From an uncultured Pseudomonadota bacterium (GTDB taxonomy: Bacteria; Oederibacteriota; Muellerivitia; Muellerivitales; Muellerivitaceae), in the NCBI GenBank assembly GCA_963843375.1, contig CAWJKT010000010.1, forward strand, positions 64,001 to 128,000: 64,000 bases of DNA, read 5' to 3'. The position numbers and the translations under genes are program-made. Shown one piece after another: positions 1-64,000 of the stretch (the first letter of the stretch is position 1; each line of letters begins with the position of its first letter). Under the pieces are notes generated by a model. It searched no databases. It had not been told where the DNA came from and was given only the letters and a program-made list of their open reading frames with translations.

Positions 1-882
1 TTGACGGAAGAGATCCAACAGTAGACTCCGGGATCCAACCAGGCCCGCCGTTTGTTCATAGCGGAACTTGTCCGCCCAAGCCACCATCGGCCGGAACATC
101 AACTGATCATAGAGGACGATGGTGATTGTCATCGCCAAAATCGCCCATCCAACCGCCGGCAAATTCCGCTGGTTAATGGCCAGTGCGACGTAGGATCCGA
201 TTCCCGGTAGGGCTACGTTGATCGTGCCCACCGTGATTGCCTCGGATGCGACGACAAAGAACCAGCCGCCGGACATTGACATCATGGTATTCCAGATGAG
301 CCCAGGCATCGCGAAGGGCACCTCAATGCGCCAGAAGCGTTGCCAGGCGGATAAACGGAACCCCCGGCCAGCTTCATCCAGGTCGGTTGGAATTGTCCGC
401 AAGGACTGATAGAAGCTGAAGGTCATATTCCAGGCTTGGGAGGTGAAAATCGCGAAGATTGCGGCTAGTTCCGGACCCAGGACGCTTCCGGGAAATAGCG
501 AGATGAAAAAAACGACCGTAAAGGACAAGTATCCGAGCACGGGAACGGATTGAAGAACGTCGAGGAGCGGGATGAGAATCATTTCCGCTCGGCGGCTCTT
601 GGCCGCTGCGGTGGCGTAGGTAAAGGTGAAGAGCAAGGAGGCTAGGAGGGCCGCGAACATCCGAAAGGTTGTTCGAAGGGCACAAACCGGAAGGGTCGAA
701 GGAGATAGTGAAATGGTAGACGGCTGCGCCAAGGTAAAAGGCCCGGTCAACTGGCGCGCACCCGATCCCACGAGAATCACGATCCCCAAGACAAGGATCA
801 GTGCCGCCAAATCTCGCCAACCGGGGATTTGCGGCTTCCACGTTTTTCCGATGAGTATTTCCGCGTGCTGTTCCACGTTCAT
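1..882 (-). CDS. NitT/TauT-family ABC transporter permease (5' part; runs off window edge)
   Basis: Manual translation from ATG at 882: MNVEQHAEIL...LIPLLDVLQSVPVLGYLSF...FTSQAWNMTFSFYQSLRTIP...MSGGWFFVVASEAI, typical of this permease family; not in the ORF track because there is no stop in the window. Confidence 0.85.
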   Translation of the reverse strand, partial: MNVEQHAEILIGKTWKPQIPGWRDLAALILVLGIVILVGSGARQLTGPFTLAQPSTISLSPSTLPVCALRTTFRMFAALLASLLFTFTYATAAAKSRRAEMILIPLLDVLQSVPVLGYLSFTVVFFISLFPGSVLGPELAAIFAIFTSQAWNMTFSFYQSLRTIPTDLDEAGRGFRLSAWQRFWRIEVPFAMPGLIWNTMMSMSGGWFFVVASEAITVGTINVALPGIGSYVALAINQRNLPAVGWAILAMTITIVLYDQLMFRPMVAWADKFRYEQTAGLVGSRSLLLDLFRQ

Positions 883-931
883 CCTCTCACTGGTTTAATG
901 AAGATGATAGGTTCAAGCCTTTGGCATGGCT

Positions 932-945
932 ATGACAGGAGTCAT
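932..945. promoter_or_regulatory. Crp/Fnr-type box ATGA-caggag-TCAT (bidirectional)
   Basis: Palindrome between divergent permease and dedA; -10-like TATTCT at 968 (+) and TATCAT at 909 (-), both starting 29.5 nt from the centre. Confidence 0.75.
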
Positions 946-981
946 GTTTTATCAGTGATTTAAGCCCTATTCTAAAAAACT

Positions 982-1563
982 ATGCTCCATTGGCTTCATT
1001 CTTTATTGCCTCACATCTCCCATTTTGGATACTTGTTCGTCTTTATTGTCGTGTTATTGAAAAATATTGGTATTCCTTTGCCGGGCGATACGATTCTTTT
1101 GGGGACGGGATTTATTCTTGGAAAAAACGCTATTTCACTTTGGCAATCCATGGTGGCGGGAACGGCCGCTTGTTTTTTGGGCGGCTTTTGGGTTTTTTGC
1201 TGGGTCGTGGTTTGGGTTACAACGTATTTAAAAAAATCCATTGGCTTCATCTCACTACGGTGAGGGTGAAATGGGATGAAAGTTTTTTCAAACGCCATGG
1301 TCCCAAGGCCGTTATTATCGCGCGAATTATCTTCTTGCTTCCGCCTTTTGCAGCCAACCTGTTGGCAGGAATGGCGAAAATGCGATGGGGGGGTCTTTCT
1401 TTTTTACGATTTCACAGGATCGGCGGCCTATGCCTGTAGCTACATTTTGATAGGATGTTTTTTCGGAAAAAAGTGGAAACTTCTTCAAGCTTGGTTAGGC
1501 CCTATTGTGCTCTATTTGATTATGGGAGGGGTAATTTTCATCGTTTTTAGGATTTATTTTTAG
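982..1563 (+). pseudogene. DedA-family membrane protein, split by two frameshifts (real decay or assembly error)
   Basis: GIPLPGDTILLGTG in 982..1263, FFKRHGPKAVIIAR...NLLAGMAKMRW in 990..1439, FLFYDFTGSAAY in 1276..1563. Confidence 0.75.
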
Positions 1564-1749
1564 GGACTTTTTATCGAAGTTGTGGGGTTTTCTTTTCTCG
1601 AAACCAGGTAAACGAAATTAATTAGGTAGTGGACGCTTCCTCCGCCTCTGTTTCTCAAGAAATAAAATAGGTTTAATTCTTTTAGGGTTTCTGCAGGAGT
1701 CCTGCTTGTTTAGCTGGAATACGACTCTCCTCCTTTGTTTTGAAATTAT

Positions 1750-1763
1750 ATGAGCCCCGTCAT
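1750..1763. promoter_or_regulatory. Crp/Fnr-type box ATGA-gccccg-TCAT
   Basis: Upstream of Ric-like gene 1; GAAAAT at 1786 (29.5 nt from centre). Confidence 0.7.
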
Positions 1764-1843
1764 GTGGGGCGGGCTGGGAAGGATGGAAAATAATGATCTG
1801 AAAGAGTCGGCTGTTTTTCAGCCTCGGTGAAAAGAGGGAAGGG

Positions 1844-2578
1844 ATGAAAATCGATCCAGCACAAACGGTGGGGCAAATCGCTGTTGAAAGCAAAGAGGCT
1901 ATCCCCGTTTTCGAAAAATACAACATCAATTATTACAGCGAAGGGAATAGGTCCTTGCGGGACGCCTGTTATCTCGCCGGGGTTCCCTTGGAAGAGATTT
2001 GTCCTGTCTTGGAAAAACTTCGGCACCATCCCCAAGTGTGGTATCGGCAGGAACCGGACTGGTGGAATGAATCCATGGCGGATTTGATCGTCTATATCGT
2101 GGGGGTGCACCACCGTTATACCCGTTCGCAACTGAGCCGTATTGAGGAAATGATGGATGCCCTGACGACGCAAAGGGGGAAGTCGAATTCCGAATTGATT
2201 GCGGCAAAACGGCTTTTCTTGAAACTGGCCGAAGACTTGAGGAACCACATGTTGCAGGAAGAGGAAGTGGTATTCCCATATCTCATTCAGGCTGAAAGGG
2301 CGAAGGAACGAAATGAACCGGTTCCGAGACCATTCACGGGCTACAACAGTTTCACCCATCCCATCCGCGCCATGTTATTTGAACATGGCATGATGGACCG
2401 AGAATGGAGAGATATAGTGAGGTTGACTCATCATTTTGAGCCCCCCCTTTCTCAGCGTAAATTGTTTCGGCCTCTTTACGAGGCAATGAAGGAATTGGAA
2501 AAGGACGACGAAAAACACGTCCATCTGGAGAACAACATCCTGCTTAAAAAAGCCGCCCAAATGGGCCTCTTGGATTAG
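1844..2578 (+). CDS. Ric/YtfE/ScdA-like di-iron protein, paralogue 1
   Basis: ScdA_N-like start (TVGQIAVE...VFEKY...GNRSLRDAC) and hemerythrin ligands HHRY, HMLQEEEVVFP, EH, HVHLENNIL. Confidence 0.85.
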   Translation: MKIDPAQTVGQIAVESKEAIPVFEKYNINYYSEGNRSLRDACYLAGVPLEEICPVLEKLRHHPQVWYRQEPDWWNESMADLIVYIVGVHHRYTRSQLSRIEEMMDALTTQRGKSNSELIAAKRLFLKLAEDLRNHMLQEEEVVFPYLIQAERAKERNEPVPRPFTGYNSFTHPIRAMLFEHGMMDREWRDIVRLTHHFEPPLSQRKLFRPLYEAMKELEKDDEKHVHLENNILLKKAAQMGLLD

Positions 2579-2636
2579 CCCTGGTCAAGGCCACTGATTC
2601 CAAAGTTTTCGTTCATAAAACCCTTTTCACAAATCT

Positions 2637-2650
2637 ATGATGGGAGTCAT
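2637..2650. promoter_or_regulatory. Crp/Fnr-type box TATGA-tgggag-TCATA
   Basis: Upstream of MacB-like gene; TAAATT at 2673 (29.5 nt); SD AAGGAGG follows. Confidence 0.75.
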
Positions 2651-2697
2651 AAGGTTTTTTCTTTTATCCTCCTAAATTTAAATTAAGGAGGTAGTTT

Positions 2698-4669
2698 ATG
2701 ATCCTTATTGAAGCCAAAGATCTTTTTAAAATCTACCACCTCGGAACTAATGAAGTGCGGGCCTTGGACGGTGTATCCCTGACAATAGAAACTGGGGAAT
2801 TCCTCGCCATCATGGGTCCCTCGGGGTCTGGCAAGTCCACCATGCTCCAAATCCTGGGCCTTTTGGACACCCCGGATTCGGGTTCCTACAAGTTATTGGG
2901 AAAAGAAGTTTCCAGCCTTTCCGAGGACGAACTGGCGGTTATCCGCAGCCAGACCCTCGGCTTCGTCTTCCAGACATTTAACCTCTTGTCCCGCACCAGC
3001 GCTCTGGAAAATGCCGCTCTTCCTCTGCTTTACGCCGATCCCCACACCCCCCACGACGATCCCAAAATACTTCTGGAAGAAGTGGGCCTTTCCAAAAGGG
3101 AGGATCACCGGCCCAATGAGCTTTCGGGGGGCCAGCAACAAAGGGTGGCTTTGGCCCGGGCTTTGGTCAATCGGCCTAAGTTGATCATGGCGGACGAACC
3201 AACCGGAAACCTGGACACGAAAAGTTCCATGGAGATCATTGGTCTTCTGGAAAAATTGAACTCGGAAGGCATCACAATCATCATGGTCACTCATGAGGAG
3301 GATATCGCTCGGCACGCTCATCGGGTCATCCATATGCGAGACGGGAAAATCGTAGGGGACCAGAAAGGCCATGGCCACACCGCCAAACTCCGGGAAGGGC
3401 GGGCGCCGAAGGTTTCGACTGAAACCAAAGTCTTTGCAGCCTTTAATCCCAAGCGGGTGGAAGAGTATTTTAACCAAGCTTTTCGGGCGCTAATGGCCAA
3501 CAAGATTCGTGCGGCGCTGTCCTTTCTGGGCATCCTGATCGGGGTGGGGGCCGTCATTACCATGCTGGCGATCGGCACCGGAGCCCAAAAGTCCATGCAG
3601 GAACAGATGGCCTCCCTTGGGACCAATTTGATTGTGCTGGTTCCTGGTTCCATACAAGTTGGCGGAATTCAGCAAGGCACCGGTTCCTGGAGTCGTATTC
3701 TTCCGGAATATGCTTTGGCGATGTCCAAAGTTCCCATGGTCAAGGCGGTGGCCCCCGAGGTCACGGGTCGGGTCCAGACAACTTACGCGGATCAGAACTG
3801 GAACACCCTTTTGAGTGGGACCTCGCCAAGTTACGCCGAAATGCGGGATGCCGAACCGATTTATGGGCGTTTTTTTAGCGAGGATGACGTGGACCGCCGT
3901 AAGAGGGTGTGCTTGCTGGGTATGACCGTGGTCAAACAGCTTTTCGGGGAAGCCAATCCCATCGGGGAAAACATGAAAATCAACAGAGTCAGTTTCCAGG
4001 TGATCGGGATATTGCCGGTCAAAGGTTCCAACGGTTTCCAGGACAGGGACGACCTGATCGTGGTGCCCTATACCACCGCCATGCACCGCCTTTTCGGCAA
4101 ACTCTACGTTAACCAGGTGGATATTGAGGTGGACAAACTGGAGAACACGGACGCCTGCGGGGACGCCGCAAAGGCTTATATGATGAAACTCACGAATATC
4201 CCCGAACTGCCGGGTAATGAGAACGCCTACATGGTTCGCAACATGGCGGACATCCAGGCCATGTTCACTAACATGACCAAAATTATGACCTTGCTTGTTG
4301 TCCTGTGTGGCGGCCATTTCACTGTTAGTTGGAGGAATCGGAATCATGAATATCATGTTGGTTTCGGTTACCGAGCGAACGAAAGAAATCGGTTTGCGCA
4401 AGGCCATCGGAGCCAGGCGTCTGGATATTCTTTCACAGTTTTTGATTGAGGCTATGACCATTAGCCTGATGGGGGGAGTGGCGGGTATCCTCATGGGCTG
4501 GGGTTCTTCCCTCGCCATTTCCTTCTTTGCGGGATGGCAAACCATTATCACGCCTTTCTCCGTGATCATCTCCACCCTTTTCTCGGCATTCGTTGGAATT
4601 GCCTTTGGGCTCTGGCCCGCCTATAAAGCTTCCCGTCTGAGCCCCATCCTGGCTTTGCGGTATGAATAA
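2698..4669 (+). CDS. macB: MacB-type fused ABC ATPase/permease (one frameshift near 4295-4305)
   Basis: Walker [26 protein letters not shown]; MacB periplasmic core; C-terminal FtsX domain ([21 protein letters not shown]...LRYE) in ORF 4295..4669. Confidence 0.85.
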
Positions 4670-4747
4670 AAAACCAGTTTGACCTTGGGTCAAAAAAACT
4701 TCTTAGGAATTTTTTTATCCTTCCAATTCTGTTAAATTGAAAAGACC

Positions 4748-5914
4748 ATGCACCTTTTGCCCCGAATTTCCCTTTTTCTGACCGTTACCTGGTTCGTTCT
4801 TTTCGGGCTTCATTATTACATCTGGGCCCGCCTCATTCGAGACACCGGATTGGCCAAATCTGGGCGGTTGGGACTGACCCGTGTGCTCATCGTTCTTGGA
4901 CTTCTGATTCCTATCGGATTTGTCCTTACCCGTTCCGCACCCCTGACCGTTAGCAGACCGCTTCTTTGGCTGGTTTATACTTGGCTTGGAATGGCTTTTT
5001 TCCTGAACGTTTTATTGTTCTTGACTGACATGGCAAAGTTACTGACGGTGACCTTTCCTTTAAAGTTACGGGGCCGACCCCTTGATCCCGAACGGCGTCT
5101 GTTTCTTGCCCAAATGGTGGGAGTTGGGGTTGTCCTTTCCAATCTGGGTTTGTCGGTGTTGGGCTTGTTCAACGCCACGGCTGCCGCTGTTCGGGTGAAA
5201 AAAATCCGAGTGGCTTTGTCGAAACTGCCACAAGACTTGAAAGAATACCGGATTATTCAGGTGAGCGATATTCATATGGGGCCGACGATCGGCCAGGATT
5301 TTATCCAAACGATCGTTCGAGAAGTGAACGCCCTTAAGCCGGACCTAGTGGCCATCACAGGAGACCTAGTGGACGGCACCCTGACCCAATTGGAAGGGCA
5401 AACCGCACCCCTGAAAGAACTTCGGGCCCGTGATGGGGTTTTTTTCGTGACAGGAAATCACGAGTATTACACGGGGGATGTGGATGAGTGGTTGGCTTGG
5501 CTTTCGGGTATTGGAATCCGTTCCCTGCGTAATGAGCATATTACGATTCGAGGCGGATTCGATTTGGCGGGAACGGATGACTTTTCGGCCAGAGGCAACG
5601 GCCATCATCAGGACATCCCCAAGGCCCTGGAAGGGCGGGGAAAGGACAAACCCGTCATTCTAATGGCCCACCAACCCCGTTCCTTCCATGAAGCCAAGGG
5701 TTTGGGGGTTGACCTTCAACTTTCCGGGCACACTCATGGGGGTCAAATTTATCCTTTTACTTATGTGGTGGGTCTTTTCCAGCCCTATATGGCGGGTCTT
5801 TATCAGGAAGGGAATTCTCAGCTTTACGTGAGCCGGGGGACTGGCTATTGGGGCCCTCCCATGCGCCTGGGTTCACCGGCGGAAATAACGGAGATCACCC
5901 TCTTCCCAAGTTGA
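4748..5914 (+). CDS. Membrane-anchored metallophosphoesterase (YkuE-like)
   Basis: N-terminal TM helices; motifs SDIHMG, TGDLVDG, GNHEYY, LSGHTHGGQ. Confidence 0.9.
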   Translation: MHLLPRISLFLTVTWFVLFGLHYYIWARLIRDTGLAKSGRLGLTRVLIVLGLLIPIGFVLTRSAPLTVSRPLLWLVYTWLGMAFFLNVLLFLTDMAKLLTVTFPLKLRGRPLDPERRLFLAQMVGVGVVLSNLGLSVLGLFNATAAAVRVKKIRVALSKLPQDLKEYRIIQVSDIHMGPTIGQDFIQTIVREVNALKPDLVAITGDLVDGTLTQLEGQTAPLKELRARDGVFFVTGNHEYYTGDVDEWLAWLSGIGIRSLRNEHITIRGGFDLAGTDDFSARGNGHHQDIPKALEGRGKDKPVILMAHQPRSFHEAKGLGVDLQLSGHTHGGQIYPFTYVVGLFQPYMAGLYQEGNSQLYVSRGTGYWGPPMRLGSPAEITEITLFPS

Positions 5915-6215
5915 ACCTGAATCATCCTTTCGATTGATGTTTAAGATAGAAAATTTAACAAAAGACGGGGATTGAAAGTTTTTGGAATCTAACACACTTA
6001 CTCTTGTCGTTGCCGATCCCGTAATATGGTTCTATACTTCCTTCGGCAAAAAGCACGGAAATTTTGTTTCGCTGTGGTTCCTCGGCTCTCGCAAAGGCCG
6101 CTAAGTTTCCCAGCCGCTTGAATCTGGTGAAATCGAGTTAAAAGGATATATTATCTCTCCTTCGTCCCCATCAATCCAACGGCGTCAATCGTTAAGACAA
6201 CGACTCCTGGCTTTT

Positions 6216-7427
6216 TTGGCCGTCATGGGCCCGGGCCTAATCGTCATGCAGGCCGACACGGAAGCGGGCAGTATCACCACGGCGGCGGTGGCGGGAGCCC
6301 AATATGGCTATTTATTGGTGGGGATGCTTCTCGCTTTGGCGATCCCCCTTTATGTGGTTCAGGAAATGACCGCCCGCCTAGGTTCCGTCACCGGAAAGGG
6401 CCATGCCTATCTCATTCGGAAAAAATATGGAATGGGGTGGGCCTGGGTATCCCTTTCCATTCTGTTTATCTGCAATATCGCCGCCCTGGTTACTGAGTTC
6501 GCAGGGATCATGAGCGCGGCCCGGATCGTCCATGTCCCGCCCTTTGTATCGGTTGCGGTTTCCGCGACTCTCCTTTTATTCGTGGTCATGAGCGGTTCCT
6601 ACCGGAAAGCCGAATATATCGCGCTGGGATTCTGCCTGGCCGATCTTCTTTTTATCCCGGCGGCATTTTTAGCCCATCCGGACTGGGGAGAGGTTACCCA
6701 GGAAGTTTTTTCCGTTCCTACACAAGCTCTGACTCGTGATTTCGTGCTGGTGATCATCGGACTGATCGGGGCGGTCATCATGCCCTGGATGATTTATTAC
6801 CAACAAAGCGCCGTGGTGGACAAGAAGTTGACTGAAAAAGACCTGCTTTTTGAACGATGGGACACAGGCATTGGGGCGGTCGTGACCGAACTGGTCATGG
6901 CTTTCATCGTCATTTCCACTGGGGCTACCCTTTATACCCACCATCTTTCCATCGATGACGCGGCTCAAGCCGCAACCGCCCTCATTCCTTTGGCTGGAAA
7001 ATACGCGGGAACCCTTTTTTCAGTGGGCCTGATCAGCGCGGCTTTCCTGGGGGCTTTTGTAGTGGCGGTTTCCACCGCTTGGGCCTTTGGTGAGACATTC
7101 GAATGGCCCCACAGCCTCAATAATCGCCCTCCCCAGGCTAAAAGATTTTATGCTCTTTATGCGGCGGGGGTGGTTTTAGCGGCGGCGATCGTGCTGATTC
7201 CGAACATTCCCCTAGTGACCATTACGGTCTTGGTGGAGGCGGGGAACGCCCTCTTATTGCCTATCGTTCTGATTTTCCTTTTGCTTTTGACAAATGACAA
7301 AGAATTATTGGGCGAGCATGTCAATAATTGGAAATCCAACCTACTTGCCATTGCCACAGGTGTCGCTATCATTTTATTGGGGCTCCTAACGGTGGTTATG
7401 ACGATTTTTCCGGATTGGAAACCCTGA
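6216..7427 (+). CDS. NRAMP-family divalent metal transporter (NRMT-like; true start probably further upstream)
   Basis: GPGLIVMQADTEAGSITT, QEMTARLG, GAVIMPWM; about 11 hydrophobic segments; lacks the canonical DPGN motif. Confidence 0.85.
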   Translation: MAVMGPGLIVMQADTEAGSITTAAVAGAQYGYLLVGMLLALAIPLYVVQEMTARLGSVTGKGHAYLIRKKYGMGWAWVSLSILFICNIAALVTEFAGIMSAARIVHVPPFVSVAVSATLLLFVVMSGSYRKAEYIALGFCLADLLFIPAAFLAHPDWGEVTQEVFSVPTQALTRDFVLVIIGLIGAVIMPWMIYYQQSAVVDKKLTEKDLLFERWDTGIGAVVTELVMAFIVISTGATLYTHHLSIDDAAQAATALIPLAGKYAGTLFSVGLISAAFLGAFVVAVSTAWAFGETFEWPHSLNNRPPQAKRFYALYAAGVVLAAAIVLIPNIPLVTITVLVEAGNALLLPIVLIFLLLLTNDKELLGEHVNNWKSNLLAIATGVAIILLGLLTVVMTIFPDWKP

Positions 7428-7563
7428 TTCTTTTTTTGAGAAATCCAAATGCATTTGAATCGCTCCATGGATTTTTCTTTCTGAATGTCAGTGGGGAGGT
7501 AAAGCCAGCCGGAAATCTCTCTTTTTTCCCTAATGTGGTTTCCTTTCATCGAAAAGCGCAAAT

Positions 7564-7577
7564 ATGATCCAGATCAT
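7564..7577 (+). promoter_or_regulatory. Crp/Fnr-type box ATGA-tccaga-TCAT, promoter of the putative ncRNA
   Basis: TATAAG at 7600 (29.5 nt from centre); predicted transcription start about 7612. Confidence 0.75.
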
Positions 7578-7611
7578 GTTTATTGTCCGATGGAAGTTGT
7601 ATAAGTAAATT

Positions 7612-8022
7612 TGTAGAAAGTGTTCCAAGGTAAAGCACCCCAAGGGTGTGGCGGGGACTGAGGTCCCAAACCGAAAAAGAGCACTGCCGTCGAAAGCTGG
7701 AGGAACTGGTAAGGATTCCGGTTTTAAGCGCCTTATAGGCTGCTACGGGGACTGAGGTCCCAAACCTTCAAGGAACCCGGCCTGGCGAAGCCAGTGAGTT
7801 ATATCGGAATATTTAAAACGGTTGTCATGCCGTTGTTGTTGAAGCCCGAAGTGGGGCTTTTCAAAGTATTTGTTGGAGGTATGTCGGTACAATCGTCGGA
7901 AAGGTTCACCGGTTGCGTTTCAATGACGCGGGGCAAAGGCCCAAAACTAACAAAGAACCTTGCTGAAGATGTTGCTGATGGTCGTGAAAGCCCCGGGACA
8001 CAGGGTCCCGGGGCTTTTTTAT
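7612..8022 (+). ncRNA. Putative ~410-nt structured non-coding RNA with repeated three-way-junction modules
   Basis: Own promoter box and intrinsic terminator, no credible ORF, dense complementary segments, internal 21-nt repeat. Confidence 0.65.
7652..7766 (+). repeat. Two exact 21-nt direct repeats CGGGGACTGAGGTCCCAAACC (7652-7672, 7746-7766); degenerate third copy 7929-7947
   Basis: Read directly; each contains hairpin GGGAC-tgag-GTCCC; third copy is CGGGGC-aaag-GCCC-AAAAC. Confidence 0.9.
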
Positions 8023-8024
8023 TT
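7987..8024 (+). terminator. Rho-independent terminator
   Basis: AAAGCCCCGGGAC-acagg-GTCCCGGGGCTTT followed by a T-run. Confidence 0.9.
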
Positions 8025-8069
8025 GGTGGAAAGGGTTTTTGAGACTTTTTTACTGTTATCGGACTCAAT

Positions 8070-8083
8070 GTGATCTTGGTCAT
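8070..8083. promoter_or_regulatory. Crp/Fnr-type box GTGA-tcttgg-TCAT (variant)
   Basis: Upstream of Ric paralogue 2; GAAAAT at 8106 (29.5 nt), same hexamer as at paralogue 1. Confidence 0.65.
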
Positions 8084-8134
8084 GTCGCTCATAAAAAATG
8101 AGAGGGAAAATTAAATTGGGGGAGATGAATAATT

Positions 8135-8914
8135 ATGAAAATAATTCCATCCCAGACCGTTGGTCTTATTGCGGTGAATCTGAAAGAGTCCATCCCGGTA
8201 TTTGAGAAATATAAAATCAATTACTACAATCAGGGAAGCCGCAGCTTGAAAGATGCCTGTTATTTGGCCGGGGTTTCGTTGGAACAGGTTTCCTTGGAAT
8301 TGGAGACTTTGGTTTCAACTTCTGGCGAATGGTACCTCGATAAAAAAGACAGGCGTAACGAGCCCATGGTGGCGGTAATGGATCATAACGTTAAGACCCA
8401 CCATCACTACATTCGTAAACAGTTGGACCGGATTGAAAAAATGCTGGAAACCCTGATGAATCCCACCCGTCCTCCGGTTCCGGTTGTCTCCCAAATCCGC
8501 CCCTTTTTCGATGATATGTCCCGTAATTTAAAAATCCATTTGCGCCGGGAAGAAGAGGTTGTTTTCTCCTATTTGTTGGAGGTGGAAATGTCCATGGAGA
8601 CAGGGAGGACTCTTCCGCTGACCTTCAAGGGGTATAACGCCATCACGCATCCCTTTCGTATGCTTCAGGATGACCATGGGATGATGGATAACGAGTGGAT
8701 GAAAATCGAGGAATTGACCCATGGGTTTACTGCTTCCGACGATGCCGATTCGACTCTCAAAGAACTCTACCAGGCCTTCCGGGAAATGGAAAAGGACAAC
8801 CGCAAACATTTGCATTTGGAAAACAACGTTTTGTTTCATAGGGCCATTCAATTAGGTCTTTTAAGTAATGGAGAAAAAAATGGGAACCACGTCCAAGAAA
8901 CGCCCCATCTTTAA
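8135..8914 (+). CDS. Ric/YtfE/ScdA-like di-iron protein, paralogue 2
   Basis: Clearly similar to 1844..2578; HHHY, HLRREEEVVF, DDH, HLHLENNVLF. Confidence 0.85.
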   Translation: MKIIPSQTVGLIAVNLKESIPVFEKYKINYYNQGSRSLKDACYLAGVSLEQVSLELETLVSTSGEWYLDKKDRRNEPMVAVMDHNVKTHHHYIRKQLDRIEKMLETLMNPTRPPVPVVSQIRPFFDDMSRNLKIHLRREEEVVFSYLLEVEMSMETGRTLPLTFKGYNAITHPFRMLQDDHGMMDNEWMKIEELTHGFTASDDADSTLKELYQAFREMEKDNRKHLHLENNVLFHRAIQLGLLSNGEKNGNHVQETPHL

Positions 8915-9587
8915 GAACAGGGAAGAAGCGGCCATGCTTCTGGCTCGGAGGCTGTTGCCTTATCGGGGGTTGAAGCCCCTGGTCTTGGGGGTACCGCGGG
9001 GCGGTGTTCCCATGGCAAAGATCATATCGGAGAAACTTCTGGGGGATTTGGACGTGGTTTTGGTTCATAAGCTTCAGGCTCCGGGAAATCCCGAATATGC
9101 TATCGGAGCCATATCGGAGGGTGGGACACTCTATCGGCCCCCCTATCCTCAACACCAGTGGATTCCAAAAGAATATCTTGACCGAGAAATCAATTGTGAG
9201 CTTCACGCCTTAAAGCAAAGGCGAAAACTTTACACACCCCATCATTTAGCCCAGAAAGCCGCCAACCGGATCGTTATTGTCGTGGATGATGGCATTGCCA
9301 CCGGATCCACCTTGCTTGCGGCTATGGGGGAATTGGATAGCCAAAAACCGGCCAAGGTTGTGGTGGCGGCGGCTGTTGCCCCTCCTGAGGCGGTTGAAAG
9401 GTTAAGAAAAGAAGCGGACGAAGTATTTATTTTGTCTATATGCCCCGACTTTTTGAAAATTAGCGATTTTTTTAAAGATTTTACCGAGGTGCCCGACACT
9501 GAAGTGGTTCGGATATTGGAGAATTCTTCTGCTTCCAAGCCAGGAATATCGAGGGATAACGCCCCTCTCAGAGGGAGGATGCGATGA
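8880..9587 (+). CDS. Phosphoribosyltransferase-family protein 1
   Basis: FKNREEAA, LGVPRGGVP, VIVVDDGIATGST; SD GGAG favours ATG 8880 over 8868. Confidence 0.85.
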   Translation: MGTTSKKRPIFKNREEAAMLLARRLLPYRGLKPLVLGVPRGGVPMAKIISEKLLGDLDVVLVHKLQAPGNPEYAIGAISEGGTLYRPPYPQHQWIPKEYLDREINCELHALKQRRKLYTPHHLAQKAANRIVIVVDDGIATGSTLLAAMGELDSQKPAKVVVAAAVAPPEAVERLRKEADEVFILSICPDFLKISDFFKDFTEVPDTEVVRILENSSASKPGISRDNAPLRGRMR

Positions 9588-10255
9588 GCGAGCGTTACGC
9601 CTGGGAAAAGCCATTTTTCAAAAATCGTAATGAAGCGGCCGAACTTTTGTCCGGAAGGTTGGCCGACCACAAAGGGCAAAATCCCTTGGTGTTGGCCATT
9701 CCTCGTGGTGCGGTGCCGATGGGTCGGATCATTGCGGATGATTTGGGCGGGGAATTGGACATTGTTCTAGTTCATAAGGTTGGTTCGCCCAACAATCCCG
9801 AATTAGCCTTAGGAGCGGTCGGGGAAAACGGTGAATTTTACGAGGCCCCTTTTGCGCGATCCTTGGGTTTTTCAGAAGAAACGCTTCAAAAAGAAATCCA
9901 TATTCAAACCGAAGCCTTAAAACAAAAACGAAAGCTTTATTTGTCTGATCGCCCCCTCTACAACGCGGAAGGACGAGTTGTTATTTTGCTGGATGACGGG
10001 ATTGCCACGGCTTCCACAATAATGGCCGGAATCCGTGACCTGCGTCGGCAAGGGCCCTTGAAGGTTGTGGTGGCCGCGCCTGTGGCCCCTCCCGAGGCGG
10101 TTAATATCATCCGGCAGGAAGCCGATGAGGTTGTGATATTGACCGTCCAAACCGATTTTGCGGTGATAAGTGAATTTTTCGAGGACTTCCGGCAGGTTAG
10201 TGACGAAGAGGTAAAACGGTGTCTTGAAAACACAGCGACGTTCCCTGGAAAATAA
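9584..10255 (+). CDS. Phosphoribosyltransferase-family protein 2
   Basis: FKNRNEAA, LAIPRGAVP, ILLDDGIATAST; ATGA overlap with the upstream paralogue. Confidence 0.85.
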   Translation: MSERYAWEKPFFKNRNEAAELLSGRLADHKGQNPLVLAIPRGAVPMGRIIADDLGGELDIVLVHKVGSPNNPELALGAVGENGEFYEAPFARSLGFSEETLQKEIHIQTEALKQKRKLYLSDRPLYNAEGRVVILLDDGIATASTIMAGIRDLRRQGPLKVVVAAPVAPPEAVNIIRQEADEVVILTVQTDFAVISEFFEDFRQVSDEEVKRCLENTATFPGK

Positions 10256-10317
10256 TATATATCTTTCCCGATTTTTAAAGACTTGAAGCTGAAATTATTT
10301 GGATAAGTTTTTTAGAT

Positions 10318-10998
10318 TTATCGTCCCTGTTGATAGAGATAGGCGGCGATATTTTTAATTTGATCCTGGGTTAAAATCCCCTTGAAACTTTTCATCTTAG
10401 TGCCCGAATTCAACTGGGCGGGATCGCTGATGTAATCCATGAGGAATCCCATATCCCTGTATTTACTTTCTTGGGAAAGATCATTCGAAAAGGCGCCGGT
10501 TTCATTGAGACTGTGGCATGCGCCGCATTGTTCGTTGAATAGCCCGGCTGCCTGAGGTGTGAAAGTATAACCGCCCAAACTATTCATATAAGCAACGAGG
10601 GCTCGGATCTGACTGTCCTTTAGGTTCATCTGGGCCATTTTCGTGCTGGGTGTAATGGCTTTCGGATGTCGGAAATGATCGGCCAACCATTCCTTAGTTC
10701 GCCTAAATCCCACATTGTCCAAGGTCGGTCCAACGGTTCCGCCCTTGCCCTTGAGACTATGACAATAAGAACATCTCAAATCGGCGTACAGCATCTTGCC
10801 ATTTGAAACCAGGGGATCTTTTTTAACTGAGGAATTTGCCGGGGTAAGCGTGGCTATTGGACTGGCGGAGGCTTGGAAGAGGAATAACCAGCTTAAACTG
10901 AAAGCAGTCCAAGACCAACCCCTGAGGAATATCTCTTTGTCGGTATCCATTGATTCATCCTGATTAACGCCAAAAGTTTGGTTAAGGCTAATCGGCAA
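10318..10998 (-). CDS. Di-heme c-type cytochrome
   Basis: CSYCH and CGACH motifs with downstream Met ligands (TKMAQM, TKMKSF); hydrophobic N-terminal segment. Confidence 0.85.
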   Translation of the reverse strand: MPISLNQTFGVNQDESMDTDKEIFLRGWSWTAFSLSWLFLFQASASPIATLTPANSSVKKDPLVSNGKMLYADLRCSYCHSLKGKGGTVGPTLDNVGFRRTKEWLADHFRHPKAITPSTKMAQMNLKDSQIRALVAYMNSLGGYTFTPQAAGLFNEQCGACHSLNETGAFSNDLSQESKYRDMGFLMDYISDPAQLNSGTKMKSFKGILTQDQIKNIAAYLYQQGR

Positions 10999-11239
10999 TT
11001 CTTTTTGAAGGGACTAGCAAGAAAATACCCGCTAGAACCCAAAGGTCAAAGGCGGTCATGAAAAAGCAATAAATGACTGTAACCCATGCGAAAAGTGGGC
11101 GCTGGTCCCACAAGTCATTCCAGGACTGCAGGAGGGTATAGTCGGATAATTGGGAAAGGCTTAAAAGACCAGCGGCTACCATGGCGGTTCCCATTAAAGT
11201 CAACGAACCCATCGTGGCTAGAATTTGTGTTTTATTCAT
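10988..11239 (-). CDS. Small two-TM hypothetical membrane protein
   Basis: Strong SD AAGGAGGA, two hydrophobic helices, overlaps the cytochrome c start. Confidence 0.7.
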   Translation of the reverse strand: MNKTQILATMGSLTLMGTAMVAAGLLSLSQLSDYTLLQSWNDLWDQRPLFAWVTVIYCFFMTAFDLWVLAGIFLLVPSKRIAD

Positions 11240-11330
11240 GGAATCCTCCTTGCCAACTTTTTTCTTTCGGTGATGAAAGCATTTATCACGAATTTCGATT
11301 TTAAATTACTCCCAATCTTCGTGCCGAAAG

Positions 11331-11344
11331 ATGATTTCTGTCAT
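11331..11344. promoter_or_regulatory. Crp/Fnr-type box ATGA-tttctg-TCAT
   Basis: Upstream of the cytochrome c operon; TAATTT on the minus strand from 11308 (29.5 nt). Confidence 0.7.
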
Positions 11345-11478
11345 GTTTGGGATATTATTTATATCCGTAAATAAAAAAAGACCAAACTCCATCCGGAGTT
11401 GACCTTTTTTAAGGAGACTCGGGACTTTGTTGAGTTGGCAGCTGAAAGTCCCTTTTAAAATTCGAGTTAATTTTTTCC

Positions 11479-12591
11479 TTATGCCCTAATTGCAACCATT
11501 TCGGCTGGAATGTATGAACAAAAAGGATCGGCTCCCATTATATCCCCGGTCAGGGCATAAGCTCTGGCTCTGGACCCTCCGCAAAGACGACGGTATTCAC
11601 ATTTTCCGCACTTCCCATTTAGGGAGTCGGTATCCCGCAATTTTTGAAAGAGCGGGCTTTCCCGATAAATTCCGTCCAACGGCTGGTCCTTCACGTTGCC
11701 TGCCGAAAGGGGTAGAAAACCGCTGGGACAAACATCCCCTTTATGAGATATAAAAACAAAGCCCCGGCCATCACCCACGCCCCGCGAGGTTCTTTGAAGG
11801 ACCGGGTCAGGGCGGAGGGTTAAGGCTTCCGGTAGCTCATCGGGTGTTATGCCATAACTCTGGAGGATCACCCGGCGGAAATGGTGGGCTTCGGTGGTTT
11901 TGACATCGAACCATCCCTGCTTAAGAATGTCATAAAGCTGCTTCAATACTTTTTCTGTCTCGGGGGCAGTTAAGGTTTGGTTCTTTTGGGCTCTTCCGGT
12001 TGGCACTAAAAAAAAGACCGACCAAAGGTCGATGGAAAATCGCCGGATGAGCTGGGCTATTTCCCAAACTTGGAACTTGTTATGCCGGCCGATCGTGGTG
12101 TTGATCTGAAGGTGCATTCCTAATTCCCGGATTGTTTGGGACGCCTCAAGGACCCGGTCAAAGGTGCCGGGGATACCGCGGAAAAGATCGTGTGTGACTG
12201 CGTTGGCACCATCCAGAGAAAGGGAAATCCGTTGAAGACCTTCATCCCGTAATTCCTCCAGGCGTTCCCTAGTTAACAAGGGGGTCACAGAAGGAGCCAA
12301 GGCAAAGTTCATCTTTCGTTGCGTGCATTCCCTGACCAGAAGGGTCAAATCCGGCCGTTTCAAAGGGTCCCCCCCTGTCATTACAAAAAGGGGGACACCC
12401 CAGTCCGCCAGTTGGTGGATCAAATCTAATGCTTGCCTTGTGTCAAGTTCATCGGGATAAATTTGGGATTGGGCCTCGGCCCGGCAATGGACGCAGGCCA
12501 AATCGCAAGCCCTTGTTGTTTCCCAAATGGCGATATAGGGTCGGTCGGCATGTCGGGCTGTTGGTTTTTGGGGCGCAGAGATTTTTTCCAT
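11479..12591 (-). CDS. Radical SAM/SPASM protein (TIGR04053 / AhbD-NirJ-like, heme-synthesis associated)
   Basis: WETTRACDLACVHCRA, TGGDPL, PSGFLP, GKCGKCEYRRLCGGSRARAYA...DPFC. Confidence 0.85.
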   Translation of the reverse strand: MEKISAPQKPTARHADRPYIAIWETTRACDLACVHCRAEAQSQIYPDELDTRQALDLIHQLADWGVPLFVMTGGDPLKRPDLTLLVRECTQRKMNFALAPSVTPLLTRERLEELRDEGLQRISLSLDGANAVTHDLFRGIPGTFDRVLEASQTIRELGMHLQINTTIGRHNKFQVWEIAQLIRRFSIDLWSVFFLVPTGRAQKNQTLTAPETEKVLKQLYDILKQGWFDVKTTEAHHFRRVILQSYGITPDELPEALTLRPDPVLQRTSRGVGDGRGFVFISHKGDVCPSGFLPLSAGNVKDQPLDGIYRESPLFQKLRDTDSLNGKCGKCEYRRLCGGSRARAYALTGDIMGADPFCSYIPAEMVAIRA

Positions 12592-12664
12592 TTGGGACTT
12601 CCATTTTTTGAAAGTTTATAAATATAGGTCCTAAGAACTTTAATGGAATCAAGAGACCAGAAGT

Positions 12665-12678
12665 ATGATTCTGCTCAT
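12665..12678. promoter_or_regulatory. Crp/Fnr-type box TATGA-ttctgc-TCATA
   Basis: Between divergent radical SAM and NMO genes; TAAAGT on the minus strand from 12642 (29.5 nt); TTAAAT at 12702 (+). Confidence 0.75.
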
Positions 12679-12787
12679 AAAGGGTTTAAGGGGAATGGTT
12701 GTTAAATAGGTCTTTGTTTAAGCACGTTATTCTGAAGGACGGTTTTTGAACAAACCTGTTCTTTTTCCGAATTCAAAAGGGGTTTTA

Positions 12788-14236
12788 ATGACTGAACCAA
12801 TGATTATCCAGGGTGGTATGGGAGTAGCAGTTTCCAATTGGAGACTAGCCCGAGCGGTTTCCAAAACCGGACAACTGGGGGTGGTATCCGGAACAGCCCT
12901 GGAAAACGTCCTAGCCCGCCGGCTTCAATTGGGGGACCAGGATGGTTCCGTTCGTCTGGCTTTGGATCATTTCCCGAATCCGACCATCGCCCGGAAGATT
13001 TTGGAAAGTTATTTCATACAAGGAGGGAAAACGAAAGGTGTCCCTTTCAAAAGTACGCACATGTTTTCCCTGAAATCGCCGCGGGAGTTAGTGGAGTTAA
13101 CTGTTGCGGCTAATTTCGTCGAGGTTTTTCTGGCTAAATTGGGACATCAGGGTCTGGTGGGAGTCAACTACCTGGAGAAAATACAACTTCCAACTTTGCC
13201 ATCACTCTATGGCGCGCTTTTGGCCGGAGTGGATTATGTTCTCATGGGGGCGGGAATTCCTCGCTCCATTCCCGCATTACTTGATCAATTGGTTTTACAC
13301 CAAGAAGTTTCATTAAAAGTTCAAGTTCAAGGTGCGGCTCCGGAGGATGATTATCGGGTATCTTTCGATCCCAAGGATGTTTTGGAATTCCCTGGAACTC
13401 CTTTGAAACGCCCCAAGTTCATCGCCATCGTCTCTTCGGAGATTCTAGCCATTACCTTGGCCAAGAAATCCACCGGGAAGATTGATGGATTTGTTATCGA
13501 AAATCCAAGCGCGGGCGGACACAACGCCCCGCCAAGGGGACCCCTCCATTTGAATGAAAAAGGTGAACCCCTTTATGGACCCAAAGATAAAGTGGATTTA
13601 GGTGCCTTCCGAAACCTAGCACTGCCTTTTTGGTTGGCTGGATCCTGCGCCGATCCCCAAAAACTCGTGGATGCGATTTCCCAAGGCGCCAACGGCATCC
13701 AAGTAGGAACCGTATTCGCCTATTGCGAGGAATCAGGGCTTATGGATCGAATCAAGCGGAAGGTTTTTACAAAAACCTTGAAGGGGGAGGAAGAGGTTTT
13801 TACCGATCCTGTGGCGTCTCCAACCGGTTTTCCTTTTAAGATTGTACGATTGGAGGGAACCATTTCGGAAAAAGAAGAATATAGGGATCGTCCAAGGACT
13901 TGTGATTTGGGTTATCTCAGAACGGTTTATAAACGAAAAGATGGAACGGTAGGCTATCGTTGCCCCGGGGAACCAAAGGAAATCTATCTTCAAAAAGAAG
14001 GAAAAGAAGAGGAGATGGATGGCCGCAAATGTATCTGCAACGGATTGATGGCCGGAATTGGATTAGGACAGGAACATAGAAATGGTTACCAGGAAAAACC
14101 GCTTGTGACTTCAGGCGACGATTTGGCCCGGATTGCCTCGATTCTTAAAGGGGATTATCTTTCATACACGGCTTCAGACGTTATTCGATACTTACTGAGT
14201 GCTTTAGGGGCTGGATTTGAACCCATGCCAACGTAA
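12788..14236 (+). CDS. Nitronate monooxygenase-family flavoprotein
   Basis: IIQGGMGVAVS, LMGAGIP, AGGHNAPPRG, GIQVGT, CDLGYL, CICNGL. Confidence 0.85.
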   Translation: MTEPMIIQGGMGVAVSNWRLARAVSKTGQLGVVSGTALENVLARRLQLGDQDGSVRLALDHFPNPTIARKILESYFIQGGKTKGVPFKSTHMFSLKSPRELVELTVAANFVEVFLAKLGHQGLVGVNYLEKIQLPTLPSLYGALLAGVDYVLMGAGIPRSIPALLDQLVLHQEVSLKVQVQGAAPEDDYRVSFDPKDVLEFPGTPLKRPKFIAIVSSEILAITLAKKSTGKIDGFVIENPSAGGHNAPPRGPLHLNEKGEPLYGPKDKVDLGAFRNLALPFWLAGSCADPQKLVDAISQGANGIQVGTVFAYCEESGLMDRIKRKVFTKTLKGEEEVFTDPVASPTGFPFKIVRLEGTISEKEEYRDRPRTCDLGYLRTVYKRKDGTVGYRCPGEPKEIYLQKEGKEEEMDGRKCICNGLMAGIGLGQEHRNGYQEKPLVTSGDDLARIASILKGDYLSYTASDVIRYLLSALGAGFEPMPT

Positions 14237-14292
14237 CAGTTTTTAATTAGTTTTCCAAAATCCGAAATCCTTTCGACTGTAAAGCTACGATT

Positions 14293-15345
14293 TTATGATA
14301 TTAATGGCTTTTGGGCTGTAGCTTCTCTCCACAATTGGGCCAAGGCGCTTCCAAAACTTTTTCTTACGACTAAGGGATAAGGATTGCCGGGTGGCAATTG
14401 ACGCATGAGCCTTCGGTGAGTCTCGCCAAGGTTGTGATAGGGCATACCGGGAAAAAGATGATGCGTAGCGTGGAACCTAAGACCCACAGGAGCCCAAAGC
14501 GGGGTGGAATAAGGATTGCCAGGAATGTCGATGGAATCAAGGAATTGCTCCGAAAAACTCATTTCGTGGTTTGGAGGATTACGGTAACAATGAGCTACCA
14601 GAGTGCGTAACCCGTTAGTGAAAAGAATAAAAACCGCCGTCAGATACCAAAGAATTAGAACCTTCCAAGGCAGGATTCTCAGAGTCATCAGGGTTATCCC
14701 GGTAGTGCCATAGGCGAAAGTCAGAAATTCCTGGACCCACCAAATCCGTTTTTCTTTTTTATCCGGCAGGGCCCTTTTGAAACCACCGCCAACCGCCAAG
14801 GAAGAAGCCAATTCCCAAAGGGGTTTCCTCAAAGACTGGATGATATAGGAGAGGGGAGTGGCGATTAGGAATCGCAGAAGAAACACTGCGGGGGCCAGGA
14901 ACATGGTTAGCAAAAAGGTCAATATCCGGAATGGGTTTTCCAGGGCGAAGTCAAAATACTCGTGATCGTCCTTTGTCCCGTAAAGCTTTTGTTTGTGATG
15001 ATCAATATGCACTCCCATGTAAAGCATGGAGGGAACCATGAGGGGAAAGCCGCACAGCAGATTCCAAACTACGTGGAATATTCGAAAAGTTCCTTTTTTT
15101 AAGTGAGTTAGTTCGTGCACGAAAATAACCGCCCGGTAGAGAGCAAAGCCAGCCACAAAAAATGCGCCTATTTGAAACAATGAAAAATTATTGGATTTTA
15201 TCGCCAGGATAAAAGCTGTCCATCCCAAGGCAACGTTGAATAAGAAATCAATCCAATATATCCAAGGATTGGGGTTGAAAAGATCTTGAGTGATTCGCTT
15301 GGCATCGGCCATGGGGAAATCAATGGTTGGAGTTTTAAGAACCAT
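14293..15345 (-). CDS. Membrane fatty-acid desaturase-family protein
   Basis: His boxes HELTH, HIDHH, HATHH; SD AGGAG before ATG 15345. Confidence 0.85.
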   Translation of the reverse strand: MVLKTPTIDFPMADAKRITQDLFNPNPWIYWIDFLFNVALGWTAFILAIKSNNFSLFQIGAFFVAGFALYRAVIFVHELTHLKKGTFRIFHVVWNLLCGFPLMVPSMLYMGVHIDHHKQKLYGTKDDHEYFDFALENPFRILTFLLTMFLAPAVFLLRFLIATPLSYIIQSLRKPLWELASSLAVGGGFKRALPDKKEKRIWWVQEFLTFAYGTTGITLMTLRILPWKVLILWYLTAVFILFTNGLRTLVAHCYRNPPNHEMSFSEQFLDSIDIPGNPYSTPLWAPVGLRFHATHHLFPGMPYHNLGETHRRLMRQLPPGNPYPLVVRKSFGSALAQLWREATAQKPLIS

Positions 15346-15384
15346 GGGTGCTCCTGGCGGCACAATTTAAAACAAAGGTTCTTA

Positions 15385-15412
15385 TCCCAATATGATCCAA
15401 ATCATATTGGGA
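15385..15412. promoter_or_regulatory. Crp/Fnr-type box (core 15392-15405) inside a palindrome with perfect 12-bp arms; bidirectional
   Basis: TCCCAATATGAT-ccaa-ATCATATTGGGA; TATACT at 15428 (+) and TAAATT from 15369 (-), both 29.5 nt. Confidence 0.8.
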
Positions 15413-15483
15413 CGGTTAGTTTCTTTTTATACTTGCTTCACTTTCAAATAGTTCTGGTTCTTTTCTTAGGAGGTATTCGTACT

Positions 15484-15783
15484 ATGTCCTCGAAATCGGT
15501 AACCATGAATCACGGCTTTGTTTTTTCATCATTGGTAGTTTTGGTGTTTTGTTCCGTGGGTGTAAGCCTCCTGCATCTTTCTCCCGCAATCAATAATTTG
15601 GTTATTTTCGCCATAGCTTTTTTTATGGCTGCGCTTGTTGCGCTCCAATACATGGGATTACGGTTAGAGGGTCCTCTCGTTGTGTGGCTTGTCATCATAC
15701 CCTCGGTTCTCTTCGTCATAGTCGTGGTCCTCATGATGCCGGATGTCGCCCATGTGCGGGTGGATTTCCTTCGAAAGCTTTGA
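15484..15783 (+). CDS. Cytochrome c oxidase subunit IV-like small membrane protein
   Basis: SD AGGAGG; three TM helices; ALVALQYMGLRLE resembles the subunit IV FMHL motif. Confidence 0.6.
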   Translation: MSSKSVTMNHGFVFSSLVVLVFCSVGVSLLHLSPAINNLVIFAIAFFMAALVALQYMGLRLEGPLVVWLVIIPSVLFVIVVVLMMPDVAHVRVDFLRKL

Positions 15784-15986
15784 GATGAAACTGGGTGGGG
15801 AGAATATTTTTCATCCTAAAGACGGCAGTTTTGCCGACTGCGAAGGATTTTCCTATGAAGGCGACTGTTCTAATATCTTTTCTCCTCCTTTTCGCGATTC
15901 TTGGCTTGCGATGGTTGAACCGGATTTTGAAACCCGTTTTTCCGCCCTTCTGAAAAGAATATTAAAAACAATTTAAAGGAGCAGTT

Positions 15987-16808
15987 ATGCCGACCGCCGA
16001 AATAAATAAGCAAATGGAGATTACCGAAAAATCAGAGGGATTAGACAAGCCCAGCGCCAAAACATGGGACGGACTTTCCCGAATGGCTTTCGCCGCCAAT
16101 TGGGATCCGGAAACGGCAGTAAATTGGAACCTACCCATCGAGTTGGGAAACGTTCGTGAAGGGTGGATCAATATCCTTCATTATTTTTACGAAGGCGAAT
16201 GGCAGGGGTTGGAAATCATTCAACGCCTCATGAACAAGGCGGCCCACTTATTTAACAAACCCGAGATGGTCACCTACTATTCCACCCAATGCTCGGATGA
16301 AGCAAAACACCTCCTGGTTTTCCGGAAATACCTTTATAAATTGAACTCGCCACCGGCTCGACAAAAAGTTTTTGACATTCTGGTTTGGTTGGCTACCAGC
16401 GGACCTTTGCCAGTAGAGCGATGGATATTAGGGACCTATTTTACCGAGACCATGGCCGGTGCCATTTTCCAGAAAACGCTGGAACTTCCCGCCATTGATC
16501 CTACCGGCAAGGAAATGATTCGGCTCCAACTTAAAGACGAATCCAGGCATATCGCCGGCACTAAACTGGGAGTTCAAACCCTGATGGATCATTGCGGGCC
16601 TATCAAGACCTGGATTTTAAAGGCTTGGTGGAAATTATTCGTGAAACTGGCGGTGAAGGAAGTCCGTGCCTTGAAACCTTACGGGGATCAGGTGGGAATG
16701 GACCCGGAATACATTCTCCACAAGTGTTTTTCTAAGATGGCCGAAATGAAGGAATTTGAACAAAAATTCCTTACTTTTTCCCAGGCCCAATACTTTTTAA
16801 GAAACTGA
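15987..16808 (+). CDS. Ferritin-like di-iron carboxylate protein
   Basis: YEGE...DEAKH...TE...DESRH (two ExxH motifs). Confidence 0.75.
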   Translation: MPTAEINKQMEITEKSEGLDKPSAKTWDGLSRMAFAANWDPETAVNWNLPIELGNVREGWINILHYFYEGEWQGLEIIQRLMNKAAHLFNKPEMVTYYSTQCSDEAKHLLVFRKYLYKLNSPPARQKVFDILVWLATSGPLPVERWILGTYFTETMAGAIFQKTLELPAIDPTGKEMIRLQLKDESRHIAGTKLGVQTLMDHCGPIKTWILKAWWKLFVKLAVKEVRALKPYGDQVGMDPEYILHKCFSKMAEMKEFEQKFLTFSQAQYFLRN

Positions 16809-16810
16809 TA

Positions 16811-18133
16811 ATGAAAGCCGCGTCCTTACCGGAAAGTTTTTTCAAGTTGACAAGCCAGATTACCCGTTGGTTTCCAAAAAAGGGGGCGAAAGCCCTGAAT
16901 AATGTTCTTTTTCCAATCCTGGGTAATCAATGGCTGGTGGATTCCTTTCGAAGGGCCAACCAAAAGAAGTTAAAAAAACTATCCTCTTTCAACCATCTTT
17001 TGGTGATTTCGGACATCCATATCGGTGATGCGGTTTTGATCCAAACGGCGGTTTCAGCCCTGCGGGATTTTTTTCCGAGTGCCCGGATCGATTATATGAT
17101 TAAAAAATCCGCTTCCTGTCTCTTGGAAGGCCATCCGGAAATCTCGGAGTTGTGGCCAGTTTTCATAGGGGCCCGGTTTCCTATCGAATCGGACATTCAA
17201 AACGTCCAAGAAATGTCGGTGGAGTATGACGCGGTTTTTAATTTTAGTCCCTTTCTCAATGCGAATTGCTTTCCGGAAGGATCGAACGTTTTTCATTTCA
17301 TGACTTACGCAGCCGATTTCGCCCAGAATGAATGGAAAGGAACGGGGATTAACCATATTTCCTATCAAGTCCATAGGTTTATTTATGATTTGTTTCATCC
17401 CTTGTTCTCGCTTAACAGGGCCCGCCAGTTTGAAGGCCCGGCTTTATTTCTTTCACCGCAGGCCATTGGGGAAGCCCGAGACTTCATTGAACAAACAACC
17501 GGTTCGGAAATGAAACCGATTGTTTTTTTGAATCCGGAAACAGCATCCCCCTTTACCCAGATTCCCATGATTTATCAACGGGAGCTTCTTCAGGGATTGT
17601 TGGAATTACCTTGCCGAATTCTCGTGGGGGAGGGGCATGTCCATCGGGAACTAACGGAACAACTACAGTTCTCGGTCCCAATTTGGCAAAGGAAGCGAAT
17701 CGCAATTGTTCCTGCTAGCATGTCCTTGGATGCCTATGCGGCCCTTATTGATTGGAGCAATATCTTCGTTTCAGGGGATACGGGTCCATTGCACATGGCC
17801 GCTGCTTGGAAAAAAGATCGAAGTGGACAATATTCCTTTCGAAACCAGACCTCAGTCCTTAGCGTCTTTGGGGCGACTCCCCCGAGATTGTCGGGATATG
17901 ATTCCTTCCGTTGGGAATTTTTGGAAGCGGAACAAAAAGCTTGGTCCCATGTCTATCAATCCGAAAGTTCCTGCCGAAACATAACTTGCATGCATAAAAT
18001 GGGAAAAGCCTGTAACGCCAAAGGTTGCTTTCAGTCCCTGGACACGGAAAAAATTCTTTCCGATATCAAAGACATTCTCCAAGAGCTATCGTTATCTTCT
18101 TCGAAAATGGAAAGCGTCTCTTCGAAAACATGA
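16811..18133 (+). CDS. Glycosyltransferase family 9 protein
   Basis: HIGDAVL and FVSGDTGPLHMAAA motifs. Confidence 0.8.
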   Translation: MKAASLPESFFKLTSQITRWFPKKGAKALNNVLFPILGNQWLVDSFRRANQKKLKKLSSFNHLLVISDIHIGDAVLIQTAVSALRDFFPSARIDYMIKKSASCLLEGHPEISELWPVFIGARFPIESDIQNVQEMSVEYDAVFNFSPFLNANCFPEGSNVFHFMTYAADFAQNEWKGTGINHISYQVHRFIYDLFHPLFSLNRARQFEGPALFLSPQAIGEARDFIEQTTGSEMKPIVFLNPETASPFTQIPMIYQRELLQGLLELPCRILVGEGHVHRELTEQLQFSVPIWQRKRIAIVPASMSLDAYAALIDWSNIFVSGDTGPLHMAAAWKKDRSGQYSFRNQTSVLSVFGATPPRLSGYDSFRWEFLEAEQKAWSHVYQSESSCRNITCMHKMGKACNAKGCFQSLDTEKILSDIKDILQELSLSSSKMESVSSKT

Positions 18134-18149
18134 CATCTGGAACTTCGGT

Positions 18150-20740
18150 TTAATCTCGCTTTTGGATGACGGGGATGGGGTATTGGCCAGGTGACTTCCT
18201 TAAAAAAGCGGAAGAGCCTTCTGCCTGTTGTTTTATCTCACGGCGACTCTGCATCAAGGCCCATCCAATGAAACCCAGACATAGGATTATCGCAAGGAAG
18301 CCCTGCGTTTTGGCTTCGGGACCCAAGCTGGCCGCTTGAAGGTTATGGTTCATCACGAACCCCAAGCTTAATAAAGCTACCATGTTCATGACCTTTAACA
18401 GGGGGTTCAAAGCGGGGCCTGCTGTGTCTTTAAGAGGATCCCCACCGTGTCGCCGGTAACAGCAGCCTTATGGGCTTCAGATCCTTTTCCCCCATGATGA
18501 CCATCCTCAATCAACTTTTTTGCGTTATCCCAGGCTCCCCCGGCGTTAGACATGAAGACGGCCAGAAGCTGGCCGCAAAGGATGGCTCCGGCCAAAAAAC
18601 CTCCTAAAGCGTATGGCCCCAAGATAAGCCCTACCGCGAGGGGGGTAAAAACTGCCAGGGCGGCTGGACCCACCAGTTCCATTTGGGCTGTGCGGGTGCA
18701 GATATCCACGACCCGCCCGTAATCGGGCTTCTTTTTTCCTGACCAGACCAGCTTATCCATGAATTGAAGACGACATTCTTCTACGATATCGGCCGCAGCC
18801 CTCCCGACCGCTCTGATGAGCATGGAACTGAAAAGGAAGGGAATAGCTCCTCCGATCATGAAGCCTATGAAAACCACGGGATAGGCTGGTGAAAGTTTTC
18901 CTGCTTCGATCAAGTAGGTAGCCGCGGACATCTGGGGAATCTTGTCCTCGCTGCCGACGGCTATGACGGCGATAAAACTGGCGAAAAGGGAAACCGCTGC
19001 GATAACCGCCGAACCGATGGCGATACCCTTGGTTTCGGCCTTGGTAGTATTGCCTACGGCGTCCAAATCAGCAAGAATTCGACGGGCGCTTTGATAACTC
19101 CCCCGTTTTTCCTTTTCCATTTCGATACGGTTGTAACCCATTTCCCCGATACCATTGGCGTTATCGGCGATGGGGCCGAAGGCATCCATGGAAATAGTAT
19201 TCCCGGACAAGGTGAGCATTCCGATCCCTGTCATGGAAATACCGAAAGCGACGAAAATGGGAGGGGCCCCTGAATAGCAAAGAACCGATAGAAAAATAGC
19301 CGCACCGATAACAGCGATCGCCGCCACGGAACTTTCATAGCCGATGGCCAGGCCCTGGATGATGTTGGTTGCATGGCCGGTCTCACAGGCCTTGGCCAGG
19401 GATTTCACGGGGGAATGTTCGGTGTGGGTATAATAACTTGTCACCTTGTTGAGGGTTAGTGCCAGCAAAATGCCAATGAGGCAAGTGAGCATGGGCCGAA
19501 GGTCCAACCCCCCCTGGCCCAAAGTGAGCCACCAGGACAGATGGCTAGGTTGACCCTCGGGAAAACCCGCCAAAGCCACCGGATTCTGGGACAGATAAAG
19601 CGGATTGAAACGAAGGTAGAAATAACCCAAGGTAATAATACCAAGTACTGAAATAAACGAACCTACCCAATATCCCCGATGAATGCTTCGAAGGGCCATG
19701 CCCGAAGAATCGCCCTCCCGTGCTCTCACCACGAAAGTGCTCAGAATCGATCCAAGTACTCCTGTACCCCTCACCAAAAGAGGGAAGAGAACGCCGATGT
19801 GACCGAATGAGGCCAGTCCCAGGATCATGGCTGCCACGATGGTCACCTCGTAGCTCTCAAATACGTCGGCGGCCATTCCAGCACAATCCCCGACGTTATC
19901 CCCGACCAAGTCGGCGATAGTGGCTGCGTTGCGGGGATCGTCCTCAGGAATACCTTTTTCGATTTTACCTACCAAGTCCGCTCCAACATCCGCGCCTTTT
20001 GTATAAATGCCCCCGCCCACTCGCATAAAGAGAGCCAAAAGCGTGCCTCCAAAACCGAAACCCAGGAGAGCTTCATAAGATCGTTCGCCGTAAATTAAGA
20101 ATATGACCGTGCATCCGATAAGCCCCAAGCTGTCTAAAAGCATGCCGGTTATCTTTCCGGTTCGATAACCCAAACGGAGAGCCTCCGCATAGCTCTTGGT
20201 CGCCGCCGCGGCCACCCGGAGGTTGCCCTTAGTGGCGAAATGCATGCCGACGTAACCGATGGTCCAACTAAAAAGGGACCCCATGAGGAAAGCTGCGGCT
20301 CTTCCATAGGCGAAGGCGGGCTCATTTCCTGAGTAACTAAAGTAAAGGAGCACCGTCAGAAGAATGATAAAAAGGCTCAAACGTTGAAACTGGGCTCCCA
20401 AGTAGGCCTGGGAGCCTTCTTTAATGGCTGCGGCAATGGATTTCATTTTATCCGTTCCGCTTTCTGCCGAATTAACTTGTCCAATCAGAAACCATGCGAA
20501 GAGAAGACCAACCAAGGTCAGTCCCAAAACGGATAAGAGGGCAACAATCTCCAAGGAACTGTACCGGGGATCGGTAAAAAGGGAGAATGGTTGAAAACCT
20601 CCATTAGGTCCACTCGTTTGGGCCTGATTGAAGCCTAAAAGACGAAGGGGATGAAGGAATAGGGCGCAGCCTAATATAATTGGTCCTAAATATGCACTTG
20701 AATAAGAAAATCGTTTTTTGGCCTTTTTGCTTGGTTTCAT
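18150..20740 (-). CDS. hppA: Membrane-bound H+-translocating pyrophosphatase, K+-independent type (frameshift near 18440)
   Basis: GGGIYTKGADVGADLVGKIE, DDPRN, GDNVGD, GNTTKA, GGAWDNAKK, GDTVG; C-terminus NPLLKVMNMVALL in ORF 18150..18410; start placed at MKPSKK downstream of the promoter box. Confidence 0.9.
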
Positions 20741-20800
20741 TTTGCCCCCTGAAATTTCTTGTTCTGACCCGAAGTTTAAAACGAAGAGGGGGGATTGCGT

Positions 20801-20814
20801 ATGACGAAGATCAT
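20801..20814. promoter_or_regulatory. Crp/Fnr-type box ATGA-cgaaga-TCAT
   Basis: Upstream of hppA; TAAACT on the minus strand from 20778 (29.5 nt). Confidence 0.75.
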
Positions 20815-20937
20815 CATTCAAGGGGAAACCGAAAATCTTGGACTGGAAAGCTTAAATTACCGCAAAAACTCCAAGGGTATCTTCGGAAACTTAACTTATC
20901 TTCAATGAGTTACCAGGATTTAGACAAGTTCGGAGAA

Positions 20938-21723
20938 TCATGAAACCTTGCGCCTGTTGAAGTTTTTAGACATTCGGATGGTATTTTGGATAATTCGATT
21001 ACGGCCCTTTTCCTTTGCCTCGTAAAGGGCCTGGTCTGCCAGGGCGATCAGTTGGCGGTAGTTTAAGCCCGAACTCTCGTAACTTGTCACGACACCTAAG
21101 CTGACTGTCAATTGGACCCGGTGATTATTTTGCACAAAAAGGTGCCTTTGTGTGGCTTTGCGGATCCGTTCGGCGACGATTCGCCCCTGAACCTGATCAC
21201 AATTGGGAAGGATGCAAAGAAATTCTTCCCCGCCGTAGCGGGCCACTGTGTCCCCTTCCCGAAGACATCGTCGAAAAATCATAGCAAAATGTTTTAAGAC
21301 GTAATCTCCGAAAGGATGACCATAAGTGTCATTGATTCTTTTGAAGTGATCCAGGTCCAGCATGAAGCAGGAGATAGGAAGGCGATTGGTGAGGTGGCGC
21401 CTAAACTCGATTTTGAAGGTGTCGTGAAGATAGCGGTGATTGCCCAAGCCGGTTAAGGGGTCAGTCAATACTTCTTTGGATAATACCGCGTCTTTTCGAA
21501 TGAGATGGTCCTCGCTTCGTCCGATGAAAAAACCAAAAATGGCGAAAACCAAGCATGTGTTAATGAGCATGTAAAGATAGAAATAATAATGGAGCGTCCA
21601 TTCTTGTGCGAGGAAAGTCGCAAAGGGAGTAGCGGAAAATAAAAATCTTGGAATAAATATTCCAAGTGGGGCGCCTGTACCGAGCAATAATCCAAAGAGG
21701 GTGAATAAATAGGACTTTTTCAT
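20938..21723 (-). CDS. Membrane-anchored diguanylate cyclase
   Basis: Two TM helices; TDPLTGLGN, DLDHFKRINDTYGH, RxxD (REGD) then RYGGEEF. Confidence 0.9.
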   Translation of the reverse strand: MKKSYLFTLFGLLLGTGAPLGIFIPRFLFSATPFATFLAQEWTLHYYFYLYMLINTCLVFAIFGFFIGRSEDHLIRKDAVLSKEVLTDPLTGLGNHRYLHDTFKIEFRRHLTNRLPISCFMLDLDHFKRINDTYGHPFGDYVLKHFAMIFRRCLREGDTVARYGGEEFLCILPNCDQVQGRIVAERIRKATQRHLFVQNNHRVQLTVSLGVVTSYESSGLNYRQLIALADQALYEAKEKGRNRIIQNTIRMSKNFNRRKVS

Positions 21724-21768
21724 ATATCCCCCTTTTAATTATTTTTCATCATTCGGGGGAATATTTAA

Positions 21769-21782
21769 ATGACAATCATCAT
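21769..21782. promoter_or_regulatory. Crp/Fnr-type box ATGA-caatca-TCAT
   Basis: Upstream of the DGC; weak -10 (AAAAAT) at the expected distance. Confidence 0.6.
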
Positions 21783-22085
21783 ATGAAAGGGGTTAAAACC
21801 GGAAATCCATCAACGCTCATGCTGGGTTGCCGGGAAAGCCCCATATCTATTGCCTTTTTCAAGTCAAAGCCAGCTCGTAAGGTCCTTTTCTGGGTTACTT
21901 TTTCGGCTTCAATAGACGTGCGCTTTGGATTTTAATTTCTCAGGTTTTTCGAATTTTGCCCAGATTTTTGAAGAATTGTACCTGTTTTTCCCTTTTTAGG
22001 ATTTGGGCCCGAGTGCCTGGCTTGGAAAGTTTCCGGCTGCCATCCGAGGAATAAAGAATATATTTTCCTTTCCCTGTCCGTTTAA

Positions 22086-22607
22086 TCATGATCTTTGCCC
22101 CCCTTCGGGTTGGGTATCTTTATCAAAAGAGTCGACGGAAAAAGTGAGCAAGCGGCATAAAGCGGATTTTTCCTCGATGCCGATTACCCTTTCTAATTCC
22201 GGATAAAGAATCCGCTCTTCCCGAAGGGAATGGTGTTCAATGAACTTCTTGAAGTGGGCTTCATCATCCAAAAGAGAAATGACATCCTTGACGGCAGCCA
22301 CGAAATCCAATCGAGAAAGCCTTAATTTGATGCGGTTCAACCATTCATCGATTTTTTGGTGTTCCTGGATGAAAGTGTCGGGGTCCCCTCCGCGAATGGG
22401 GGCGACTCTTTTACTGTAAAGAGGCAAAAGGATTTCCTCCTCCTCTTTTAAATGACATCGGAGAGCTTCTTCATAGGTTTTAAGCAGACGAGTTGCGTTT
22501 GATCTTGTCGGTTTCAAAAGGGCCACTTGATGATGAAAGAACAACTCATCCAATTCCCGGTGGATATTACTTAAGTCCAATAGGCTTTTAGGAGGGGAAG
22601 GGATCAT
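22086..22607 (-). CDS. Hemerythrin-domain protein
   Basis: H...HLKEEEEILLP...EH...HHSLREERILYP. Confidence 0.85.
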   Translation of the reverse strand: MIPSPPKSLLDLSNIHRELDELFFHHQVALLKPTRSNATRLLKTYEEALRCHLKEEEEILLPLYSKRVAPIRGGDPDTFIQEHQKIDEWLNRIKLRLSRLDFVAAVKDVISLLDDEAHFKKFIEHHSLREERILYPELERVIGIEEKSALCRLLTFSVDSFDKDTQPEGGQRS

Positions 22608-22665
22608 GTTTATTCCTTATTTTTTTAAACCGTTTTTATGATAATTTTCAGTTTTCAGAATCCAT

Positions 22666-22679
22666 ATGACCGGTCTCAT
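22666..22679. promoter_or_regulatory. Crp/Fnr-type box TATGA-ccggtc-TCATA
   Basis: Upstream of the hemerythrin gene; TATCAT on the minus strand from 22643 (29.5 nt). Confidence 0.75.
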
Positions 22680-22734
22680 AAAAAGGATAAAAGATGTGAG
22701 AGGCTTGGGTTGGAACTCGAAGTTTAAAAGGAAT

Positions 22735-23868
22735 CTAATTCAGCGTCTGCCGGAAACGCCCTGAACTGACCCAAACCATAAAGACCGCCATAGCATAGAG
22801 GATGCCCGCATAGGTGCAAAAGAGTCCCAGGTCCCCCCCCTTGAGCATAATATTTCTTAAAAGCGCCACGAAATACATCACCGGGTCCATGTAAGCGATA
22901 GGCTTCAATATCCAGGGCATATTCTCAATGGGGTAAATCAGGCCCGACAGCTGAATAGCCGGAAAGATAAACAAAAACCCAAACATCGATGATTGCTGCA
23001 TGTTGCGGACAAAACTGGAAAGAAGCACTCCCAAGCTCACGGTGTTAATCACAAAGCCTAGCGCACCCACAAACAGCATCCAAATGGGGCCCCGCATTGG
23101 AACATGAAACACCAACACCGCCACCGTTAGTACCAAAAACATGTCCACCATGCCAAAAATAACGTAAGGCACCGTTTTGCCCATCAAAATCTCAATCGGC
23201 TTGGCGGGCGAGGCTATCAGCGCCTCAAAGGTGCCCAACTCCTTTTCACGAGCGATGGAAGAACTGGTCAAGACTACCGTAATAATCACCAGTACCATGC
23301 AAAGAACACCCGGAACCATGAAAACAGACGTTTCCAATTCCGGATTGTAAAGATACCGTACCGAGAACTGAATGGGAGGGTTTGGTTGTTTTAAATGTGT
23401 GTGCTCCTCCAGCGCCTCTGCCACAATGGATTTCACATAGCCGTCGATGCTCTGGGCTTTCTCGATATTTTCCGCATCCACTAATAGCTGTACCCGGCCC
23501 TTGCCGATTTCCGTCGCCCTCGTTAAACCGCCCTCCGGAGCCATAAGTACCGCGTCCGCCCTCCCCGATTGAATCAAGTGAAAAGGATTGCTGTCATCCT
23601 TCGGGGCTGGAATAAACCAGCTCGATCCATAACAGCGATCCTCAATTTCCCGCATCAACACGTCATTAGGTTTGTAGACAAAAGAGATCTTGATGTTCCT
23701 CACATCGGTGGAAAGGGCAAAACCAAAGAGAATTAGTTGGATCATGGGCGCCACTAAAAGCAAAAAACGCATGCGGGTATCCCTCAAAGTCTGCACCAGT
23801 TCCTTCTTGATAAAACCTATCAGGGTGGGGTTCAATTTGAGCTTGAAATTCGGTAGTTTAAATTTCAT
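22735..23868 (-). CDS. ABC-2 exporter permease (YbhR-like)
   Basis: YNPELE...VPG, SIAREKELGTFE, LSGLIYPIENMP. Confidence 0.9.
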   Translation of the reverse strand: MKFKLPNFKLKLNPTLIGFIKKELVQTLRDTRMRFLLLVAPMIQLILFGFALSTDVRNIKISFVYKPNDVLMREIEDRCYGSSWFIPAPKDDSNPFHLIQSGRADAVLMAPEGGLTRATEIGKGRVQLLVDAENIEKAQSIDGYVKSIVAEALEEHTHLKQPNPPIQFSVRYLYNPELETSVFMVPGVLCMVLVIITVVLTSSSIAREKELGTFEALIASPAKPIEILMGKTVPYVIFGMVDMFLVLTVAVLVFHVPMRGPIWMLFVGALGFVINTVSLGVLLSSFVRNMQQSSMFGFLFIFPAIQLSGLIYPIENMPWILKPIAYMDPVMYFVALLRNIMLKGGDLGLFCTYAGILYAMAVFMVWVSSGRFRQTLN

Positions 23869-24983
23869 GGCTCCACATCCCTTTTAAAAAATCTTACCGC
23901 CATGTTGATAAACAAAATATCCATTCCCAGCAAAATCAACAGCGGCCATATCAGTTCCTCAATTCCTGCTCCCCTTAAAAACAAACCCCGCACCACCACC
24001 ATGTACCAGCGTGCGGGGAAGATCATGGTGAAATACTGAAAAAATATGGGCATGCTTTCCACTGGAAATACAAAGCCGGAAAGCATCATGGCGGGCAATT
24101 GCCCAAGGGTTTGGGAAAATTGAATGGCTGCGATTTGGTGTCGGGTGGTGACCGAAATAATCAGCCCTTGGGCCATGCAGGCCGTTAAAAAAAGCAGGGT
24201 GCCGATAAAAAGAAGGATATGACTACCCGCGAAAGGCACGCCAAAAAGAAGTCTGGCGGCAAGGTAAATAATGGTCTGTCCGATAAAACCCATCACTAAA
24301 TAGGGAAAAAGCTTACCTACGATAATTTCCGCTGGCGACACAGGTGTTGATAGCAACATCTCCATGGACCCGTTTTCCCATTCTCTCGCCACTGTCAGAG
24401 CGGTCAACATGATGCCCAAAATGGCCAAAACCACCACCGATAACCCTGGTACCGTAAACCACCTGCTGTTCAGTTCACCATTGAATAAATAACGGGTGAC
24501 GACACTCACGGGCTGGGACGCGGTCTGCCCGGTTATTTTTTGTATCGCTGCCATTTGAACACCCGAAAGGTAGCCGCCGATGACGCCGGCAGTGGAATTA
24601 TCCGATCCATCAATAAGCACTTGGGTCGTGACCGTTCCTTCCCGGTTCATGTCCCGCTCAAAATGAGGTTGTATGTATAAAACACCTCGGGCCTTTTGGG
24701 AGTCCAAAGTCTTGGCCATGTTTGCGTCCAGGTCCCGGAAATGAATGTTGAAATAACCCGAGGACTGAAAGGTTTCCGCCAGTTGGCGGGAAGAGCGGCT
24801 ATGGTCCAGGTCGTAAACTGTCAAGTCGATATCATGAACGTTAAAATCCATAGCATATCCGAAGAAAAGGACCATGAGCAAAGGTAGGCCGATGGCCAGC
24901 CCTAAGGTAAAAGGGTCTCTGACGATATGGCGAACTTCCTTGCGGGCGATGGAATAGGCCCGTCGAAAGCTAAACCCGTTCAT
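23865..24983 (-). CDS. ABC-2 exporter permease (YbhS-like)
   Basis: Start at MNGFSFRRAYSIARKE; TVAREWENGSME, LSGFVFPVESMP. Confidence 0.9.
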   Translation of the reverse strand: MNGFSFRRAYSIARKEVRHIVRDPFTLGLAIGLPLLMVLFFGYAMDFNVHDIDLTVYDLDHSRSSRQLAETFQSSGYFNIHFRDLDANMAKTLDSQKARGVLYIQPHFERDMNREGTVTTQVLIDGSDNSTAGVIGGYLSGVQMAAIQKITGQTASQPVSVVTRYLFNGELNSRWFTVPGLSVVVLAILGIMLTALTVAREWENGSMEMLLSTPVSPAEIIVGKLFPYLVMGFIGQTIIYLAARLLFGVPFAGSHILLFIGTLLFLTACMAQGLIISVTTRHQIAAIQFSQTLGQLPAMMLSGFVFPVESMPIFFQYFTMIFPARWYMVVVRGLFLRGAGIEELIWPLLILLGMDILFINMAVRFFKRDVEP

Positions 24984-25154
24984 GAGGTACCCCTGGCAAA
25001 AAAATAATTTCATCGCCAAGACACCCAAACGCCAAGAACTGTAAAATGAAAACCATAAATATATTTTTATGAAAAAACATAAAAACCAATATTGTTTTAA
25101 TAGATTGGTTTGATGCTCTTTTAGCATCTTGGCAATAGACACCTTGTTGAGTTT

Positions 25155-26072
25155 TCATTTTTTCTTTCCTTCCACCAGGCGTATAAAAACATCTTCCAGG
25201 GAAGGTTTAATTGGCTTATTCTCGAAATCGCCGGAAAAACGTTTCGCCGTTTTGTTCCAGGCCTGCGCATCGCTTACCACTATATGAAAACGCATACCAT
25301 AGGGGTTCACTTCCTCCACGGCCTTTTCCTTTTTTAACTTTTCTATCCAACCGCGTGAATGGGTTTTGGGGTTTATCTCAAAGATGGGCTCGTGAAAAGC
25401 TTTTTTCTTCAACTGGTCCGGGCTTCCAATGGCGATAATCGCTCCTTCCCTCATCAGGGCAATCCGACCGCACTGCTCTGCCTCATCCATATAGTGGGTG
25501 GTGACAAACACCGTTTTGCCTTTTTTCGACAAACCCTTGATGATGCTCCAAAAGCGTACGCGAAATACCGGAGATACACCCGCTGTGGGCTCATCCAAAA
25601 AAATAATCTCGGGGTCATGAAGCAGGGCCGCCACCAGGCTAACTTCCTGCCTCGTCCCGCCGCTTAGCTCCCTCACTAGACGTTTGGGGCTTTCTTTAAA
25701 GCGGATAAACTTCAGCCATTTTTCTTGCCGTTCAAGCTGGATTTTTTTGGGGATCTTGTGCAATGCAGCCGTAAAGTCCAGGTTTTCCTCTACTGTCATG
25801 TCCTGGTAAAGGGTAAATTTTTGGCTCATATAACCCACCTGTGCCTTTATTGCTTCCAGCCCCTTTTTCGGGTCGAGCCCCGCTACCCGCACCTCCCCCG
25901 AGGTGGGTATGAGGAGGCCGCATAAAACCCTTATGGTCGTGGTCTTGCCCGCCCCGTTGGCACCCAAAAAGCCAAATATTTCCCCGGGGTTTACGGAAAA
26001 GGAAATGTCATTGACCGCAATGAATGCGCCGAACTTAACGGTTAAGGTTTTCACTTCTACAGAGAAAGGCAT
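25155..26072 (-). CDS. ABC exporter ATP-binding subunit
   Basis: GANGAGKTT, LSGG, LDEPTAG, TTHYMDEAE. Confidence 0.9.
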   Translation of the reverse strand: MPFSVEVKTLTVKFGAFIAVNDISFSVNPGEIFGFLGANGAGKTTTIRVLCGLLIPTSGEVRVAGLDPKKGLEAIKAQVGYMSQKFTLYQDMTVEENLDFTAALHKIPKKIQLERQEKWLKFIRFKESPKRLVRELSGGTRQEVSLVAALLHDPEIIFLDEPTAGVSPVFRVRFWSIIKGLSKKGKTVFVTTHYMDEAEQCGRIALMREGAIIAIGSPDQLKKKAFHEPIFEINPKTHSRGWIEKLKKEKAVEEVNPYGMRFHIVVSDAQAWNKTAKRFSGDFENKPIKPSLEDVFIRLVEGKKK

Positions 26073-26782
26073 TACTTCACCGCCTTCTCGGTTTGAACAT
26101 CCAAATAGTCGTACTTCAAAAAGAGTTGCTCGAAACTCTTCACTTTTTCCTTAACCAAAATCTCTTGAGGATCGCCGCTACCCAGTAAGTTACCGCGCTC
26201 CATCACATGCACCTGGTCGCACCGCTCCGCTTCATCCATGTAAGCGGTAGTAATGACTATCAAAATGCCATCGTCCCGAAGCCGGTAAAGCAGTTCCCAA
26301 AATTCCCGCCGACTGATGGGGTCTACTCCCGTGGTAGGCTCGTCCAGCAATACCAGTTCAGGGCTTCTCAACAGCGCACACATGAGTCCCAGTTTTTTAT
26401 ACATGCCGCCTGAAAGTTGTCCCGCGGGTCTTTCCTGGAAAGCTTCCATGCGAGTGATGTGCAACAGTTCCTGGCGTCGGGCCTTGTAAATGTTGTCGGG
26501 GATTTGGTAGAGATCACGGAAAAAATCCAGATGTTCGCCCACCGAAAGGTCGGCGTAAAGGCTTTGTAACTGGGGCATATAAGCCATCATCGGTCGGATT
26601 TTTTCAAAGGCCATTGGTTTGCCATTGTTTAGATAGGTTACCTTGCCCTCGGTAGGTTTGAGCAGGCCCATGATGATACGCAACATGGTGGTTTTGCCCG
26701 AACCTTCCGGGCCGATCAGCCCGTGCAGCATGGCGGGTTTAAAGAAAATGCTCACGCCCTTAATGGCGCTGTTGTGCCCCAT
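26072..26782 (-). CDS. ABC exporter ATP-binding subunit (reading frame open about 15 codons further upstream)
   Basis: GPEGSGKTT, LSGGM, LDEPTTGVD, TTAYMDEAE. Confidence 0.9.
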   Translation of the reverse strand: MGHNSAIKGVSIFFKPAMLHGLIGPEGSGKTTMLRIIMGLLKPTEGKVTYLNNGKPMAFEKIRPMMAYMPQLQSLYADLSVGEHLDFFRDLYQIPDNIYKARRQELLHITRMEAFQERPAGQLSGGMYKKLGLMCALLRSPELVLLDEPTTGVDPISRREFWELLYRLRDDGILIVITTAYMDEAERCDQVHVMERGNLLGSGDPQEILVKEKVKSFEQLFLKYDYLDVQTEKAVK

Positions 26783-26940
26783 TTGCTTGACGATTTTTTC
26801 AGCCTCAATGCCGATCTTTGGATTTTTCGTAAAACACCTTCCTTACCACAGAGACATGGAGGCACGAAGAACTGCAAAAATCCTATAATCTGAAGAATTT
26901 TATTTCCTTGGGTCCCTGGACTCTGTTGTGATTTCCTATT

Positions 26941-27672
26941 TCATTCTTTTGGCAAATCGGCTTCCAGAGTCATGCCGGGTTTCAACAAACCATCCGGATT
27001 ATCGAAAGTGATTTTGATGGCGTAAACCAGGTTGGTTCTTTCAGCTTCAGTTTGCACGTTTTTCGGGGTGAATTCGGCCTCGTCGTTGATGTGTGTGATC
27101 ATCCCTTGAAATGTTTTCCCCTTCATCTCTGGCAGAGTGGCATTCACCTTTTGGCCGTAGGAAAGTTTTACCAAGATCGGCTGGGGAACGTAAAAATAAC
27201 ACCAAACCTGTTGTAGATCGGCCAAGGTAAAAAGCTTGCTTCCCGGAGCCACCCAATCCCCCGGTTCATGGTATTTGGTGAGAATGGTCGCCTTCAGTGG
27301 GGAAGCAATTGAACACCACTGCACATGCAGATCCGCGAGCTGTTTTTGGGCCTTCAAATGGTTGAAAGTTTCCACAGGCATGGAGCCCGCTTGATAAAGT
27401 CTCAGTCCCCTGGCGTAATCATCATTTGCACTGTCCTGGGCAACCTTATAATCCGGCCCATCCAGGGTGACCAGCGGTTGTCCTAATGTGACGGCCTGTC
27501 CTTCGTCGGCCTGAAGGGAATTGACCGTGGAAGAAACTTGGGAAGCCACGTCGACCTCGGTGGCCTCCACCGTTCCAGCGTATGCAAACTTATTGGCTTG
27601 GATTCTCCAATAGATCAGAGCCCCCAAAACCAGAATGGCAAGGGGAATGAGGAACTTCAGCCGTTTTTTCAT
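26941..27672 (-). CDS. HlyD/YbhG-family membrane fusion protein
   Basis: GTVEATEV, AEFTPKNVQT, LKPGM. Confidence 0.9.
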   Translation of the reverse strand: MKKRLKFLIPLAILVLGALIYWRIQANKFAYAGTVEATEVDVASQVSSTVNSLQADEGQAVTLGQPLVTLDGPDYKVAQDSANDDYARGLRLYQAGSMPVETFNHLKAQKQLADLHVQWCSIASPLKATILTKYHEPGDWVAPGSKLFTLADLQQVWCYFYVPQPILVKLSYGQKVNATLPEMKGKTFQGMITHINDEAEFTPKNVQTEAERTNLVYAIKITFDNPDGLLKPGMTLEADLPKE

Positions 27673-27676
27673 GGAT

Positions 27677-29131
27677 CTACTCCTTTCCCGCGAGGGACGA
27701 TATGACGGATAACTGCATTAATATCTGAACATTGTTTGAGGCGGCAAGTATATTGGCGTTTAAGGCCTGGAAATTTGCGGTTTGGACTTCCAGGAAACGA
27801 ACTGTTCCCGCTCGATAGGCTCCGTAGGTGAGTTTAGCCAATTCTTGAGTCTCGGACACCGCTGTTTCGTTTAAGTTCTGTTGGTATTCAAGCGACCTTA
27901 AAGAGTCACCAGCCTTGTTCCAGTCGCGCCAAAGGTCGGATCTGGCCTGGTCCAAGTCCTTCAGATAGGCTTCGGATTGTTGGCGTTTGGAATCCGAATC
28001 TTTCAGGATGGTGCCCCAATCAAACAAGGGCATGGTTGCCGATATGGAAATAATGTTTTGTTCTTTTGTTTCCGGTATCACCTGGTCGGCAGGATTCTCA
28101 AAACCAGCTTGGGCTGATAGCGTGATCTTGGGTAAAAGTTCGGAATTTAATGCGTTTGCCGCGAGGCGGGCGGAATCGGCTAGGTAGGCATAGGTCTTGA
28201 GTTGGGGGACCGAGTCGTCGGGAGGAACAGAAGATTCTCTTTGAAGGGGCCCAAGGGTGTCTTTCACCAAATCGGTGGAGAGCCAAGCCGTGGGATCCGG
28301 AATACCTTCTGGGAGGCCCCCTTCCATGTGGCTGTCGAGAGGACGGGTAAAATCGGCCGGTTCCTTTTCTCCCACCAAATCGAATAGATCTCTCAAGGAT
28401 TGGGCCAGATTGGCTTGGGCTTGGATGAACTGCCGCTGATAATTCAAAACTTCCTGGTGAGAGGATAACTGGTCCATCCGACTTGCGGTTCCGAAGCGGG
28501 CTTGGTGGACGATATCGGCGTACTGGGCCTGGGCAACTTTGAGAGAATCACCTAAGAGTCGGACCTGCTCCACGTTGATTTTCATTTGGAAATAAGCCAG
28601 TCTTACCGCCAAACGCAACTGCCTTTGGACGGCAAAATATTGTTGTTCCTGAGATTGGGAAGCCGCCGTAGAGCTGTTGGCCATGTTGTGCTGGGAACGA
28701 AAATCCCATAGGTTCCAGTTCAAGGTGGCCTGGGCGTTCCAGTTGTTGGCTTCACCGAAAGGCAGGTTGTGGATATAGGGCGGAAGGTTAAGATCGGGTA
28801 CAAAGGTTTGGTAGAAGTAAGTTCCACCCACCCCAAGCCGTGGAAACTCCGCTGCGCCCATTGAACCCGCCTCACTTCGAACGGATTCGTAGCTTAATTT
28901 CGCTGATTGAAGCATGGCGGAATTTTGAAAAGCTGTTTGAACCAATTCGGAAAGGAATAAGGCCAAATGGGTCACGGCCGCTTGATTTGGGTTTTTGGAA
29001 GGAGTAAAGGCCTCTTCTTGAGCCCTGGGACTAAAAGGAGCGAGGTTTGTGATTCCAGCGTTGTCGGATCCGGGTTGGCCCCAAACCCGAACAACGAGGA
29101 ACCATAGCAGTAAAGCAAGTTTTTGTTTCAT
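27677..29131 (-). CDS. TolC-family outer-membrane protein
   Basis: Signal peptide, two OEP-like repeats, MPLFDWG, operon context. Confidence 0.85.
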   Translation of the reverse strand: MKQKLALLLWFLVVRVWGQPGSDNAGITNLAPFSPRAQEEAFTPSKNPNQAAVTHLALFLSELVQTAFQNSAMLQSAKLSYESVRSEAGSMGAAEFPRLGVGGTYFYQTFVPDLNLPPYIHNLPFGEANNWNAQATLNWNLWDFRSQHNMANSSTAASQSQEQQYFAVQRQLRLAVRLAYFQMKINVEQVRLLGDSLKVAQAQYADIVHQARFGTASRMDQLSSHQEVLNYQRQFIQAQANLAQSLRDLFDLVGEKEPADFTRPLDSHMEGGLPEGIPDPTAWLSTDLVKDTLGPLQRESSVPPDDSVPQLKTYAYLADSARLAANALNSELLPKITLSAQAGFENPADQVIPETKEQNIISISATMPLFDWGTILKDSDSKRQQSEAYLKDLDQARSDLWRDWNKAGDSLRSLEYQQNLNETAVSETQELAKLTYGAYRAGTVRFLEVQTANFQALNANILAASNNVQILMQLSVISSLAGKE

Positions 29132-29778
29132 TGGTTTTCCAGTCCTTTCTTGGGTGTAAGGGTTTTCAGAATCAAATCTACCCTTGTTTTAATTGCCTTA
29201 TCCGTGGCGACAGCGGTCCTGGCAACAGCAAAGGGGATGAAGCCCAAACGCTTCACTTCAAGGTGTTCCAACATGGCCACCATGATCAGTGGAAAAAGGC
29301 AGGTCCCCATAAGTACCGACATAATGGAGGGAAGCGGCATTTTACGAAGGGAGGCTTCTTTTTGGCATTGTCGCACCAAATCCACAATGGCTAGTCCATG
29401 ACGGGGAACGTTGGTCTTTAAAAAATCAAGAACGACTCGGTTTTTGTTTAACACGTCGTACAGAATGCCCAAGAGCATCCTCCGGTTCGTGCCCACGAAA
29501 CGACCCAAGGTATAAAGGGCCGAACGGAGCCTTTCCAGTGCGGGTCCATCCCCGGAAGTTTCCAGAGAAAATTGCCGGAAAAACTTCTCGTAAGTATCCT
29601 GTAAAACTGAACGGGTAAACTGCTCCTTGGTTTTGAAATGGTAATGGAACATCCCCAGGTTAACACCAGCCTTTTTGGCTACTTGGCGTAGGTTCATTTG
29701 AGACAGGCCGGATTTGTTGAGAAGATTCCTGGCGGCTTCTATGAGCCTTTGGTCGGTGTTTCCGGAAGGTCTCGACAT
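29128..29778 (-). CDS. TetR/AcrR-family regulator
   Basis: HTH LRQVAKKAGVNLGMFHYHFKTKE; first gene of the efflux operon. Confidence 0.9.
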   Translation of the reverse strand: MSRPSGNTDQRLIEAARNLLNKSGLSQMNLRQVAKKAGVNLGMFHYHFKTKEQFTRSVLQDTYEKFFRQFSLETSGDGPALERLRSALYTLGRFVGTNRRMLLGILYDVLNKNRVVLDFLKTNVPRHGLAIVDLVRQCQKEASLRKMPLPSIMSVLMGTCLFPLIMVAMLEHLEVKRLGFIPFAVARTAVATDKAIKTRVDLILKTLTPKKGLENQ

Positions 29779-29806
29779 ATTTTACCTTTTATTTTAATTA
29801 AAACCC

Positions 29807-29836
29807 TATACAGTTGTATAACTATACAACTGTATA
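29807..29836. promoter_or_regulatory. Probable TetR double operator
   Basis: TATACAGTTGTATA-ac-TATACAACTGTATA: inverted repeat made of two 14-bp palindromes, about 30 nt upstream of tetR. Confidence 0.7.
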
Positions 29837-29920
29837 AAAAAAAGAACGTATGATGCAAAGCGTTGTTTCCCCCAACTTTTTTCTTTTTGGGCGGTTTAAA
29901 TCAACTTCAGGAGTCCATCA

Positions 29921-30568
29921 TTAGGGAACTGGTGTTGTCGCGGTTTGCTTGGCCAGTTCGACTGGGCTTGATTTTTCCTTAGCCACCTCGGCTTGGCGTC
30001 GCAAAATTTCATGCCGTACCGCGTTCAACAAGTCCTTTACCCCGCCTCGCATGTAATCGCCTGCGAAAGGAGCGTCAAAATTTTGCTTGGCGTTCAAAGT
30101 GTAAATAATTTCTAATCCCTTGTCTGGGTCTGGAACCAATTGCCAGGAACCCTCGTAAAACTCGAAATCCTTGTGGTCGATATCCGTGAAAATGATCGAT
30201 TGGTACCAGGTCTCATGGACGTCCAGAAGAACATGAACACTTTTGGTGAAAAAGAGGAATCCGCCTTCAAATACCTGCTCTAAAAGGAAATGATAGGGCC
30301 CTAAATCCTCAGTCACATGGCTTTTTTTTAGGCTTCCCACGAATTTTGGAATGTGTTCGTAACCCGTCAAAACATCCCAAACAGATGGGGTGTCATTGGC
30401 GACGTAAAAAGAACCGTTGATGTGGTAAGCGTGATCTTTTTCCTGGAAGTTGAGGGAAACGGCATCAGCGGCTTGGCTTGCGCCGCAGGAGAGAGCGACG
30501 CAAGCGGCCACCATCGCAGCCCCGTGAAAGAGCCGGCGATGAATTCTTTTTCTTTCCATGAGTGTCAT
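29921..30568 (-). CDS. Exported SRPBCC/polyketide-cyclase-family protein
   Basis: Signal peptide (ASQA-AD); VWDVLTGYEHIPKFV, DFEFYEGSWQL. Confidence 0.75.
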   Translation of the reverse strand: MTLMERKRIHRRLFHGAAMVAACVALSCGASQAADAVSLNFQEKDHAYHINGSFYVANDTPSVWDVLTGYEHIPKFVGSLKKSHVTEDLGPYHFLLEQVFEGGFLFFTKSVHVLLDVHETWYQSIIFTDIDHKDFEFYEGSWQLVPDPDKGLEIIYTLNAKQNFDAPFAGDYMRGGVKDLLNAVRHEILRRQAEVAKEKSSPVELAKQTATTPVP

Positions 30569-30586
30569 GGTTTTGGTTCCTTCCCT

Positions 30587-30611
30587 AAAAAAAGGCCCCT
30601 TTGCGGAGGCC
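30587..30611 (-). terminator. Intrinsic terminator after the porin gene
   Basis: Minus strand GGCCTCC-gcaa-AGGGGCC followed by T7. Confidence 0.6.
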
Positions 30612-30673
30612 CTTATTTAGGGGCCCTCAAAGGCCCTTTGCAGGGCTCGAGGGCTCCATTATCCTAATTATTC

Positions 30674-32167
30674 TTAAAAGCTGAACTGGAACATCATACG
30701 GCCGACTGGAACTAAGGGGTTGCGGGTGACCGGGTTCAAGGGGTTGGCGTTGGAAGATTGGCTCGGTTCCTCGGTGAGTACGTACTCGCCGTCTCCGCCA
30801 AAAACTTCCGGCGTATCGATCAGCCACATGGCCTCGGCGATGATCTTGACATCCGGGTTCACCTTGCAAGTAATGGAAGGCAAGGTCAATTCATAGATCG
30901 CTTTGGTTCCCAAGATGGAAGTGGCCCATGGTCCGACCAAATGATCCACAGTTGCTCCCAGTGTTACCGATCCCGAACCGGTGTTCACCATACCCGCATC
31001 GGGGAAGAAAGCGGCGAAGCGGCCCGCAATCACCCAGGGATTGTCCCCAAGGGAGGCCTGGATCTCGCCCCCACCGATGTTAATCGTGCCGCCCGTCACT
31101 ACGTTCGAACCGATAGTTGTGGGGGCGAAGTTAGAGGCTGTAAATTGGGCTGCGTTGGCTTGGGCCTGGACGGTGAAGATCGTGTCACCCACAGGTGCAC
31201 GGAACTCTGCGTCCACGCTGGTCTGCCAGTACTGAGCGGTCACTCGACCATAATTAATCGCGGTTTTGCCCAAGTAGGGATTCCACTCGCCCGACAACAA
31301 GAAGTTGCCGTAATCGTCGGTCGTGGCGCTTCCTACGGTGACGTAGCTGCTTTCCAGGGCTGCGTCGGTGGAGTGTCCGGCGTTGCTGTCATTCAAGTAG
31401 ATCCCGTTCAAGTGGATAGCGAACTGGTTCGCGTCCGGCTTTTCGAAATCGGTCTGCTTGGGGTGCCAAGGGCTGTCCTTGATCCCATCGGTGATTCCCA
31501 AACGAACGAAGGTCATGGGCGGGAAGTTGAAATATTCCGGCAAGTAACGTTGCGGTAGGTCCGCCGCGCCGTCCTCAACCCCCACGATGGCGTCAAAGTC
31601 GCCGCTCTTGCCCGACAATGCGATTCCTTCGTCGTAACCCATTCCGAAGAACATGGTCATGAGTTCGGATTTCTCGGTGAAGAGCAGGTTCGCGTCGTAA
31701 TCGGCGCTTTCCAGGTTGGCCGGTTCACGGAACTGGCCCAACATCACGGAAACGCCTTCCGTCAAGGGAACATTGGCGTCGAATTCCAGAAGGTTAATCT
31801 GGTTATTGGAGGTGGAATAGGCTTCCCCCCCAAAAGCGGTTTCGAAGAAAAAGTCAATTCCCTTATATTTGCCGTCCGCCAAGAGACGGTTCTCCGTGTC
31901 GAACAAGTAAACCCGAGCTTTGTCCCGGAGGGGATCGTCAGCTTCATATTCTAATTCCCCCAGTTCCTGGAAACGCCCGCCCAGGTGTAACGTCAAGTCC
32001 TTGCTTTGAAATAACGAGGCCCCAACCACAGGTGTGGCCTCGTTGACCTCGGTGGCGACCGGGGTCACCGCCGGTGTATCCGTAGGCTTAACTTCATCCG
32101 CGTAGCTGAAGGCCCGAAAGCCCAACAACAACATGGCGGCCATCAAAAGTCTTTTTACAGTCTTCAT
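30674..32167 (-). CDS. Outer-membrane beta-barrel / porin-like protein
   Basis: SD GAGGAG, signal peptide MKTVKRLL...SYA-DE, amphipathic strands, C-terminal MMFQFSF. Confidence 0.7.
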   Translation of the reverse strand: MKTVKRLLMAAMLLLGFRAFSYADEVKPTDTPAVTPVATEVNEATPVVGASLFQSKDLTLHLGGRFQELGELEYEADDPLRDKARVYLFDTENRLLADGKYKGIDFFFETAFGGEAYSTSNNQINLLEFDANVPLTEGVSVMLGQFREPANLESADYDANLLFTEKSELMTMFFGMGYDEGIALSGKSGDFDAIVGVEDGAADLPQRYLPEYFNFPPMTFVRLGITDGIKDSPWHPKQTDFEKPDANQFAIHLNGIYLNDSNAGHSTDAALESSYVTVGSATTDDYGNFLLSGEWNPYLGKTAINYGRVTAQYWQTSVDAEFRAPVGDTIFTVQAQANAAQFTASNFAPTTIGSNVVTGGTINIGGGEIQASLGDNPWVIAGRFAAFFPDAGMVNTGSGSVTLGATVDHLVGPWATSILGTKAIYELTLPSITCKVNPDVKIIAEAMWLIDTPEVFGGDGEYVLTEEPSQSSNANPLNPVTRNPLVPVGRMMFQFSF

Positions 32168-32267
32168 AATATTTCTCCTCCTTTTTTTAAAAAAACTCTT
32201 CTTTTTACTCCCGATCCATTCCCCATCCCGACGCCGAAGATCGTAGTTCGGCACGGGAATTTCACTC

Positions 32268-32969
32268 TCAGTTACCCGTTTCCTGAATCCCAAGTTTGAT
32301 CACGTAATGGACGACGATTTTGTTGTCCACGTTCATGACCAGCGCCATGCTATAGGGTGACACTCCATAATCCTTTTGGAGGATATCTTGGTTTCCGTAA
32401 AGCACTAAACCCTCCGGTCCGTTGAGCAGGGTAGCCTCAAGGACAATGTCCCTTTCCTGTCCGGCTATTTTCATCTTGCCTTGGGCAAGGATGGCATAGA
32501 CGCCCGGTGTGCCGGGGAAGGGCTTGACCACGTAGTCGTTCATCTTGAAGACGATGTCGGGAAAATCCTTGGCCTTCAAGGTATTGGCGGCGTTCTTGTC
32601 CATTCCATCTTCACCCGATTTCAGACCTGCAATAGGAACTGTCACGGTGAGATTGTGAATCTTCCGGTCAAGGATCAAGGATAAGAGACTTTTATCTTTG
32701 GGGTCGGACTTGTCCACTTCGCTGGTAGCGGAAACCTGCGTAGCGTTGAAATAAAAACGGTGCACAGTAGAGTTGCCTTCCAACCAAAGCTCCGTACCAG
32801 CCTTAAAATCCAGAGCTGGCTTTCCGGATTTGGCGTCGATTGGCCCTGCAACCGGCGTCGTGAGATAAACGGTTTTGGCCTTGCTTTCCGCATCATCCGC
32901 CCGAAGGGCCGATGATAAGGGAAGGGATAAAGCCAAGACCGAAAGCACTGCAAGTTGAATCTTTTTCAT
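32268..32969 (-). CDS. Exported YceI-family protein 1
   Basis: Signal peptide; LEGNSTVH, VPIAGLKSG...MD...LKAKDFPDIVF, GKMKIAG, DYGVSP. Confidence 0.8.
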   Translation of the reverse strand: MKKIQLAVLSVLALSLPLSSALRADDAESKAKTVYLTTPVAGPIDAKSGKPALDFKAGTELWLEGNSTVHRFYFNATQVSATSEVDKSDPKDKSLLSLILDRKIHNLTVTVPIAGLKSGEDGMDKNAANTLKAKDFPDIVFKMNDYVVKPFPGTPGVYAILAQGKMKIAGQERDIVLEATLLNGPEGLVLYGNQDILQKDYGVSPYSMALVMNVDNKIVVHYVIKLGIQETGN

Positions 32970-33037
32970 TTTTTCTCTCCTCGTAAAATTAACTTCATTT
33001 ACCACGCGCATCATGCCGATGATTCCAAATTTTCTTT

Positions 33038-33051
33038 ATGAGCTTAGTCAT
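33038..33051. promoter_or_regulatory. Crp/Fnr-type box TATGA-gcttag-TCATA
   Basis: Upstream of yceI1-porin; CATGAT on the minus strand from 33015 (29.5 nt). Confidence 0.75.
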
Positions 33052-33250
33052 ATAAAAAAACTTTTTCGGTTTACATCCATCGACATTGATTCCTAGAGCA
33101 AGGGAAATGCCACTTCAAAGAACCTAATAAAAGGCGATTTAAAAAAGAATCCATTGGTTCAATTAGGGCATTGTGGTACCAACACCATAGCGTGAGCGCC
33201 ATAGACCAAAGGAGTTTTCGGCCTTTTCCTAGAATTCGAGAATTATCAAT

Positions 33251-33264
33251 ATGAGCGGCGTCAT
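33251..33264. promoter_or_regulatory. Crp/Fnr-type box TATGA-gcggcg-TCATA
   Basis: Upstream of the cNMP-domain gene; GACAAT at 33286 (28.5 nt). Confidence 0.75.
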
Positions 33265-33322
33265 ATGGGGGAGCATGAAAAAGCGGACAATGAATTCAGG
33301 ATATTAACCAAGGAGAATCGAA

Positions 33323-33823
33323 ATGCCGAACTTGGAACAAAGAATGACCAAGCACCCATTTTTAAGAAGCATCCCCGGCGATAACATTCGTCTTTTGGCG
33401 GAAGATACAACGCCGATGATATTCAAGCCGGGTGAAATGGTTTTTCGCCGGGGGATGAATGCCAATCATCTTTTCCTGGTGGAAAAGGGAATCGTTCTAG
33501 TGGGTTTGCTAAAATCCGAATCTGGAGGGCCCTTGACCATTGCGACGGTTACAAAAGGGGGCAGTTTGGGTTGGTCCTGGGCCTTTGAGCCTTATCGCTG
33601 GAAGTTTGATGCAAAGGCCAAGACTCGGGTGGAGGTTCTGGCGTTGGAAGGAAAACCCCTTCTCGCCAAGATGGGGAGGTATCCGCTTTTAGGATATGAA
33701 CTCATGAGTCACTTGGCGCTCTCACTATCCAAGGGTTTGGAAGCTACCCGCCACCAGTTAATCAAGCTTCATCACCGGAAGTCAAAAACCGACTTGATCT
33801 ATTTGCAGCAACCGTTATTTTAA
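33323..33823 (+). CDS. Stand-alone cyclic-nucleotide-binding-fold protein (no HTH)
   Basis: FKPGEMVFRRG..ANHLFLVEKG, LGWSWAFEPYRWKFDAKA; SD AAGGAG. Confidence 0.8.
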   Translation: MPNLEQRMTKHPFLRSIPGDNIRLLAEDTTPMIFKPGEMVFRRGMNANHLFLVEKGIVLVGLLKSESGGPLTIATVTKGGSLGWSWAFEPYRWKFDAKAKTRVEVLALEGKPLLAKMGRYPLLGYELMSHLALSLSKGLEATRHQLIKLHHRKSKTDLIYLQQPLF

Positions 33824-33884
33824 GGGGTTCTAAGAAACATACATTACTTGGAATTTTGGTTTCTTATGCGGACGCAGGGACTAC

Positions 33885-34628
33885 TTATTCTACGGGCGGC
33901 GCAAAAACGAGGTCATAATGGATTTCGATTTCGTCCGTGCAACTTATGGAAGTCCCTTGAATTGAAATTGAAGGCAATTTCACCCCGTAATCGGACATTT
34001 TGAGCTTTTGAATTCCCTTCAAATGAATTTTGGCATCTTTGATTTCAATTATCGGGGACATTGTAATGGGAAGTGTTATTCCAGCAATCTTTAGGTTCCC
34101 AGTCGCCATCATGAGATTTCCTTTTAGGGTTTCACTTTCCAGATCGAATTCAATGGATGGATTTTCCTTGGAATGCAGGGCATTATAAACATTATTGTCC
34201 AAAGCCGTTTTCTTTGATTTCAAATTGCCCACAGGGACGACTAAAACCATCGAATCCACCCCATTGTTTTTGAGCGCTTCGGTCAATTCCGTCTTGGGTT
34301 CTTTCAACGACCCTGACGCTAAAAGAACAGTGGCATTTAAATGGTACTTGTGAACCTTATTTGAGTTCATTTGGTATTTGTAAAATATGGAATCCCCTTC
34401 CAAGTAAAGAAAACTACCCGTCTGGAGGACCAAGTCCGTTTTCACTGTGGGATCAACAGGTCCAACAGACTGGGCTGCACTCTCGTACCAATGTGGTGCT
34501 CCTGGCTTGAGCTGATTGTTGGCGTTTGGAGTCGTCAACGGGTTAACCTGGCTGTCAGCTAAAACGTTTAGAGTCGCGGCCGTTACGAACCCCGTCATGG
34601 CGAACCGTAGTAATAATGATTTCGTCAT
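33885..34628 (-). CDS. Exported YceI-family protein 2
   Basis: Paralogue of 32268..32969: LEGDS, VPVGNLKS..LD...ENPSIEF, GNLKIAG, MSDYGVKLP. Confidence 0.8.
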   Translation of the reverse strand: MTKSLLLRFAMTGFVTAATLNVLADSQVNPLTTPNANNQLKPGAPHWYESAAQSVGPVDPTVKTDLVLQTGSFLYLEGDSIFYKYQMNSNKVHKYHLNATVLLASGSLKEPKTELTEALKNNGVDSMVLVVPVGNLKSKKTALDNNVYNALHSKENPSIEFDLESETLKGNLMMATGNLKIAGITLPITMSPIIEIKDAKIHLKGIQKLKMSDYGVKLPSISIQGTSISCTDEIEIHYDLVFAPPVE

Positions 34629-34716
34629 CGCATGCCTCCCTTTAACGAATCGATATCGAGTGAATAATTTTATTTATTAAGCATTCAAATCATGCCAGTC
34701 TCCCTGGATTTTTATT

Positions 34717-34730
34717 ATGACTTAGAGCAC
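34717..34730. promoter_or_regulatory. Crp/Fnr-type box variant TATGA-cttaga-GCACA
   Basis: Upstream of yceI2; CATGAT on the minus strand from 34694 (29.5 nt), same as at yceI1. Confidence 0.55.
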
Positions 34731-34798
34731 AAAAAAATAATTTTAAGCGCTTAAAACGGCAGTAAAAACAACCCGATAAAAAAAGAAATTGAAAAAAT

Positions 34799-34812
34799 AT
34801 GATCCCAATCAT
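34799..34812. promoter_or_regulatory. Crp/Fnr-type box AATATGAT-ccca-ATCATATT
   Basis: Upstream of the kinase-like gene; 8-bp arms. Confidence 0.7.
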
Positions 34813-34879
34813 ATTGGCGTTCCCCGTTTGGAGCATCATAGCTTTGTAAAGGTTTCCCAATTCAGGTGGAGGAAAATTC

Positions 34880-36259
34880 GTGGAGCCATTTTGGGGGGAA
34901 GGAATCTATGTAAAAAAAGGCGGATGGTTTATCGGCTTAAGATGGATTGCGGTCGCCGGCGGACTTTTGATTCTGATAGTCGCTCCTTTTTTAGTTCCCT
35001 TGGATGTTAAGTATGAAAGATTATCGACTGTTCTTCTCTTTGGCGGGTTTTTGAACGGGGTTTATTATTGGTATTGGAATCATTTAAAGCGTATAGGTCT
35101 TTCCCAAACCGAATGGACCAAAAAGGTGGAATGGTTTCTTCATATTCAAATGGGTGGGGATCTCTTGGCTCTTACCCTTTTGCTTTTATTCAGCGGTGGA
35201 TCCAATAATCCTCTGATTTTTTTCTACCTTTTCCATCTCGCTATTGGGGCCATTCTTTTCGACCGGGTGCAAAGCCTGCCCTATGCCCTGGCTGCTTTGG
35301 CCATCCCTTGGCTACTCTACTGGGTGGAACCCTTGACTAATCCAACTCAAAATCTTTGGAAAGGACTCGGAGAAATCCAGCCAGAGCATCAAAAGGCCAT
35401 CTTGTTGGCCTACTCCCTGACGGTTGCCGGCCTTTGGTTTTTCCTCACGAACCTGGCGGAAGACTTGAGGGGAAAGGAACGGAATCTTTGGGAGACGGGA
35501 GAAAAACTTCATATCGCCAATACCGAATTGAAAGAATTGGATATTTTTAAAAACCGGTTTTTAAAACAAGTGGTCATGCAAGTCAAGGACCCCTTGATGG
35601 AACTGGGATTGGAATTGGGTAAAGTCGAAAAGAACATTGCGGGTTCGGATGAAATCGCTTCGAGGGCGATTGAGATGGCCAAAAAACAGATTTGGGTTCT
35701 CTTGCAGTTGATTGAAGATTTAGTTTGGATTTCCAGAACTCGGGCCCAGGACAACTCCTTCAAACGTGATTGGGTGGATGTTTACGAAACTTTAAGAAAG
35801 TGCATTCAGGCAAAAGAGGAGCAGGCAGGAAAAAAGGGAATCCATTTTTTACTTCACGGGGAGCCTCAGGTCCGTTTGAGAGCGGATCCAGAGTCTTTTC
35901 AAAAAGCCGCGGATAATTTGATCGCCAATGCCGTCCAATATACACCGGAAGGTTGGGGCGATATTCTTGTAGAGTTCAAAATTGAGGGAGATTGGTTGGA
36001 ATTTGCCGTCGAAGACCACGGAATCGGTATTTCACCCAAGAATCAGAAAAATTTGTTTCAGGAGTTCTACCGTGGTTCCAATGCCAAAAGACAAGAAAAG
36101 TTCGGAACGGGACTGGGCCTTTCAATCGTCAAATCAATAATTAATCTGCATGGAGGAAAAATCCAAGTACGAAGCGAACCCAAAAAGGGAACGAGAGTGG
36201 ATACTTGGTGGCCGCACGTTCATGATGAGGCAAGTCCGGAACCGACAAAAATCAACTAG
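34880..36259 (+). CDS. Membrane sensor histidine-kinase-like protein lacking the H-box His
   Basis: Several TM helices; N box NLIANAVQY, G1 DHGIGI, F box LFQEFY, G2 GTGLGL; H-box region reads FLKQVVMQVKDPL. Confidence 0.8.
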   Translation: MEPFWGEGIYVKKGGWFIGLRWIAVAGGLLILIVAPFLVPLDVKYERLSTVLLFGGFLNGVYYWYWNHLKRIGLSQTEWTKKVEWFLHIQMGGDLLALTLLLLFSGGSNNPLIFFYLFHLAIGAILFDRVQSLPYALAALAIPWLLYWVEPLTNPTQNLWKGLGEIQPEHQKAILLAYSLTVAGLWFFLTNLAEDLRGKERNLWETGEKLHIANTELKELDIFKNRFLKQVVMQVKDPLMELGLELGKVEKNIAGSDEIASRAIEMAKKQIWVLLQLIEDLVWISRTRAQDNSFKRDWVDVYETLRKCIQAKEEQAGKKGIHFLLHGEPQVRLRADPESFQKAADNLIANAVQYTPEGWGDILVEFKIEGDWLEFAVEDHGIGISPKNQKNLFQEFYRGSNAKRQEKFGTGLGLSIVKSIINLHGGKIQVRSEPKKGTRVDTWWPHVHDEASPEPTKIN

Positions 36260-37278
36260 GTTCGGTTAATTAGGGCGTCCCCCATTTGCAAAACAGCGGC
36301 TCCCTCCAGGCGTCCTGCGCGAAGATCCGCAAGGGCTTCGTTGGCTTTACTCAAAGGATAAACCTTGACATGGGTTTTGATGGGAATTTGGGGTGCCAGT
36401 TTCAGGAATTCCTCGCCGTCTTGCCGGGTTAGATTCGCGACGGACCGGATTTGCCGCTCGCCCCATAAAATGGAATAAGGGAAAGAAGGAATGTCACTCA
36501 TGTGTATGCCCGCACATACGACTATTCCGCCCTTGACGACCGCTCGAAGAGCCAGAGGAACCAATTCTCCCACCGGGGCGAAAATAATGGCGGCATCCAG
36601 TAATTTTGGCGGTTTTTTCGCCGATTCTCCCACCCAATCCGCTCCGAGTTCTTTTGCAAAGGCCTGATTTTCACTATTGCCAGGACGGGTGAAGACATAA
36701 ACTTCACGATTTTGGTGCTTCGCAACTTGGATTAAAAGATGAGCCGACGCGCCGAATCCGTAAAACCCCAATCTTTTTCCTTCCCCTGCCATCCGAAGGG
36801 CCCGGTAGCCGATCAAACCAGCGCATAACAAGGGCGCCGCTTGAAGATCGGGATAACTTGGAGGAATCGGAAAAGTGAAATTTTGATCTGCCAGGCAATA
36901 TTCGGCAAAGCCACCATCCAATTGGTATCCCGTGTAGCGGGCAAGGTCGCACAAGTTTTCCTTCCCGGCCATGCAATAATCGCAAGTTCCGCAACTTCCT
37001 CCCAGCCATGGGACGCCAACTCGTTCACCCATTTTAAAGGCCACTACCCCGGGACCTAAGCCTTCCACCACTCCGACGATTTGATGACCAGGGACCAGCG
37101 GCAACTTCGGCTCTTTCAAGTCGCCATCCAACAAATGAAGGTCGGTGCGACAAACCCCGCAAGCCTTGATCTGGACAAGTACTTGACCGGCAAGGGGAAT
37201 AGGTTTGGGAAGGACAACCGGTTTTAATGGTTTTCCAACGGAATCTAGAACCATAGCATTCATGAAGGGGCGATCCAT
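36256..37278 (-). CDS. Zinc-dependent alcohol dehydrogenase family protein
   Basis: CGVCRTDLH, PGHQIVG, CGTCDYCMAGKENLC, APLLCAG, YGFGASA. Confidence 0.9.
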   Translation of the reverse strand: MDRPFMNAMVLDSVGKPLKPVVLPKPIPLAGQVLVQIKACGVCRTDLHLLDGDLKEPKLPLVPGHQIVGVVEGLGPGVVAFKMGERVGVPWLGGSCGTCDYCMAGKENLCDLARYTGYQLDGGFAEYCLADQNFTFPIPPSYPDLQAAPLLCAGLIGYRALRMAGEGKRLGFYGFGASAHLLIQVAKHQNREVYVFTRPGNSENQAFAKELGADWVGESAKKPPKLLDAAIIFAPVGELVPLALRAVVKGGIVVCAGIHMSDIPSFPYSILWGERQIRSVANLTRQDGEEFLKLAPQIPIKTHVKVYPLSKANEALADLRAGRLEGAAVLQMGDALINRT

Positions 37279-37619
37279 AAGAACAGTTTAACAGTTCTTT
37301 TGAATTTCATGGCGCCGTCGCTATTTGACGTTCTTAATTTTAATTTCTGACGGATCGGGTGGGGGAAGAAAATGCATCGAAAGCGATTTAGAGATCAAAC
37401 CCTGCGTGGGGTCCAAATAAACAGAATCTTTCACGCGCGGGCATTTAATGGTGCGACGACAATTATCACTCCATTTCCGATGTAGTGCCTCAAAAAATTC
37501 TTTTAATATCTTCGATTTCTGCATTTGAAGCTCCGGTTTTCATTCTGGTAAAAGGGGTAACTTAAAAGCTCCTCCAATTCCAGGATGTGACGTATCCAAT
37601 ATGGTCAAGTTCTTTTTAA

Positions 37620-37645
37620 CTCTCTATGACGTCGGTCATAGAGAG
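37620..37645. promoter_or_regulatory. Crp/Fnr-type box (core 37626-37639) with 11-bp arms; probable autoregulatory site
   Basis: CTCTCTATGAC-gtcg-GTCATAGAGAG; TAATTT at 37662 (+, 29.5 nt), CATATT from 37603 (-). Confidence 0.8.
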
Positions 37646-37673
37646 CCCGTAAAAAGACCCGTAATTTAACCCA

Positions 37674-38333
37674 ATGAACACAAAAAGTTTTCTTTCCACA
37701 ATGGAAGTTCTGAAAAATCTGCCGGCGGATCGGTTGGCCGAGTTTGAAAAAAAGATGGTGGAGAAGAAATATCCAAAGGGTTCTTCTATTTTTCTTGAAG
37801 GCGACCCGGCGGATTATGTTTGGTTTGTAAAGGAAGGTCATGTGAAGGCCGTGATCCATTCCGCGGGAGGCAAGGACATGACTCTCTGCATGGTGGGTGC
37901 CACCAGCATGTTCGGAACCTGTTGTTGTTTTGGAGGCGGTCAATATCCATGCAACAGTATGGCCGAAACCGACACAACGGTAGTGGCTTATCCCATGAAG
38001 GAGTTCCTGGGGCTGCTGGAAAAATACCCCGCAATGTCCAAAGCAGTTGTACAGGCCCTTTCGGAAAGGTTGCGTCAATCCAAGGACATGCAGGTTTTTG
38101 AGCAGGAAAGCGTTGAAAAACGAATTCTGCATGTTTTGATCGGCTTGGTGTCGGAATTCGGAAACACGATTCCTTTAACCCGTCGGGAAATTTCCGAAAT
38201 GTGTGGAACAACCGTGGAAACCTGTATTCGCACCTTTTCCCATTTGGAAAAGGAGGGATTGGTTTCAAGTACGCGCGGAAAAATAACAGTGCGCAATGTT
38301 CGGGATCTCCTGGACCGGCAAGGGGCGTCTTAA
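37674..38333 (+). CDS. Crp/Fnr-family transcriptional regulator with a Cys-rich sensor domain
   Basis: IFLEGDPADYVWFVKEG effector domain, FGTCCCFGGGQYPC, HTH LTRREISEMCGTTVETCIRTFS. Confidence 0.9.
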   Translation: MNTKSFLSTMEVLKNLPADRLAEFEKKMVEKKYPKGSSIFLEGDPADYVWFVKEGHVKAVIHSAGGKDMTLCMVGATSMFGTCCCFGGGQYPCNSMAETDTTVVAYPMKEFLGLLEKYPAMSKAVVQALSERLRQSKDMQVFEQESVEKRILHVLIGLVSEFGNTIPLTRREISEMCGTTVETCIRTFSHLEKEGLVSSTRGKITVRNVRDLLDRQGAS

Positions 38334-38361
38334 CGACCTGCCCTAAATCTCTTTTTTCTGG

Positions 38362-41100
38362 TTACTTCAACTCGAGGTAGGCAGTTACATATTCATCGCC
38401 TGATTTTTGTGTTTCCGTAAAATTGAATTTTCGGCAAACGGCTCGCATAGCTTGGTTTTCGGGAAGAATATAGGCGAACACTCTGCCAATTTTCTCTGCC
38501 TTTCCCGCTTTTAAAAGGGATCCGAGGATTTCGGTTCCCAAACCACGTTTGTGCCATCGGTCTTCCACCAGTGTGGCAAATTCAGCGTCATCCCCAAACT
38601 TCGAACGACTCAAGCGGCCGATTGCGGCTATTTCTTTTTCACCTTTTGTATTTATTGTTTCTGCCACCAGAACGATTTCCCGGTCGTAGTCCACGTAACA
38701 AGTCCGGGTAAGTCGTTCATGAGTTGTTCGGGTGCTCAGCTTGATGTCTTGGAAATACCTCATGTAAACACTTTGAGCCGAAAGCGTCTCATGGAAATTC
38801 ATCAGTAAGGGTTCATCCTCTGGACGGATGGGCCGTAAGGTAAAGGGTTCGCCCAGGTTTGATTTCCATTGGGTGATATATTGGCTCGGATAAGGACGTA
38901 TGGCGAGTCGTGGAAGCTTTTCCAATGGGGTGGTTGGGTCATGCAATACGACTCTCGCGTCCAATGCGATGAGTGCGTTAGGCGAAGCCAGGAGGGGATT
39001 AATATCCAATTCCTTTATGAGCGGCTGTTCAGCGATTAGTCGGCTAAACCTGACCAGCAGCTGTTCCAGAGCCAACAGGTCCACGGGCTTGCGACCCCGC
39101 ACCCCTTGTAAGGCTCCAAAAATTTTGGTTCGTTCCATGAGTCTTCGAGCCAGGGTAGTGTTCAAGGGGGGAAGCGCCAAGGCACGGTCTTTATAAACTT
39201 CCACCATCTGCCCGCCGGAACCGAACAATAAAACCGGGCCCACCTGGGGATCAAGGCTACTGCCTAAAATGATTTCATAACCTTCCAAGGACACCATGGG
39301 TTGAACCGTCACGCCTTGAAAGTGGTTCGCCCCTTCCAGCTTTGTTACTGAGTCTTTGATCTCCTCAAAAGCGCGTTTAACCGAAGTTTCGTCCTTTAGG
39401 TTCAGCTTCACTCCCCCAACATCGGTCTTGTGGGTGATGGTAAGAGAATGCAGTTTTAGAACAACGGGATAACCCAATTGAGATGCGGTTTTTGCTGCTT
39501 CTTCCGCGCTTGGGGCTAGAAGAGTCTTGACCGTTGGAATCCCATAAGCCTCCAATAGCAATTTGGATTCCAGTTCCGTCAAAAGAGTACGGCCTTCCTG
39601 TCCGGCCTTGGTCAAAATGGACCAGGCTCCTTCCGGATCTGGGGAAGAACCGCCTTCGGAAAGGCTGGGCGTCTCATAAAGGGCCTTCAAGTTATAACTG
39701 TATTGCCACATGTAATTAAACATTCGACAAGCGGTATCCGGAAAAGGAAAGCAGGGCAGGTTGGCTTGACTGAGGATATTTCTCCCCATCTCCACGTCCG
39801 CTCCTCCCATCCAACTGGCGAGAATGGGCCGGTCCTCCAACTTTGCGAATGTCGCTACCTGTTTTGCGGTTTCCGTTGGGTCGGTCATGGCTTGGGGAGT
39901 CAGGATGATCAAAAGTCCATCATTCCCGGGGTCTTTGGAAAGGGTTTCTACCGCCTTCCCGAACCGCCCGGGATCCGCATCCCCCAAAACATCCACTGGA
40001 TTGCCATGGCTCCAGGCGGAAGGCAGAAAGGATGAAAGGGTTTCTTTCGTTTCGGGTAAAAGTTCGGCCAATTCACCCTGGCCCTCGATTAAGGCGTCGG
40101 TGGCCAGGACTCCGGGCCCACCTGCATTAGTTACGAGGCAAAGCCTTCGGCCTTTAGGGCGAGGTTGTTTGGAAAGGATGTCCGCCATATAGAATAGATG
40201 GGAAATATGGTCCACGCTCAATATCCCGCAACGCCGAAAGGCCGCTTCCAAAACCTCATCGCTTCCTGCAAGTGATCCGGTATGGGATGCCGCGGCTTTG
40301 GCGGCGGCTTCCGTGCGGCCCGCTTTGATAACAATGATAGGTTTCGTGAGCGCCACTTCGCGGGCCGCTGAAAGAAAGGCTCTTGCATCACCAATGGTTT
40401 CCATATACAGAACAATACTTTGGGTTTTGGGGTCATTTCCCAGGTAGTCAATCATATCTCCCCAGCCCACATCCAACATGGAACCCAAGGAAACAATGGA
40501 GCTGAAGCCAACATTCTCCTGCAAACTCCAATCCAAAACGCCGTTAAAAGGGCGCCGCTTTGGCTTACAAATGCCACGTTCCCGGTGCGTGCCATCGTAT
40601 TGGCGAAGGTTGCGTTCAATCCCGAAATCGGATTCATAACACCCAGGCAGTTGGGGCCAATGATCCGCATGCGAGCTGGCTTGGCTTTAGCGAGAACTTG
40701 CTTTTCCAATTCGGCTCCATTGCGGGCCCACTTCTTTGAAGCCCGCCGAAATGATAATGGCTGCCTTCACCCCAATCTCAACGCACTGGGCGACTAAGTC
40801 GGGGACAGTCGGCGCGGGTGTCATGATCACCGCAAGGTCGATTGGATCGTGAAGATCGGAAATCCTGGGAACAGCCTTGACGCCTAAAACACTGGAGTGG
40901 TTTGGATTGATAGGAAACACAGCCCCGCCGAATGGAGTTTTCAAGAGATTGGAAAGAAGGGTCCGTCCTACCGTGCCGGCTTTTCCAGTGGCCCCAATGA
41001 CCGCCACACTCTTCGGACTGAAAAAAAGCTCCAGGGGATTTGGCTGTGTACGTAAAAAATCATGAGAACGGTCGGCAAGGGGTTTCGAATCAATGTTCAT
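38362..41100 (-). CDS. Acetate-CoA ligase (ADP-forming)-like / GNAT acetyltransferase fusion (Pat-like); two frameshifts near 40715 and 40540
   Basis: [54 protein letters not shown]-terminal GNAT domain (LRPIRPED...RGLG). Confidence 0.85.
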
Positions 41101-41390
41101 GGCGATATCCTAAGGTGCATGTATTCGAAAAGAAAGCAGAGGATTCCCCCACACGATGAAATAAATGGTTCGGTTCCAGAGCCGGGCAAAATTGCCTTAA
41201 ACAACTCGGGAAATTTGATGTAACCGAGGTGGAGACGATAAGTCGATTGTTGAATCTTCAAAAGCTTCGGAGAACAGGCAGGAATCTTGTTTAACCCTCA
41301 TTTCAACCAATTCGGATTGATTGCTTGTTTTTTTGAGGGTTTTGATTAAAATTGCTCCCTCGGTTTTAAGCCGGGGTTGTCAAATAAGTT

Positions 41391-41466
41391 GGGGGCGTAG
41401 CTCAGCTGGGAGAGCACTTCCATGGCATGGAAGGGGTCGTGGGTTCGATCCCCATCGCCTCCACCA
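41391..41466 (+). tRNA. tRNA-Ala(GGC)
   Basis: 76-nt cloverleaf; anticodon arm CTTCC-atGGCat-GGAAG; G3:U70; GTTCGAT T-loop; CCA end. Confidence 0.97.
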
Positions 41467-41534
41467 TTCTTTCTTGATGTTCAACTGATGGTCTTGAGAT
41501 CAAAAAAGAGTCGTGTTTCTCAACTTGGATTAAC

Positions 41535-41570
41535 AAAAAAGCATCCGCATTAAATGGCGGGTGTTTTTTT
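41535..41570 (+). terminator. Intrinsic terminator after the tRNA
   Basis: A6-GCATCCGC...GCGGGTGT followed by a T-run. Confidence 0.7.
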
Positions 41571-41872
41571 GTTTTAGCAACATCCGAACCTAGGTTTTAA
41601 TCGTTTTTTTAGCAAGCTTATCCAAATTAACTCTTCCTTTTTCATCATTTAACTTACCCTTTTTCAATCAACTTTTTAAATGTTAGTCGAACACCCTTAC
41701 ACGGGGTTCGTTCTTCGAGAAAGAGAAGGCCTTGCTAGGTATTTATTGGTTGCATACTATAAAATGACCATCGATTGAAAAATGTTTAAAAACCGGATTG
41801 TATTCTTTTCCAAGAATTACTTGAATTTAGCTTGGTTACTTCAGGAATATATAAAACCTAAGGCGCTGAAAA

Positions 41873-43018
41873 ATGAGATCACGGGAAGAACTTGAAATAA
41901 TTGAAGAACAAAGCCTGGCCTCGTACGCTCAAAAATCCAGCCGGAGTAAAGGGCGTCAATACCCGGAAGCGGAGCATTCCTATCGAACAGCCTTCCAACG
42001 GGATAGGGATAGAGTCATTCATTCTTCCGCCTTCCGACGCCTTCAATATAAAACCCAGGTGTTCGTCAATCACGAAGGGGATTACTATCGCACAAGAATC
42101 ACCCACACGATGGAAGTCGCCCAGATAGCCCGCTCCATAGCCAGAAGCTTGGGATTAAATCAGGACTTAACTGAGGCCATTGCGCTGGCCCACGACTTGG
42201 GCCACACTCCTTTTGGCCATTCCGGAGAAAAAATCCTTAACGAGATTATGAAAAGTGATGGCGGGTTCGAGCATAACGCTCAAAGTTACCGGATCGTCAC
42301 CCATTTGGAGGACCGTTATCCGGATTTCCGGGGACTGAACCTAACCTATGAGGTCTTGGAGGGGGTGGATAAGCATCGGACAAGGTACGACAGACCGGGC
42401 GGGGATGGGGAACAATATACTCTGGAAGCTCAAATTGTCGATTTGGCCGATGAGATCGCCTATACCTCCCATGATATTGATGACGGACTTACATCGGGTC
42501 TGCTGGATTTCGAGGGACTGAATGAAGTTCCGCTTTGGAAGCGGAACATGGAAAAAGTAAAATCCCGGCACCCTCAACTCAGTAAAGATAAAATCAAATA
42601 TCAAACCGTAAGGTTTTTAATCGACGAACAAGTCACGGATTTGCTGGATGAGACCGTGAAGCGCATTGAAAAATTCAAGGTGCAATCGGTCGATAATGTC
42701 CGGAAATGCTTGGAAGAGTTGGCCTCCTTTTCGAATGATTTTCGCCAACAGTTTCTGGAAATGAAGAGTTATCTTTTTCAACATATGTACCGCCACAACC
42801 GGGTCACTCGGATGGAGGGCAAATCAGCCAAAGTGATTCAGGAACTTTTTAAACTTTATGAATCCGATCCAACGATTCTGCCAACAAATACCCGGGAAAA
42901 AATCAAAAATAAGGCTGAGCCGGTAAGACGCATTATTTGCGATTACATTGCCGGCATGACGGATCGTTTTGCCATCGAGGAATTCGAGAAATTGACCGAG
43001 CCTTCCATCCGGGTTTAA
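41873..43018 (+). CDS. dgt: Deoxyguanosinetriphosphate triphosphohydrolase
   Basis: FQRDRDRVIHSSAFRRLQYKTQV, HDLGHTPFGHSGE, DYIAGMTD. Confidence 0.95.
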   Translation: MRSREELEIIEEQSLASYAQKSSRSKGRQYPEAEHSYRTAFQRDRDRVIHSSAFRRLQYKTQVFVNHEGDYYRTRITHTMEVAQIARSIARSLGLNQDLTEAIALAHDLGHTPFGHSGEKILNEIMKSDGGFEHNAQSYRIVTHLEDRYPDFRGLNLTYEVLEGVDKHRTRYDRPGGDGEQYTLEAQIVDLADEIAYTSHDIDDGLTSGLLDFEGLNEVPLWKRNMEKVKSRHPQLSKDKIKYQTVRFLIDEQVTDLLDETVKRIEKFKVQSVDNVRKCLEELASFSNDFRQQFLEMKSYLFQHMYRHNRVTRMEGKSAKVIQELFKLYESDPTILPTNTREKIKNKAEPVRRIICDYIAGMTDRFAIEEFEKLTEPSIRV

Positions 43019-43135
43019 ACGCTTCTCCCGGGGCCGGTTGACAGCCCTCTTTCTTTAACATTAAGATGCCTCCATAAGTCCCCGTAAGCAAAAGGCTCAC
43101 GGGGGCTTTTTCATTTTTGAGCGAGGATCCAGACC

Positions 43136-44339
43136 ATGGAAACATTCCAAATTATCCAAAACGGTGACGATTATCTCCTGCCGGTTTATAACCGGCAAAA
43201 GATTGTCCTCATGCGTGGAGAAGGGGTCCATGTTTATGATTCCGAGAGGATGGTTTACCTCGATTTTTTTTCCGGAATTGCCGTAAACGGCCTGGGACAA
43301 GCCTATCCCGAGGTGGTCAACGCCATTATCGAGGCAACCAAGAAACTGGGACACGTTTCCAACGTTTATTACAACGAAACTAATGTTAAGTTGGCAAAAC
43401 TATTGTGCGAAATTTCCTTTGCCCAAAAAGTATTTTTCTGTAATTCGGGCACGGAAGCGGTCGAGGCTGCCCTCAAACTTTCCCGGAAACATTTCAGGCA
43501 GCAAGGGAAAGATAAATTTGAGATTATTAGTTTTTATCATTCCTTCCATGGAAGAACTTATGGTTCGATTTCAGCCACCGGACAAGTGAAGTACCAGGAG
43601 GGGCTGGAACCGCTCCTGCCGGGTATCAAGTTTGCGACTTTCAACAACATCGAAAGCGTGAAAGGGTTGATCACGGATAAAACGGCCGCCGTCATTATCG
43701 AACCCATTCAATGCGAGGGTGGCATTCAGCCCGCCGACCCGAAGTTCTTAAAAGAATTACGGGACTTGACCAGGGATAAGGGAGTTCTTCTGATTCTGGA
43801 CGAGGTCCAGACGGGTTTGGGCCGGACAGGTAAAATGTGGGCCCACGAACATTACGGGATAGAGCCGGACATGATGGTTTCGGCCAAGGCGCTGGGCGGC
43901 GGGCTTCCCATGGGGGCTCTTTTAGTGACCAATCAAGTTAGCCATGGTTTCAAACCGGGAGACCACGCTTCCACTTTCGGCGGAAACCCTATTGTCAGTG
44001 CGGCGTCCATCGCCACCATTGAAGCCATCCTTATGAAAGACTTGGTGACTCATGCGGCTAAAATGGGAGAAAAATTAAAACAAGGGCTGGAAGGTATCCA
44101 AAGGGAATATCCCAACCTCTTCACCGAAGTAAGGGGTATCGGATTGGTCCTTGGAATGGAAATGACGCCGAAAGGCCGCCACGCTGGTTTCCCATTGCGC
44201 CAAATACGGGTTATTAGTTGGTTCAGCCCATGAAAATGTCCTGCGATTTTTGCCTCCGCTTATTATCACCCAGTCGGATATTGACCAGGCATTGGACAAA
44301 CTGAAAAAAGCCATCACTGACGATCTTAAGTCAGTCTAA
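43136..44339 (+). CDS. argD: Acetylornithine aminotransferase (frameshift near 44180)
   Basis: [47 protein letters not shown] in the shifted frame. Confidence 0.9.
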
Positions 44340-44348
44340 GGACACTCC

Positions 44349-45284
44349 ATGGCCACTTTTCCCAAACACTTATTAACGTTAATGGAATTATCCCCAGGGG
44401 AAGTTTCGGATCTTCTGAATCTGGCGGCCAAAATCAAGAGGACACCAGATCAGTACTCCGAAACCCTGAAGGGCCAATGCCTGGCCATGATATTCGAAAA
44501 AAGCTCAACCCGGACGCGGGTTTCCTTTGAGACTGGAATGGTCCAACTGGGCGGTCACGCCCTCTTCATGAACAAGCAGGATCTTCACCTCGGCAAGAGC
44601 GAAACTGTGGCGGATACCGCCAGGGTCCTTTCGCGTTTCGTGCAGGGGATCATGATCCGGACTTTCGATCAAGAAACTGTTGAGGAACTGGCCCGGTTTT
44701 CGACTGTTCCCGTCATCAACGGATTGAGCGACAGCCACCATCCTTGTCAGGCGCTCGCGGATTTGCAGACCATCCAGGAACACTTCAAGAAATTGAAGGG
44801 TCTTCAAATCGTATTTATCGGAGACGGCAACAACGTCGCACATAGCCTAATGGTGGGTTCGGCCAAAACAGGGATTCATTTTAAATTAGTCTGTCCCGTG
44901 GGCTATGAACCCGATTCTTCGATCCTGGCTTATTCCCAAAAAGAAGGGAAAAAAAGCGGAAGCCGGATAGAAGTGACTCATCAGGTTCAAGGGTCGGTTC
45001 AAGGGTCGGATGTGGTTTATACCGATGTTTGGACCAGCATGGGACAGGAAACCGAAAAAGCGAAAAGACTTAAAGATTTCAAAAATTTTCAAATCAACGA
45101 AAAACTTATGGCCCAATCTCCGAAAGCCATCTTCTTGCATTGTTTACCAGCCCACCGTGGGGAGGAAGTGAGCGCCGGGGTGATGGATGGAAAACAATCG
45201 AGGGTTTGGGACGAGGCTGAAAACCGACTTCATGCCCAAAAGGCCTTGCTGGTGACTTTGATGGGTAAAAGAGGAAAAAAATGA
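44349..45284 (+). CDS. argF: Ornithine carbamoyltransferase
   Basis: STRTRVSFE, HPCQ, SMG, HCLP. Confidence 0.95.
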   Translation: MATFPKHLLTLMELSPGEVSDLLNLAAKIKRTPDQYSETLKGQCLAMIFEKSSTRTRVSFETGMVQLGGHALFMNKQDLHLGKSETVADTARVLSRFVQGIMIRTFDQETVEELARFSTVPVINGLSDSHHPCQALADLQTIQEHFKKLKGLQIVFIGDGNNVAHSLMVGSAKTGIHFKLVCPVGYEPDSSILAYSQKEGKKSGSRIEVTHQVQGSVQGSDVVYTDVWTSMGQETEKAKRLKDFKNFQINEKLMAQSPKAIFLHCLPAHRGEEVSAGVMDGKQSRVWDEAENRLHAQKALLVTLMGKRGKK

Positions 45285-46492
45285 GATCGCATATTAAAAA
45301 AGTAGTTCTTGCTTATTCCGGGGGGCTCGATACTTCCGTTATTATTCCTTGGCTAAAGGAAAATTATCGCTGCGAAGTGGTAGCTTTTATTTCTGACGTT
45401 GGGCAAGGAAAGGAAGTGGGCCCCGCTCGGGCCAAAGCTTTACGAACGGGAGCCATCAAGGCCATCGTAAAGGACCAGAGAAAAGAATTCTTGGAGGATT
45501 ATTGTTTTCCGGCACTGCGGGCGCAAGCCAAATACGAGGGAACCTATTTGTTGGGAACTTCGCTGGCAAGACCGGTTATTGCCAAAGGCATGGTGGAAAC
45601 AGCCTTAAAAGAGGGAGCCGATGCCATTGCTCATGGAGCCACCGGCAAAGGGAATGACCAGGTCCGGTTTGAACTGGCCGTGATGGCTTTGGCCCCACAC
45701 CTGAAGATCATCGCTCCATGGAGGGAATGGGAAATCAAATCCCGGGAAGACGCCATTGATTACGCCCAGAAACATGGTGTGGAAGTACCGGTGACTAAAA
45801 AAAGGCCCTATTCGATGGATGGGAATCTTTGGCACCTAAGCCATGAAGGCGGGGAATTAGAAGATCCCTGGAACGCTCCATCCAAACATGTTTATTTGAA
45901 TACCAAGGAACCCGCTTTGGCGTCGAAGAAGCCGCTGAATCTAATCGTTAGTTTTAAAAACGGTATACCCGTTGGGTTGAACGGAAAGAAGGTCGGTGCA
46001 GTCGCTTTGGTGGAAAAGATGAATAAATTCGCTGCAAGCTATGGAATTGGCCGAATTGATATCGTCGAAAACAGGCTGGTTGGGATGAAAAGCAGAGGCG
46101 TTTATGAGTCTCCCGGCGCGACGGTTCTTTATGAAGCCCATCGGGCCTTGCAAAGCCTAACGGTGGAAAGGGAAATACTCCATCACAGCCAGGTCATGTC
46201 GGTTAAATACGCGGATCTCATCTATAACGGCCAATGGTTTTCGCCTTTACGAGACGCCTTGGAAGCTTATTATCGTGAAATGCAGAAAAACGTAACGGGA
46301 GATGTCCGGGTGGAACTGAATCCGGGAAGGGTTATGGCCACCGGCGCCCGCTCGCCTTATTCCCTTTATCAACAAGACCTGGCAACTTTTGGGGAGGACG
46401 CGGTTTATGACCAACGGGATGCAGAAGGATTCATCCATTTGTTCGGACTGCCACTGATGGTAGTAGGAACTGTGAAAAGGAAGAACAAATGA
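45281..46492 (+). CDS. argG: Argininosuccinate synthase
   Basis: LAYSGGLDTS, HGATGKGNDQVRFE, KSRGVYE. Confidence 0.97.
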   Translation: MRSHIKKVVLAYSGGLDTSVIIPWLKENYRCEVVAFISDVGQGKEVGPARAKALRTGAIKAIVKDQRKEFLEDYCFPALRAQAKYEGTYLLGTSLARPVIAKGMVETALKEGADAIAHGATGKGNDQVRFELAVMALAPHLKIIAPWREWEIKSREDAIDYAQKHGVEVPVTKKRPYSMDGNLWHLSHEGGELEDPWNAPSKHVYLNTKEPALASKKPLNLIVSFKNGIPVGLNGKKVGAVALVEKMNKFAASYGIGRIDIVENRLVGMKSRGVYESPGATVLYEAHRALQSLTVEREILHHSQVMSVKYADLIYNGQWFSPLRDALEAYYREMQKNVTGDVRVELNPGRVMATGARSPYSLYQQDLATFGEDAVYDQRDAEGFIHLFGLPLMVVGTVKRKNK

Positions 46493-47889
46493 AGAAGACG
46501 TGGGGAGGGAGATTCCGAAAATCAACCAACCCTCAGGTCGAGGCATTCACCGAGTCAATTTCGTTTGACCAGCGGTTGGCGTCTTTTGACATTGAGGGAA
46601 GCTTGGCTCATGTCCAAACCCTAGTCAAGGCGAGGCTTTTAAAACCCTCCGAGGGAAAAAAGTTGTCAACCGGTCTCCAAAAAGTGAAAAAACTCCTCAA
46701 GGCCAGAAAACTACCAATGGATTCCAGCCAAGAGGATATTCACACGGCTATCGAGAGTGCCCTTACCCGGATCGTGGGACCTTTAGGGGGAAAACTTCAT
46801 ACCGGACGATCCCGCAACGATCAGGTGGCAACGGATTTACGCCTTTATTTGCGTCATGCGGTTAATGAAGCGGTACAAGCTGGCATTGAATTGTTGGAAC
46901 TCTTGACGAGGCTGGCGGTTGAAGAAAAAGACACTCTTATGCCGGGTTATACCCATCTTCAAAGGGCCATGCCTGTTACTTTAGGCCATCATCTGGCCGC
47001 TTATGCCTTCATGGTGACCCGGGACATGGACCGGTTTCTTGTCACTTGGGACAGGGCTAACTCTTTGCCTTTGGGTTCGGGCGCTTTGGCGGGAACCAAC
47101 CACCCTTTCGACCGTCTGCAAACGGCCAAACTACTCCGATTGAAATCGGTCGTTCAGAATAGCCTGGATGCGGTTTCCGACAGGGATTCTTACGTGGACT
47201 TTCTTTCGGCCGCCGCCATTACACAGATGCACCTTTCAAGATTTTCGGAAGACTTGATTCTATGGGCCAGCACCGAATTCGGCTTTATCGAAATGGACGA
47301 TGCATTTTCGACCGGTTCCAGTTTGATGCCCCAGAAGAAAAATCCGGATGTGGCGGAACTTGTCAGGGGCAAGGCGGGTCGGACGATCGCAAACCTGACC
47401 GGGCTTTTAGCGGTATTAAAAGGTTTGCCTTTGTCCTATAACCGGGATTTGCAGGAAGATAAACATTTTGTTTTCGATTCGGCGGATACGGTTGTGGCAT
47501 CGTTGAAAACCATGGCCGGATTTTTGGCCTCGGTAAAATTCAATCGGGAAAAAATGGGTCAAAAAGCCGATGAGGATTTGACACTTTTGGCGACGGATTT
47601 AGCAGATGTTTTGGTTTCTCAGGGCATGCCCTTCCGCCGTGCTCACGAGGCTGTGGGTCTAGTCGTTAATTACTGCCTGGAACATGGAAAGCGAATCCAG
47701 GATTTAAACGATCAAATCCTACGAAAGTTTTCCGATTTGTTTCCCAGGGGAACCGCCGAAAATCTTTCGGTGAATCATTCCGTCAATCAGAAAAAGACGG
47801 TCGGTGGGACATCACCGCAAAACGTCGTGAAACAATCTGTTTTGTTAAAAAATGAAATCACTAAAATAAAAAAAAGATTACCCCTTTGA
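46489..47889 (+). CDS. argH: Argininosuccinate lyase
   Basis: WGGRF, HTGRSRNDQ, GSSLMPQKKNPD. Confidence 0.97.
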   Translation: MKKTWGGRFRKSTNPQVEAFTESISFDQRLASFDIEGSLAHVQTLVKARLLKPSEGKKLSTGLQKVKKLLKARKLPMDSSQEDIHTAIESALTRIVGPLGGKLHTGRSRNDQVATDLRLYLRHAVNEAVQAGIELLELLTRLAVEEKDTLMPGYTHLQRAMPVTLGHHLAAYAFMVTRDMDRFLVTWDRANSLPLGSGALAGTNHPFDRLQTAKLLRLKSVVQNSLDAVSDRDSYVDFLSAAAITQMHLSRFSEDLILWASTEFGFIEMDDAFSTGSSLMPQKKNPDVAELVRGKAGRTIANLTGLLAVLKGLPLSYNRDLQEDKHFVFDSADTVVASLKTMAGFLASVKFNREKMGQKADEDLTLLATDLADVLVSQGMPFRRAHEAVGLVVNYCLEHGKRIQDLNDQILRKFSDLFPRGTAENLSVNHSVNQKKTVGGTSPQNVVKQSVLLKNEITKIKKRLPL

Positions 47890-47896
47890 GGAATTC

Positions 47897-49145
47897 ATGA
47901 CCGGGTTTCATTTAAAAAATAACCACTGGTGTTCCGATGGAGTTATTCTTTCCACAATCGCGGAAAAAGTTGGAACGCCCTGCTATGTCTACAGCCTTCC
48001 GGCTTTTGAGGAAAGGTATCGGGAAATTGATCAGGCTTACCGATCCGTGCCTCATTTGGTGGCTTATTCCATGAAGGCCAACGGAAACCTGTCGGTTGTA
48101 AGCGCATTGGCCAAATTGGGGTCTGGGACCGACGTGGTTTCAGGGGGGGAATTGTTTAAAGCCCGCAAGGCGGGGGTTGCACCCAATAAGATCATCTTTG
48201 CGGGTGTTGGCAAGACCGATCGACGAAATCGCTTATGGATTAAAAGAAGGCATTAGGTATTTCAATGTGGAATCCATTCCGGAAATCTTGGCCATCAACG
48301 ATGTAGCACATAAAATGAAAAAAATCGCGCCGATTGCCATTCGCTTTAATCCGGACGTCGATCCTAAAACCCACCATTACATTACGACCGGTAAAAAAGA
48401 GACTAAGTTTGGGGTTTATCTGGGTGATGTGGAAAAAGTCATAGAAGTTGTCCGCCAATGCCGGTGGGTTCATTGGACGGGTGTTCATGCTCATATCGGA
48501 AGCCAAATGACTCAAACCGGGTCGGTGGGCAAAGCCGCTAAAGTCATTGAAAAACTGGTCCTCCAACTTCGGCGGGAGGGTTTTCCCATCCATACCGTGA
48601 ATTTAGGAGGCGGTTATGGAATTGATTACGAAGGCGAAAAGCCGCCCAAACCCTCCCAATACGCCGCCTTGGTTTTGCCAGTCATCAAGCGTTTGAATGC
48701 CACCCTGGTTTTGGAACCGGGCCGGTATATCTCTGGCAATTCAGGTGTGCTTTTAACCCGTGTCACCTATGTGAAACAAAGCGGGACTAAAACTTTCTAC
48801 ATTGTCGATGCGGGAATGGGGGAACTCATTCGTCCATCTCTCTACGAGGCTTACCACCGAATTGCCCCGGCCATAGGCTCTCAAAAACCCGTTCAAAAGG
48901 TGGATGTGGTAGGCCCCATTTGCGAATCGGGTGACTTTTTCGCCAAGGACCGGCGACTTGCGGCGATGCAACGCGGGGATTTAATGGTTATTTTCTCCGC
49001 CGGGGCGTACGGCAGCGTGATGGGTAGTACCTATAACGCCCGTCCATTGCCGCCGGAAGTCGTCGTTCGAGGTTCCCGATTCCATGTGGCTCGCCAGAGA
49101 CAAACTTGGCAGGATTTGGTCCGTTCGGAAAAAATTCTGTCCTAA
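47897..49145 (+). CDS. lysA: Diaminopimelate decarboxylase (frameshift near 48220)
   Basis: YSMKAN, DVVSGGEL, HAHIGSQ, EPGR, GPICESGD, GAYG. Confidence 0.92.
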
Positions 49146-49263
49146 GCCGGGTTTCAGAAAGTTCACTTGCGATAGCGGGAAAAATTCCCTAATATAACTT
49201 TCACACAACTCCAACCCCCAATCGGGGGTTTTGTTATTTTGGGACAAAGGACCGGTAAATCGA

Positions 49264-50160
49264 ATGTTTCGTGGAGCTTATACCGCGCTGGTGACGCCAT
49301 TTAAAAATGGACAGGTGGATTATGGAGCCCTTGAGGCTTTGATTGAAAACCAAATATCAAAAGGTATTGACGGTCTTGTGCCGTGCGGCACGACGGGGGA
49401 ATCCCCCACACTGACGGAAAAAGAACACGGGGAAGTTATTGCCTTTACGGTAAAGACTTCCCGGGGAAGGCTTCCAGTGATCGCTGGAACCGGCTCAAAC
49501 GCCACTGCGGAAGCCATTCAACTCTCTCGGCACGCTAAAGAAGTTGGCGCTGACGCGGTTTTATTGGTTTGCCCCTATTACAACAAACCCAGCCAAAGAG
49601 GCCTCATCGCTCATTTCACCGCCATTGCGGATGCGGTGGTTATTCCCCAAATTCTTTACAACATCCCTGGGAGGTCGGTGATCAACATGACTCCTGAAAC
49701 TATTTTCGAACTTTCAAGGCATCCAAACATCGTCGGCGTCAAGGAAGCCAGTGGTAACTTGGAACAAATGACCCGGATAAGAAGTCTTTGTGCCCCCGAT
49801 TTTTCCCTCATCTCGGGGGATGATACTCTCACCCTTCCCGTTCTGTCGGTTGGAGGCACAGGAGTCATATCGGTGACATCCCATATAATCCCGCAGGAAA
49901 CTTCCCGAATCGTGCATTCCTATCTTGAGGGAAAAACCGACGAGTCCCGTGACCTTTTTATGAAATATTTTGATTTGGTTAAAACGATTGTTACCGCCGA
50001 TGTGAATCCGGTTGGAATCAAAACAGCTCTGGCCCTCCGGGGACAGGTGGCCGAGGAATTCCGGCTTCCCCTGGTTCCCGCATCCCCCGATGCCAAGGAA
50101 ACCATCCGCAAGCAATTGGACCGTCATGGATTATTGGCGCCTGCTGGGCAGCGCCGATGA
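49264..50160 (+). CDS. dapA: 4-hydroxy-tetrahydrodipicolinate synthase
   Basis: GTTGES, PYYNKP, LYNIPGR, GVKEASG. Confidence 0.95.
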   Translation: MFRGAYTALVTPFKNGQVDYGALEALIENQISKGIDGLVPCGTTGESPTLTEKEHGEVIAFTVKTSRGRLPVIAGTGSNATAEAIQLSRHAKEVGADAVLLVCPYYNKPSQRGLIAHFTAIADAVVIPQILYNIPGRSVINMTPETIFELSRHPNIVGVKEASGNLEQMTRIRSLCAPDFSLISGDDTLTLPVLSVGGTGVISVTSHIIPQETSRIVHSYLEGKTDESRDLFMKYFDLVKTIVTADVNPVGIKTALALRGQVAEEFRLPLVPASPDAKETIRKQLDRHGLLAPAGQRR

Positions 50161-50975
50161 GTGTGCGCTTAGCCGTATCCGGTGCTACGGGCCGGATGGG
50201 CCATACAATCCTTGAATTGGTTTCCAAAGACCCCCAATTTGAAATTACCGGTGCGTTAGAATCAAGTTCCCATGCGGCAGTTGGCAAAAGCCTGTCGGAA
50301 GTTTTGCCTTCCCTGGGAACGGGGTTTAAAGTCTCGGTAAATTCGGCCATTTCCCGATTGAATCCCAAACCCCAGGTTCTGATCGATTTCACCCAACCGG
50401 CGGCAACCTTGGGTTATTTAAAAGAGGCGGCGGCTTCCGGTATCGGATTGGTGATTGGAACCACTGGTTTTTCGTACCCCGAAAAAAAATTAATTCATGA
50501 TGCCGCTAATACCATTCCAATAGTTATGTCCTCCAACATGAGCGTCGGCATGAACCTGCTTTTTGCCCTGGTGGAAGAAGCGGCGGCCAAACTGGGTCAA
50601 GATTACGATGTGGAAATCGTGGAAGCCCACCATCATTTCAAAAAAGACGCGCCTTCCGGTTCGGCTTTAAGCCTAGGGGAATCAGTAGCCCGTGCCTGGA
50701 AAGTGAACCTAAAGGATGTCGCCACCCATGGCAGGGAAGGGCAGGTTGGGGAACGAAAAAAAGGAACCATTGGTTTTCATGCGGTCCGGGGCGGTGATAT
50801 TGTGGGTGACCATACCGTCCTTTACGCGGGCCAGGGCGAACGATTGGAATTGACACATCGGGCCAGTAGCCGGGAAGCTTTTGCGAGGGGAGCCTTAAAA
50901 GCGGCCCTGTTCCTTTCCACTAAAAGTAATGGATTTTATGACATGTTTGACGTCCTCAGTTTACGTAGTAAATAA
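50157..50975 (+). CDS. dapB: 4-hydroxy-tetrahydrodipicolinate reductase
   Basis: GATGRMG, IGTTG, EAHHHFKKDAPSG. Confidence 0.95.
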   Translation: MSVRLAVSGATGRMGHTILELVSKDPQFEITGALESSSHAAVGKSLSEVLPSLGTGFKVSVNSAISRLNPKPQVLIDFTQPAATLGYLKEAAASGIGLVIGTTGFSYPEKKLIHDAANTIPIVMSSNMSVGMNLLFALVEEAAAKLGQDYDVEIVEAHHHFKKDAPSGSALSLGESVARAWKVNLKDVATHGREGQVGERKKGTIGFHAVRGGDIVGDHTVLYAGQGERLELTHRASSREAFARGALKAALFLSTKSNGFYDMFDVLSLRSK

Positions 50976-51078
50976 ATTTGAACCGCCAAGTTCACCTAAA
51001 AAGACAACGAAATTGTTCCAAACAAGTTAGGGATTTATTTTAACTTGTTGACCCTGGCGGCAAAAGATTAGGTTCTTC

Positions 51079-51846
51079 GTGAGAATCTCGCGACTTCTTC
51101 ATAACGGCAAACCCCGCTGGGCCATGATGCTGGAATCCGGGGACACTTACCGTCTTTTTCATTCCGACGAACCCTGGAACGACCAGACTTTTGACCCCAA
51201 ATCCTATCCGGTTCATTCCGAAAACCTTTTGGCTCCTGCCCTTCCAAGTAAAATTGTCGCCGTGGGTCTGAATTATCGCGACCACATTCAGGAAATGAAA
51301 CATGAGGACCACAAGGAGCCGGTTCTTTTCCTGAAACCACCCTCCGCTTTGTTGAAACCGGAAGGTAAAATCCTGTATCCTCCCTCATCTTCACGCGTAG
51401 ATTACGAGGCCGAATTGGCTGTTGTGCTGAAAAGCCGCTTGCGTAAAGCTGGCCCCAAAGAAGCCCTGGAAGCCGTTTGGGGATTCACCTGTTGCAATGA
51501 CGTGACGGCCCGGGATTTGCAGAAAACGGACGGTCAGTGGACAAGGGCCAAGGGGTTCGACAGCTTTTGTCCCCTGGGTCCCTGGCTGGTAACGGATTTT
51601 TTGGAGAAAAACCAAAAAATATTATGCCGGGTAAATGGGGAAACAAAACAATCCGCGAAGATTTCCATGAGGATTTGGAACACGGCTGAATTACTTTCTT
51701 TTGTTTCAAAAGTCATGACCTTGGAACCCTTGGATGTCTTGACTACGGGAACCCCTTCCGGGATTGGGCCCGTAAATCCGGGGGATATCGTTGAAGTTGA
51801 AGTAGAAGGAATTGGCATTCTACGAAATCAAGTTGCAGCTATTTAG
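51079..51846 (+). CDS. Fumarylacetoacetate hydrolase-family protein
   Basis: GLNYRDH, DYEAEL, NDVTARD, KGFDSFCPLGP, TGTPSG. Confidence 0.9.
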   Translation: MRISRLLHNGKPRWAMMLESGDTYRLFHSDEPWNDQTFDPKSYPVHSENLLAPALPSKIVAVGLNYRDHIQEMKHEDHKEPVLFLKPPSALLKPEGKILYPPSSSRVDYEAELAVVLKSRLRKAGPKEALEAVWGFTCCNDVTARDLQKTDGQWTRAKGFDSFCPLGPWLVTDFLEKNQKILCRVNGETKQSAKISMRIWNTAELLSFVSKVMTLEPLDVLTTGTPSGIGPVNPGDIVEVEVEGIGILRNQVAAI

Positions 51847-51860
51847 ACGCGGAGGAACAA

Positions 51861-53027
51861 ATGGATTTCCCACAAGCCGAACGGATGAAAAAATTTCCAC
51901 CTTATCTTTTTATCGAAATGGATAAAAAGAAAAAAGCGGCCATCGAAAAAGGCGTGGACATCATAAGCCTGGCCATAGGCGACCCCGATTTGGCCACTCC
52001 CGATTTCATTGTGGAGGCCCTTTACAAAGCCGCCAAAGACAAGGCCAACCACCAGTATCCGCTAGGGCCGGGGCTACCCAAGTTTCGCGAGGCCGTGGCC
52101 TATTGGTATGACCGCCGCTTTGGGGTCAAGCTTGACTGGAAAGATGAAGTGGTGGCCTTGATTGGCTCCAAGGAAGGAATTGGTCATCTTCCAATTGGGA
52201 TCATCAACCCCGGGGATGTGGTTCTCATGCCTTCGCCTGGATATCCGGTTTATCATGCGGGAACACTTTTTGCTGGAGGTGAATCTTATTTCATGCCGCT
52301 TTTGGAAAAGAACAATTTTTTACCCGATTTGGACGCCATTCCGACTGGATGTTCTCAAAAGAGCTAAACTGATTTGGACCAATTCGCCCAATAATCCCAC
52401 TGCTGTCCTCGCGGGAAAGGATTTTTTCACCAAAGTGATTGCATTCGCCCAAAAACATCAATCTCATCGTGGCCAACGACGCCGCTTATACCGAAATCTA
52501 TTACGACGGGGAAAAAGCCGATCAGTTTCCTGGAACTTCCGGGTGCCAAGGAAGTCGGTGTGGAATTTCATTCCCTTTCGAAAACTTTCAATATGACCGG
52601 TTGGCGTGTGGGTTTTGCCGTGGGAAACAAAAGCGTCGTGAAGGCTCTGGCCGATGTGAAAGGAAACCTAGATTCGGGTGTTTTCAACCCCGTCCAATAC
52701 GCGGGAATTGCGGCCTTGGAAGCGCCCGATTCGGTCACGGAAAATATTCGTAAAATCTACCAGGAACGCCGGGATATTTTTGCCGCGGGTTTGAAAAAAC
52801 TGGGATGGCAATTCCATGTTCCCAAAGCCGCTTTTTACTTCTGGGTCAAGGTGCCAAACGGCATGACTTCCGCCGATTGGTGCGGAAAGGTATTGGAAGA
52901 GGCTGGAATCGTAGTCACACCGGGCAACGGATTTGGCAAGGAAGGCGAAGGCTATTTCCGCATGACCATTACGGTGGATAAAGCCCGCCTGGAAGAAGCG
53001 ATACAAAGACTAGGAAAACTCAAATAA
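51861..53027 (+). CDS. dapL: LL-diaminopimelate aminotransferase (two frameshifts)
   Basis: PPYLF, GSKEG, PNNPT, DAAY, EFHSLSKTFNMTGWR across three frames; dap cluster context. Confidence 0.85.
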
Positions 53028-53113
53028 GATGACGGTCGGTTGTTGATAAGGCCATTAGTTATCTATAATCCTCTGCACCAACCGTCTACCAGCGGCTAAA
53101 AGCTGGGAATTAA

Positions 53114-53589
53114 ATGGCTTTGGTTTATTTGTCTTTAGGGTCAAATTTGGGTAATCGGGACTTAATACTTAGCACAAGCCCGGAAGGCCATCGAGAAATC
53201 ATTTTCCATCGTCCGATTCTCAAAGTTTACGAAACCGAACCCGTGGATGTTACGGACCAACCCTGGTTTTTGAACCAAGTGGCCGAATTGCAGACCGACT
53301 TGGCGCCGGAAACTTTGCTAGAATGGGCACGGGTTTTGGAAAGCCAAGCCGGACGCCAAAGGGACATCCCCAAAAGGCCCACGGACTTTGGACATTGATA
53401 TATTGCTTTATGATGACTGGATTTTGGATGTCGAAGAGCTGGTGTTGCCCCACCCGCGCCTGGAGCAACGACGGCATGTTTTAGTACCTTTAATGGAACT
53501 ATCGCCGGAAAGGATCCTTCCGACCACGTCAAAAAACGGTCCGGGAAGCCCTTGAAACAAGTAAAAGACTTCGGCACAGGTTAAAACCC
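53114..53589 (+). CDS. folK: HPPK / FolK (frameshifted; end approximate)
   Basis: YLSLGSNLG, YETEP, FLNQV; PRTLDIDILL and LPHPR in another frame. Confidence 0.85.
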
Positions 53590-54233
53590 ATGCTTCACCA
53601 TAAATATATCGCGATCGAGGGTCCGATTGGTGTGGGGAAAACCAGTCTGGCGGATATCCTCGCCAAAAAACTAAACTCCCGTTTGATATTGGAAGGTGCG
53701 GAAGAAAATCCATTCATTACCGAGTTCTATAAAGACATCAAAAAACACGCTTTCCAAACCCAAATGTTTTTCCTTCTTTCCCGATACCGCCAACAGCAGG
53801 AAATGACCCAAAGCGACCTTTTCCAGCAAGGCATTGTGAGCGACTACGTTTTCGCCAAGGACCGGATTTTCGCCAACCTAACTTTGGACGACAATGAGTT
53901 AAAACTTTATGAACAAATTCATTCCATTTTAGGTGGCGGGTTTTGAAACCCGATTTTGTCATCTATCTCCAGGCTTCCACTGATGTTCTCTTGAAACGAA
54001 TCTCCATGCGGGGTCGGAAATTTGAAAACCAAATCACAGGGGATTACTTGGCGGAATTGAATCAGGCCTATAACTATTATTTCTTCCACTATCAGGAAAC
54101 TCCTTTGATGGTCGTCAATACAAGTGAGATCGATTTTGTCCACCGGGACGCGGACCTGGACGATCTTTTGACTCACATGGCGAAAGTCACCAAGGGAACG
54201 GTTTATTACCAACCCGTCAGCGTGAAAAAATAA
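53590..54233 (+). CDS. Deoxynucleoside kinase (frameshift near 53935)
   Basis: IAIEGPIGVGKT, FQTQMFFL, KPDFVIYLQA. Confidence 0.88.
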
Positions 54234-55049
54234 TGTCCGCCAAACAAACACCATATTGGATTTCCAAAACAAGTGCGACCGGGGTGAAAAACTCGTTGTG
54301 GTGACGGCTTATGATTATTCCATGGCTTTGGCGGTTGATGCCGCCGGGGTGGATGCCATTCTCGTGGGGGACAGCCTTTCCATGACCATGTTGGGCCGTC
54401 CCAATACTCTTTCGGCCACGATGGATGAGATGATCCACCACACCAAGGCGGTTACAAAGGGGGTCAAGAATGCCCTTATTATAGGGGACCTACCTTTTCT
54501 TTCTTATCAACTTGGGACTGGAAGAGGCTTTGGATAACGCCGGAGCCTTCCTCACCGAAGCTGGAGCCCAAGCGGTGAAACTGGAATGGTGTCCGCAAGC
54601 CCCCGAAGTAACGGCCTTTTTGGTTGAGAATGGGATTCCGGTCATGGGCCACGTGGGTTTTACCCCTCAACATGTTAACCAATTAGGGGGCTATCACTCC
54701 CAAGGTAAGGACAAGTCCACTGCCTTAAAATTACTTCAACAAGCAAAAGCATTGGAAAAGGCGGGCGCTTTTTCGGTGGTTTTGGAATTGGTGCCGGCAG
54801 AAGTGGCAAAAAAAATAACCGATTCACTTCGAATTCCAACAATTGGTATTGGTGCCGGACCCTTATTGTGACGGCCAAGTCCAGGTCCTTCACGACCTTT
54901 TGGGATTGCTTCCCGACTTTCATCCCAAACACGCCAAAGCTTATCTTAAACTGCACGAAGCTATTCGTGATGCCGTCCAACAATATGCCTATGGAAGTAA
55001 GAACCCAAAAATTCCCCAAGTAAGGCATCATCCCAAAGGTCCCCAATGA
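54233..55049 (+). CDS. panB: 3-methyl-2-oxobutanoate hydroxymethyltransferase (frameshifted)
   Basis: [35 protein letters not shown]. Confidence 0.9.
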
Positions 55050-55892
55050 AAACTATCGTAGCTCCTTTCGAAGTCCATAAGCTTGTCCGGAAATGGCGTC
55101 AAACCCAAAAAACAATTGGTTTTGTACCGACGATGGGCGCCCTCCATGAAGGTCATTTGGAATTGGTGCGGACCTGCCGCAAGCAAAACAAGATACCGTT
55201 GTTTCGATTTATGTGAATCCCCTCCAGTTCGGTCCCCATGAGGATTTCAACCAATATCCCCGGATGATGGAAAAGGACTTGGAACTCCTCCAAAAAGAAA
55301 AAGTTCATTTGCTTTACAACCCAACGAACCGGGAAATGTACCCGAAAGGATTTTCCACTGAAATCAAAGTTAAGGGACCACTGGTCGAAGGTCTTTGCGC
55401 GCCCTATCGCCCCGGACACTTTGACGGCGTGGCCACGGTGGTGGTTAAACTTTTGGGAGCCGTTCAACCCGACCGGCTTTACCTTGGCCAAAAAGACGCA
55501 CAACAAGCCGCTGTCCTAAAAAAGGTGATCGCAGATCTTGAACATTGCGACCCAGACAGTGACATGCCCAATCGTCCGTGAACATGATGGACTGGCCATG
55601 AGCTCCCGGAATCAAAAATTAAGTTTGGAAGGACGGAATATTGCGCCTGTCCTTTACAGAGCGTTGAAAGTGGGGAAGAGCATCGTGGAATTGGGAGAAA
55701 CCGAGTAGTCGAAAAAGTGCTGGAAGAAATAAAAAAAGTGATTGCTGATGAACGTAAAGTCAAGATTCAATACTTGGAGGCGGTAAAAGCCGAAAGCTTG
55801 GAGCCTGTAAAGCGAAATAAATCCGGGCACGACTGATTGCCTTGGCGGCCTACCTTGACAATGTCCGGTTGATTGACAATATTGTTATCTAA
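55046..55892 (+). CDS. panC: Pantoate-beta-alanine ligase (frameshifted)
   Basis: [47 protein letters not shown]. Confidence 0.9.
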
Positions 55893-56024
55893 CAGAAAAC
55901 CGATTGTTATTTCGAATCGCAGAAAGACGGAAATGACCTTAAATAAGGCATTGCTTCTTGAAGGCTGGATGCGTCCGGTCTTTCGGTTAAACTGTCGAAT
56001 ATTGAATCCCAATTCGAGGAAAAC

Positions 56025-56394
56025 ATGGCCCGTACATTCGTTAAATCCAAGATCCATCAAGTGAGTGGTTACTCAAACCGAACTTTGGTACGAGGGAAGT
56101 ATCACGCTGGATTCAAAATTGATGAAAGCCGCAGACATCGCCCCTTATGAGCAGGTTCACGTCTTGAATCTTAACAACGGCAGCCGGATCGCTACTTATG
56201 CCATTGAAGGGAAAGCCCAATTCGGGGGTCGTGTGCATGAACGGGGCGGCGGCCCGGCACACTGAGATCGGTGACAAGCTCATCGTTCTTGACTTATGAA
56301 AGTTTTCCCCAGGCACCTTCCGCCGGTTATTCTCCGACCGTAGTTTCGGTCAACGCGGAGAACAAAGTCACGAAGGTAAAGAGAGGAAGCTTGA
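56025..56394 (+). CDS. panD: Aspartate 1-decarboxylase (frameshifted; end approximate)
   Basis: KSKIH, YEGSIT cleavage motif, NGSRIATY, NGAAAR. Confidence 0.88.
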
Positions 56395-56396
56395 CC

Positions 56397-57332
56397 ATGT
56401 CACTTGACCTGTTTTTAGATGACACGGAACTTATTGCCCGCATCCAGGAACTGAAAAAGGAGCGAAAGCCATTATTTTGGCCCATAGTTATGAGCGGCCC
56501 GGAAGTACAGGATATCGCTGATTATGTCGGGGATTCTCTGGAACTTTCCCGTTTGGCGGCAAAGACGGATGCCGATGTCATCGTTTTTTGCAGCGTCCAT
56601 TTCATGGCGGAAACCGCCAAAATCCTTTCACCCCAAAAAACCGTTTTATTGCCCGCCGCTGAAGCGGGTTGCCCACTGGCCGATATGATCACGCCCGCCC
56701 AATTGGAAGCGGAAAAAGCCAAGTATCCGAATGCCGCGGTGGTGGCCTATGTCAATTGTTCCGCCGAAATCAAGTCCATGGCCGACGTCTGCTGTACTTC
56801 GGCGAATGCCCTTCAGGTCGTAAATGCCATGCCCCAGGAAGAAATTCTTTTCGTGCCCGACCACCACCTGGGCCGCTGGGTGCAGACCCAGACGCATAAA
56901 AAAATGATCCTCTGGGCAGGCTGCTGTCCGACGCATCAGCGGATGAAGCCCAAGGACATCATCGCCCTCAAGCAGGAACATCCGGACGCGGTCGTGGTGG
57001 TCCATCCCGAGAGCAACGAGGATATCTGCAACATGGCGGACGCCATCCTTTCGACGTCCCAAATGCTGCGTTATTGCCAGGGCTCACCGGCCAAAACCTT
57101 CATCATCGGCACCGAAATGGGTATGCTGCACCGTCTGCGAACATCCATGCCGGAAAAAAGTTTCCTTCTTCCGACCAAAAGTCTTATTTGCCCCAACATG
57201 AAAATGACCCAATTGGAAGATGTTTACGAGTCCTTGAAGGAACTCCAACATCCCATCGAAATTCCCGAACCCATCCGGATCAAGGCGCTCAAAGCTCTCG
57301 ACGGCATGTTGGCGGCGGTTCCCACGAAGTGA
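56397..57332 (+). CDS. nadA: Quinolinate synthase
   Basis: ADYVGDSLEL, HFMAETAKIL, AGCPLAD, YVN, CCTSANA, HPE, CPNMK. Confidence 0.93.
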   Translation: MSLDLFLDDTELIARIQELKKERKPLFWPIVMSGPEVQDIADYVGDSLELSRLAAKTDADVIVFCSVHFMAETAKILSPQKTVLLPAAEAGCPLADMITPAQLEAEKAKYPNAAVVAYVNCSAEIKSMADVCCTSANALQVVNAMPQEEILFVPDHHLGRWVQTQTHKKMILWAGCCPTHQRMKPKDIIALKQEHPDAVVVVHPESNEDICNMADAILSTSQMLRYCQGSPAKTFIIGTEMGMLHRLRTSMPEKSFLLPTKSLICPNMKMTQLEDVYESLKELQHPIEIPEPIRIKALKALDGMLAAVPTK

Positions 57333-58165
57333 AAAGGGCTCCATCCAGGCGCCTTGGAATCGTCGGTTGTGGCGCCATCGGTTCGCTGGTAGCCCGTCTC
57401 CTTGAAAATAAAAAATCTTCCTTTCGCGTTACCGCACTTTTCGACATTAACCGCTCATCCGCTGTTGGACTCTCAAACAAATTGAAATCTCGACCTGCTA
57501 TTTGTGCCCGGAGTAAGTTCCGTTGCTCGAGAAATGCGACATCGTTTTGGAAGCGGCTTCCGTTCCGAGCGTCGCTTGCTATTGCTATTTCCGCATTGAA
57601 AAAAAAGAAACCCATCGTGATGATGAGCACCGGGGGATTTCTTCTTCATCAAAAACAATTGGAAAAACTAGCCCGGCGTTACCGGACCAAAATTCATCTT
57701 CCCTCAGGAGCCCTTTGCGGATTGGACGGTTTAAAAGCCGCCCGGCAAATCGGTGAAATAAGGGAATTGCGCATCACCTCCACTAAACCATCCAAGGAGT
57801 TTTGAGGGGGCTCCCGGTTTAACCTCATGCTCAAAAACAAATTGCTTTCCAAAAGAAAAACCCCTTTTTATCTTTATCGCGGGGATGTTTGGGGAGCTAT
57901 CCATCGTTTTCCGGCTAATATCAATGTGGCCGCGACAACGGCTTTGGCTTCTGGAAATCCCCAAAAACTCAAAGTTCGGATCATGGCCGATCCAAAAACC
58001 AAATTTAATCAGCACGAAATTCATGTTTCAGGTGATTTTGGCGAGTTGACAGCTGTCTCTCGCAACTTTCCTTCAAAGCAGAACCCCAAAACCAGCGCCT
58101 TAGCCATACAAGCGGCCCTCGCGCTCTTTGAGCGTTTGGAAAGTTATGTGGAAGTGGGAAACTGA
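57329..58165 (+). CDS. nadX: L-aspartate dehydrogenase (frameshifted)
   Basis: GIVGCGAIG, PSGALCGLD, TKP, FPANINVAA, NPKTSALA; follows nadA. Confidence 0.85.
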
Positions 58166-59150
58166 TGCCAGAACCATCGACTACCGGCGTTCCCTGCGCG
58201 ATTCAAATAAGGAATCTTTCGAAAACATATAAAACCGGTTTTTGGTTCACCCCCAAAATCACTCACGCCCTTAAAAATCTTCACTTGGATGTTTACGAAA
58301 ATCAGGCTTTCGGCCTAATGGGTCTTGAATGGGGCCGGAAAAACAACGGTTATTAAGTTGGTCTTGGGTCTTTTGAAACCTACGAAAGGATCCATTGAGG
58401 TTTTAGGCGGAAAAATTTCCAATAGTCAAGTCCGCAAGCAAATAGGATATCTTTCCGAATTGCCCTATTTTTCCAAACAGCATACCGGTCAGGGAGTTAC
58501 TTGAATATTTTGGCTCCTTGCATGGCTTAGTCGGGTTAGCCACTCTGGCCCACCGGGTGGATGAAATTTTGAATTAGTCAGAATGACTCCGACCTGCCAA
58601 AGATAAAGTTTCCGGATATTCCAAAGGAATGCTCCAGCGCATCGGAATAGGTCAGGCGCTTATTGGAAAACCCACAACTCCTTATTTGCGATGAACCCAT
58701 GAGTGGCCTGGACCCTGTGGGTTACAAGGAGATGCGGGATATATTCATCGACTTGAAAAAAACAGGAACGACCCTTTTTCTAAACACCCACATCTTGGAT
58801 GAAGTGGAACGTATTTGCGATCAGTATCGGAATTCTCCATGACGGAATGTTGAAAGAAACGGTACCTACATGTCCAAAATCCTGGAGTCTTCCGTTCCGG
58901 TGGATTATTGGGTGGATGTGGAGAAGGCGGAGGCGGCCAAATTGTCGGGCATGCCGTTTCAGGACGCTATCCACCATAATGGTGGGGTTCAAATAACGGG
59001 TTTGGTGCTTGCGGAAACCCTCGCTCTTTTAAACTCCCGAAAAGCCAAAATAAAGGGAGTGCGGCCCCTTTCCTCATTGGTGGAGGCTTATTTCCTTAAT
59101 GCGATCGGGGCTCAAGACCATTTGACCCGGTCCCTTCGGAGGAGGAAAAA
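58165..59150 (+). CDS. ABC transporter ATP-binding protein (heavily frameshifted; end approximate)
   Basis: NLSKTY, Walker A remnant, YSKGMLQRIG, DEPMSGLDP, THILDEVER in mixed frames. Confidence 0.75.
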
Positions 59151-59151
59151 C

Positions 59152-59930
59152 ATGAATCGAATTCTAGCCGTAGGAAATTTTACTTACCGGGAATTGATCC
59201 GAAGCAAGATGCTGTTTATTTGGCTAATTAGCGTGGTAGTATTTGTGGTCTGGCTTTTCTTTTGTCCATCCTGAGTTTTGGCAGCGTCCTTGAGATATTC
59301 ATGGATTTGGGATTAACCGGAATGGAAATATCGGGGTTGTTGGTTCTCGATTTTAAGTCTGGCCGTGACCTACACGACGGAAATGGATCAAAAAGCCATT
59401 TACCTCCATTTAGCCAAACCCCTCACGAAGGGAGAATATCTCTTGGGTCGAATTCTGGGTTTTTATGGGGTGATTTTGTTGGTGGTACTCGGGATGGGTT
59501 TGGTGGTAGTCGGATTGTTGTTTTTGTCGGGGGTGGCCAGATTCCCCCGCTCTTTCTACGATTGTGTTGTTTTCATCCTATTGGAAATGTTCGTCCTAAC
59601 CGATTCTGGGGTTGACTTATCCAAATGATCGCCACTTCCATGGTAGGAGTCGTGCTTTACACCTTTCTTCACTATTTTCCTGGGCCATTGCATCGGTGAA
59701 GTGGAATGGCTTTTAAACCAGCAAATCGCCCAATGGGTTAAAGTTCTTTTGAAGATGATTTATTACATCTTCCAAACTTGGAAGTTTTTAATTTGAAAGA
59801 CCGGATTTATGATCCCACCATGGTTTTGGGTTGGACCCAGTGGCAAGAAGTCCTCCTTTACGCCTTGGCTTATTCTTTAACCGTCTTTCTGATCGGATGG
59901 ATGAATTTGGAAAAAAGGGAATTTAAATGA
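59152..59930 (+). CDS. ABC-2 permease (frameshifted)
   Basis: MNRILAVGNFTYRELIR, LAKPLTKGEYLLGRILG, ends EKREFK. Confidence 0.7.
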
Positions 59931-60639
59931 ACACGAGTTCGCTTTATGACAGGATTTTAAATTGGGCACCGGGGTTGATTATGGTGGCTGTTTCTAACCC
60001 AGGCTTTTCTTTCCCGATCTAGAATCATGGGTACATCCCGAATCTTTCGAAGTTGGCGGGGTCATCAAAAAATGGATCAAAGAGTTTCATCCACTTTACG
60101 AGCCGTGGCTTTTTTAAGCGGATACAAAGTGCTCGTGGGACATGTCTTTTGGATTGAGGTGATTCAGTACTATGGGGACTCAGATAACGCGGCGACTCGC
60201 GTTTTTCAAAATTATATGATTACTGCAGTTTGGCTTCGGATCTTAATCCCCAATTTATCTCCATTTATACCTTTGGCGGCCGCCGCCTTGGCGTTTCATT
60301 TGAAACGAATCGACGAAGGCGACGCAATTATTGGAAAAAGGGATAAAGTCCAATCCCCACGCCGAACGGCTTAAGTTTCTCCTGGCCGCCATTCTTTACC
60401 AACACACCGAAAAGGAAGAGGATTTGATTCCAGTCCTTGAGGAGGAAGCGGGGCGCCCTGACGCACCCCCGATGCTGGTGAACATATTGGCCAATACGTA
60501 TAAAAAAGTGGGCCGCTACCAGGATGCCATCCGGGTTTGGAAAAAAATTCTCCAAACTGGTGAAACGGATATGCAAAGGATCACGGCCGCCCAAAAGCTT
60601 CAGGAGCTTTACCTGATTACCAAGGTTGCCAAGCCTTGA
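59927..60639 (+). CDS. Hypothetical TPR-like protein (frameshifted)
   Basis: FWIEVIQYYG, LDP, LANTYKKVGRYQDAIRVWKK helical-repeat signature across frames. Confidence 0.55.
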
Positions 60640-60655
60640 GGTTCTGGAATACTCA

Positions 60656-61594
60656 ATGATCCATCTTGTCACCCTTAATCCCGCGTTGGACTTGGAACTT
60701 CGATTAAAAGAACCGATCCAGGGAAAAATTGGGGAGGTTTTGGAGTCGAACGTGGAAGCTGGCGGCAAAGCTCTCAATATCGCCCGATTTTTTCGAAAAT
60801 GGAGGATACCGGCCAGGACCTGGTTGGGAACCGGCGGGGGAAATCACCCCACCCATCATCTTTATCGTTCTTTGCTGGCAAGGGAAGGACTGGCCCCCTA
60901 TTACCTCAGTTCAAAAGTTCCCATCCGGTTAAATGTAGTGGTGGAAAACAATCGAAAAACAAAAAAATATAATCATCCCGGTTTCGAACTGGATTTAGGA
61001 GAATTCGGCCGTTTGGATAAGGCAGTTAAAAAAGATGATCTATTGGTAATGACGGGCCGACTTCCCAAGGGAATGAATCCAGCCCTTTATGGGTCTTGGA
61101 TACAAGTCTTCAAGCGCAGAGGTGTTTGGACAGTGGTCGATAGCTCAGGCCCGGCTCTTCGAGAAGCTCTTAAGGCCAAACCTTGGTTTTTCAAAGTGAA
61201 TCTTTACGAATTTTCGGAATCGATTCACCGCAAATTATCCGGGTTAAAGCAGGTTTATCAATACTTGCCAAACCTCTTTAAATCCGGTCTTTTCCACGGA
61301 GCTGTGACGAATGGAATCGAAGGCGCGTTGCTTTGGAACGGTAAAGAAGTTTGTTGGGTCAAGTCTCCCCAAAAGGTAATCGGACGTATGGTCGTGGGAG
61401 CGGGAGATGGTTTTTTAGCGGGATATTTAAAGAGCCGGCAAACTGGAAAAAACTTCATCGAATGCGCCCGCCTGGCATCCGCCACCGGCACGGCGGTTGC
61501 TTTAACCGGAATTATGGGCTTTGAACCTCGATTAATCTCCCGTTTAGCCAAAAGCATAAAAGTGAAAAAGTTTAAGGATCTCAATGAATCTTGA
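60656..61594 (+). CDS. 1-phosphofructokinase / PfkB-family sugar kinase
   Basis: VTLNPALD, AGGKALNIA, GRLPKG, VGAGDGFLAG. Confidence 0.88.
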   Translation: MIHLVTLNPALDLELRLKEPIQGKIGEVLESNVEAGGKALNIARFFRKWRIPARTWLGTGGGNHPTHHLYRSLLAREGLAPYYLSSKVPIRLNVVVENNRKTKKYNHPGFELDLGEFGRLDKAVKKDDLLVMTGRLPKGMNPALYGSWIQVFKRRGVWTVVDSSGPALREALKAKPWFFKVNLYEFSESIHRKLSGLKQVYQYLPNLFKSGLFHGAVTNGIEGALLWNGKEVCWVKSPQKVIGRMVVGAGDGFLAGYLKSRQTGKNFIECARLASATGTAVALTGIMGFEPRLISRLAKSIKVKKFKDLNES

Positions 61595-62879
61595 AAATCG
61601 AATGATTTATTCCGTTTCTGAGCTTCTTCAATCCGCCCGAATGCTTTTGGAAACCAAGTTTCCGAATATTCTGGTCCAAGGTGAAATAACTGATTTCAAA
61701 CATCATTCTTCCGGTCATATGTATTTTTCCCTCAAGGACGAGAAAAGTGTTTTACGATGCGCTTTTTTCAAAGGCAATAACTTTGGGCTAGCCTTCAAGC
61801 CCGAAAACGGCTTAAAAGTGGTGGCGGGAGGTCTTATCACGATCTACCAAGGCTACGGCCAGTTTCAAATGAATGTTCAGTTGCTGGAGCCTCAAGGTGT
61901 GGGCGGCCTTCAATTAGCCTTTGAGCAGTTGAAAAAGAAACTGGCCGAAGAGGGCCTTTTTGATCCGGCAAGAAAAAGACCTCTCCCCAAGTACCCAAAA
62001 CGAATCGCCATTGTTACCTCGGGGCAGGGAGCGGCCCTGCAAGATTTTTTGAAAATTCTTGCCACCCGGGTTGGAGTTGAGGACTTTGATGTTTTCGACG
62101 TCAAGGTTCAGGGTAAGGAAGCCCCTGTTGAAATCATTTCTGCTATCCGGGAAATTTCTGAAAAAGCGCTCCACGATGTTCTGGTTTTAACCAGGGGTGG
62201 AGGCAGCCAGGAAGATCTGGCGGCCTTCAACGACGAAAGGGTGGTGAGAGAGCTGGCCTCCTCAAGCGTCCCGACCATTTGCGCCGTAGGACATGAGGTG
62301 GATTTCAGCCTTTGTGATTTCGTCGCAGATTTGCGGGCTCCGACTCCGACGGCAGCGGCGGCTATGCTGGCCCCCGGACGGGATGAGGTGGAGTCGGAAA
62401 TCGCCAATCTGGCTTTGCGGTTAAAAGACGCCTTGAATGACTTGGTTCAGGAAAGAAAAAGAGACCTTCAAGAACTGTCGGGAATTCTTCAAGAACGCCG
62501 ACCTGATTATTTAATCACTGAAGCCCGTCAGAACCTGGACCGCAGAACAGAAGATTTACAGGAAGCTTTACTGAAAGCACTTCAAGATAAGAAACTAATT
62601 CTTCAGCGTTTCGGGGATTTTCTTTCCCGCGCCACACCCCTACAGGCCGTCAAACCTTTCCGTGAAAAGATCCATGGCCTGGAAGCCCAATTACAAGCCT
62701 ACCATCCTTATGGCCCATTGAAACGGGGATATGCGGTGGTCAGCCTCAAAAAGACAGGTGAAATCCTGCGTTCTCCTAAGGGTTTGAAAAAGGGCGACCG
62801 TCTTGGCATTCAACTTCAGCAAGGAACCCTGGAATCTGAAGTGAGCGGCCTTGATGAACAAGGGGATTTGCTTTCGTAA
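61584..62879 (+). CDS. xseA: Exodeoxyribonuclease VII large subunit
   Basis: GEI, SGHMYFSLKD, RGGGS, VGHEVD, RAPTPTAAA, LKRGY. Confidence 0.95.
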   Translation: MNLENRMIYSVSELLQSARMLLETKFPNILVQGEITDFKHHSSGHMYFSLKDEKSVLRCAFFKGNNFGLAFKPENGLKVVAGGLITIYQGYGQFQMNVQLLEPQGVGGLQLAFEQLKKKLAEEGLFDPARKRPLPKYPKRIAIVTSGQGAALQDFLKILATRVGVEDFDVFDVKVQGKEAPVEIISAIREISEKALHDVLVLTRGGGSQEDLAAFNDERVVRELASSSVPTICAVGHEVDFSLCDFVADLRAPTPTAAAAMLAPGRDEVESEIANLALRLKDALNDLVQERKRDLQELSGILQERRPDYLITEARQNLDRRTEDLQEALLKALQDKKLILQRFGDFLSRATPLQAVKPFREKIHGLEAQLQAYHPYGPLKRGYAVVSLKKTGEILRSPKGLKKGDRLGIQLQQGTLESEVSGLDEQGDLLS

Positions 62880-63011
62880 ATGAACTTAACGATCTACAAA
62901 AGCGCTTTTTCGGTAATTTGGCTCGTTATGAGATTCGTTTGCATTTAAAAGATTTAAAAAATCTTGGCCTCAAATGAATTCCGCTTATATCATCAGTCCC
63001 CGGAGGTAGGC

Positions 63012-64000
63012 ATGAAGGCTTTCGTAAAGTCAATGATGCTCCTTACTTCCATAGGTTTGGTTTCAATTCCATCCATTCTTCGTTCAGAAGGAACAATGCC
63101 AGAGAATCATTATAAAAATTTCAAAACTGCCATCTATATCGTGGTCAACGCGACACGTTCCTTTTCCGATCTCAAACGGCTACAACGGGAATTCGATCGA
63201 ACCATGGCCCAGGTCAAATTCGACAAGGTCTATCTGGAAGTCTACCGAGACAAACAATTTGCCGACGAATCGAAGTTGGATGGCATCAAAAAGTTTTTCA
63301 CGGACCATGGGGTGGAAGTTTGGGGTGGAATTACCCTGGCCAAGGGCGGGCATGGGGGCCAGTTCGGAACTTTCGATTATGAGAATCCGGAGGATAGGGC
63401 CGAATGCAAGAAAGCCGTGGAAATGGCCGCTCGGCATTTCGACCATGTCATTCTGGATGATTTTTTCTTCTATACAAGCAAATCCGACGCTGATATCTCC
63501 GCGAAGGGCAAGCGTTCCTGGACGCAATACCGGCTGGATACCATGCGCAAAGCTTCCAGGAACCTCGTTCTCAAACCCGCAAGGACCATCAATCCTAATA
63601 TCAAGATGATCATCAAGTACCCTAATTGGTACGAGCATTTTCAAGGGCTCGGCTACGACCTGGAAAAACAATCCCAAATGTTTGACTACATTTATACCGG
63701 GACAGAAACCCGTGATCCAACGATCACGGATCAACTTCTCCAGCAATACGAGAGTTATGAAATTTTCCGCTACTTTAGCAACATCCGTCCGGATGGAGGC
63801 AATCTAGGTGGATGGGTTGACGTCTACAGCACCCGTTACGTGGATCGTTACGCCGAGGAATTGTGGGACACCCTTTTTGCCAAAGCACCTGAAATTACCC
63901 TATTCAATTGGGCTCCGATGTCCGAAACCCGTGCCTTGGATCCGGGAAACCGGGAAACCTGGAAGAACTTAGCGACAAGTTTTAATTGGGATGAAATGAT
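63012..64000 (+). CDS. Exported hypothetical protein, glycoside-hydrolase-like (runs off window edge)
   Basis: SD GGAGG; manual translation MKAFVKSMMLL...DKVYLEVYR...ILDDFFF...IIKYPNWYEHFQ...YTGTETRD; open frame to the end; the fold assignment is inference. Confidence 0.65.
   Translation, partial: MKAFVKSMMLLTSIGLVSIPSILRSEGTMPENHYKNFKTAIYIVVNATRSFSDLKRLQREFDRTMAQVKFDKVYLEVYRDKQFADESKLDGIKKFFTDHGVEVWGGITLAKGGHGGQFGTFDYENPEDRAECKKAVEMAARHFDHVILDDFFFYTSKSDADISAKGKRSWTQYRLDTMRKASRNLVLKPARTINPNIKMIIKYPNWYEHFQGLGYDLEKQSQMFDYIYTGTETRDPTITDQLLQQYESYEIFRYFSNIRPDGGNLGGWVDVYSTRYVDRYAEELWDTLFAKAPEITLFNWAPMSETRALDPGNRETWKNLATSFNWDEM

Follow-up and report, generated by a model that had tools for sequence, protein, structure and literature searches.

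An ATGA-N6-TCAT box in one gene cluster

The window, by which we mean the whole analysed stretch of 64,000 nucleotides from an FCPU426 genome (80% complete), carries one short box, ATGA-N6-TCAT, at a fixed spot before about 16 neighbouring genes or operons. Cluster genes were identified by profile searches (Pfam, NCBIfam), and the boxes, their -10-like hexamers and their predicted targets are as follows.

932..945: box between divergent units, an ABC permease/ATPase operon on the minus strand (start 882; -10 TATCAT) and a frameshifted DedA/VTT gene, 982-1563, on the plus strand (-10 TATTCT)
1750..1763: box before a RIC/YtfE-like di-iron gene, 1844-2578 (-10 GAAAAT)
2637..2650: box before a MacB-type ABC gene, 2698-4449 (-10 TAAATT); same site in genome G054
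7564..7577: box before the non-coding RNA (-10 TATAAG at 7600); position shared by six of nine RNA-carrying genomes
7612..8024, plus strand: candidate structured non-coding RNA of about 410 nt, with three copies of a module of about 78 nt (7611-7688, 7701-7781, 7892-7967) and an intrinsic terminator (about 7987-8022)
8070..8083: variant box GTGATCTTGGTCAT (PWM score 12.7) before a second RIC-like gene, 8135-8914, and two PRTase-domain genes, 8868-10255 (-10 GAAAAT)
11331..11344: box before a small membrane gene, 10988-11239, and a diheme cytochrome c gene, 10318-10998, minus strand (-10 TAATTT)
12665..12678: box before a TIGR04053 radical SAM/SPASM gene, 11479-12591, minus strand (-10 TAAAGT); the NMO-domain gene 12746-14236 (plus strand) may share it
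15392..15405: box between a fatty acid desaturase gene, 14293-15345, on the minus side (-10 TAAATT) and, on the plus side, an oxidase subunit IV-like gene, an AurF-like di-iron gene, 15987-16808, and a GT9 gene, 16811-18133 (-10 TATACT)
20801..20814: box before a membrane pyrophosphatase gene, 18407 to about 20740 (start codon placed from the translation), minus strand (-10 TAAACT)
21769..21782: box before a GGDEF gene, 20938-21723, minus strand (-10 AAAAAT, weak)
22666..22679: box before a hemerythrin gene, 22086-22607, minus strand (-10 TATCAT)
33038..33051: box before a YceI gene, 32268-33014, minus strand (-10 CATGAT), probably heading a run down to 22735 (unknown secreted protein, START, TetR, OEP, HlyD and ABC-2 exporter genes), judged co-transcribed from gene order
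33251..33264: box before a cNMP-domain-only gene, 33323-33823 (-10 GACAAT at +28.5)
34717..34730: weak variant box ATGACTTAGAGCAC (PWM score 7.5) before a YceI gene, 33885-34628, minus strand (-10 CATGAT)
34799..34812: box before a membrane histidine kinase gene, 34880-36259 (-10 CATCAT at +28.5)
37626..37639: box, predicted to be autoregulatory, before the regulator gene (-10 TAATTT on the plus strand); it may also face the Zn-ADH gene 36256-37278 (minus strand)
37674..38333, plus strand: Crp/Fnr-family regulator of 219 aa (Pfam cNMP_binding and HTH_Crp_2)

All 14 exact positions and both variants (8070 and 34717) were found where an earlier note on this DNA had placed them, while two exact sites missing from its list, 17385 and 53909, lie inside ORFs and have poor PWM scores (6.4 and 1.4). 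The window thus holds 16 exact sites, against a mean of 1.14 and a maximum of 5 in 100 shuffles. Across the FCPU426 genome, all 16 occurrences of the fuller box TATGA-N6-TCATA are intergenic and 0 are coding; spacers of 4, 5, 7 or 8 between the same half-sites give 0–1 intergenic occurrences each, and TTGA-N6-TCAA is not enriched over its other spacers genome-wide. Eight of these 16 perfect boxes lie outside the window, and regulon members outside the cluster had been overlooked. The genome holds 132 ATGA-N6-TCAT sites in 4.05 Mb, or about 2 per 64 kb, so that the chance rate of once per roughly 65 kb assumed before was too low by a factor of two. Even so, exact intergenic sites number 16 in the 8.0 kb of island intergenic DNA versus 30 in the remaining 670 kb (Poisson p 2e-21, with both compartments defined by our own gene calls). 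Shuffles, genome-wide counts and the Poisson test together rule out a chance origin, and a start-codon artefact is ruled out because the sites are intergenic and spacer-specific. We also ruled out a Fur box, whose ATGA-N3-TCAT core, as given in the available part of PMC545781, has a different spacer.

Clustering on about 38 kb had been claimed, and the cluster is real but extends 12 kb further to the left of the window, with four more sites at -11838, -6846, -4171 and -4126 (window coordinates). The site at 7564 precedes a non-coding RNA and not a protein gene. In the family, TATGAY-N4-RTCATA is present in 26 of 30 genomes, with 178 sites versus 1 for the reversed control, counts that are not independent since the genomes are related. 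Genomes G056 and G060 have the regulator and no exact TATGAY-N4-RTCATA site; G055 and G065 (63% and 84% complete) have 3 and 2 sites and no regulator match. Boxes in relatives precede genes for cytochrome bd, oxidase subunits, c-type cytochromes, Rieske protein, hemerythrin, rubrerythrin and VIT1. Together with the regulator, the histidine kinase is the best-conserved target, lying downstream of a box in 10 relatives. A hemerythrin of the 22086-22607 family has a box before it in 7 relatives, and a PRTase gene in 6. A text search of the literature with 13 spellings of the box returned no paper.

The predicted promoters largely share one geometry. A -10-like hexamer starting 29.5 nt from the box centre, as proposed for 14 of the 16 sites, was recovered at exactly that number when we applied a score of at least 1.4 on either strand, a cut-off chosen after the data had been seen (background 10.8%); at a score of at least 2.5 the number was 13 of 16 (background 5.7%). 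The exceptions, 33251 and 34799, have their hexamer at +28.5. Of 109 gene-facing flanks in relatives, 35 have TAnnnT at +29.5, and none of 31 other offsets has it in more than 7; once the same-genus genome is removed, the count at +29.5 is 25 of 87. The peak recurs in 36 of 120 flanks of the metagenomic loci described below. The 48-nt spacing of box 37626 to the regulator is kept in 4 of 19 orthologues, in which the ATG falls exactly on the predicted +1; in the window this +1 coincides with the first base of the regulator's start codon (37674), and the mRNA would therefore be leaderless. By these proxies, together with the conserved 5' edge of the RNA, the box would be centred 41.5 nt upstream of the predicted +1, which supports the class II geometry suggested earlier. 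A strict -41.5 site is the CRP/FNR class II arrangement, and the position of the sites suggests that these promoters are activated from -41.5.

The candidate three-module RNA

The RNA at 7612-8024 has a fold z-score of -4.55, is found in 9 genomes with 3 modules each, and shows compensatory change in 8 of 11 module pairs. In 6 of the 9 genomes, the distance between the box centre and the conserved 5' edge of the RNA is 40.5 nt. It had no Rfam match at the gathering score, with weak terminator-type matches only, and its repeat had no viral match; an RNA model run over 99 genomes gave complete three-module copies in no genome beyond the nine on which it was trained. We rejected a cis-acting riboswitch because the next gene differs between genomes and is convergent in G070, G062 and G048. 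As a stand-alone gene with repeated modules and an intrinsic terminator it resembles CsrB/RsmY-type RNAs, whose modules are small GGA hairpins, whereas those found here are multi-stem junctions of about 78 nt. The box offers a first handle on when this new RNA is produced.

The Crp/Fnr-family regulator as the probable reader of the box

The product of 37674-38333 has the architecture of the Crp/Fnr superfamily, namely a cNMP-type beta-barrel, a C-helix dimer and an HTH (Pfam, AlphaFold2, Foldseek and dimer model); the ESM Atlas returned generic Crp/Fnr clusters only, and the NCBIfam Fnr score was 38.6 against a cut-off of 228. Its recognition helix reads V181-E-T-C-I185-R186. In the effector pocket, Cys72, Cys83, Cys84 and Cys93 are kept in 120 of 120 homologues among the matches listed, no Cys precedes residue 72, and in place of the cAMP-binding Glu and Arg the protein has Thr82 and Tyr91 (4ev0 and 4byy alignments). 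The dimer model scored 0.64 versus 0.00 for the best control, by a mark that 20 of 30 solved homodimers and 1 of 23 monomers reached; its runs agree in at least 84% of contacts with pLDDT of at least 78, and it is probably remembered from CRP-family structures. In this model all four Cys contact residues 130–137 of the partner, and would thus cluster at one pocket. Four invariant Cys in place of the cAMP-binding residues suggest an Fe-S or metal sensor.

The same Cys could instead sense a metal ion (Cu, Zn, Fe) or thiol redox through a disulfide, in which case the regulon would answer to metals or oxidative stress; we consider this improbable. VIT1, a CDF transporter, rubrerythrin and hemerythrins downstream of boxes in relatives would fit, as would a Cys-Cys pair that could hold a soft metal, but the Nramp gene in the cluster is without a box of its own. 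Respiratory and carbon-metabolism targets are, moreover, atypical of metal regulons.

A separate Crp/Fnr-type specificity, proposed earlier with this protein as its reader, gained support from both box counts and unrelated loci. A box lies within 300 nt upstream in 18 of 19 regulator orthologues. Out of an estimated 2800 metagenomic stretches with the helix pattern, we examined 80 loci chosen on an ET[AST]IR helix alone, whose regulators are 28–39% identical. Their non-coding DNA holds 48 ATGA-N6-TCAT boxes in 38 loci versus 4 with GTGA, 0 with TTGA and 3 with CTGA; with one locus per 70% cluster, ATGA gives 13 in 10 of 19 loci versus 0, 0 and 2. The non-coding exact box was absent from 42 of the 80 loci, many of them short. 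Pocket-segment Cys were absent from 77 of 78 parsed regulators, so that box and sensor are separable. In a quick tree with an open backbone and NnrR-type plasmid proteins as its only named references, the ET-x-IR proteins were not resolved as one clade. Plasmid searches gave only NnrR-type relatives of about 30% identity, and eight plasmid-type loci were used as an approximate control. Among them, the six in which Ser precedes Arg have a single ATGA box between them, and TTG-type boxes occur in four; the control is not clean because these six also differ at position 181. A Hymenobacter protein (ESLIR) has one TATGA box at its locus, before cydA, and the Paenibacillus protein locus has no TATGA box. 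The 80 metagenomic loci point to a widespread third base code (outer A). The Crp/Fnr protein 37674-38333 is the likely reader of the box.

It is very improbable that another factor reads it, be it the TetR protein (29128-29778) or a response regulator of kinase 34880, or that the box is a repressor site over the -35 region. The TetR and kinase genes both lie in the cluster and a site at -41.5 overlaps the -35, but in 80 unrelated loci, picked regardless of TetR or kinase genes, the box goes with the Crp/Fnr helix, and a strict -41.5 position belongs to the CRP/FNR class II arrangement. A closer competitor is a paralogue, overlooked earlier, at C4:437890-438576, which is 49% identical and lacks Cys83/84. 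Its VETCIR helix is identical, and the sites are therefore not assignable to one protein. That this paralogue, or both proteins in an FnrN/FixK-like cascade, drives most of the promoters, with the window protein as one input, seems unlikely to us. Many family genomes do have 2–6 homologues, and in G054 and G067 the cluster itself contains two copies of the Cys type, but the orthologue of the window protein is embedded in the cluster, with a strong box upstream in 18 of 19 genomes, while the paralogue's neighbourhood holds just two imperfect boxes.

Predicted signal and comparison with known systems

Our main reading, to which we give a probability of roughly 70%, is that the 37674 dimer binds the boxes and that, once its cysteine-bound Fe-S or metal centre signals low oxygen or redox stress, it activates the promoters from -41.5. 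The box, its spacing and its conservation are observed. Judging from the co-occurrence of box and helix, the reader would be a Crp/Fnr protein with an ET[ACST]IR helix, in which the TGA core would be recognised by E182 and R186, and outer A would be selected over T or G by Ile185, a Ser in CRP/FNR-type helices. Activation is suggested by the box position, the regulator would also activate its own gene, and the cofactor is predicted from the four invariant Cys that replace the cAMP-binding residues. The signal is deduced from what the boxes precede, namely genes for di-iron, heme, oxidase, acetate/alcohol and PPi functions, a survival set like that of lxa, and the three-module RNA.

A low-O2 or NO trigger is thus a proposal from gene content. 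The three heme-copper oxidase operons of the FCPU426 genome have no site scoring 10 or more. Rather unlikely, in our view, though the strongest competitor on the signal, is that the same box and regulator respond to NO or nitrite, as in HcpR/DNR-like nitrosative stress, through heme or a labile cluster and not to O2. Two RIC/YtfE-like genes and the hemerythrin are direct predicted targets, and distant ET-x-IR boxes face DUF1858, NifU/NfuA, a ferredoxin with a prismane/CODH-family gene, a multiheme cytochrome and small COX1-like genes, a set that corresponds to the HcpR-type set in the available part of PMC1274295. However, hcp was matched neither in the cluster nor in the 80% complete genome, and the signal of distant regulators without the Cys motif need not apply here. 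Furthermore, the genes for PRTase, ADH, acyl-CoA ligase, PEP synthase and HlyD/ABC-2/OEP are reminiscent of the set that hypoxia induces in lxa, as far as the available text of PMC3721108 gives it.

Going beyond the low-oxygen or redox reading, we tentatively propose, at somewhat less than even odds, that ATGA-N6-TCAT is read by a widespread and undescribed Crp/Fnr specificity class by virtue of one Ser-to-Ile change in the helix, and that one of its branches, in FCPU426, independently evolved an FNR-like O2/NO sensor, a four-Cys Fe-S centre in the cyclic-nucleotide pocket, running a clustered survival regulon and a new RNA. The CRP/FNR recognition code is the textbook case of a single helix residue setting a single base. 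A third class of outer base (A), linked to position 184, would extend it and, if true, would make regulons readable from sequence across many uncultured lineages; the four-Cys centre in the cAMP pocket would be a separate path to gas or redox sensing in the family.

E. coli FNR and FixK/Anr (TTGAT-N4-ATCAA) have in common with this system the TGA-N6-TCA core, the Val-Glu...Arg helix and four conserved Cys, and their class II sites are centred at -41.5, as is predicted here. FNR has outer base T and Ser before Arg, where A and Ile are found here, and the present protein and box lack the N-terminal Cys cluster and the TTGAT-N4-ATCAA sequence; in the available part of PMC6659574 the FNR Cys are 20, 23, 29 and 122, compared with pocket Cys 72, 83, 84 and 93. 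CRP, GlxR and Desulfovibrio HcpR1 (TGTGA-N6-TCACA) share the fold, dimer interface and 16-bp palindrome layout. CRP, however, has Arg180, the cAMP-binding Glu and Arg of the phosphate cassette and box G in its TGTGA box, where Val181, Thr and Tyr, and box A are found here. As in HcpR, HcpR2, DNR and NnrR (Rodionov 2005, PMC1274295, available part), helix residues track box bases, and RIC, hemerythrin and cytochrome targets are in common; hcp had no match in the 80% complete genome, no hcp, nir or nor gene was found in the cluster, and such linkage is present for some distant relatives only. The consensus boxes in that part are of TGTGA, TTGAC, GTAAC, TTGAT and TTGcg types, its main text has 'ATGA' 0 times, and the supplement rows compared include no TATGA-N6-TCATA; its code concerns positions 180 and 181, whereas position 184 is implicated here.

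The cluster layout itself is not new, since a clustered low-oxygen regulon is already known in Burkholderia cenocepacia lxa, a precedent that had been overlooked. According to the available text of PMC3721108, lxa is a 50-gene cluster with 17 intergenic TGA-N6-TCA-type boxes and a few members outside. The layout here is of this type, with clustered genes, one TGA-N6-TCA box and an embedded CRP-family gene, and a sensor kinase, Zn-ADH, cytochrome c and ABC/MFP/OMP exporter are likewise in common with lxa as that text describes it. The same text presents lxa as USP-rich with Anr-like candidate regulators, whereas USP matches in the FCPU426 genome lie only on C4 and C29 and none in the cluster; low-O2 induction of lxa was measured there, whereas the trigger here is predicted. 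The di-iron proteins, the membrane pyrophosphatase and the RNA gene set the present cluster apart from lxa.

A ten-base box and its clustering

The boxes of this window belong to a real regulon. Exact copies of the core pattern ATGA-N6-TCAT number 16, against a shuffle mean of 1.14, and include all 14 that the earlier note had listed; the other two (17385 and 53909) lie inside ORFs and score poorly on a weight matrix trained on 14 window sites (circular for the scores of those sites, not for tests in relatives). The two variant boxes proposed earlier, at 8070 and 34717, are also present, the latter weak. With 132 exact copies in the source genome, the eight-base pattern by itself is therefore not rare, and its background of ~2 per 64 kb replaces the rate of about one per 65 kb first assumed. 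The ten-base box TATGA-N6-TCATA is rare, with 16 intergenic and 0 coding copies (all such counts use gene boundaries from our own simple gene caller) and 0–1 intergenic copies when the spacer is 4, 5, 7 or 8.

Exact intergenic sites are concentrated in the island of box-bearing genes, whose 8.0 kb of intergenic DNA hold 16, versus 30 in the remaining 670 kb. The clustering claimed earlier thus stands, but its confinement to ~38 kb does not, as four further sites lie left of the window, reaching -11838. At the left of the cluster the GC content of the contig switches from ~49% to 70%, probably through a mis-join or chimeric join. Positions 1–51800 of contig C10 (L223; the window is C10:64001–128000) are ~70% GC and carry actinobacterium-like genes, with the jump to ~49% at ~51.8 kb; parts of contig C4 (56% GC overall), including USP genes and possibly cydAB, may be foreign too. 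In G054, a genome of the same genus, genes matching the end of source contig C15 run on without a break into the cluster, which in that genome spans ~70 kb and has 24 sites, all intergenic, within the 100 kb covered.

Outside the window, the source genome has eight perfect boxes, preceding, among others, a Rieske/cytochrome b/CydA-like operon, PEP synthase and ADH, a second desaturase and a BON-type gene (a label from our own reading of the sequence). Its assembly is 80% complete with many frameshifts; those splitting DedA (982–1563), MacB (2698–4669), the pyrophosphatase (18150–18410), acyl-CoA ligase/GNAT (38362–41100) and lysA (47897–49145) are probably sequencing errors, because G054 has some of these genes whole. 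A search for the box in the running text of freely accessible papers gave no match, and it is absent from the accessible text of PMC3590769, PMC545781, PMC5701242 and PMC6659574; it may still have been described elsewhere.

Promoter geometry and a candidate structured RNA

Three features recur below:

7564: box followed by ~410 nt without a credible gene, with a strong terminator at its end
33323–33823: cNMP-domain-only protein without HTH
37674–38333 (+): Crp/Fnr-family protein of 219 aa, the likely regulator

Scoring with a -10 matrix recovered the spacing reported earlier: of the 16 sites then listed, 14 have a -10-like hexamer whose first base lies 29.5 nt from the centre. In the other two the distance is 28.5 nt. 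In relatives, 17 regions from 16 genomes were examined, with gene position as the sole guide to orientation. Of 109 flanks that face a gene, 35 have TAnnnT at +29.5, and none of 31 other offsets has it in more than 7; of 75 flanks facing away from genes, 8 have it at +29.5. A -10 at +29.5 puts the box centre at -41.5, and two proxies agree. One is the 5' edge shared by homologues of the RNA behind box 7564; the other is the regulator ATG, which in 4 of 19 genomes falls exactly on the predicted +1, so that the regulator mRNA is likely leaderless there (window 37626–37676; loci L024, L025 and L026).

Homologues of the RNA occur in nine family genomes, in differing gene contexts and each with three modules. 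Compensatory change was seen in 8 of 11 pairs over 27 modules, above slid controls and above shuffled ones, the latter retaining the relatedness among genomes. An Rfam search gave no match. The box lies 40.5 nt before module 1 in six of the nine genomes, the three without it belonging to one genus. The best guess for this candidate is that it binds a protein.

The probable regulator and its proposed recognition code

The regulator falls below the cut-off of every named NCBIfam model, and its closest named relatives are labelled candidate division FCPU426. A box lies at most 300 nt upstream in 18 of 19 orthologue loci (the best 19 of the 30 returned). Across the family, TATGAY-N4-RTCATA is found in 26 of 30 genomes, with 178 sites versus 1 for a reversed control whose composition may itself make it rarer. 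Exceptions are G056 and G060 (regulator, zero exact boxes) and G055 and G065 (boxes, no regulator match).

The recognition helix reads VET[CS]IR in 114 of the 120 homologues listed among 222 matches, VESSIR in 5 and VETCVR in 1. Positions 180 and 181 are tied to bases 3 and 6 in the accessible text of Rodionov 2005 (PMC1274295). Compared with CRP-type structures, the regulator has Val181 for Arg180 and Ile185 for Ser. Since Val-Glu is the FNR pair as well, FNR reads T, and FNR Ser212 is held to contact that same base, Ile185 is the likely cause of A at the outer base.

A metagenome scan by the helix pattern GTT[VIT]ET[ATS]IR only gave 588 loci. In the best 80, with regulators 28–39% identical to that of the window, non-coding ATGA-N6-TCAT occurs 48 times, in 38 loci, against 4 for GTGA, 0 for TTGA, 3 for CTGA and 0–3 for other spacers, in keeping with the distinct TATGA-N6-TCATA specificity that the earlier note had proposed. 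With one locus kept per 70% cluster, 10 of 19 loci still have ATGA, at 13 sites altogether (GTGA 0, TTGA 0, CTGA 2). In the 80 loci the +29.5 peak reappears (36 of 120 flanks, with 16 at +28.5). Elsewhere in the phylum, ET-x-IR regulators of other families (30–35% identical) have a box nearby in 6 of 14 loci, and G004 and G081, whose matches carry a RETTTR helix, have zero exact boxes genome-wide. In a quick tree the window protein falls together with its orthologues and a C4 paralogue (SH-aLRT 96); the backbone is open, so that the Ile may have arisen once or more than once. In the region C4:435055–438576, the Cys-poor paralogue (C4:437890–438576) lies two genes from a V4R/XylR-type sigma-54 activator preceded by an imperfect box with no -10 at +29.5. 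On Hymenobacter plasmid CP014769.1 (L215:8467), a Bacteroidota Crp/Fnr protein with an ESLIR helix is accompanied by one TATGA box, placed directly before cydA, a hint that the code extends to Bacteroidota.

Cys72, 83, 84 and 93 are conserved in all 120 listed homologues and lie on either side of the sites at which the Glu and Arg that bind cAMP have been lost. The four-Cys motif is missing from the C4 paralogue and from almost every distant relative. The dimer model scored 0.64 versus 0.00 for the best control (of solved structures, 20 of 30 homodimers reach the mark, as does 1 of 23 monomers), a prediction that probably reproduces known CRP dimer structures. In it, each of the four Cys touches partner residues 130–137, which suggests that they gather at one pocket. 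Fe-S is the best guess for the putative cofactor, heme-thiolate or a metal ion being the alternatives. The cNMP-domain-only protein is itself a predicted target, in G067 too, and could modulate the regulator.

Predicted targets, possible signal and known systems

The predicted targets in the window are:

Di-iron/heme: two RIC/YtfE-like proteins, hemerythrin, AurF-like di-iron protein, diheme cytochrome c
Enzymes: desaturase, TIGR04053 radical SAM enzyme, membrane pyrophosphatase, PRTases, ADH
Other: GGDEF protein, exporters, kinase

First genes after boxes in relatives (n=103) recur as kinase (10 genomes), regulator (9), hemerythrin (7) and PRTase (6), with single cases including cytochrome bd, oxidase subunits, rubrerythrin, VIT1 and PPK2. 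A strong box at C6:262869–266996 (L224) heads an operon of a membrane protein without assignment, a Rieske protein, cytochrome b and a CydA-like protein, an unusual respiratory complex. The G054 cluster contains a second, N-ATPase-like ATP synthase operon behind a weak box (L042:12904–19043), absent from the source genome's cluster.

Three findings speak against a plain respiratory switch: none of the three heme-copper oxidase operons in the source genome has a site with a score of at least 10, hcp was not found in this 80% complete genome, and the cluster contains no USPs. Judged from sequence, low O2, NO and Fe-S damage are all possible triggers. In its target set, the cluster resembles the Burkholderia lxa locus, described in the accessible text of PMC3721108 as a low-oxygen cluster that comprises 50 genes and has 17 sites of the TGA-N6-TCA type, and the distant ET-x-IR regulons look like those of HcpR.

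Follow-up and report, generated by a model that had tools for sequence, protein, structure and literature searches.

The window considered in this study, a stretch of 64,000 nucleotides from the genome of an uncultured bacterium, contains a 700-bp gap between a gene for an Nramp transporter (6216-7427, + strand) and a gene for an RIC/ScdA iron-sulfur repair protein (8135-8914, + strand). Within the gap, at 7612-8024 on the + strand, lies what is very probably a free-standing, structured, non-coding RNA gene of about 410 nt. The gene and its signals are:

7612-8024, + strand: ncRNA gene, about 413 nt here and 360-416 nt in homologues, with homologues aligned end to end
7565-7576, + strand: Crp/Fnr-type palindromic box TGATCCAGATCA, recognized by sequence, with an exact TGA-N6-TCA at a constant offset in 7 of 12 homologues
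7600-7605, + strand: -10-like hexamer TATAAG, 23 nt downstream of the box
about 7611-7613, + strand: inferred transcription start, deduced from the position of the -10 hexamer
7986-8018 (stem), element extending to 8024, + strand: intrinsic terminator, a 14-bp stem (9 GC) followed by a T-run (U-run in the RNA)

A preliminary description of this DNA had placed a box, a -10 hexamer and a terminator about the RNA, and all three were confirmed, with the coordinates listed. The boundaries, drawn here from sequence, are echoed in the homologues described below. A GC-rich hairpin followed by a U-run is found at the end of all 12 in the alignment, and the position of the -10 hexamer is occupied by TATAAG, TATCAA, TATTAA, TATAAA or TAAAAT. 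The strand was set by G-U pairs, whose counterpart on the opposite strand would be A-C; one pair within the 3' module, for example, is GU in 11 of the 12 homologues.

Distribution of the RNA and its place among known families

Homologues were sought by blastn across 61 related genomes and then with two covariance models. Ten genomes, the window's own included, carry one full-length copy each, and all ten belong to a single family of candidate phylum FCPU426, within which the RNA is present in 10 of 31 genomes, or in 8 of the 17 of high quality. It was not found in any of the 68 genomes from the phylum's 22 other families. Since it is missing from 9 of the 17 high-quality genomes of its own family, the RNA is dispensable. 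A weak covariance-model match in G013 was kept as a partial copy; two other candidates, G015:C148 (E 0.003) and G028:C64 (E 0.048), were coding-like and unconfirmed by the second model with filters off, and they were not counted.

The search was extended with a degenerate pattern that cannot match divergent copies of the G013 type, so that absence means not found with that pattern: 7 of 27 matches among 185,579 species genomes were true, all in genomes already found, as were 3 of 36 matches in JGI metagenomes, two of them new sequences, and viral contigs gave no match with two patterns. The collection comprises 12 distinct sequences in all, 360-416 nt in length, with pairwise identities of 54-92%.

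These sequences bear on whether the locus is a gene for RNA at all. Mechanical ORFs of 82 amino acids (+ strand) and 97 amino acids (- strand) overlap its 3' half, but neither has a Pfam match. The preliminary description saw no credible ORF here, and the comparison agrees: the positions, frames and lengths of ORFs vary across the 12 homologues, and no frame was seen that stays open in all of them with a bias toward synonymous substitution. Furthermore, substitutions in helices are compensatory, indels are not multiples of three, and the conservation spans at least 8 genera. That the locus is a protein-coding or small-peptide gene, or else non-functional repeat DNA, is scarcely credible.

The RNA was called unrecognized when first described, and it is still so after comparison of the window and 11 homologous loci with Rfam 15. 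At the gathering score there is no match at the RNA, the sole match in the window being a tRNA at 41391. At E<=10 both the RNA in the window and the homologous loci give only weak, terminator-driven noise, and the homologous loci show no family in common across the modules. The top weak match is the PyrR binding site, at 25.7 bits versus a cut-off of 54 bits, and two phosphoribosyltransferase genes do lie downstream of the RNA in this window. The PyrR-like idea was dropped, because phosphoribosyltransferase occurs in 8 of the 10 genomes with the RNA and in 9 of the 21 lacking it, hence no link. There was no RNA work among the FCPU426 matches listed from the literature, and the hairpin string does not occur in the 8.4 million papers searched.

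The RNA might also be thought of as the cis-acting leader of the downstream RIC/phosphoribosyltransferase operon, since in this window and in a genome of the same genus genes on the same strand follow within about 110-150 nt. However, the RIC-side genes have a box and -10 of their own past the terminator (8071-8082), every other genus has a different downstream gene, which in G004 and G010 converges on the RNA. The neighbors vary by genus (MacB/FtsX, pirin, LysR, PEBP, MFS, NYN, kinase, GH67), and no conserved protein gene was found beside the RNA across the homologous loci. Because the flanking genes differ between genomes, I take the RNA not to be a leader, an explanation that is very improbable.

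A triplicated three-way-junction unit

The interior of the RNA consists of three modules and the segments that join them:

7619-7685, + strand: module 1, comprising P1 (7619-7625/7679-7685), P2 (7629-7631/7670-7672), the variable hairpin P3 (7635-7649) and the conserved P4 (7654-7667, GGGAC-UGAG-GUCCC)
7686-7712, + strand: conserved linker (GCCGUCGAAAGCUGG...CUGGUAA), defined by alignment, in which GCUG (7696-7699) could pair with CGGC (7778-7781) around module 2
7713-7777, + strand: module 2, comprising P1 (7713-7719/7772-7777), P3 (7728-7743), P4 (7748-7761) and a short P2 of variable register
7782-7798, + strand: small conserved hairpin CUGGC-GAA-GCCAG, then UGAG; 86.7% paired, with a both-side change in 1 pair
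7799-7884, + strand: length-variable spacer, about 20 to 95 nt among homologues and not alignable
7889-7970, + strand: module 3 with its nearly invariant leader ACAAUCGUCGGAA, comprising P0 (7896-7899/7963-7966), P1 (7901-7907/7955-7961), P2 (7911-7914/7945-7948), P3 (7915-7929) and P4 (7931-7942)

Pairing was assessed in MAFFT alignments of the 12 distinct homologues, not fitted to any structure, and compared with a control in which the 3' partners were shifted by 1-3 columns. In the 5' domain (modules 1 and 2, 52 pairs), 82.1% of cells are paired, versus 30-55% when slid, and the domain has 23 pairs with double changes versus 12.6 in shuffles. The 3' module (24 pairs) has 94.8% of cells paired, versus 33-54% when slid, and 6 pairs with double changes versus 2.5. 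None of 500 shuffles reached the observed number of double changes in either domain. The preliminary description had claimed that the helices are under selection for structure, and the excess of compensatory changes and the pairing kept across the homologues bear this out. The three homologous three-way-junction modules are maintained through compensatory base changes.

The helices behave differently from one another. Most of the compensatory changes fall in P1, P3 covaries while its loop varies, P4 is always paired and almost invariant, and P2 is short. In module 1, both sides have changed in 5 of the 7 pairs of P1, and P4 is 100% paired and nearly invariant (11-12 of 12 sequences identical at each pair). 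In module 2, P1 is 91.5% paired, with both-side changes in 5 of 6 pairs, and P3 and P4 are 88.9% and 95% paired. The helices named in the preliminary description are present at their positions in all three modules, with a qualification for P2, its GGU(U)/(A)AC(C/U) helix. This helix stands in module 3; that of module 1 has two double changes, yet is 69% paired; and the 5 bp drawn for module 2 from this genome fail, their register not being kept and only 36% of cells paired. A helix enclosing module 2 (7696-7699/7778-7781), 75.6% paired and with no double changes, is tentative, and covariation does not separate it from an alternative local hairpin, GCCGG/CUGGU. A fourth, two-hairpin junction had been proposed at 7807-7871. 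It lies in the variable spacer, in a stretch that is absent or far shorter in G025, G009, G013 and M067, and it does not survive the comparison.

Taken alone, the thermodynamic support for the fold is modest. The folding energy of the whole RNA has a z-score of -3.7 on the + strand versus -2.3 on the - strand, and single modules score -1.6 (module 1), -1.6 (module 2) and -3.4 (module 3). The minimum free energy structure of module 1 alone is exactly the drawn fold; that of module 2 takes an alternative, non-conserved pairing.

The three modules are copies of one unit. Trained solely on modules 1 and 2, a covariance model (R2, 24 sequences) recovers module 3 at full length in 9 of the 12 RNAs, with E-values from 2.5e-5 to 2.4e-3, missing it in G018, G009 and G013. 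In the other direction, a model built from module 3 (R1) matches module 1 in two genomes. At the level of sequence, the 20-mer GGGGACTGAGGTCCCAAACC, which covers the hairpin and its tail, occurs twice in the window (7653 and 7747) versus 0.01 expected, and none of 100 shuffles gave two copies. No module was found elsewhere in this genome, which has the single locus. Each unit begins with a purine-rich leader, GUAGGAAGG, CUGGUAAGG or GUCGGAAGG. The AUCGUCGGAA-like leader is unpaired and conserved, is present three times, and is nearly invariant ahead of module 3.

The promoter box, its apparent regulon, and relatives in RNA libraries

An exact TGA-N6-TCA is found 48 nt before a conserved GUAG (47 nt in one case) in 7 of the 12 homologues. 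The spacing of 23 nt from box to -10 in this genome is shared by its relative of the same genus, G001, and the box is centered some 41-42 nt ahead of the inferred start. A center at this distance is the class-II arrangement for activators of the Crp/Fnr family. The exact box is missing from the other five, namely G013 and the members of one genus (G026, G010, G021 and the metagenome sequence M064) that have a different upstream element in common, and Crp/Fnr control is therefore not universal. The control by a Crp/Fnr box that was initially proposed is supported: in the seven homologues the box stands at a conserved distance from the -10, and it recurs ahead of neighboring genes of stress type and of a Crp/Fnr regulator gene, although the five lack it.

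The surroundings of the gene are rich in the same box. Combinations of box and -10 outside long ORFs number 40 in the genome of 4.05 Mb, and 18 of these, at 16 distinct sites, fall within C10:57-102 kb, so that the RNA gene sits in an island of about 45 kb dense with TGA-N6-TCA. The boxed genes of the island encode two RIC paralogues, a MacB-type ABC transporter, a radical-SAM/SPASM protein, a fatty-acid desaturase, a hemerythrin, a GGDEF cyclase, YceI-like and cNMP-binding proteins, and a Crp/Fnr regulator. The content of the regulon suggests a response to damage of iron centers by oxygen or nitric oxide, and the RNA would then presumably be induced by stress.

The regulator gene (37674-38333) encodes no N-terminal cysteine cluster, and there is a cysteine-rich stretch in the sensor domain. 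Orthologues of the regulator (at least 72% identity) are present in genomes both with and without the RNA. A sought co-occurrence of regulator and RNA failed on this account, and the same distribution makes the RNA an accessory member of an older regulon.

Relatives of the RNA occur in RNA libraries. Four metatranscriptome runs from two studies, of peat and of soil, yielded assembled contigs of 68-370 nt that are 80-97% like the RNA, with a word depth of up to 74; they belong to relatives of this strain, as assemblies they cannot show ends, strand or induction, and DNA carry-over is possible. The contigs are confined to 7630-7981, their unmatched ends resemble other homologues, and several bridge two or three modules. 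Since the contigs bridge modules, unprocessed forms exist, with which processing is still compatible. The flanks (7400-7602 and 8009-8250) are not covered, which is not evidence for the ends of the transcript, because the contigs come from relatives whose flanks are different. They show that members of the family occur as short, discrete pieces in libraries whose longest contigs reach 8-18 kb. The bacterial phylum in which the family occurs is an uncultured one of soil and peat.

Possible modes of action

I tentatively consider the RNA to be a trans-acting, multivalent binding RNA, either a decoy or a scaffold. Its elementary unit, present in triplicate, consists of a purine-rich leader (UCGUCGGAA-like) and a three-way junction, where P1 and the short P2 enclose a P3 that varies in sequence and a P4 that is conserved in sequence (GGGGAC-UGAG-GUCCC, then AAACC). 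Transcription would start at a class-II promoter dependent on an activator of the Crp/Fnr family and end at the intrinsic terminator. The other members of its regulon (two RIC iron-sulfur repair proteins, hemerythrin, di-iron oxygenases and a diguanylate cyclase) would place the RNA in the response to oxygen or nitric-oxide damage of iron centers. Acting in trans as a multivalent platform, the RNA would offer its three cores of junction plus P4 as three equivalent sites, and with the regulon switched on these would bind a partner and so titrate or assemble it. An RNA-binding protein is the most likely partner, ahead of a small ligand.

A binding site is favored over a pairing seed because P1 and P3 covary freely, whereas the letters of the junction, P4 and the AAACC tail are near-invariant, and this three times, as would be expected where a three-dimensional core is recognized. 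Against the binding model, the leaders (AUCGUCGGAA), unpaired and conserved at all three modules, might just as well act as seeds for pairing.

Candidate protein partners were sought in the genomes. CsrA (PF02599) was not found in any of the 6 RNA-bearing genomes searched (the window's own, 80% complete, and five others, 96-99% complete), with a control positive in 3 known genomes, nor was Hfq (PF17209) found in the 6, with a control positive in 5. A search of the window's own genome for TROVE/Ro was negative. The ANTAR domain (PF03861) matched none of 31 genomes, but its control matched no known genome either. Targets of ANTAR proteins have two adjacent hairpins with loops of 6 nt, in a genome that encodes an ANTAR protein. 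The hairpin loops of the present RNA have 3-7 nt (P3) and 4 nt (P4) and are not paired hexaloops. The sole candidate RNA-binding protein seen is a single RRM protein, encoded at G000:C7:103899-104108. All 10 RNA-bearing genomes have it, but so do 13 of the 21 that lack the RNA, and it is only a lead.

The leaders would also suit a base-pairing regulatory RNA with three copies of a seed, possibly cut into three active units in the manner of NrsZ of Pseudomonas. Target mRNAs would be recognized by pairing with the unpaired leader (AUCGUCGGAA-like), with the junction as a body for stabilization or processing. Leader repeats do stand ahead of all three modules, the one at module 3 nearly invariant, and, like known stress sRNAs, the RNA has a regulated promoter and a terminator of its own. 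NrsZ of Pseudomonas aeruginosa provides a precedent: three similar modules in tandem are released by processing, and one of them is sufficient for function (PMC4253122).

The comparison extends further. Both RNAs stand alone, are linked to a regulator, and consist of three structured modules that resemble one another, arranged in tandem with spacers and followed by a terminator; NrsZ is induced within a stress/nutrient regulon (PMC4253122), and the placement of the present RNA in a regulon is suggested by its box. However, the modules of NrsZ are simple stem-loops of about 40 nt with an identical seed exposed in each conserved loop (PMC4253122), in contrast to three-way junctions of about 65-70 nt whose conserved core is paired and whose P3 loops differ between modules and between species. 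NrsZ is activated by NtrC/RpoN (PMC4253122), not through a Crp/Fnr box, and no relation in sequence or in Rfam connects it with the present RNA.

Several observations weaken the pairing explanation. Hfq was found in none of the six genomes; P4, the most conserved of the paired elements, and the junction are left with no role; and the loops, which hold the seed in NrsZ, are here variable (P3) or just 4 nt (P4). The contigs that bridge modules represent unprocessed forms, though they are compatible with processing. I regard a pairing sRNA as rather unlikely, second to the trans-acting binding RNA.

The sponges CsrB and RsmZ resemble the RNA in being several hundred nt long, with repeated units and a regulated promoter of their own, and so embody a multivalent decoy. 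They differ in carrying GGA in hairpin loops, where the present RNA has UGAG or AAAG (P4) or variable letters (P3), with GGA in leaders and helix strands, and in needing CsrA, which was not found in the 6 genomes; nor is there an Rfam match. FnrS and other sRNAs activated by Fnr or Anr are about 100-200 nt long, with a single-stranded seed and a terminator, act by Hfq-dependent pairing and have a site of the Crp/Fnr family at about -41.5. A Crp/Fnr-type site at class-II distance is the point of likeness, in 7 of the 12 homologues, but those sRNAs are short, dependent on Hfq and free of repeated junction modules, in contrast to an RNA of about 410 nt, mostly structured, in genomes where Hfq was not found. 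They have no sequence relation to it.

The large structured ncRNAs of bacteria, OLE, GOLLD, HEARO, ROOL and raiA, are all in Rfam. Like them, the present RNA has a long, intricate fold with covariation and was found by comparative analysis, but none of them matches it in Rfam 15. It is set apart by its triplication, its recognizable regulated promoter and its restriction to one family of one candidate phylum. Type III antitoxin RNAs of the ToxI kind consist of a tandem repeat array and a terminator, with the toxin gene directly after. Here no conserved gene follows the terminator, and the units, of about 90 nt, are diverged rather than near-identical short repeats. The RNA family is new. Modular ncRNAs activated by a regulator are a known kind; a triplicated three-way-junction unit with a conserved paired core is not.

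The conserved core permits other explanations. Aptamers are usually marked by a junction whose core is conserved while its peripheral helices covary freely, and tandem aptamers are known, as in glycine riboswitches, so the RNA could be an array of three aptamers for a small molecule or metal ion, acting in trans to sense or buffer a metabolite linked to stress. The terminator could act as an expression platform in some genomes. However, there is no consistent downstream gene, and in two genomes the neighbors are convergent; there is no match to an Rfam riboswitch; and the range, one bacterial family, is very narrow. Furthermore, the stretch that separates module 3 from the terminator is constant neither in length nor in sequence, and for this reason there is no conserved switching helix. 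Such an array is improbable.

Still less probable, to my mind, is another kind of functional RNA, either a self-cleaving or catalytic repeat or the RNA subunit of a ribonucleoprotein whose protein is encoded elsewhere. Conserved junction nucleotides in three tandem copies would suit it, as would a single locus per genome, but no ribozyme family matches, no conserved associated protein gene lies nearby, and the scan of viral contigs gave no match to the RNA.

A more novel reading holds that the three junction cores constitute a new aptamer fold and that the RNA represents a new class, stress-induced and trans-acting, that captures three copies of a partner. This is possible, though I consider it somewhat doubtful. 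The captured partner may be an RNA-binding protein, the single RRM protein being one candidate; alternatively, damage by oxygen or nitric oxide may release a small molecule or metal that the RNA captures.

Bacterial RNAs that are long, intricately folded and well supported by covariation are rare, and several have led to new biochemistry. The present one has a limited reach: it was found in 10 of the phylum's 99 genomes, which all belong to one family, and there is no culture. Nonetheless, its clear anatomy and its readable Crp/Fnr-type input, common to genes for the repair of iron centers, lead to concrete hypotheses. If it does prove to be a new class built on a new aptamer fold, it would be a regulator or buffer without a described counterpart. 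For FCPU426, a phylum with no cultured member, in which neither Hfq nor CsrA was found in the 6 genomes searched, the RNA offers a handle on RNA-based regulation.

Boxes, regulators and an alternative promoter element

The RNA lies within an island of about 45 kb (G000:C10:57155-101627 in the window's own genome, corresponding to window positions ~1-37700 plus the roughly 7 kb that precede the window) that contains 16 distinct boxes of the type ATGA-N6-TCAT, each with a -10-like hexamer 22-24 nt away. Two of the 16 serve divergent genes. Outside the island, just 22 further combinations of box and -10-like hexamer occur in the 4.05-Mb genome, where only combinations outside long open reading frames were counted. 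The following genes lie behind island boxes:

1844-2578, RIC paralogue 1
8135-8914, RIC paralogue 2
11479-12591, radical-SAM/SPASM protein
14293-15363, desaturase
20938-21723, GGDEF cyclase
22086-22607, hemerythrin

Boxes are also found upstream of a gene for a Crp sensor-like protein and of a Crp/Fnr-family regulator gene:

33323-33823 (+), 166-aa protein with a cNMP-binding (Crp sensor-like) domain, box upstream
37674-38333 (+), Crp/Fnr-family regulator, box immediately upstream at 37627

The smaller protein consists of the cNMP-binding domain alone, without a DNA-binding domain. The position of the box at 37627, just upstream of the regulator's own gene, suggests autoregulation. The protein sequence of the regulator has no Fnr-type N-terminal cysteine cluster, and its sensor domain contains the cysteine-rich stretch GTCCCFGGGQYPC.

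One genus lacks the exact box; there, three of four promoters (loci L006, L008, L009 and L064) have another element in common, situated 40-75 nt before the start of the RNA: an inverted repeat resembling CCCCCTAAAGGGG, followed by a sequence like TGAATCATGA. Judging from this shared promoter sequence, a different regulator may control the RNA in that genus.

Neighboring genes and a second, partial copy of the RNA

Two adjacent genes follow the RIC gene:

8868-10255 (+), two phosphoribosyltransferase-fold genes, 53% identical to each other

The same pair lies directly 3' of the RNA in a genome of the same genus; in G018, a related genome, a homologue is located some 3.4 kb away from the RNA. 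A comparison of the 10 RNA-bearing with the 21 RNA-free genomes showed no link between these genes and the RNA by co-occurrence.

A partial second copy of the RNA is present in the related genome G013, 3.4 kb away from the main RNA gene:

L097 ~1440-1600, reverse strand (G013:C24:~491000-491150), partial RNA copy

It has a terminator of its own, comprises one module-3-like unit and a similar 3' tail, and is matched by the covariance model from module 3 (R1; E = 2e-4) and not found by that from modules 1 and 2 (R2). This copy could be either a duplicate that has decayed or a variant with just one module.

Rfam matches and a candidate RNA chaperone

The sole Rfam match at the gathering score across the 64-kb window is a tRNA:

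41391-41463 (+), tRNA gene, 59.3 bits

A single RRM-domain protein is encoded per genome, at G000:C7:103899-104108 in the window's own genome and at one locus each in 22 related genomes. Searches of six RNA-bearing genomes of the family carrying it found neither Hfq nor CsrA, and the RRM-domain protein is possibly a general RNA chaperone of this lineage.
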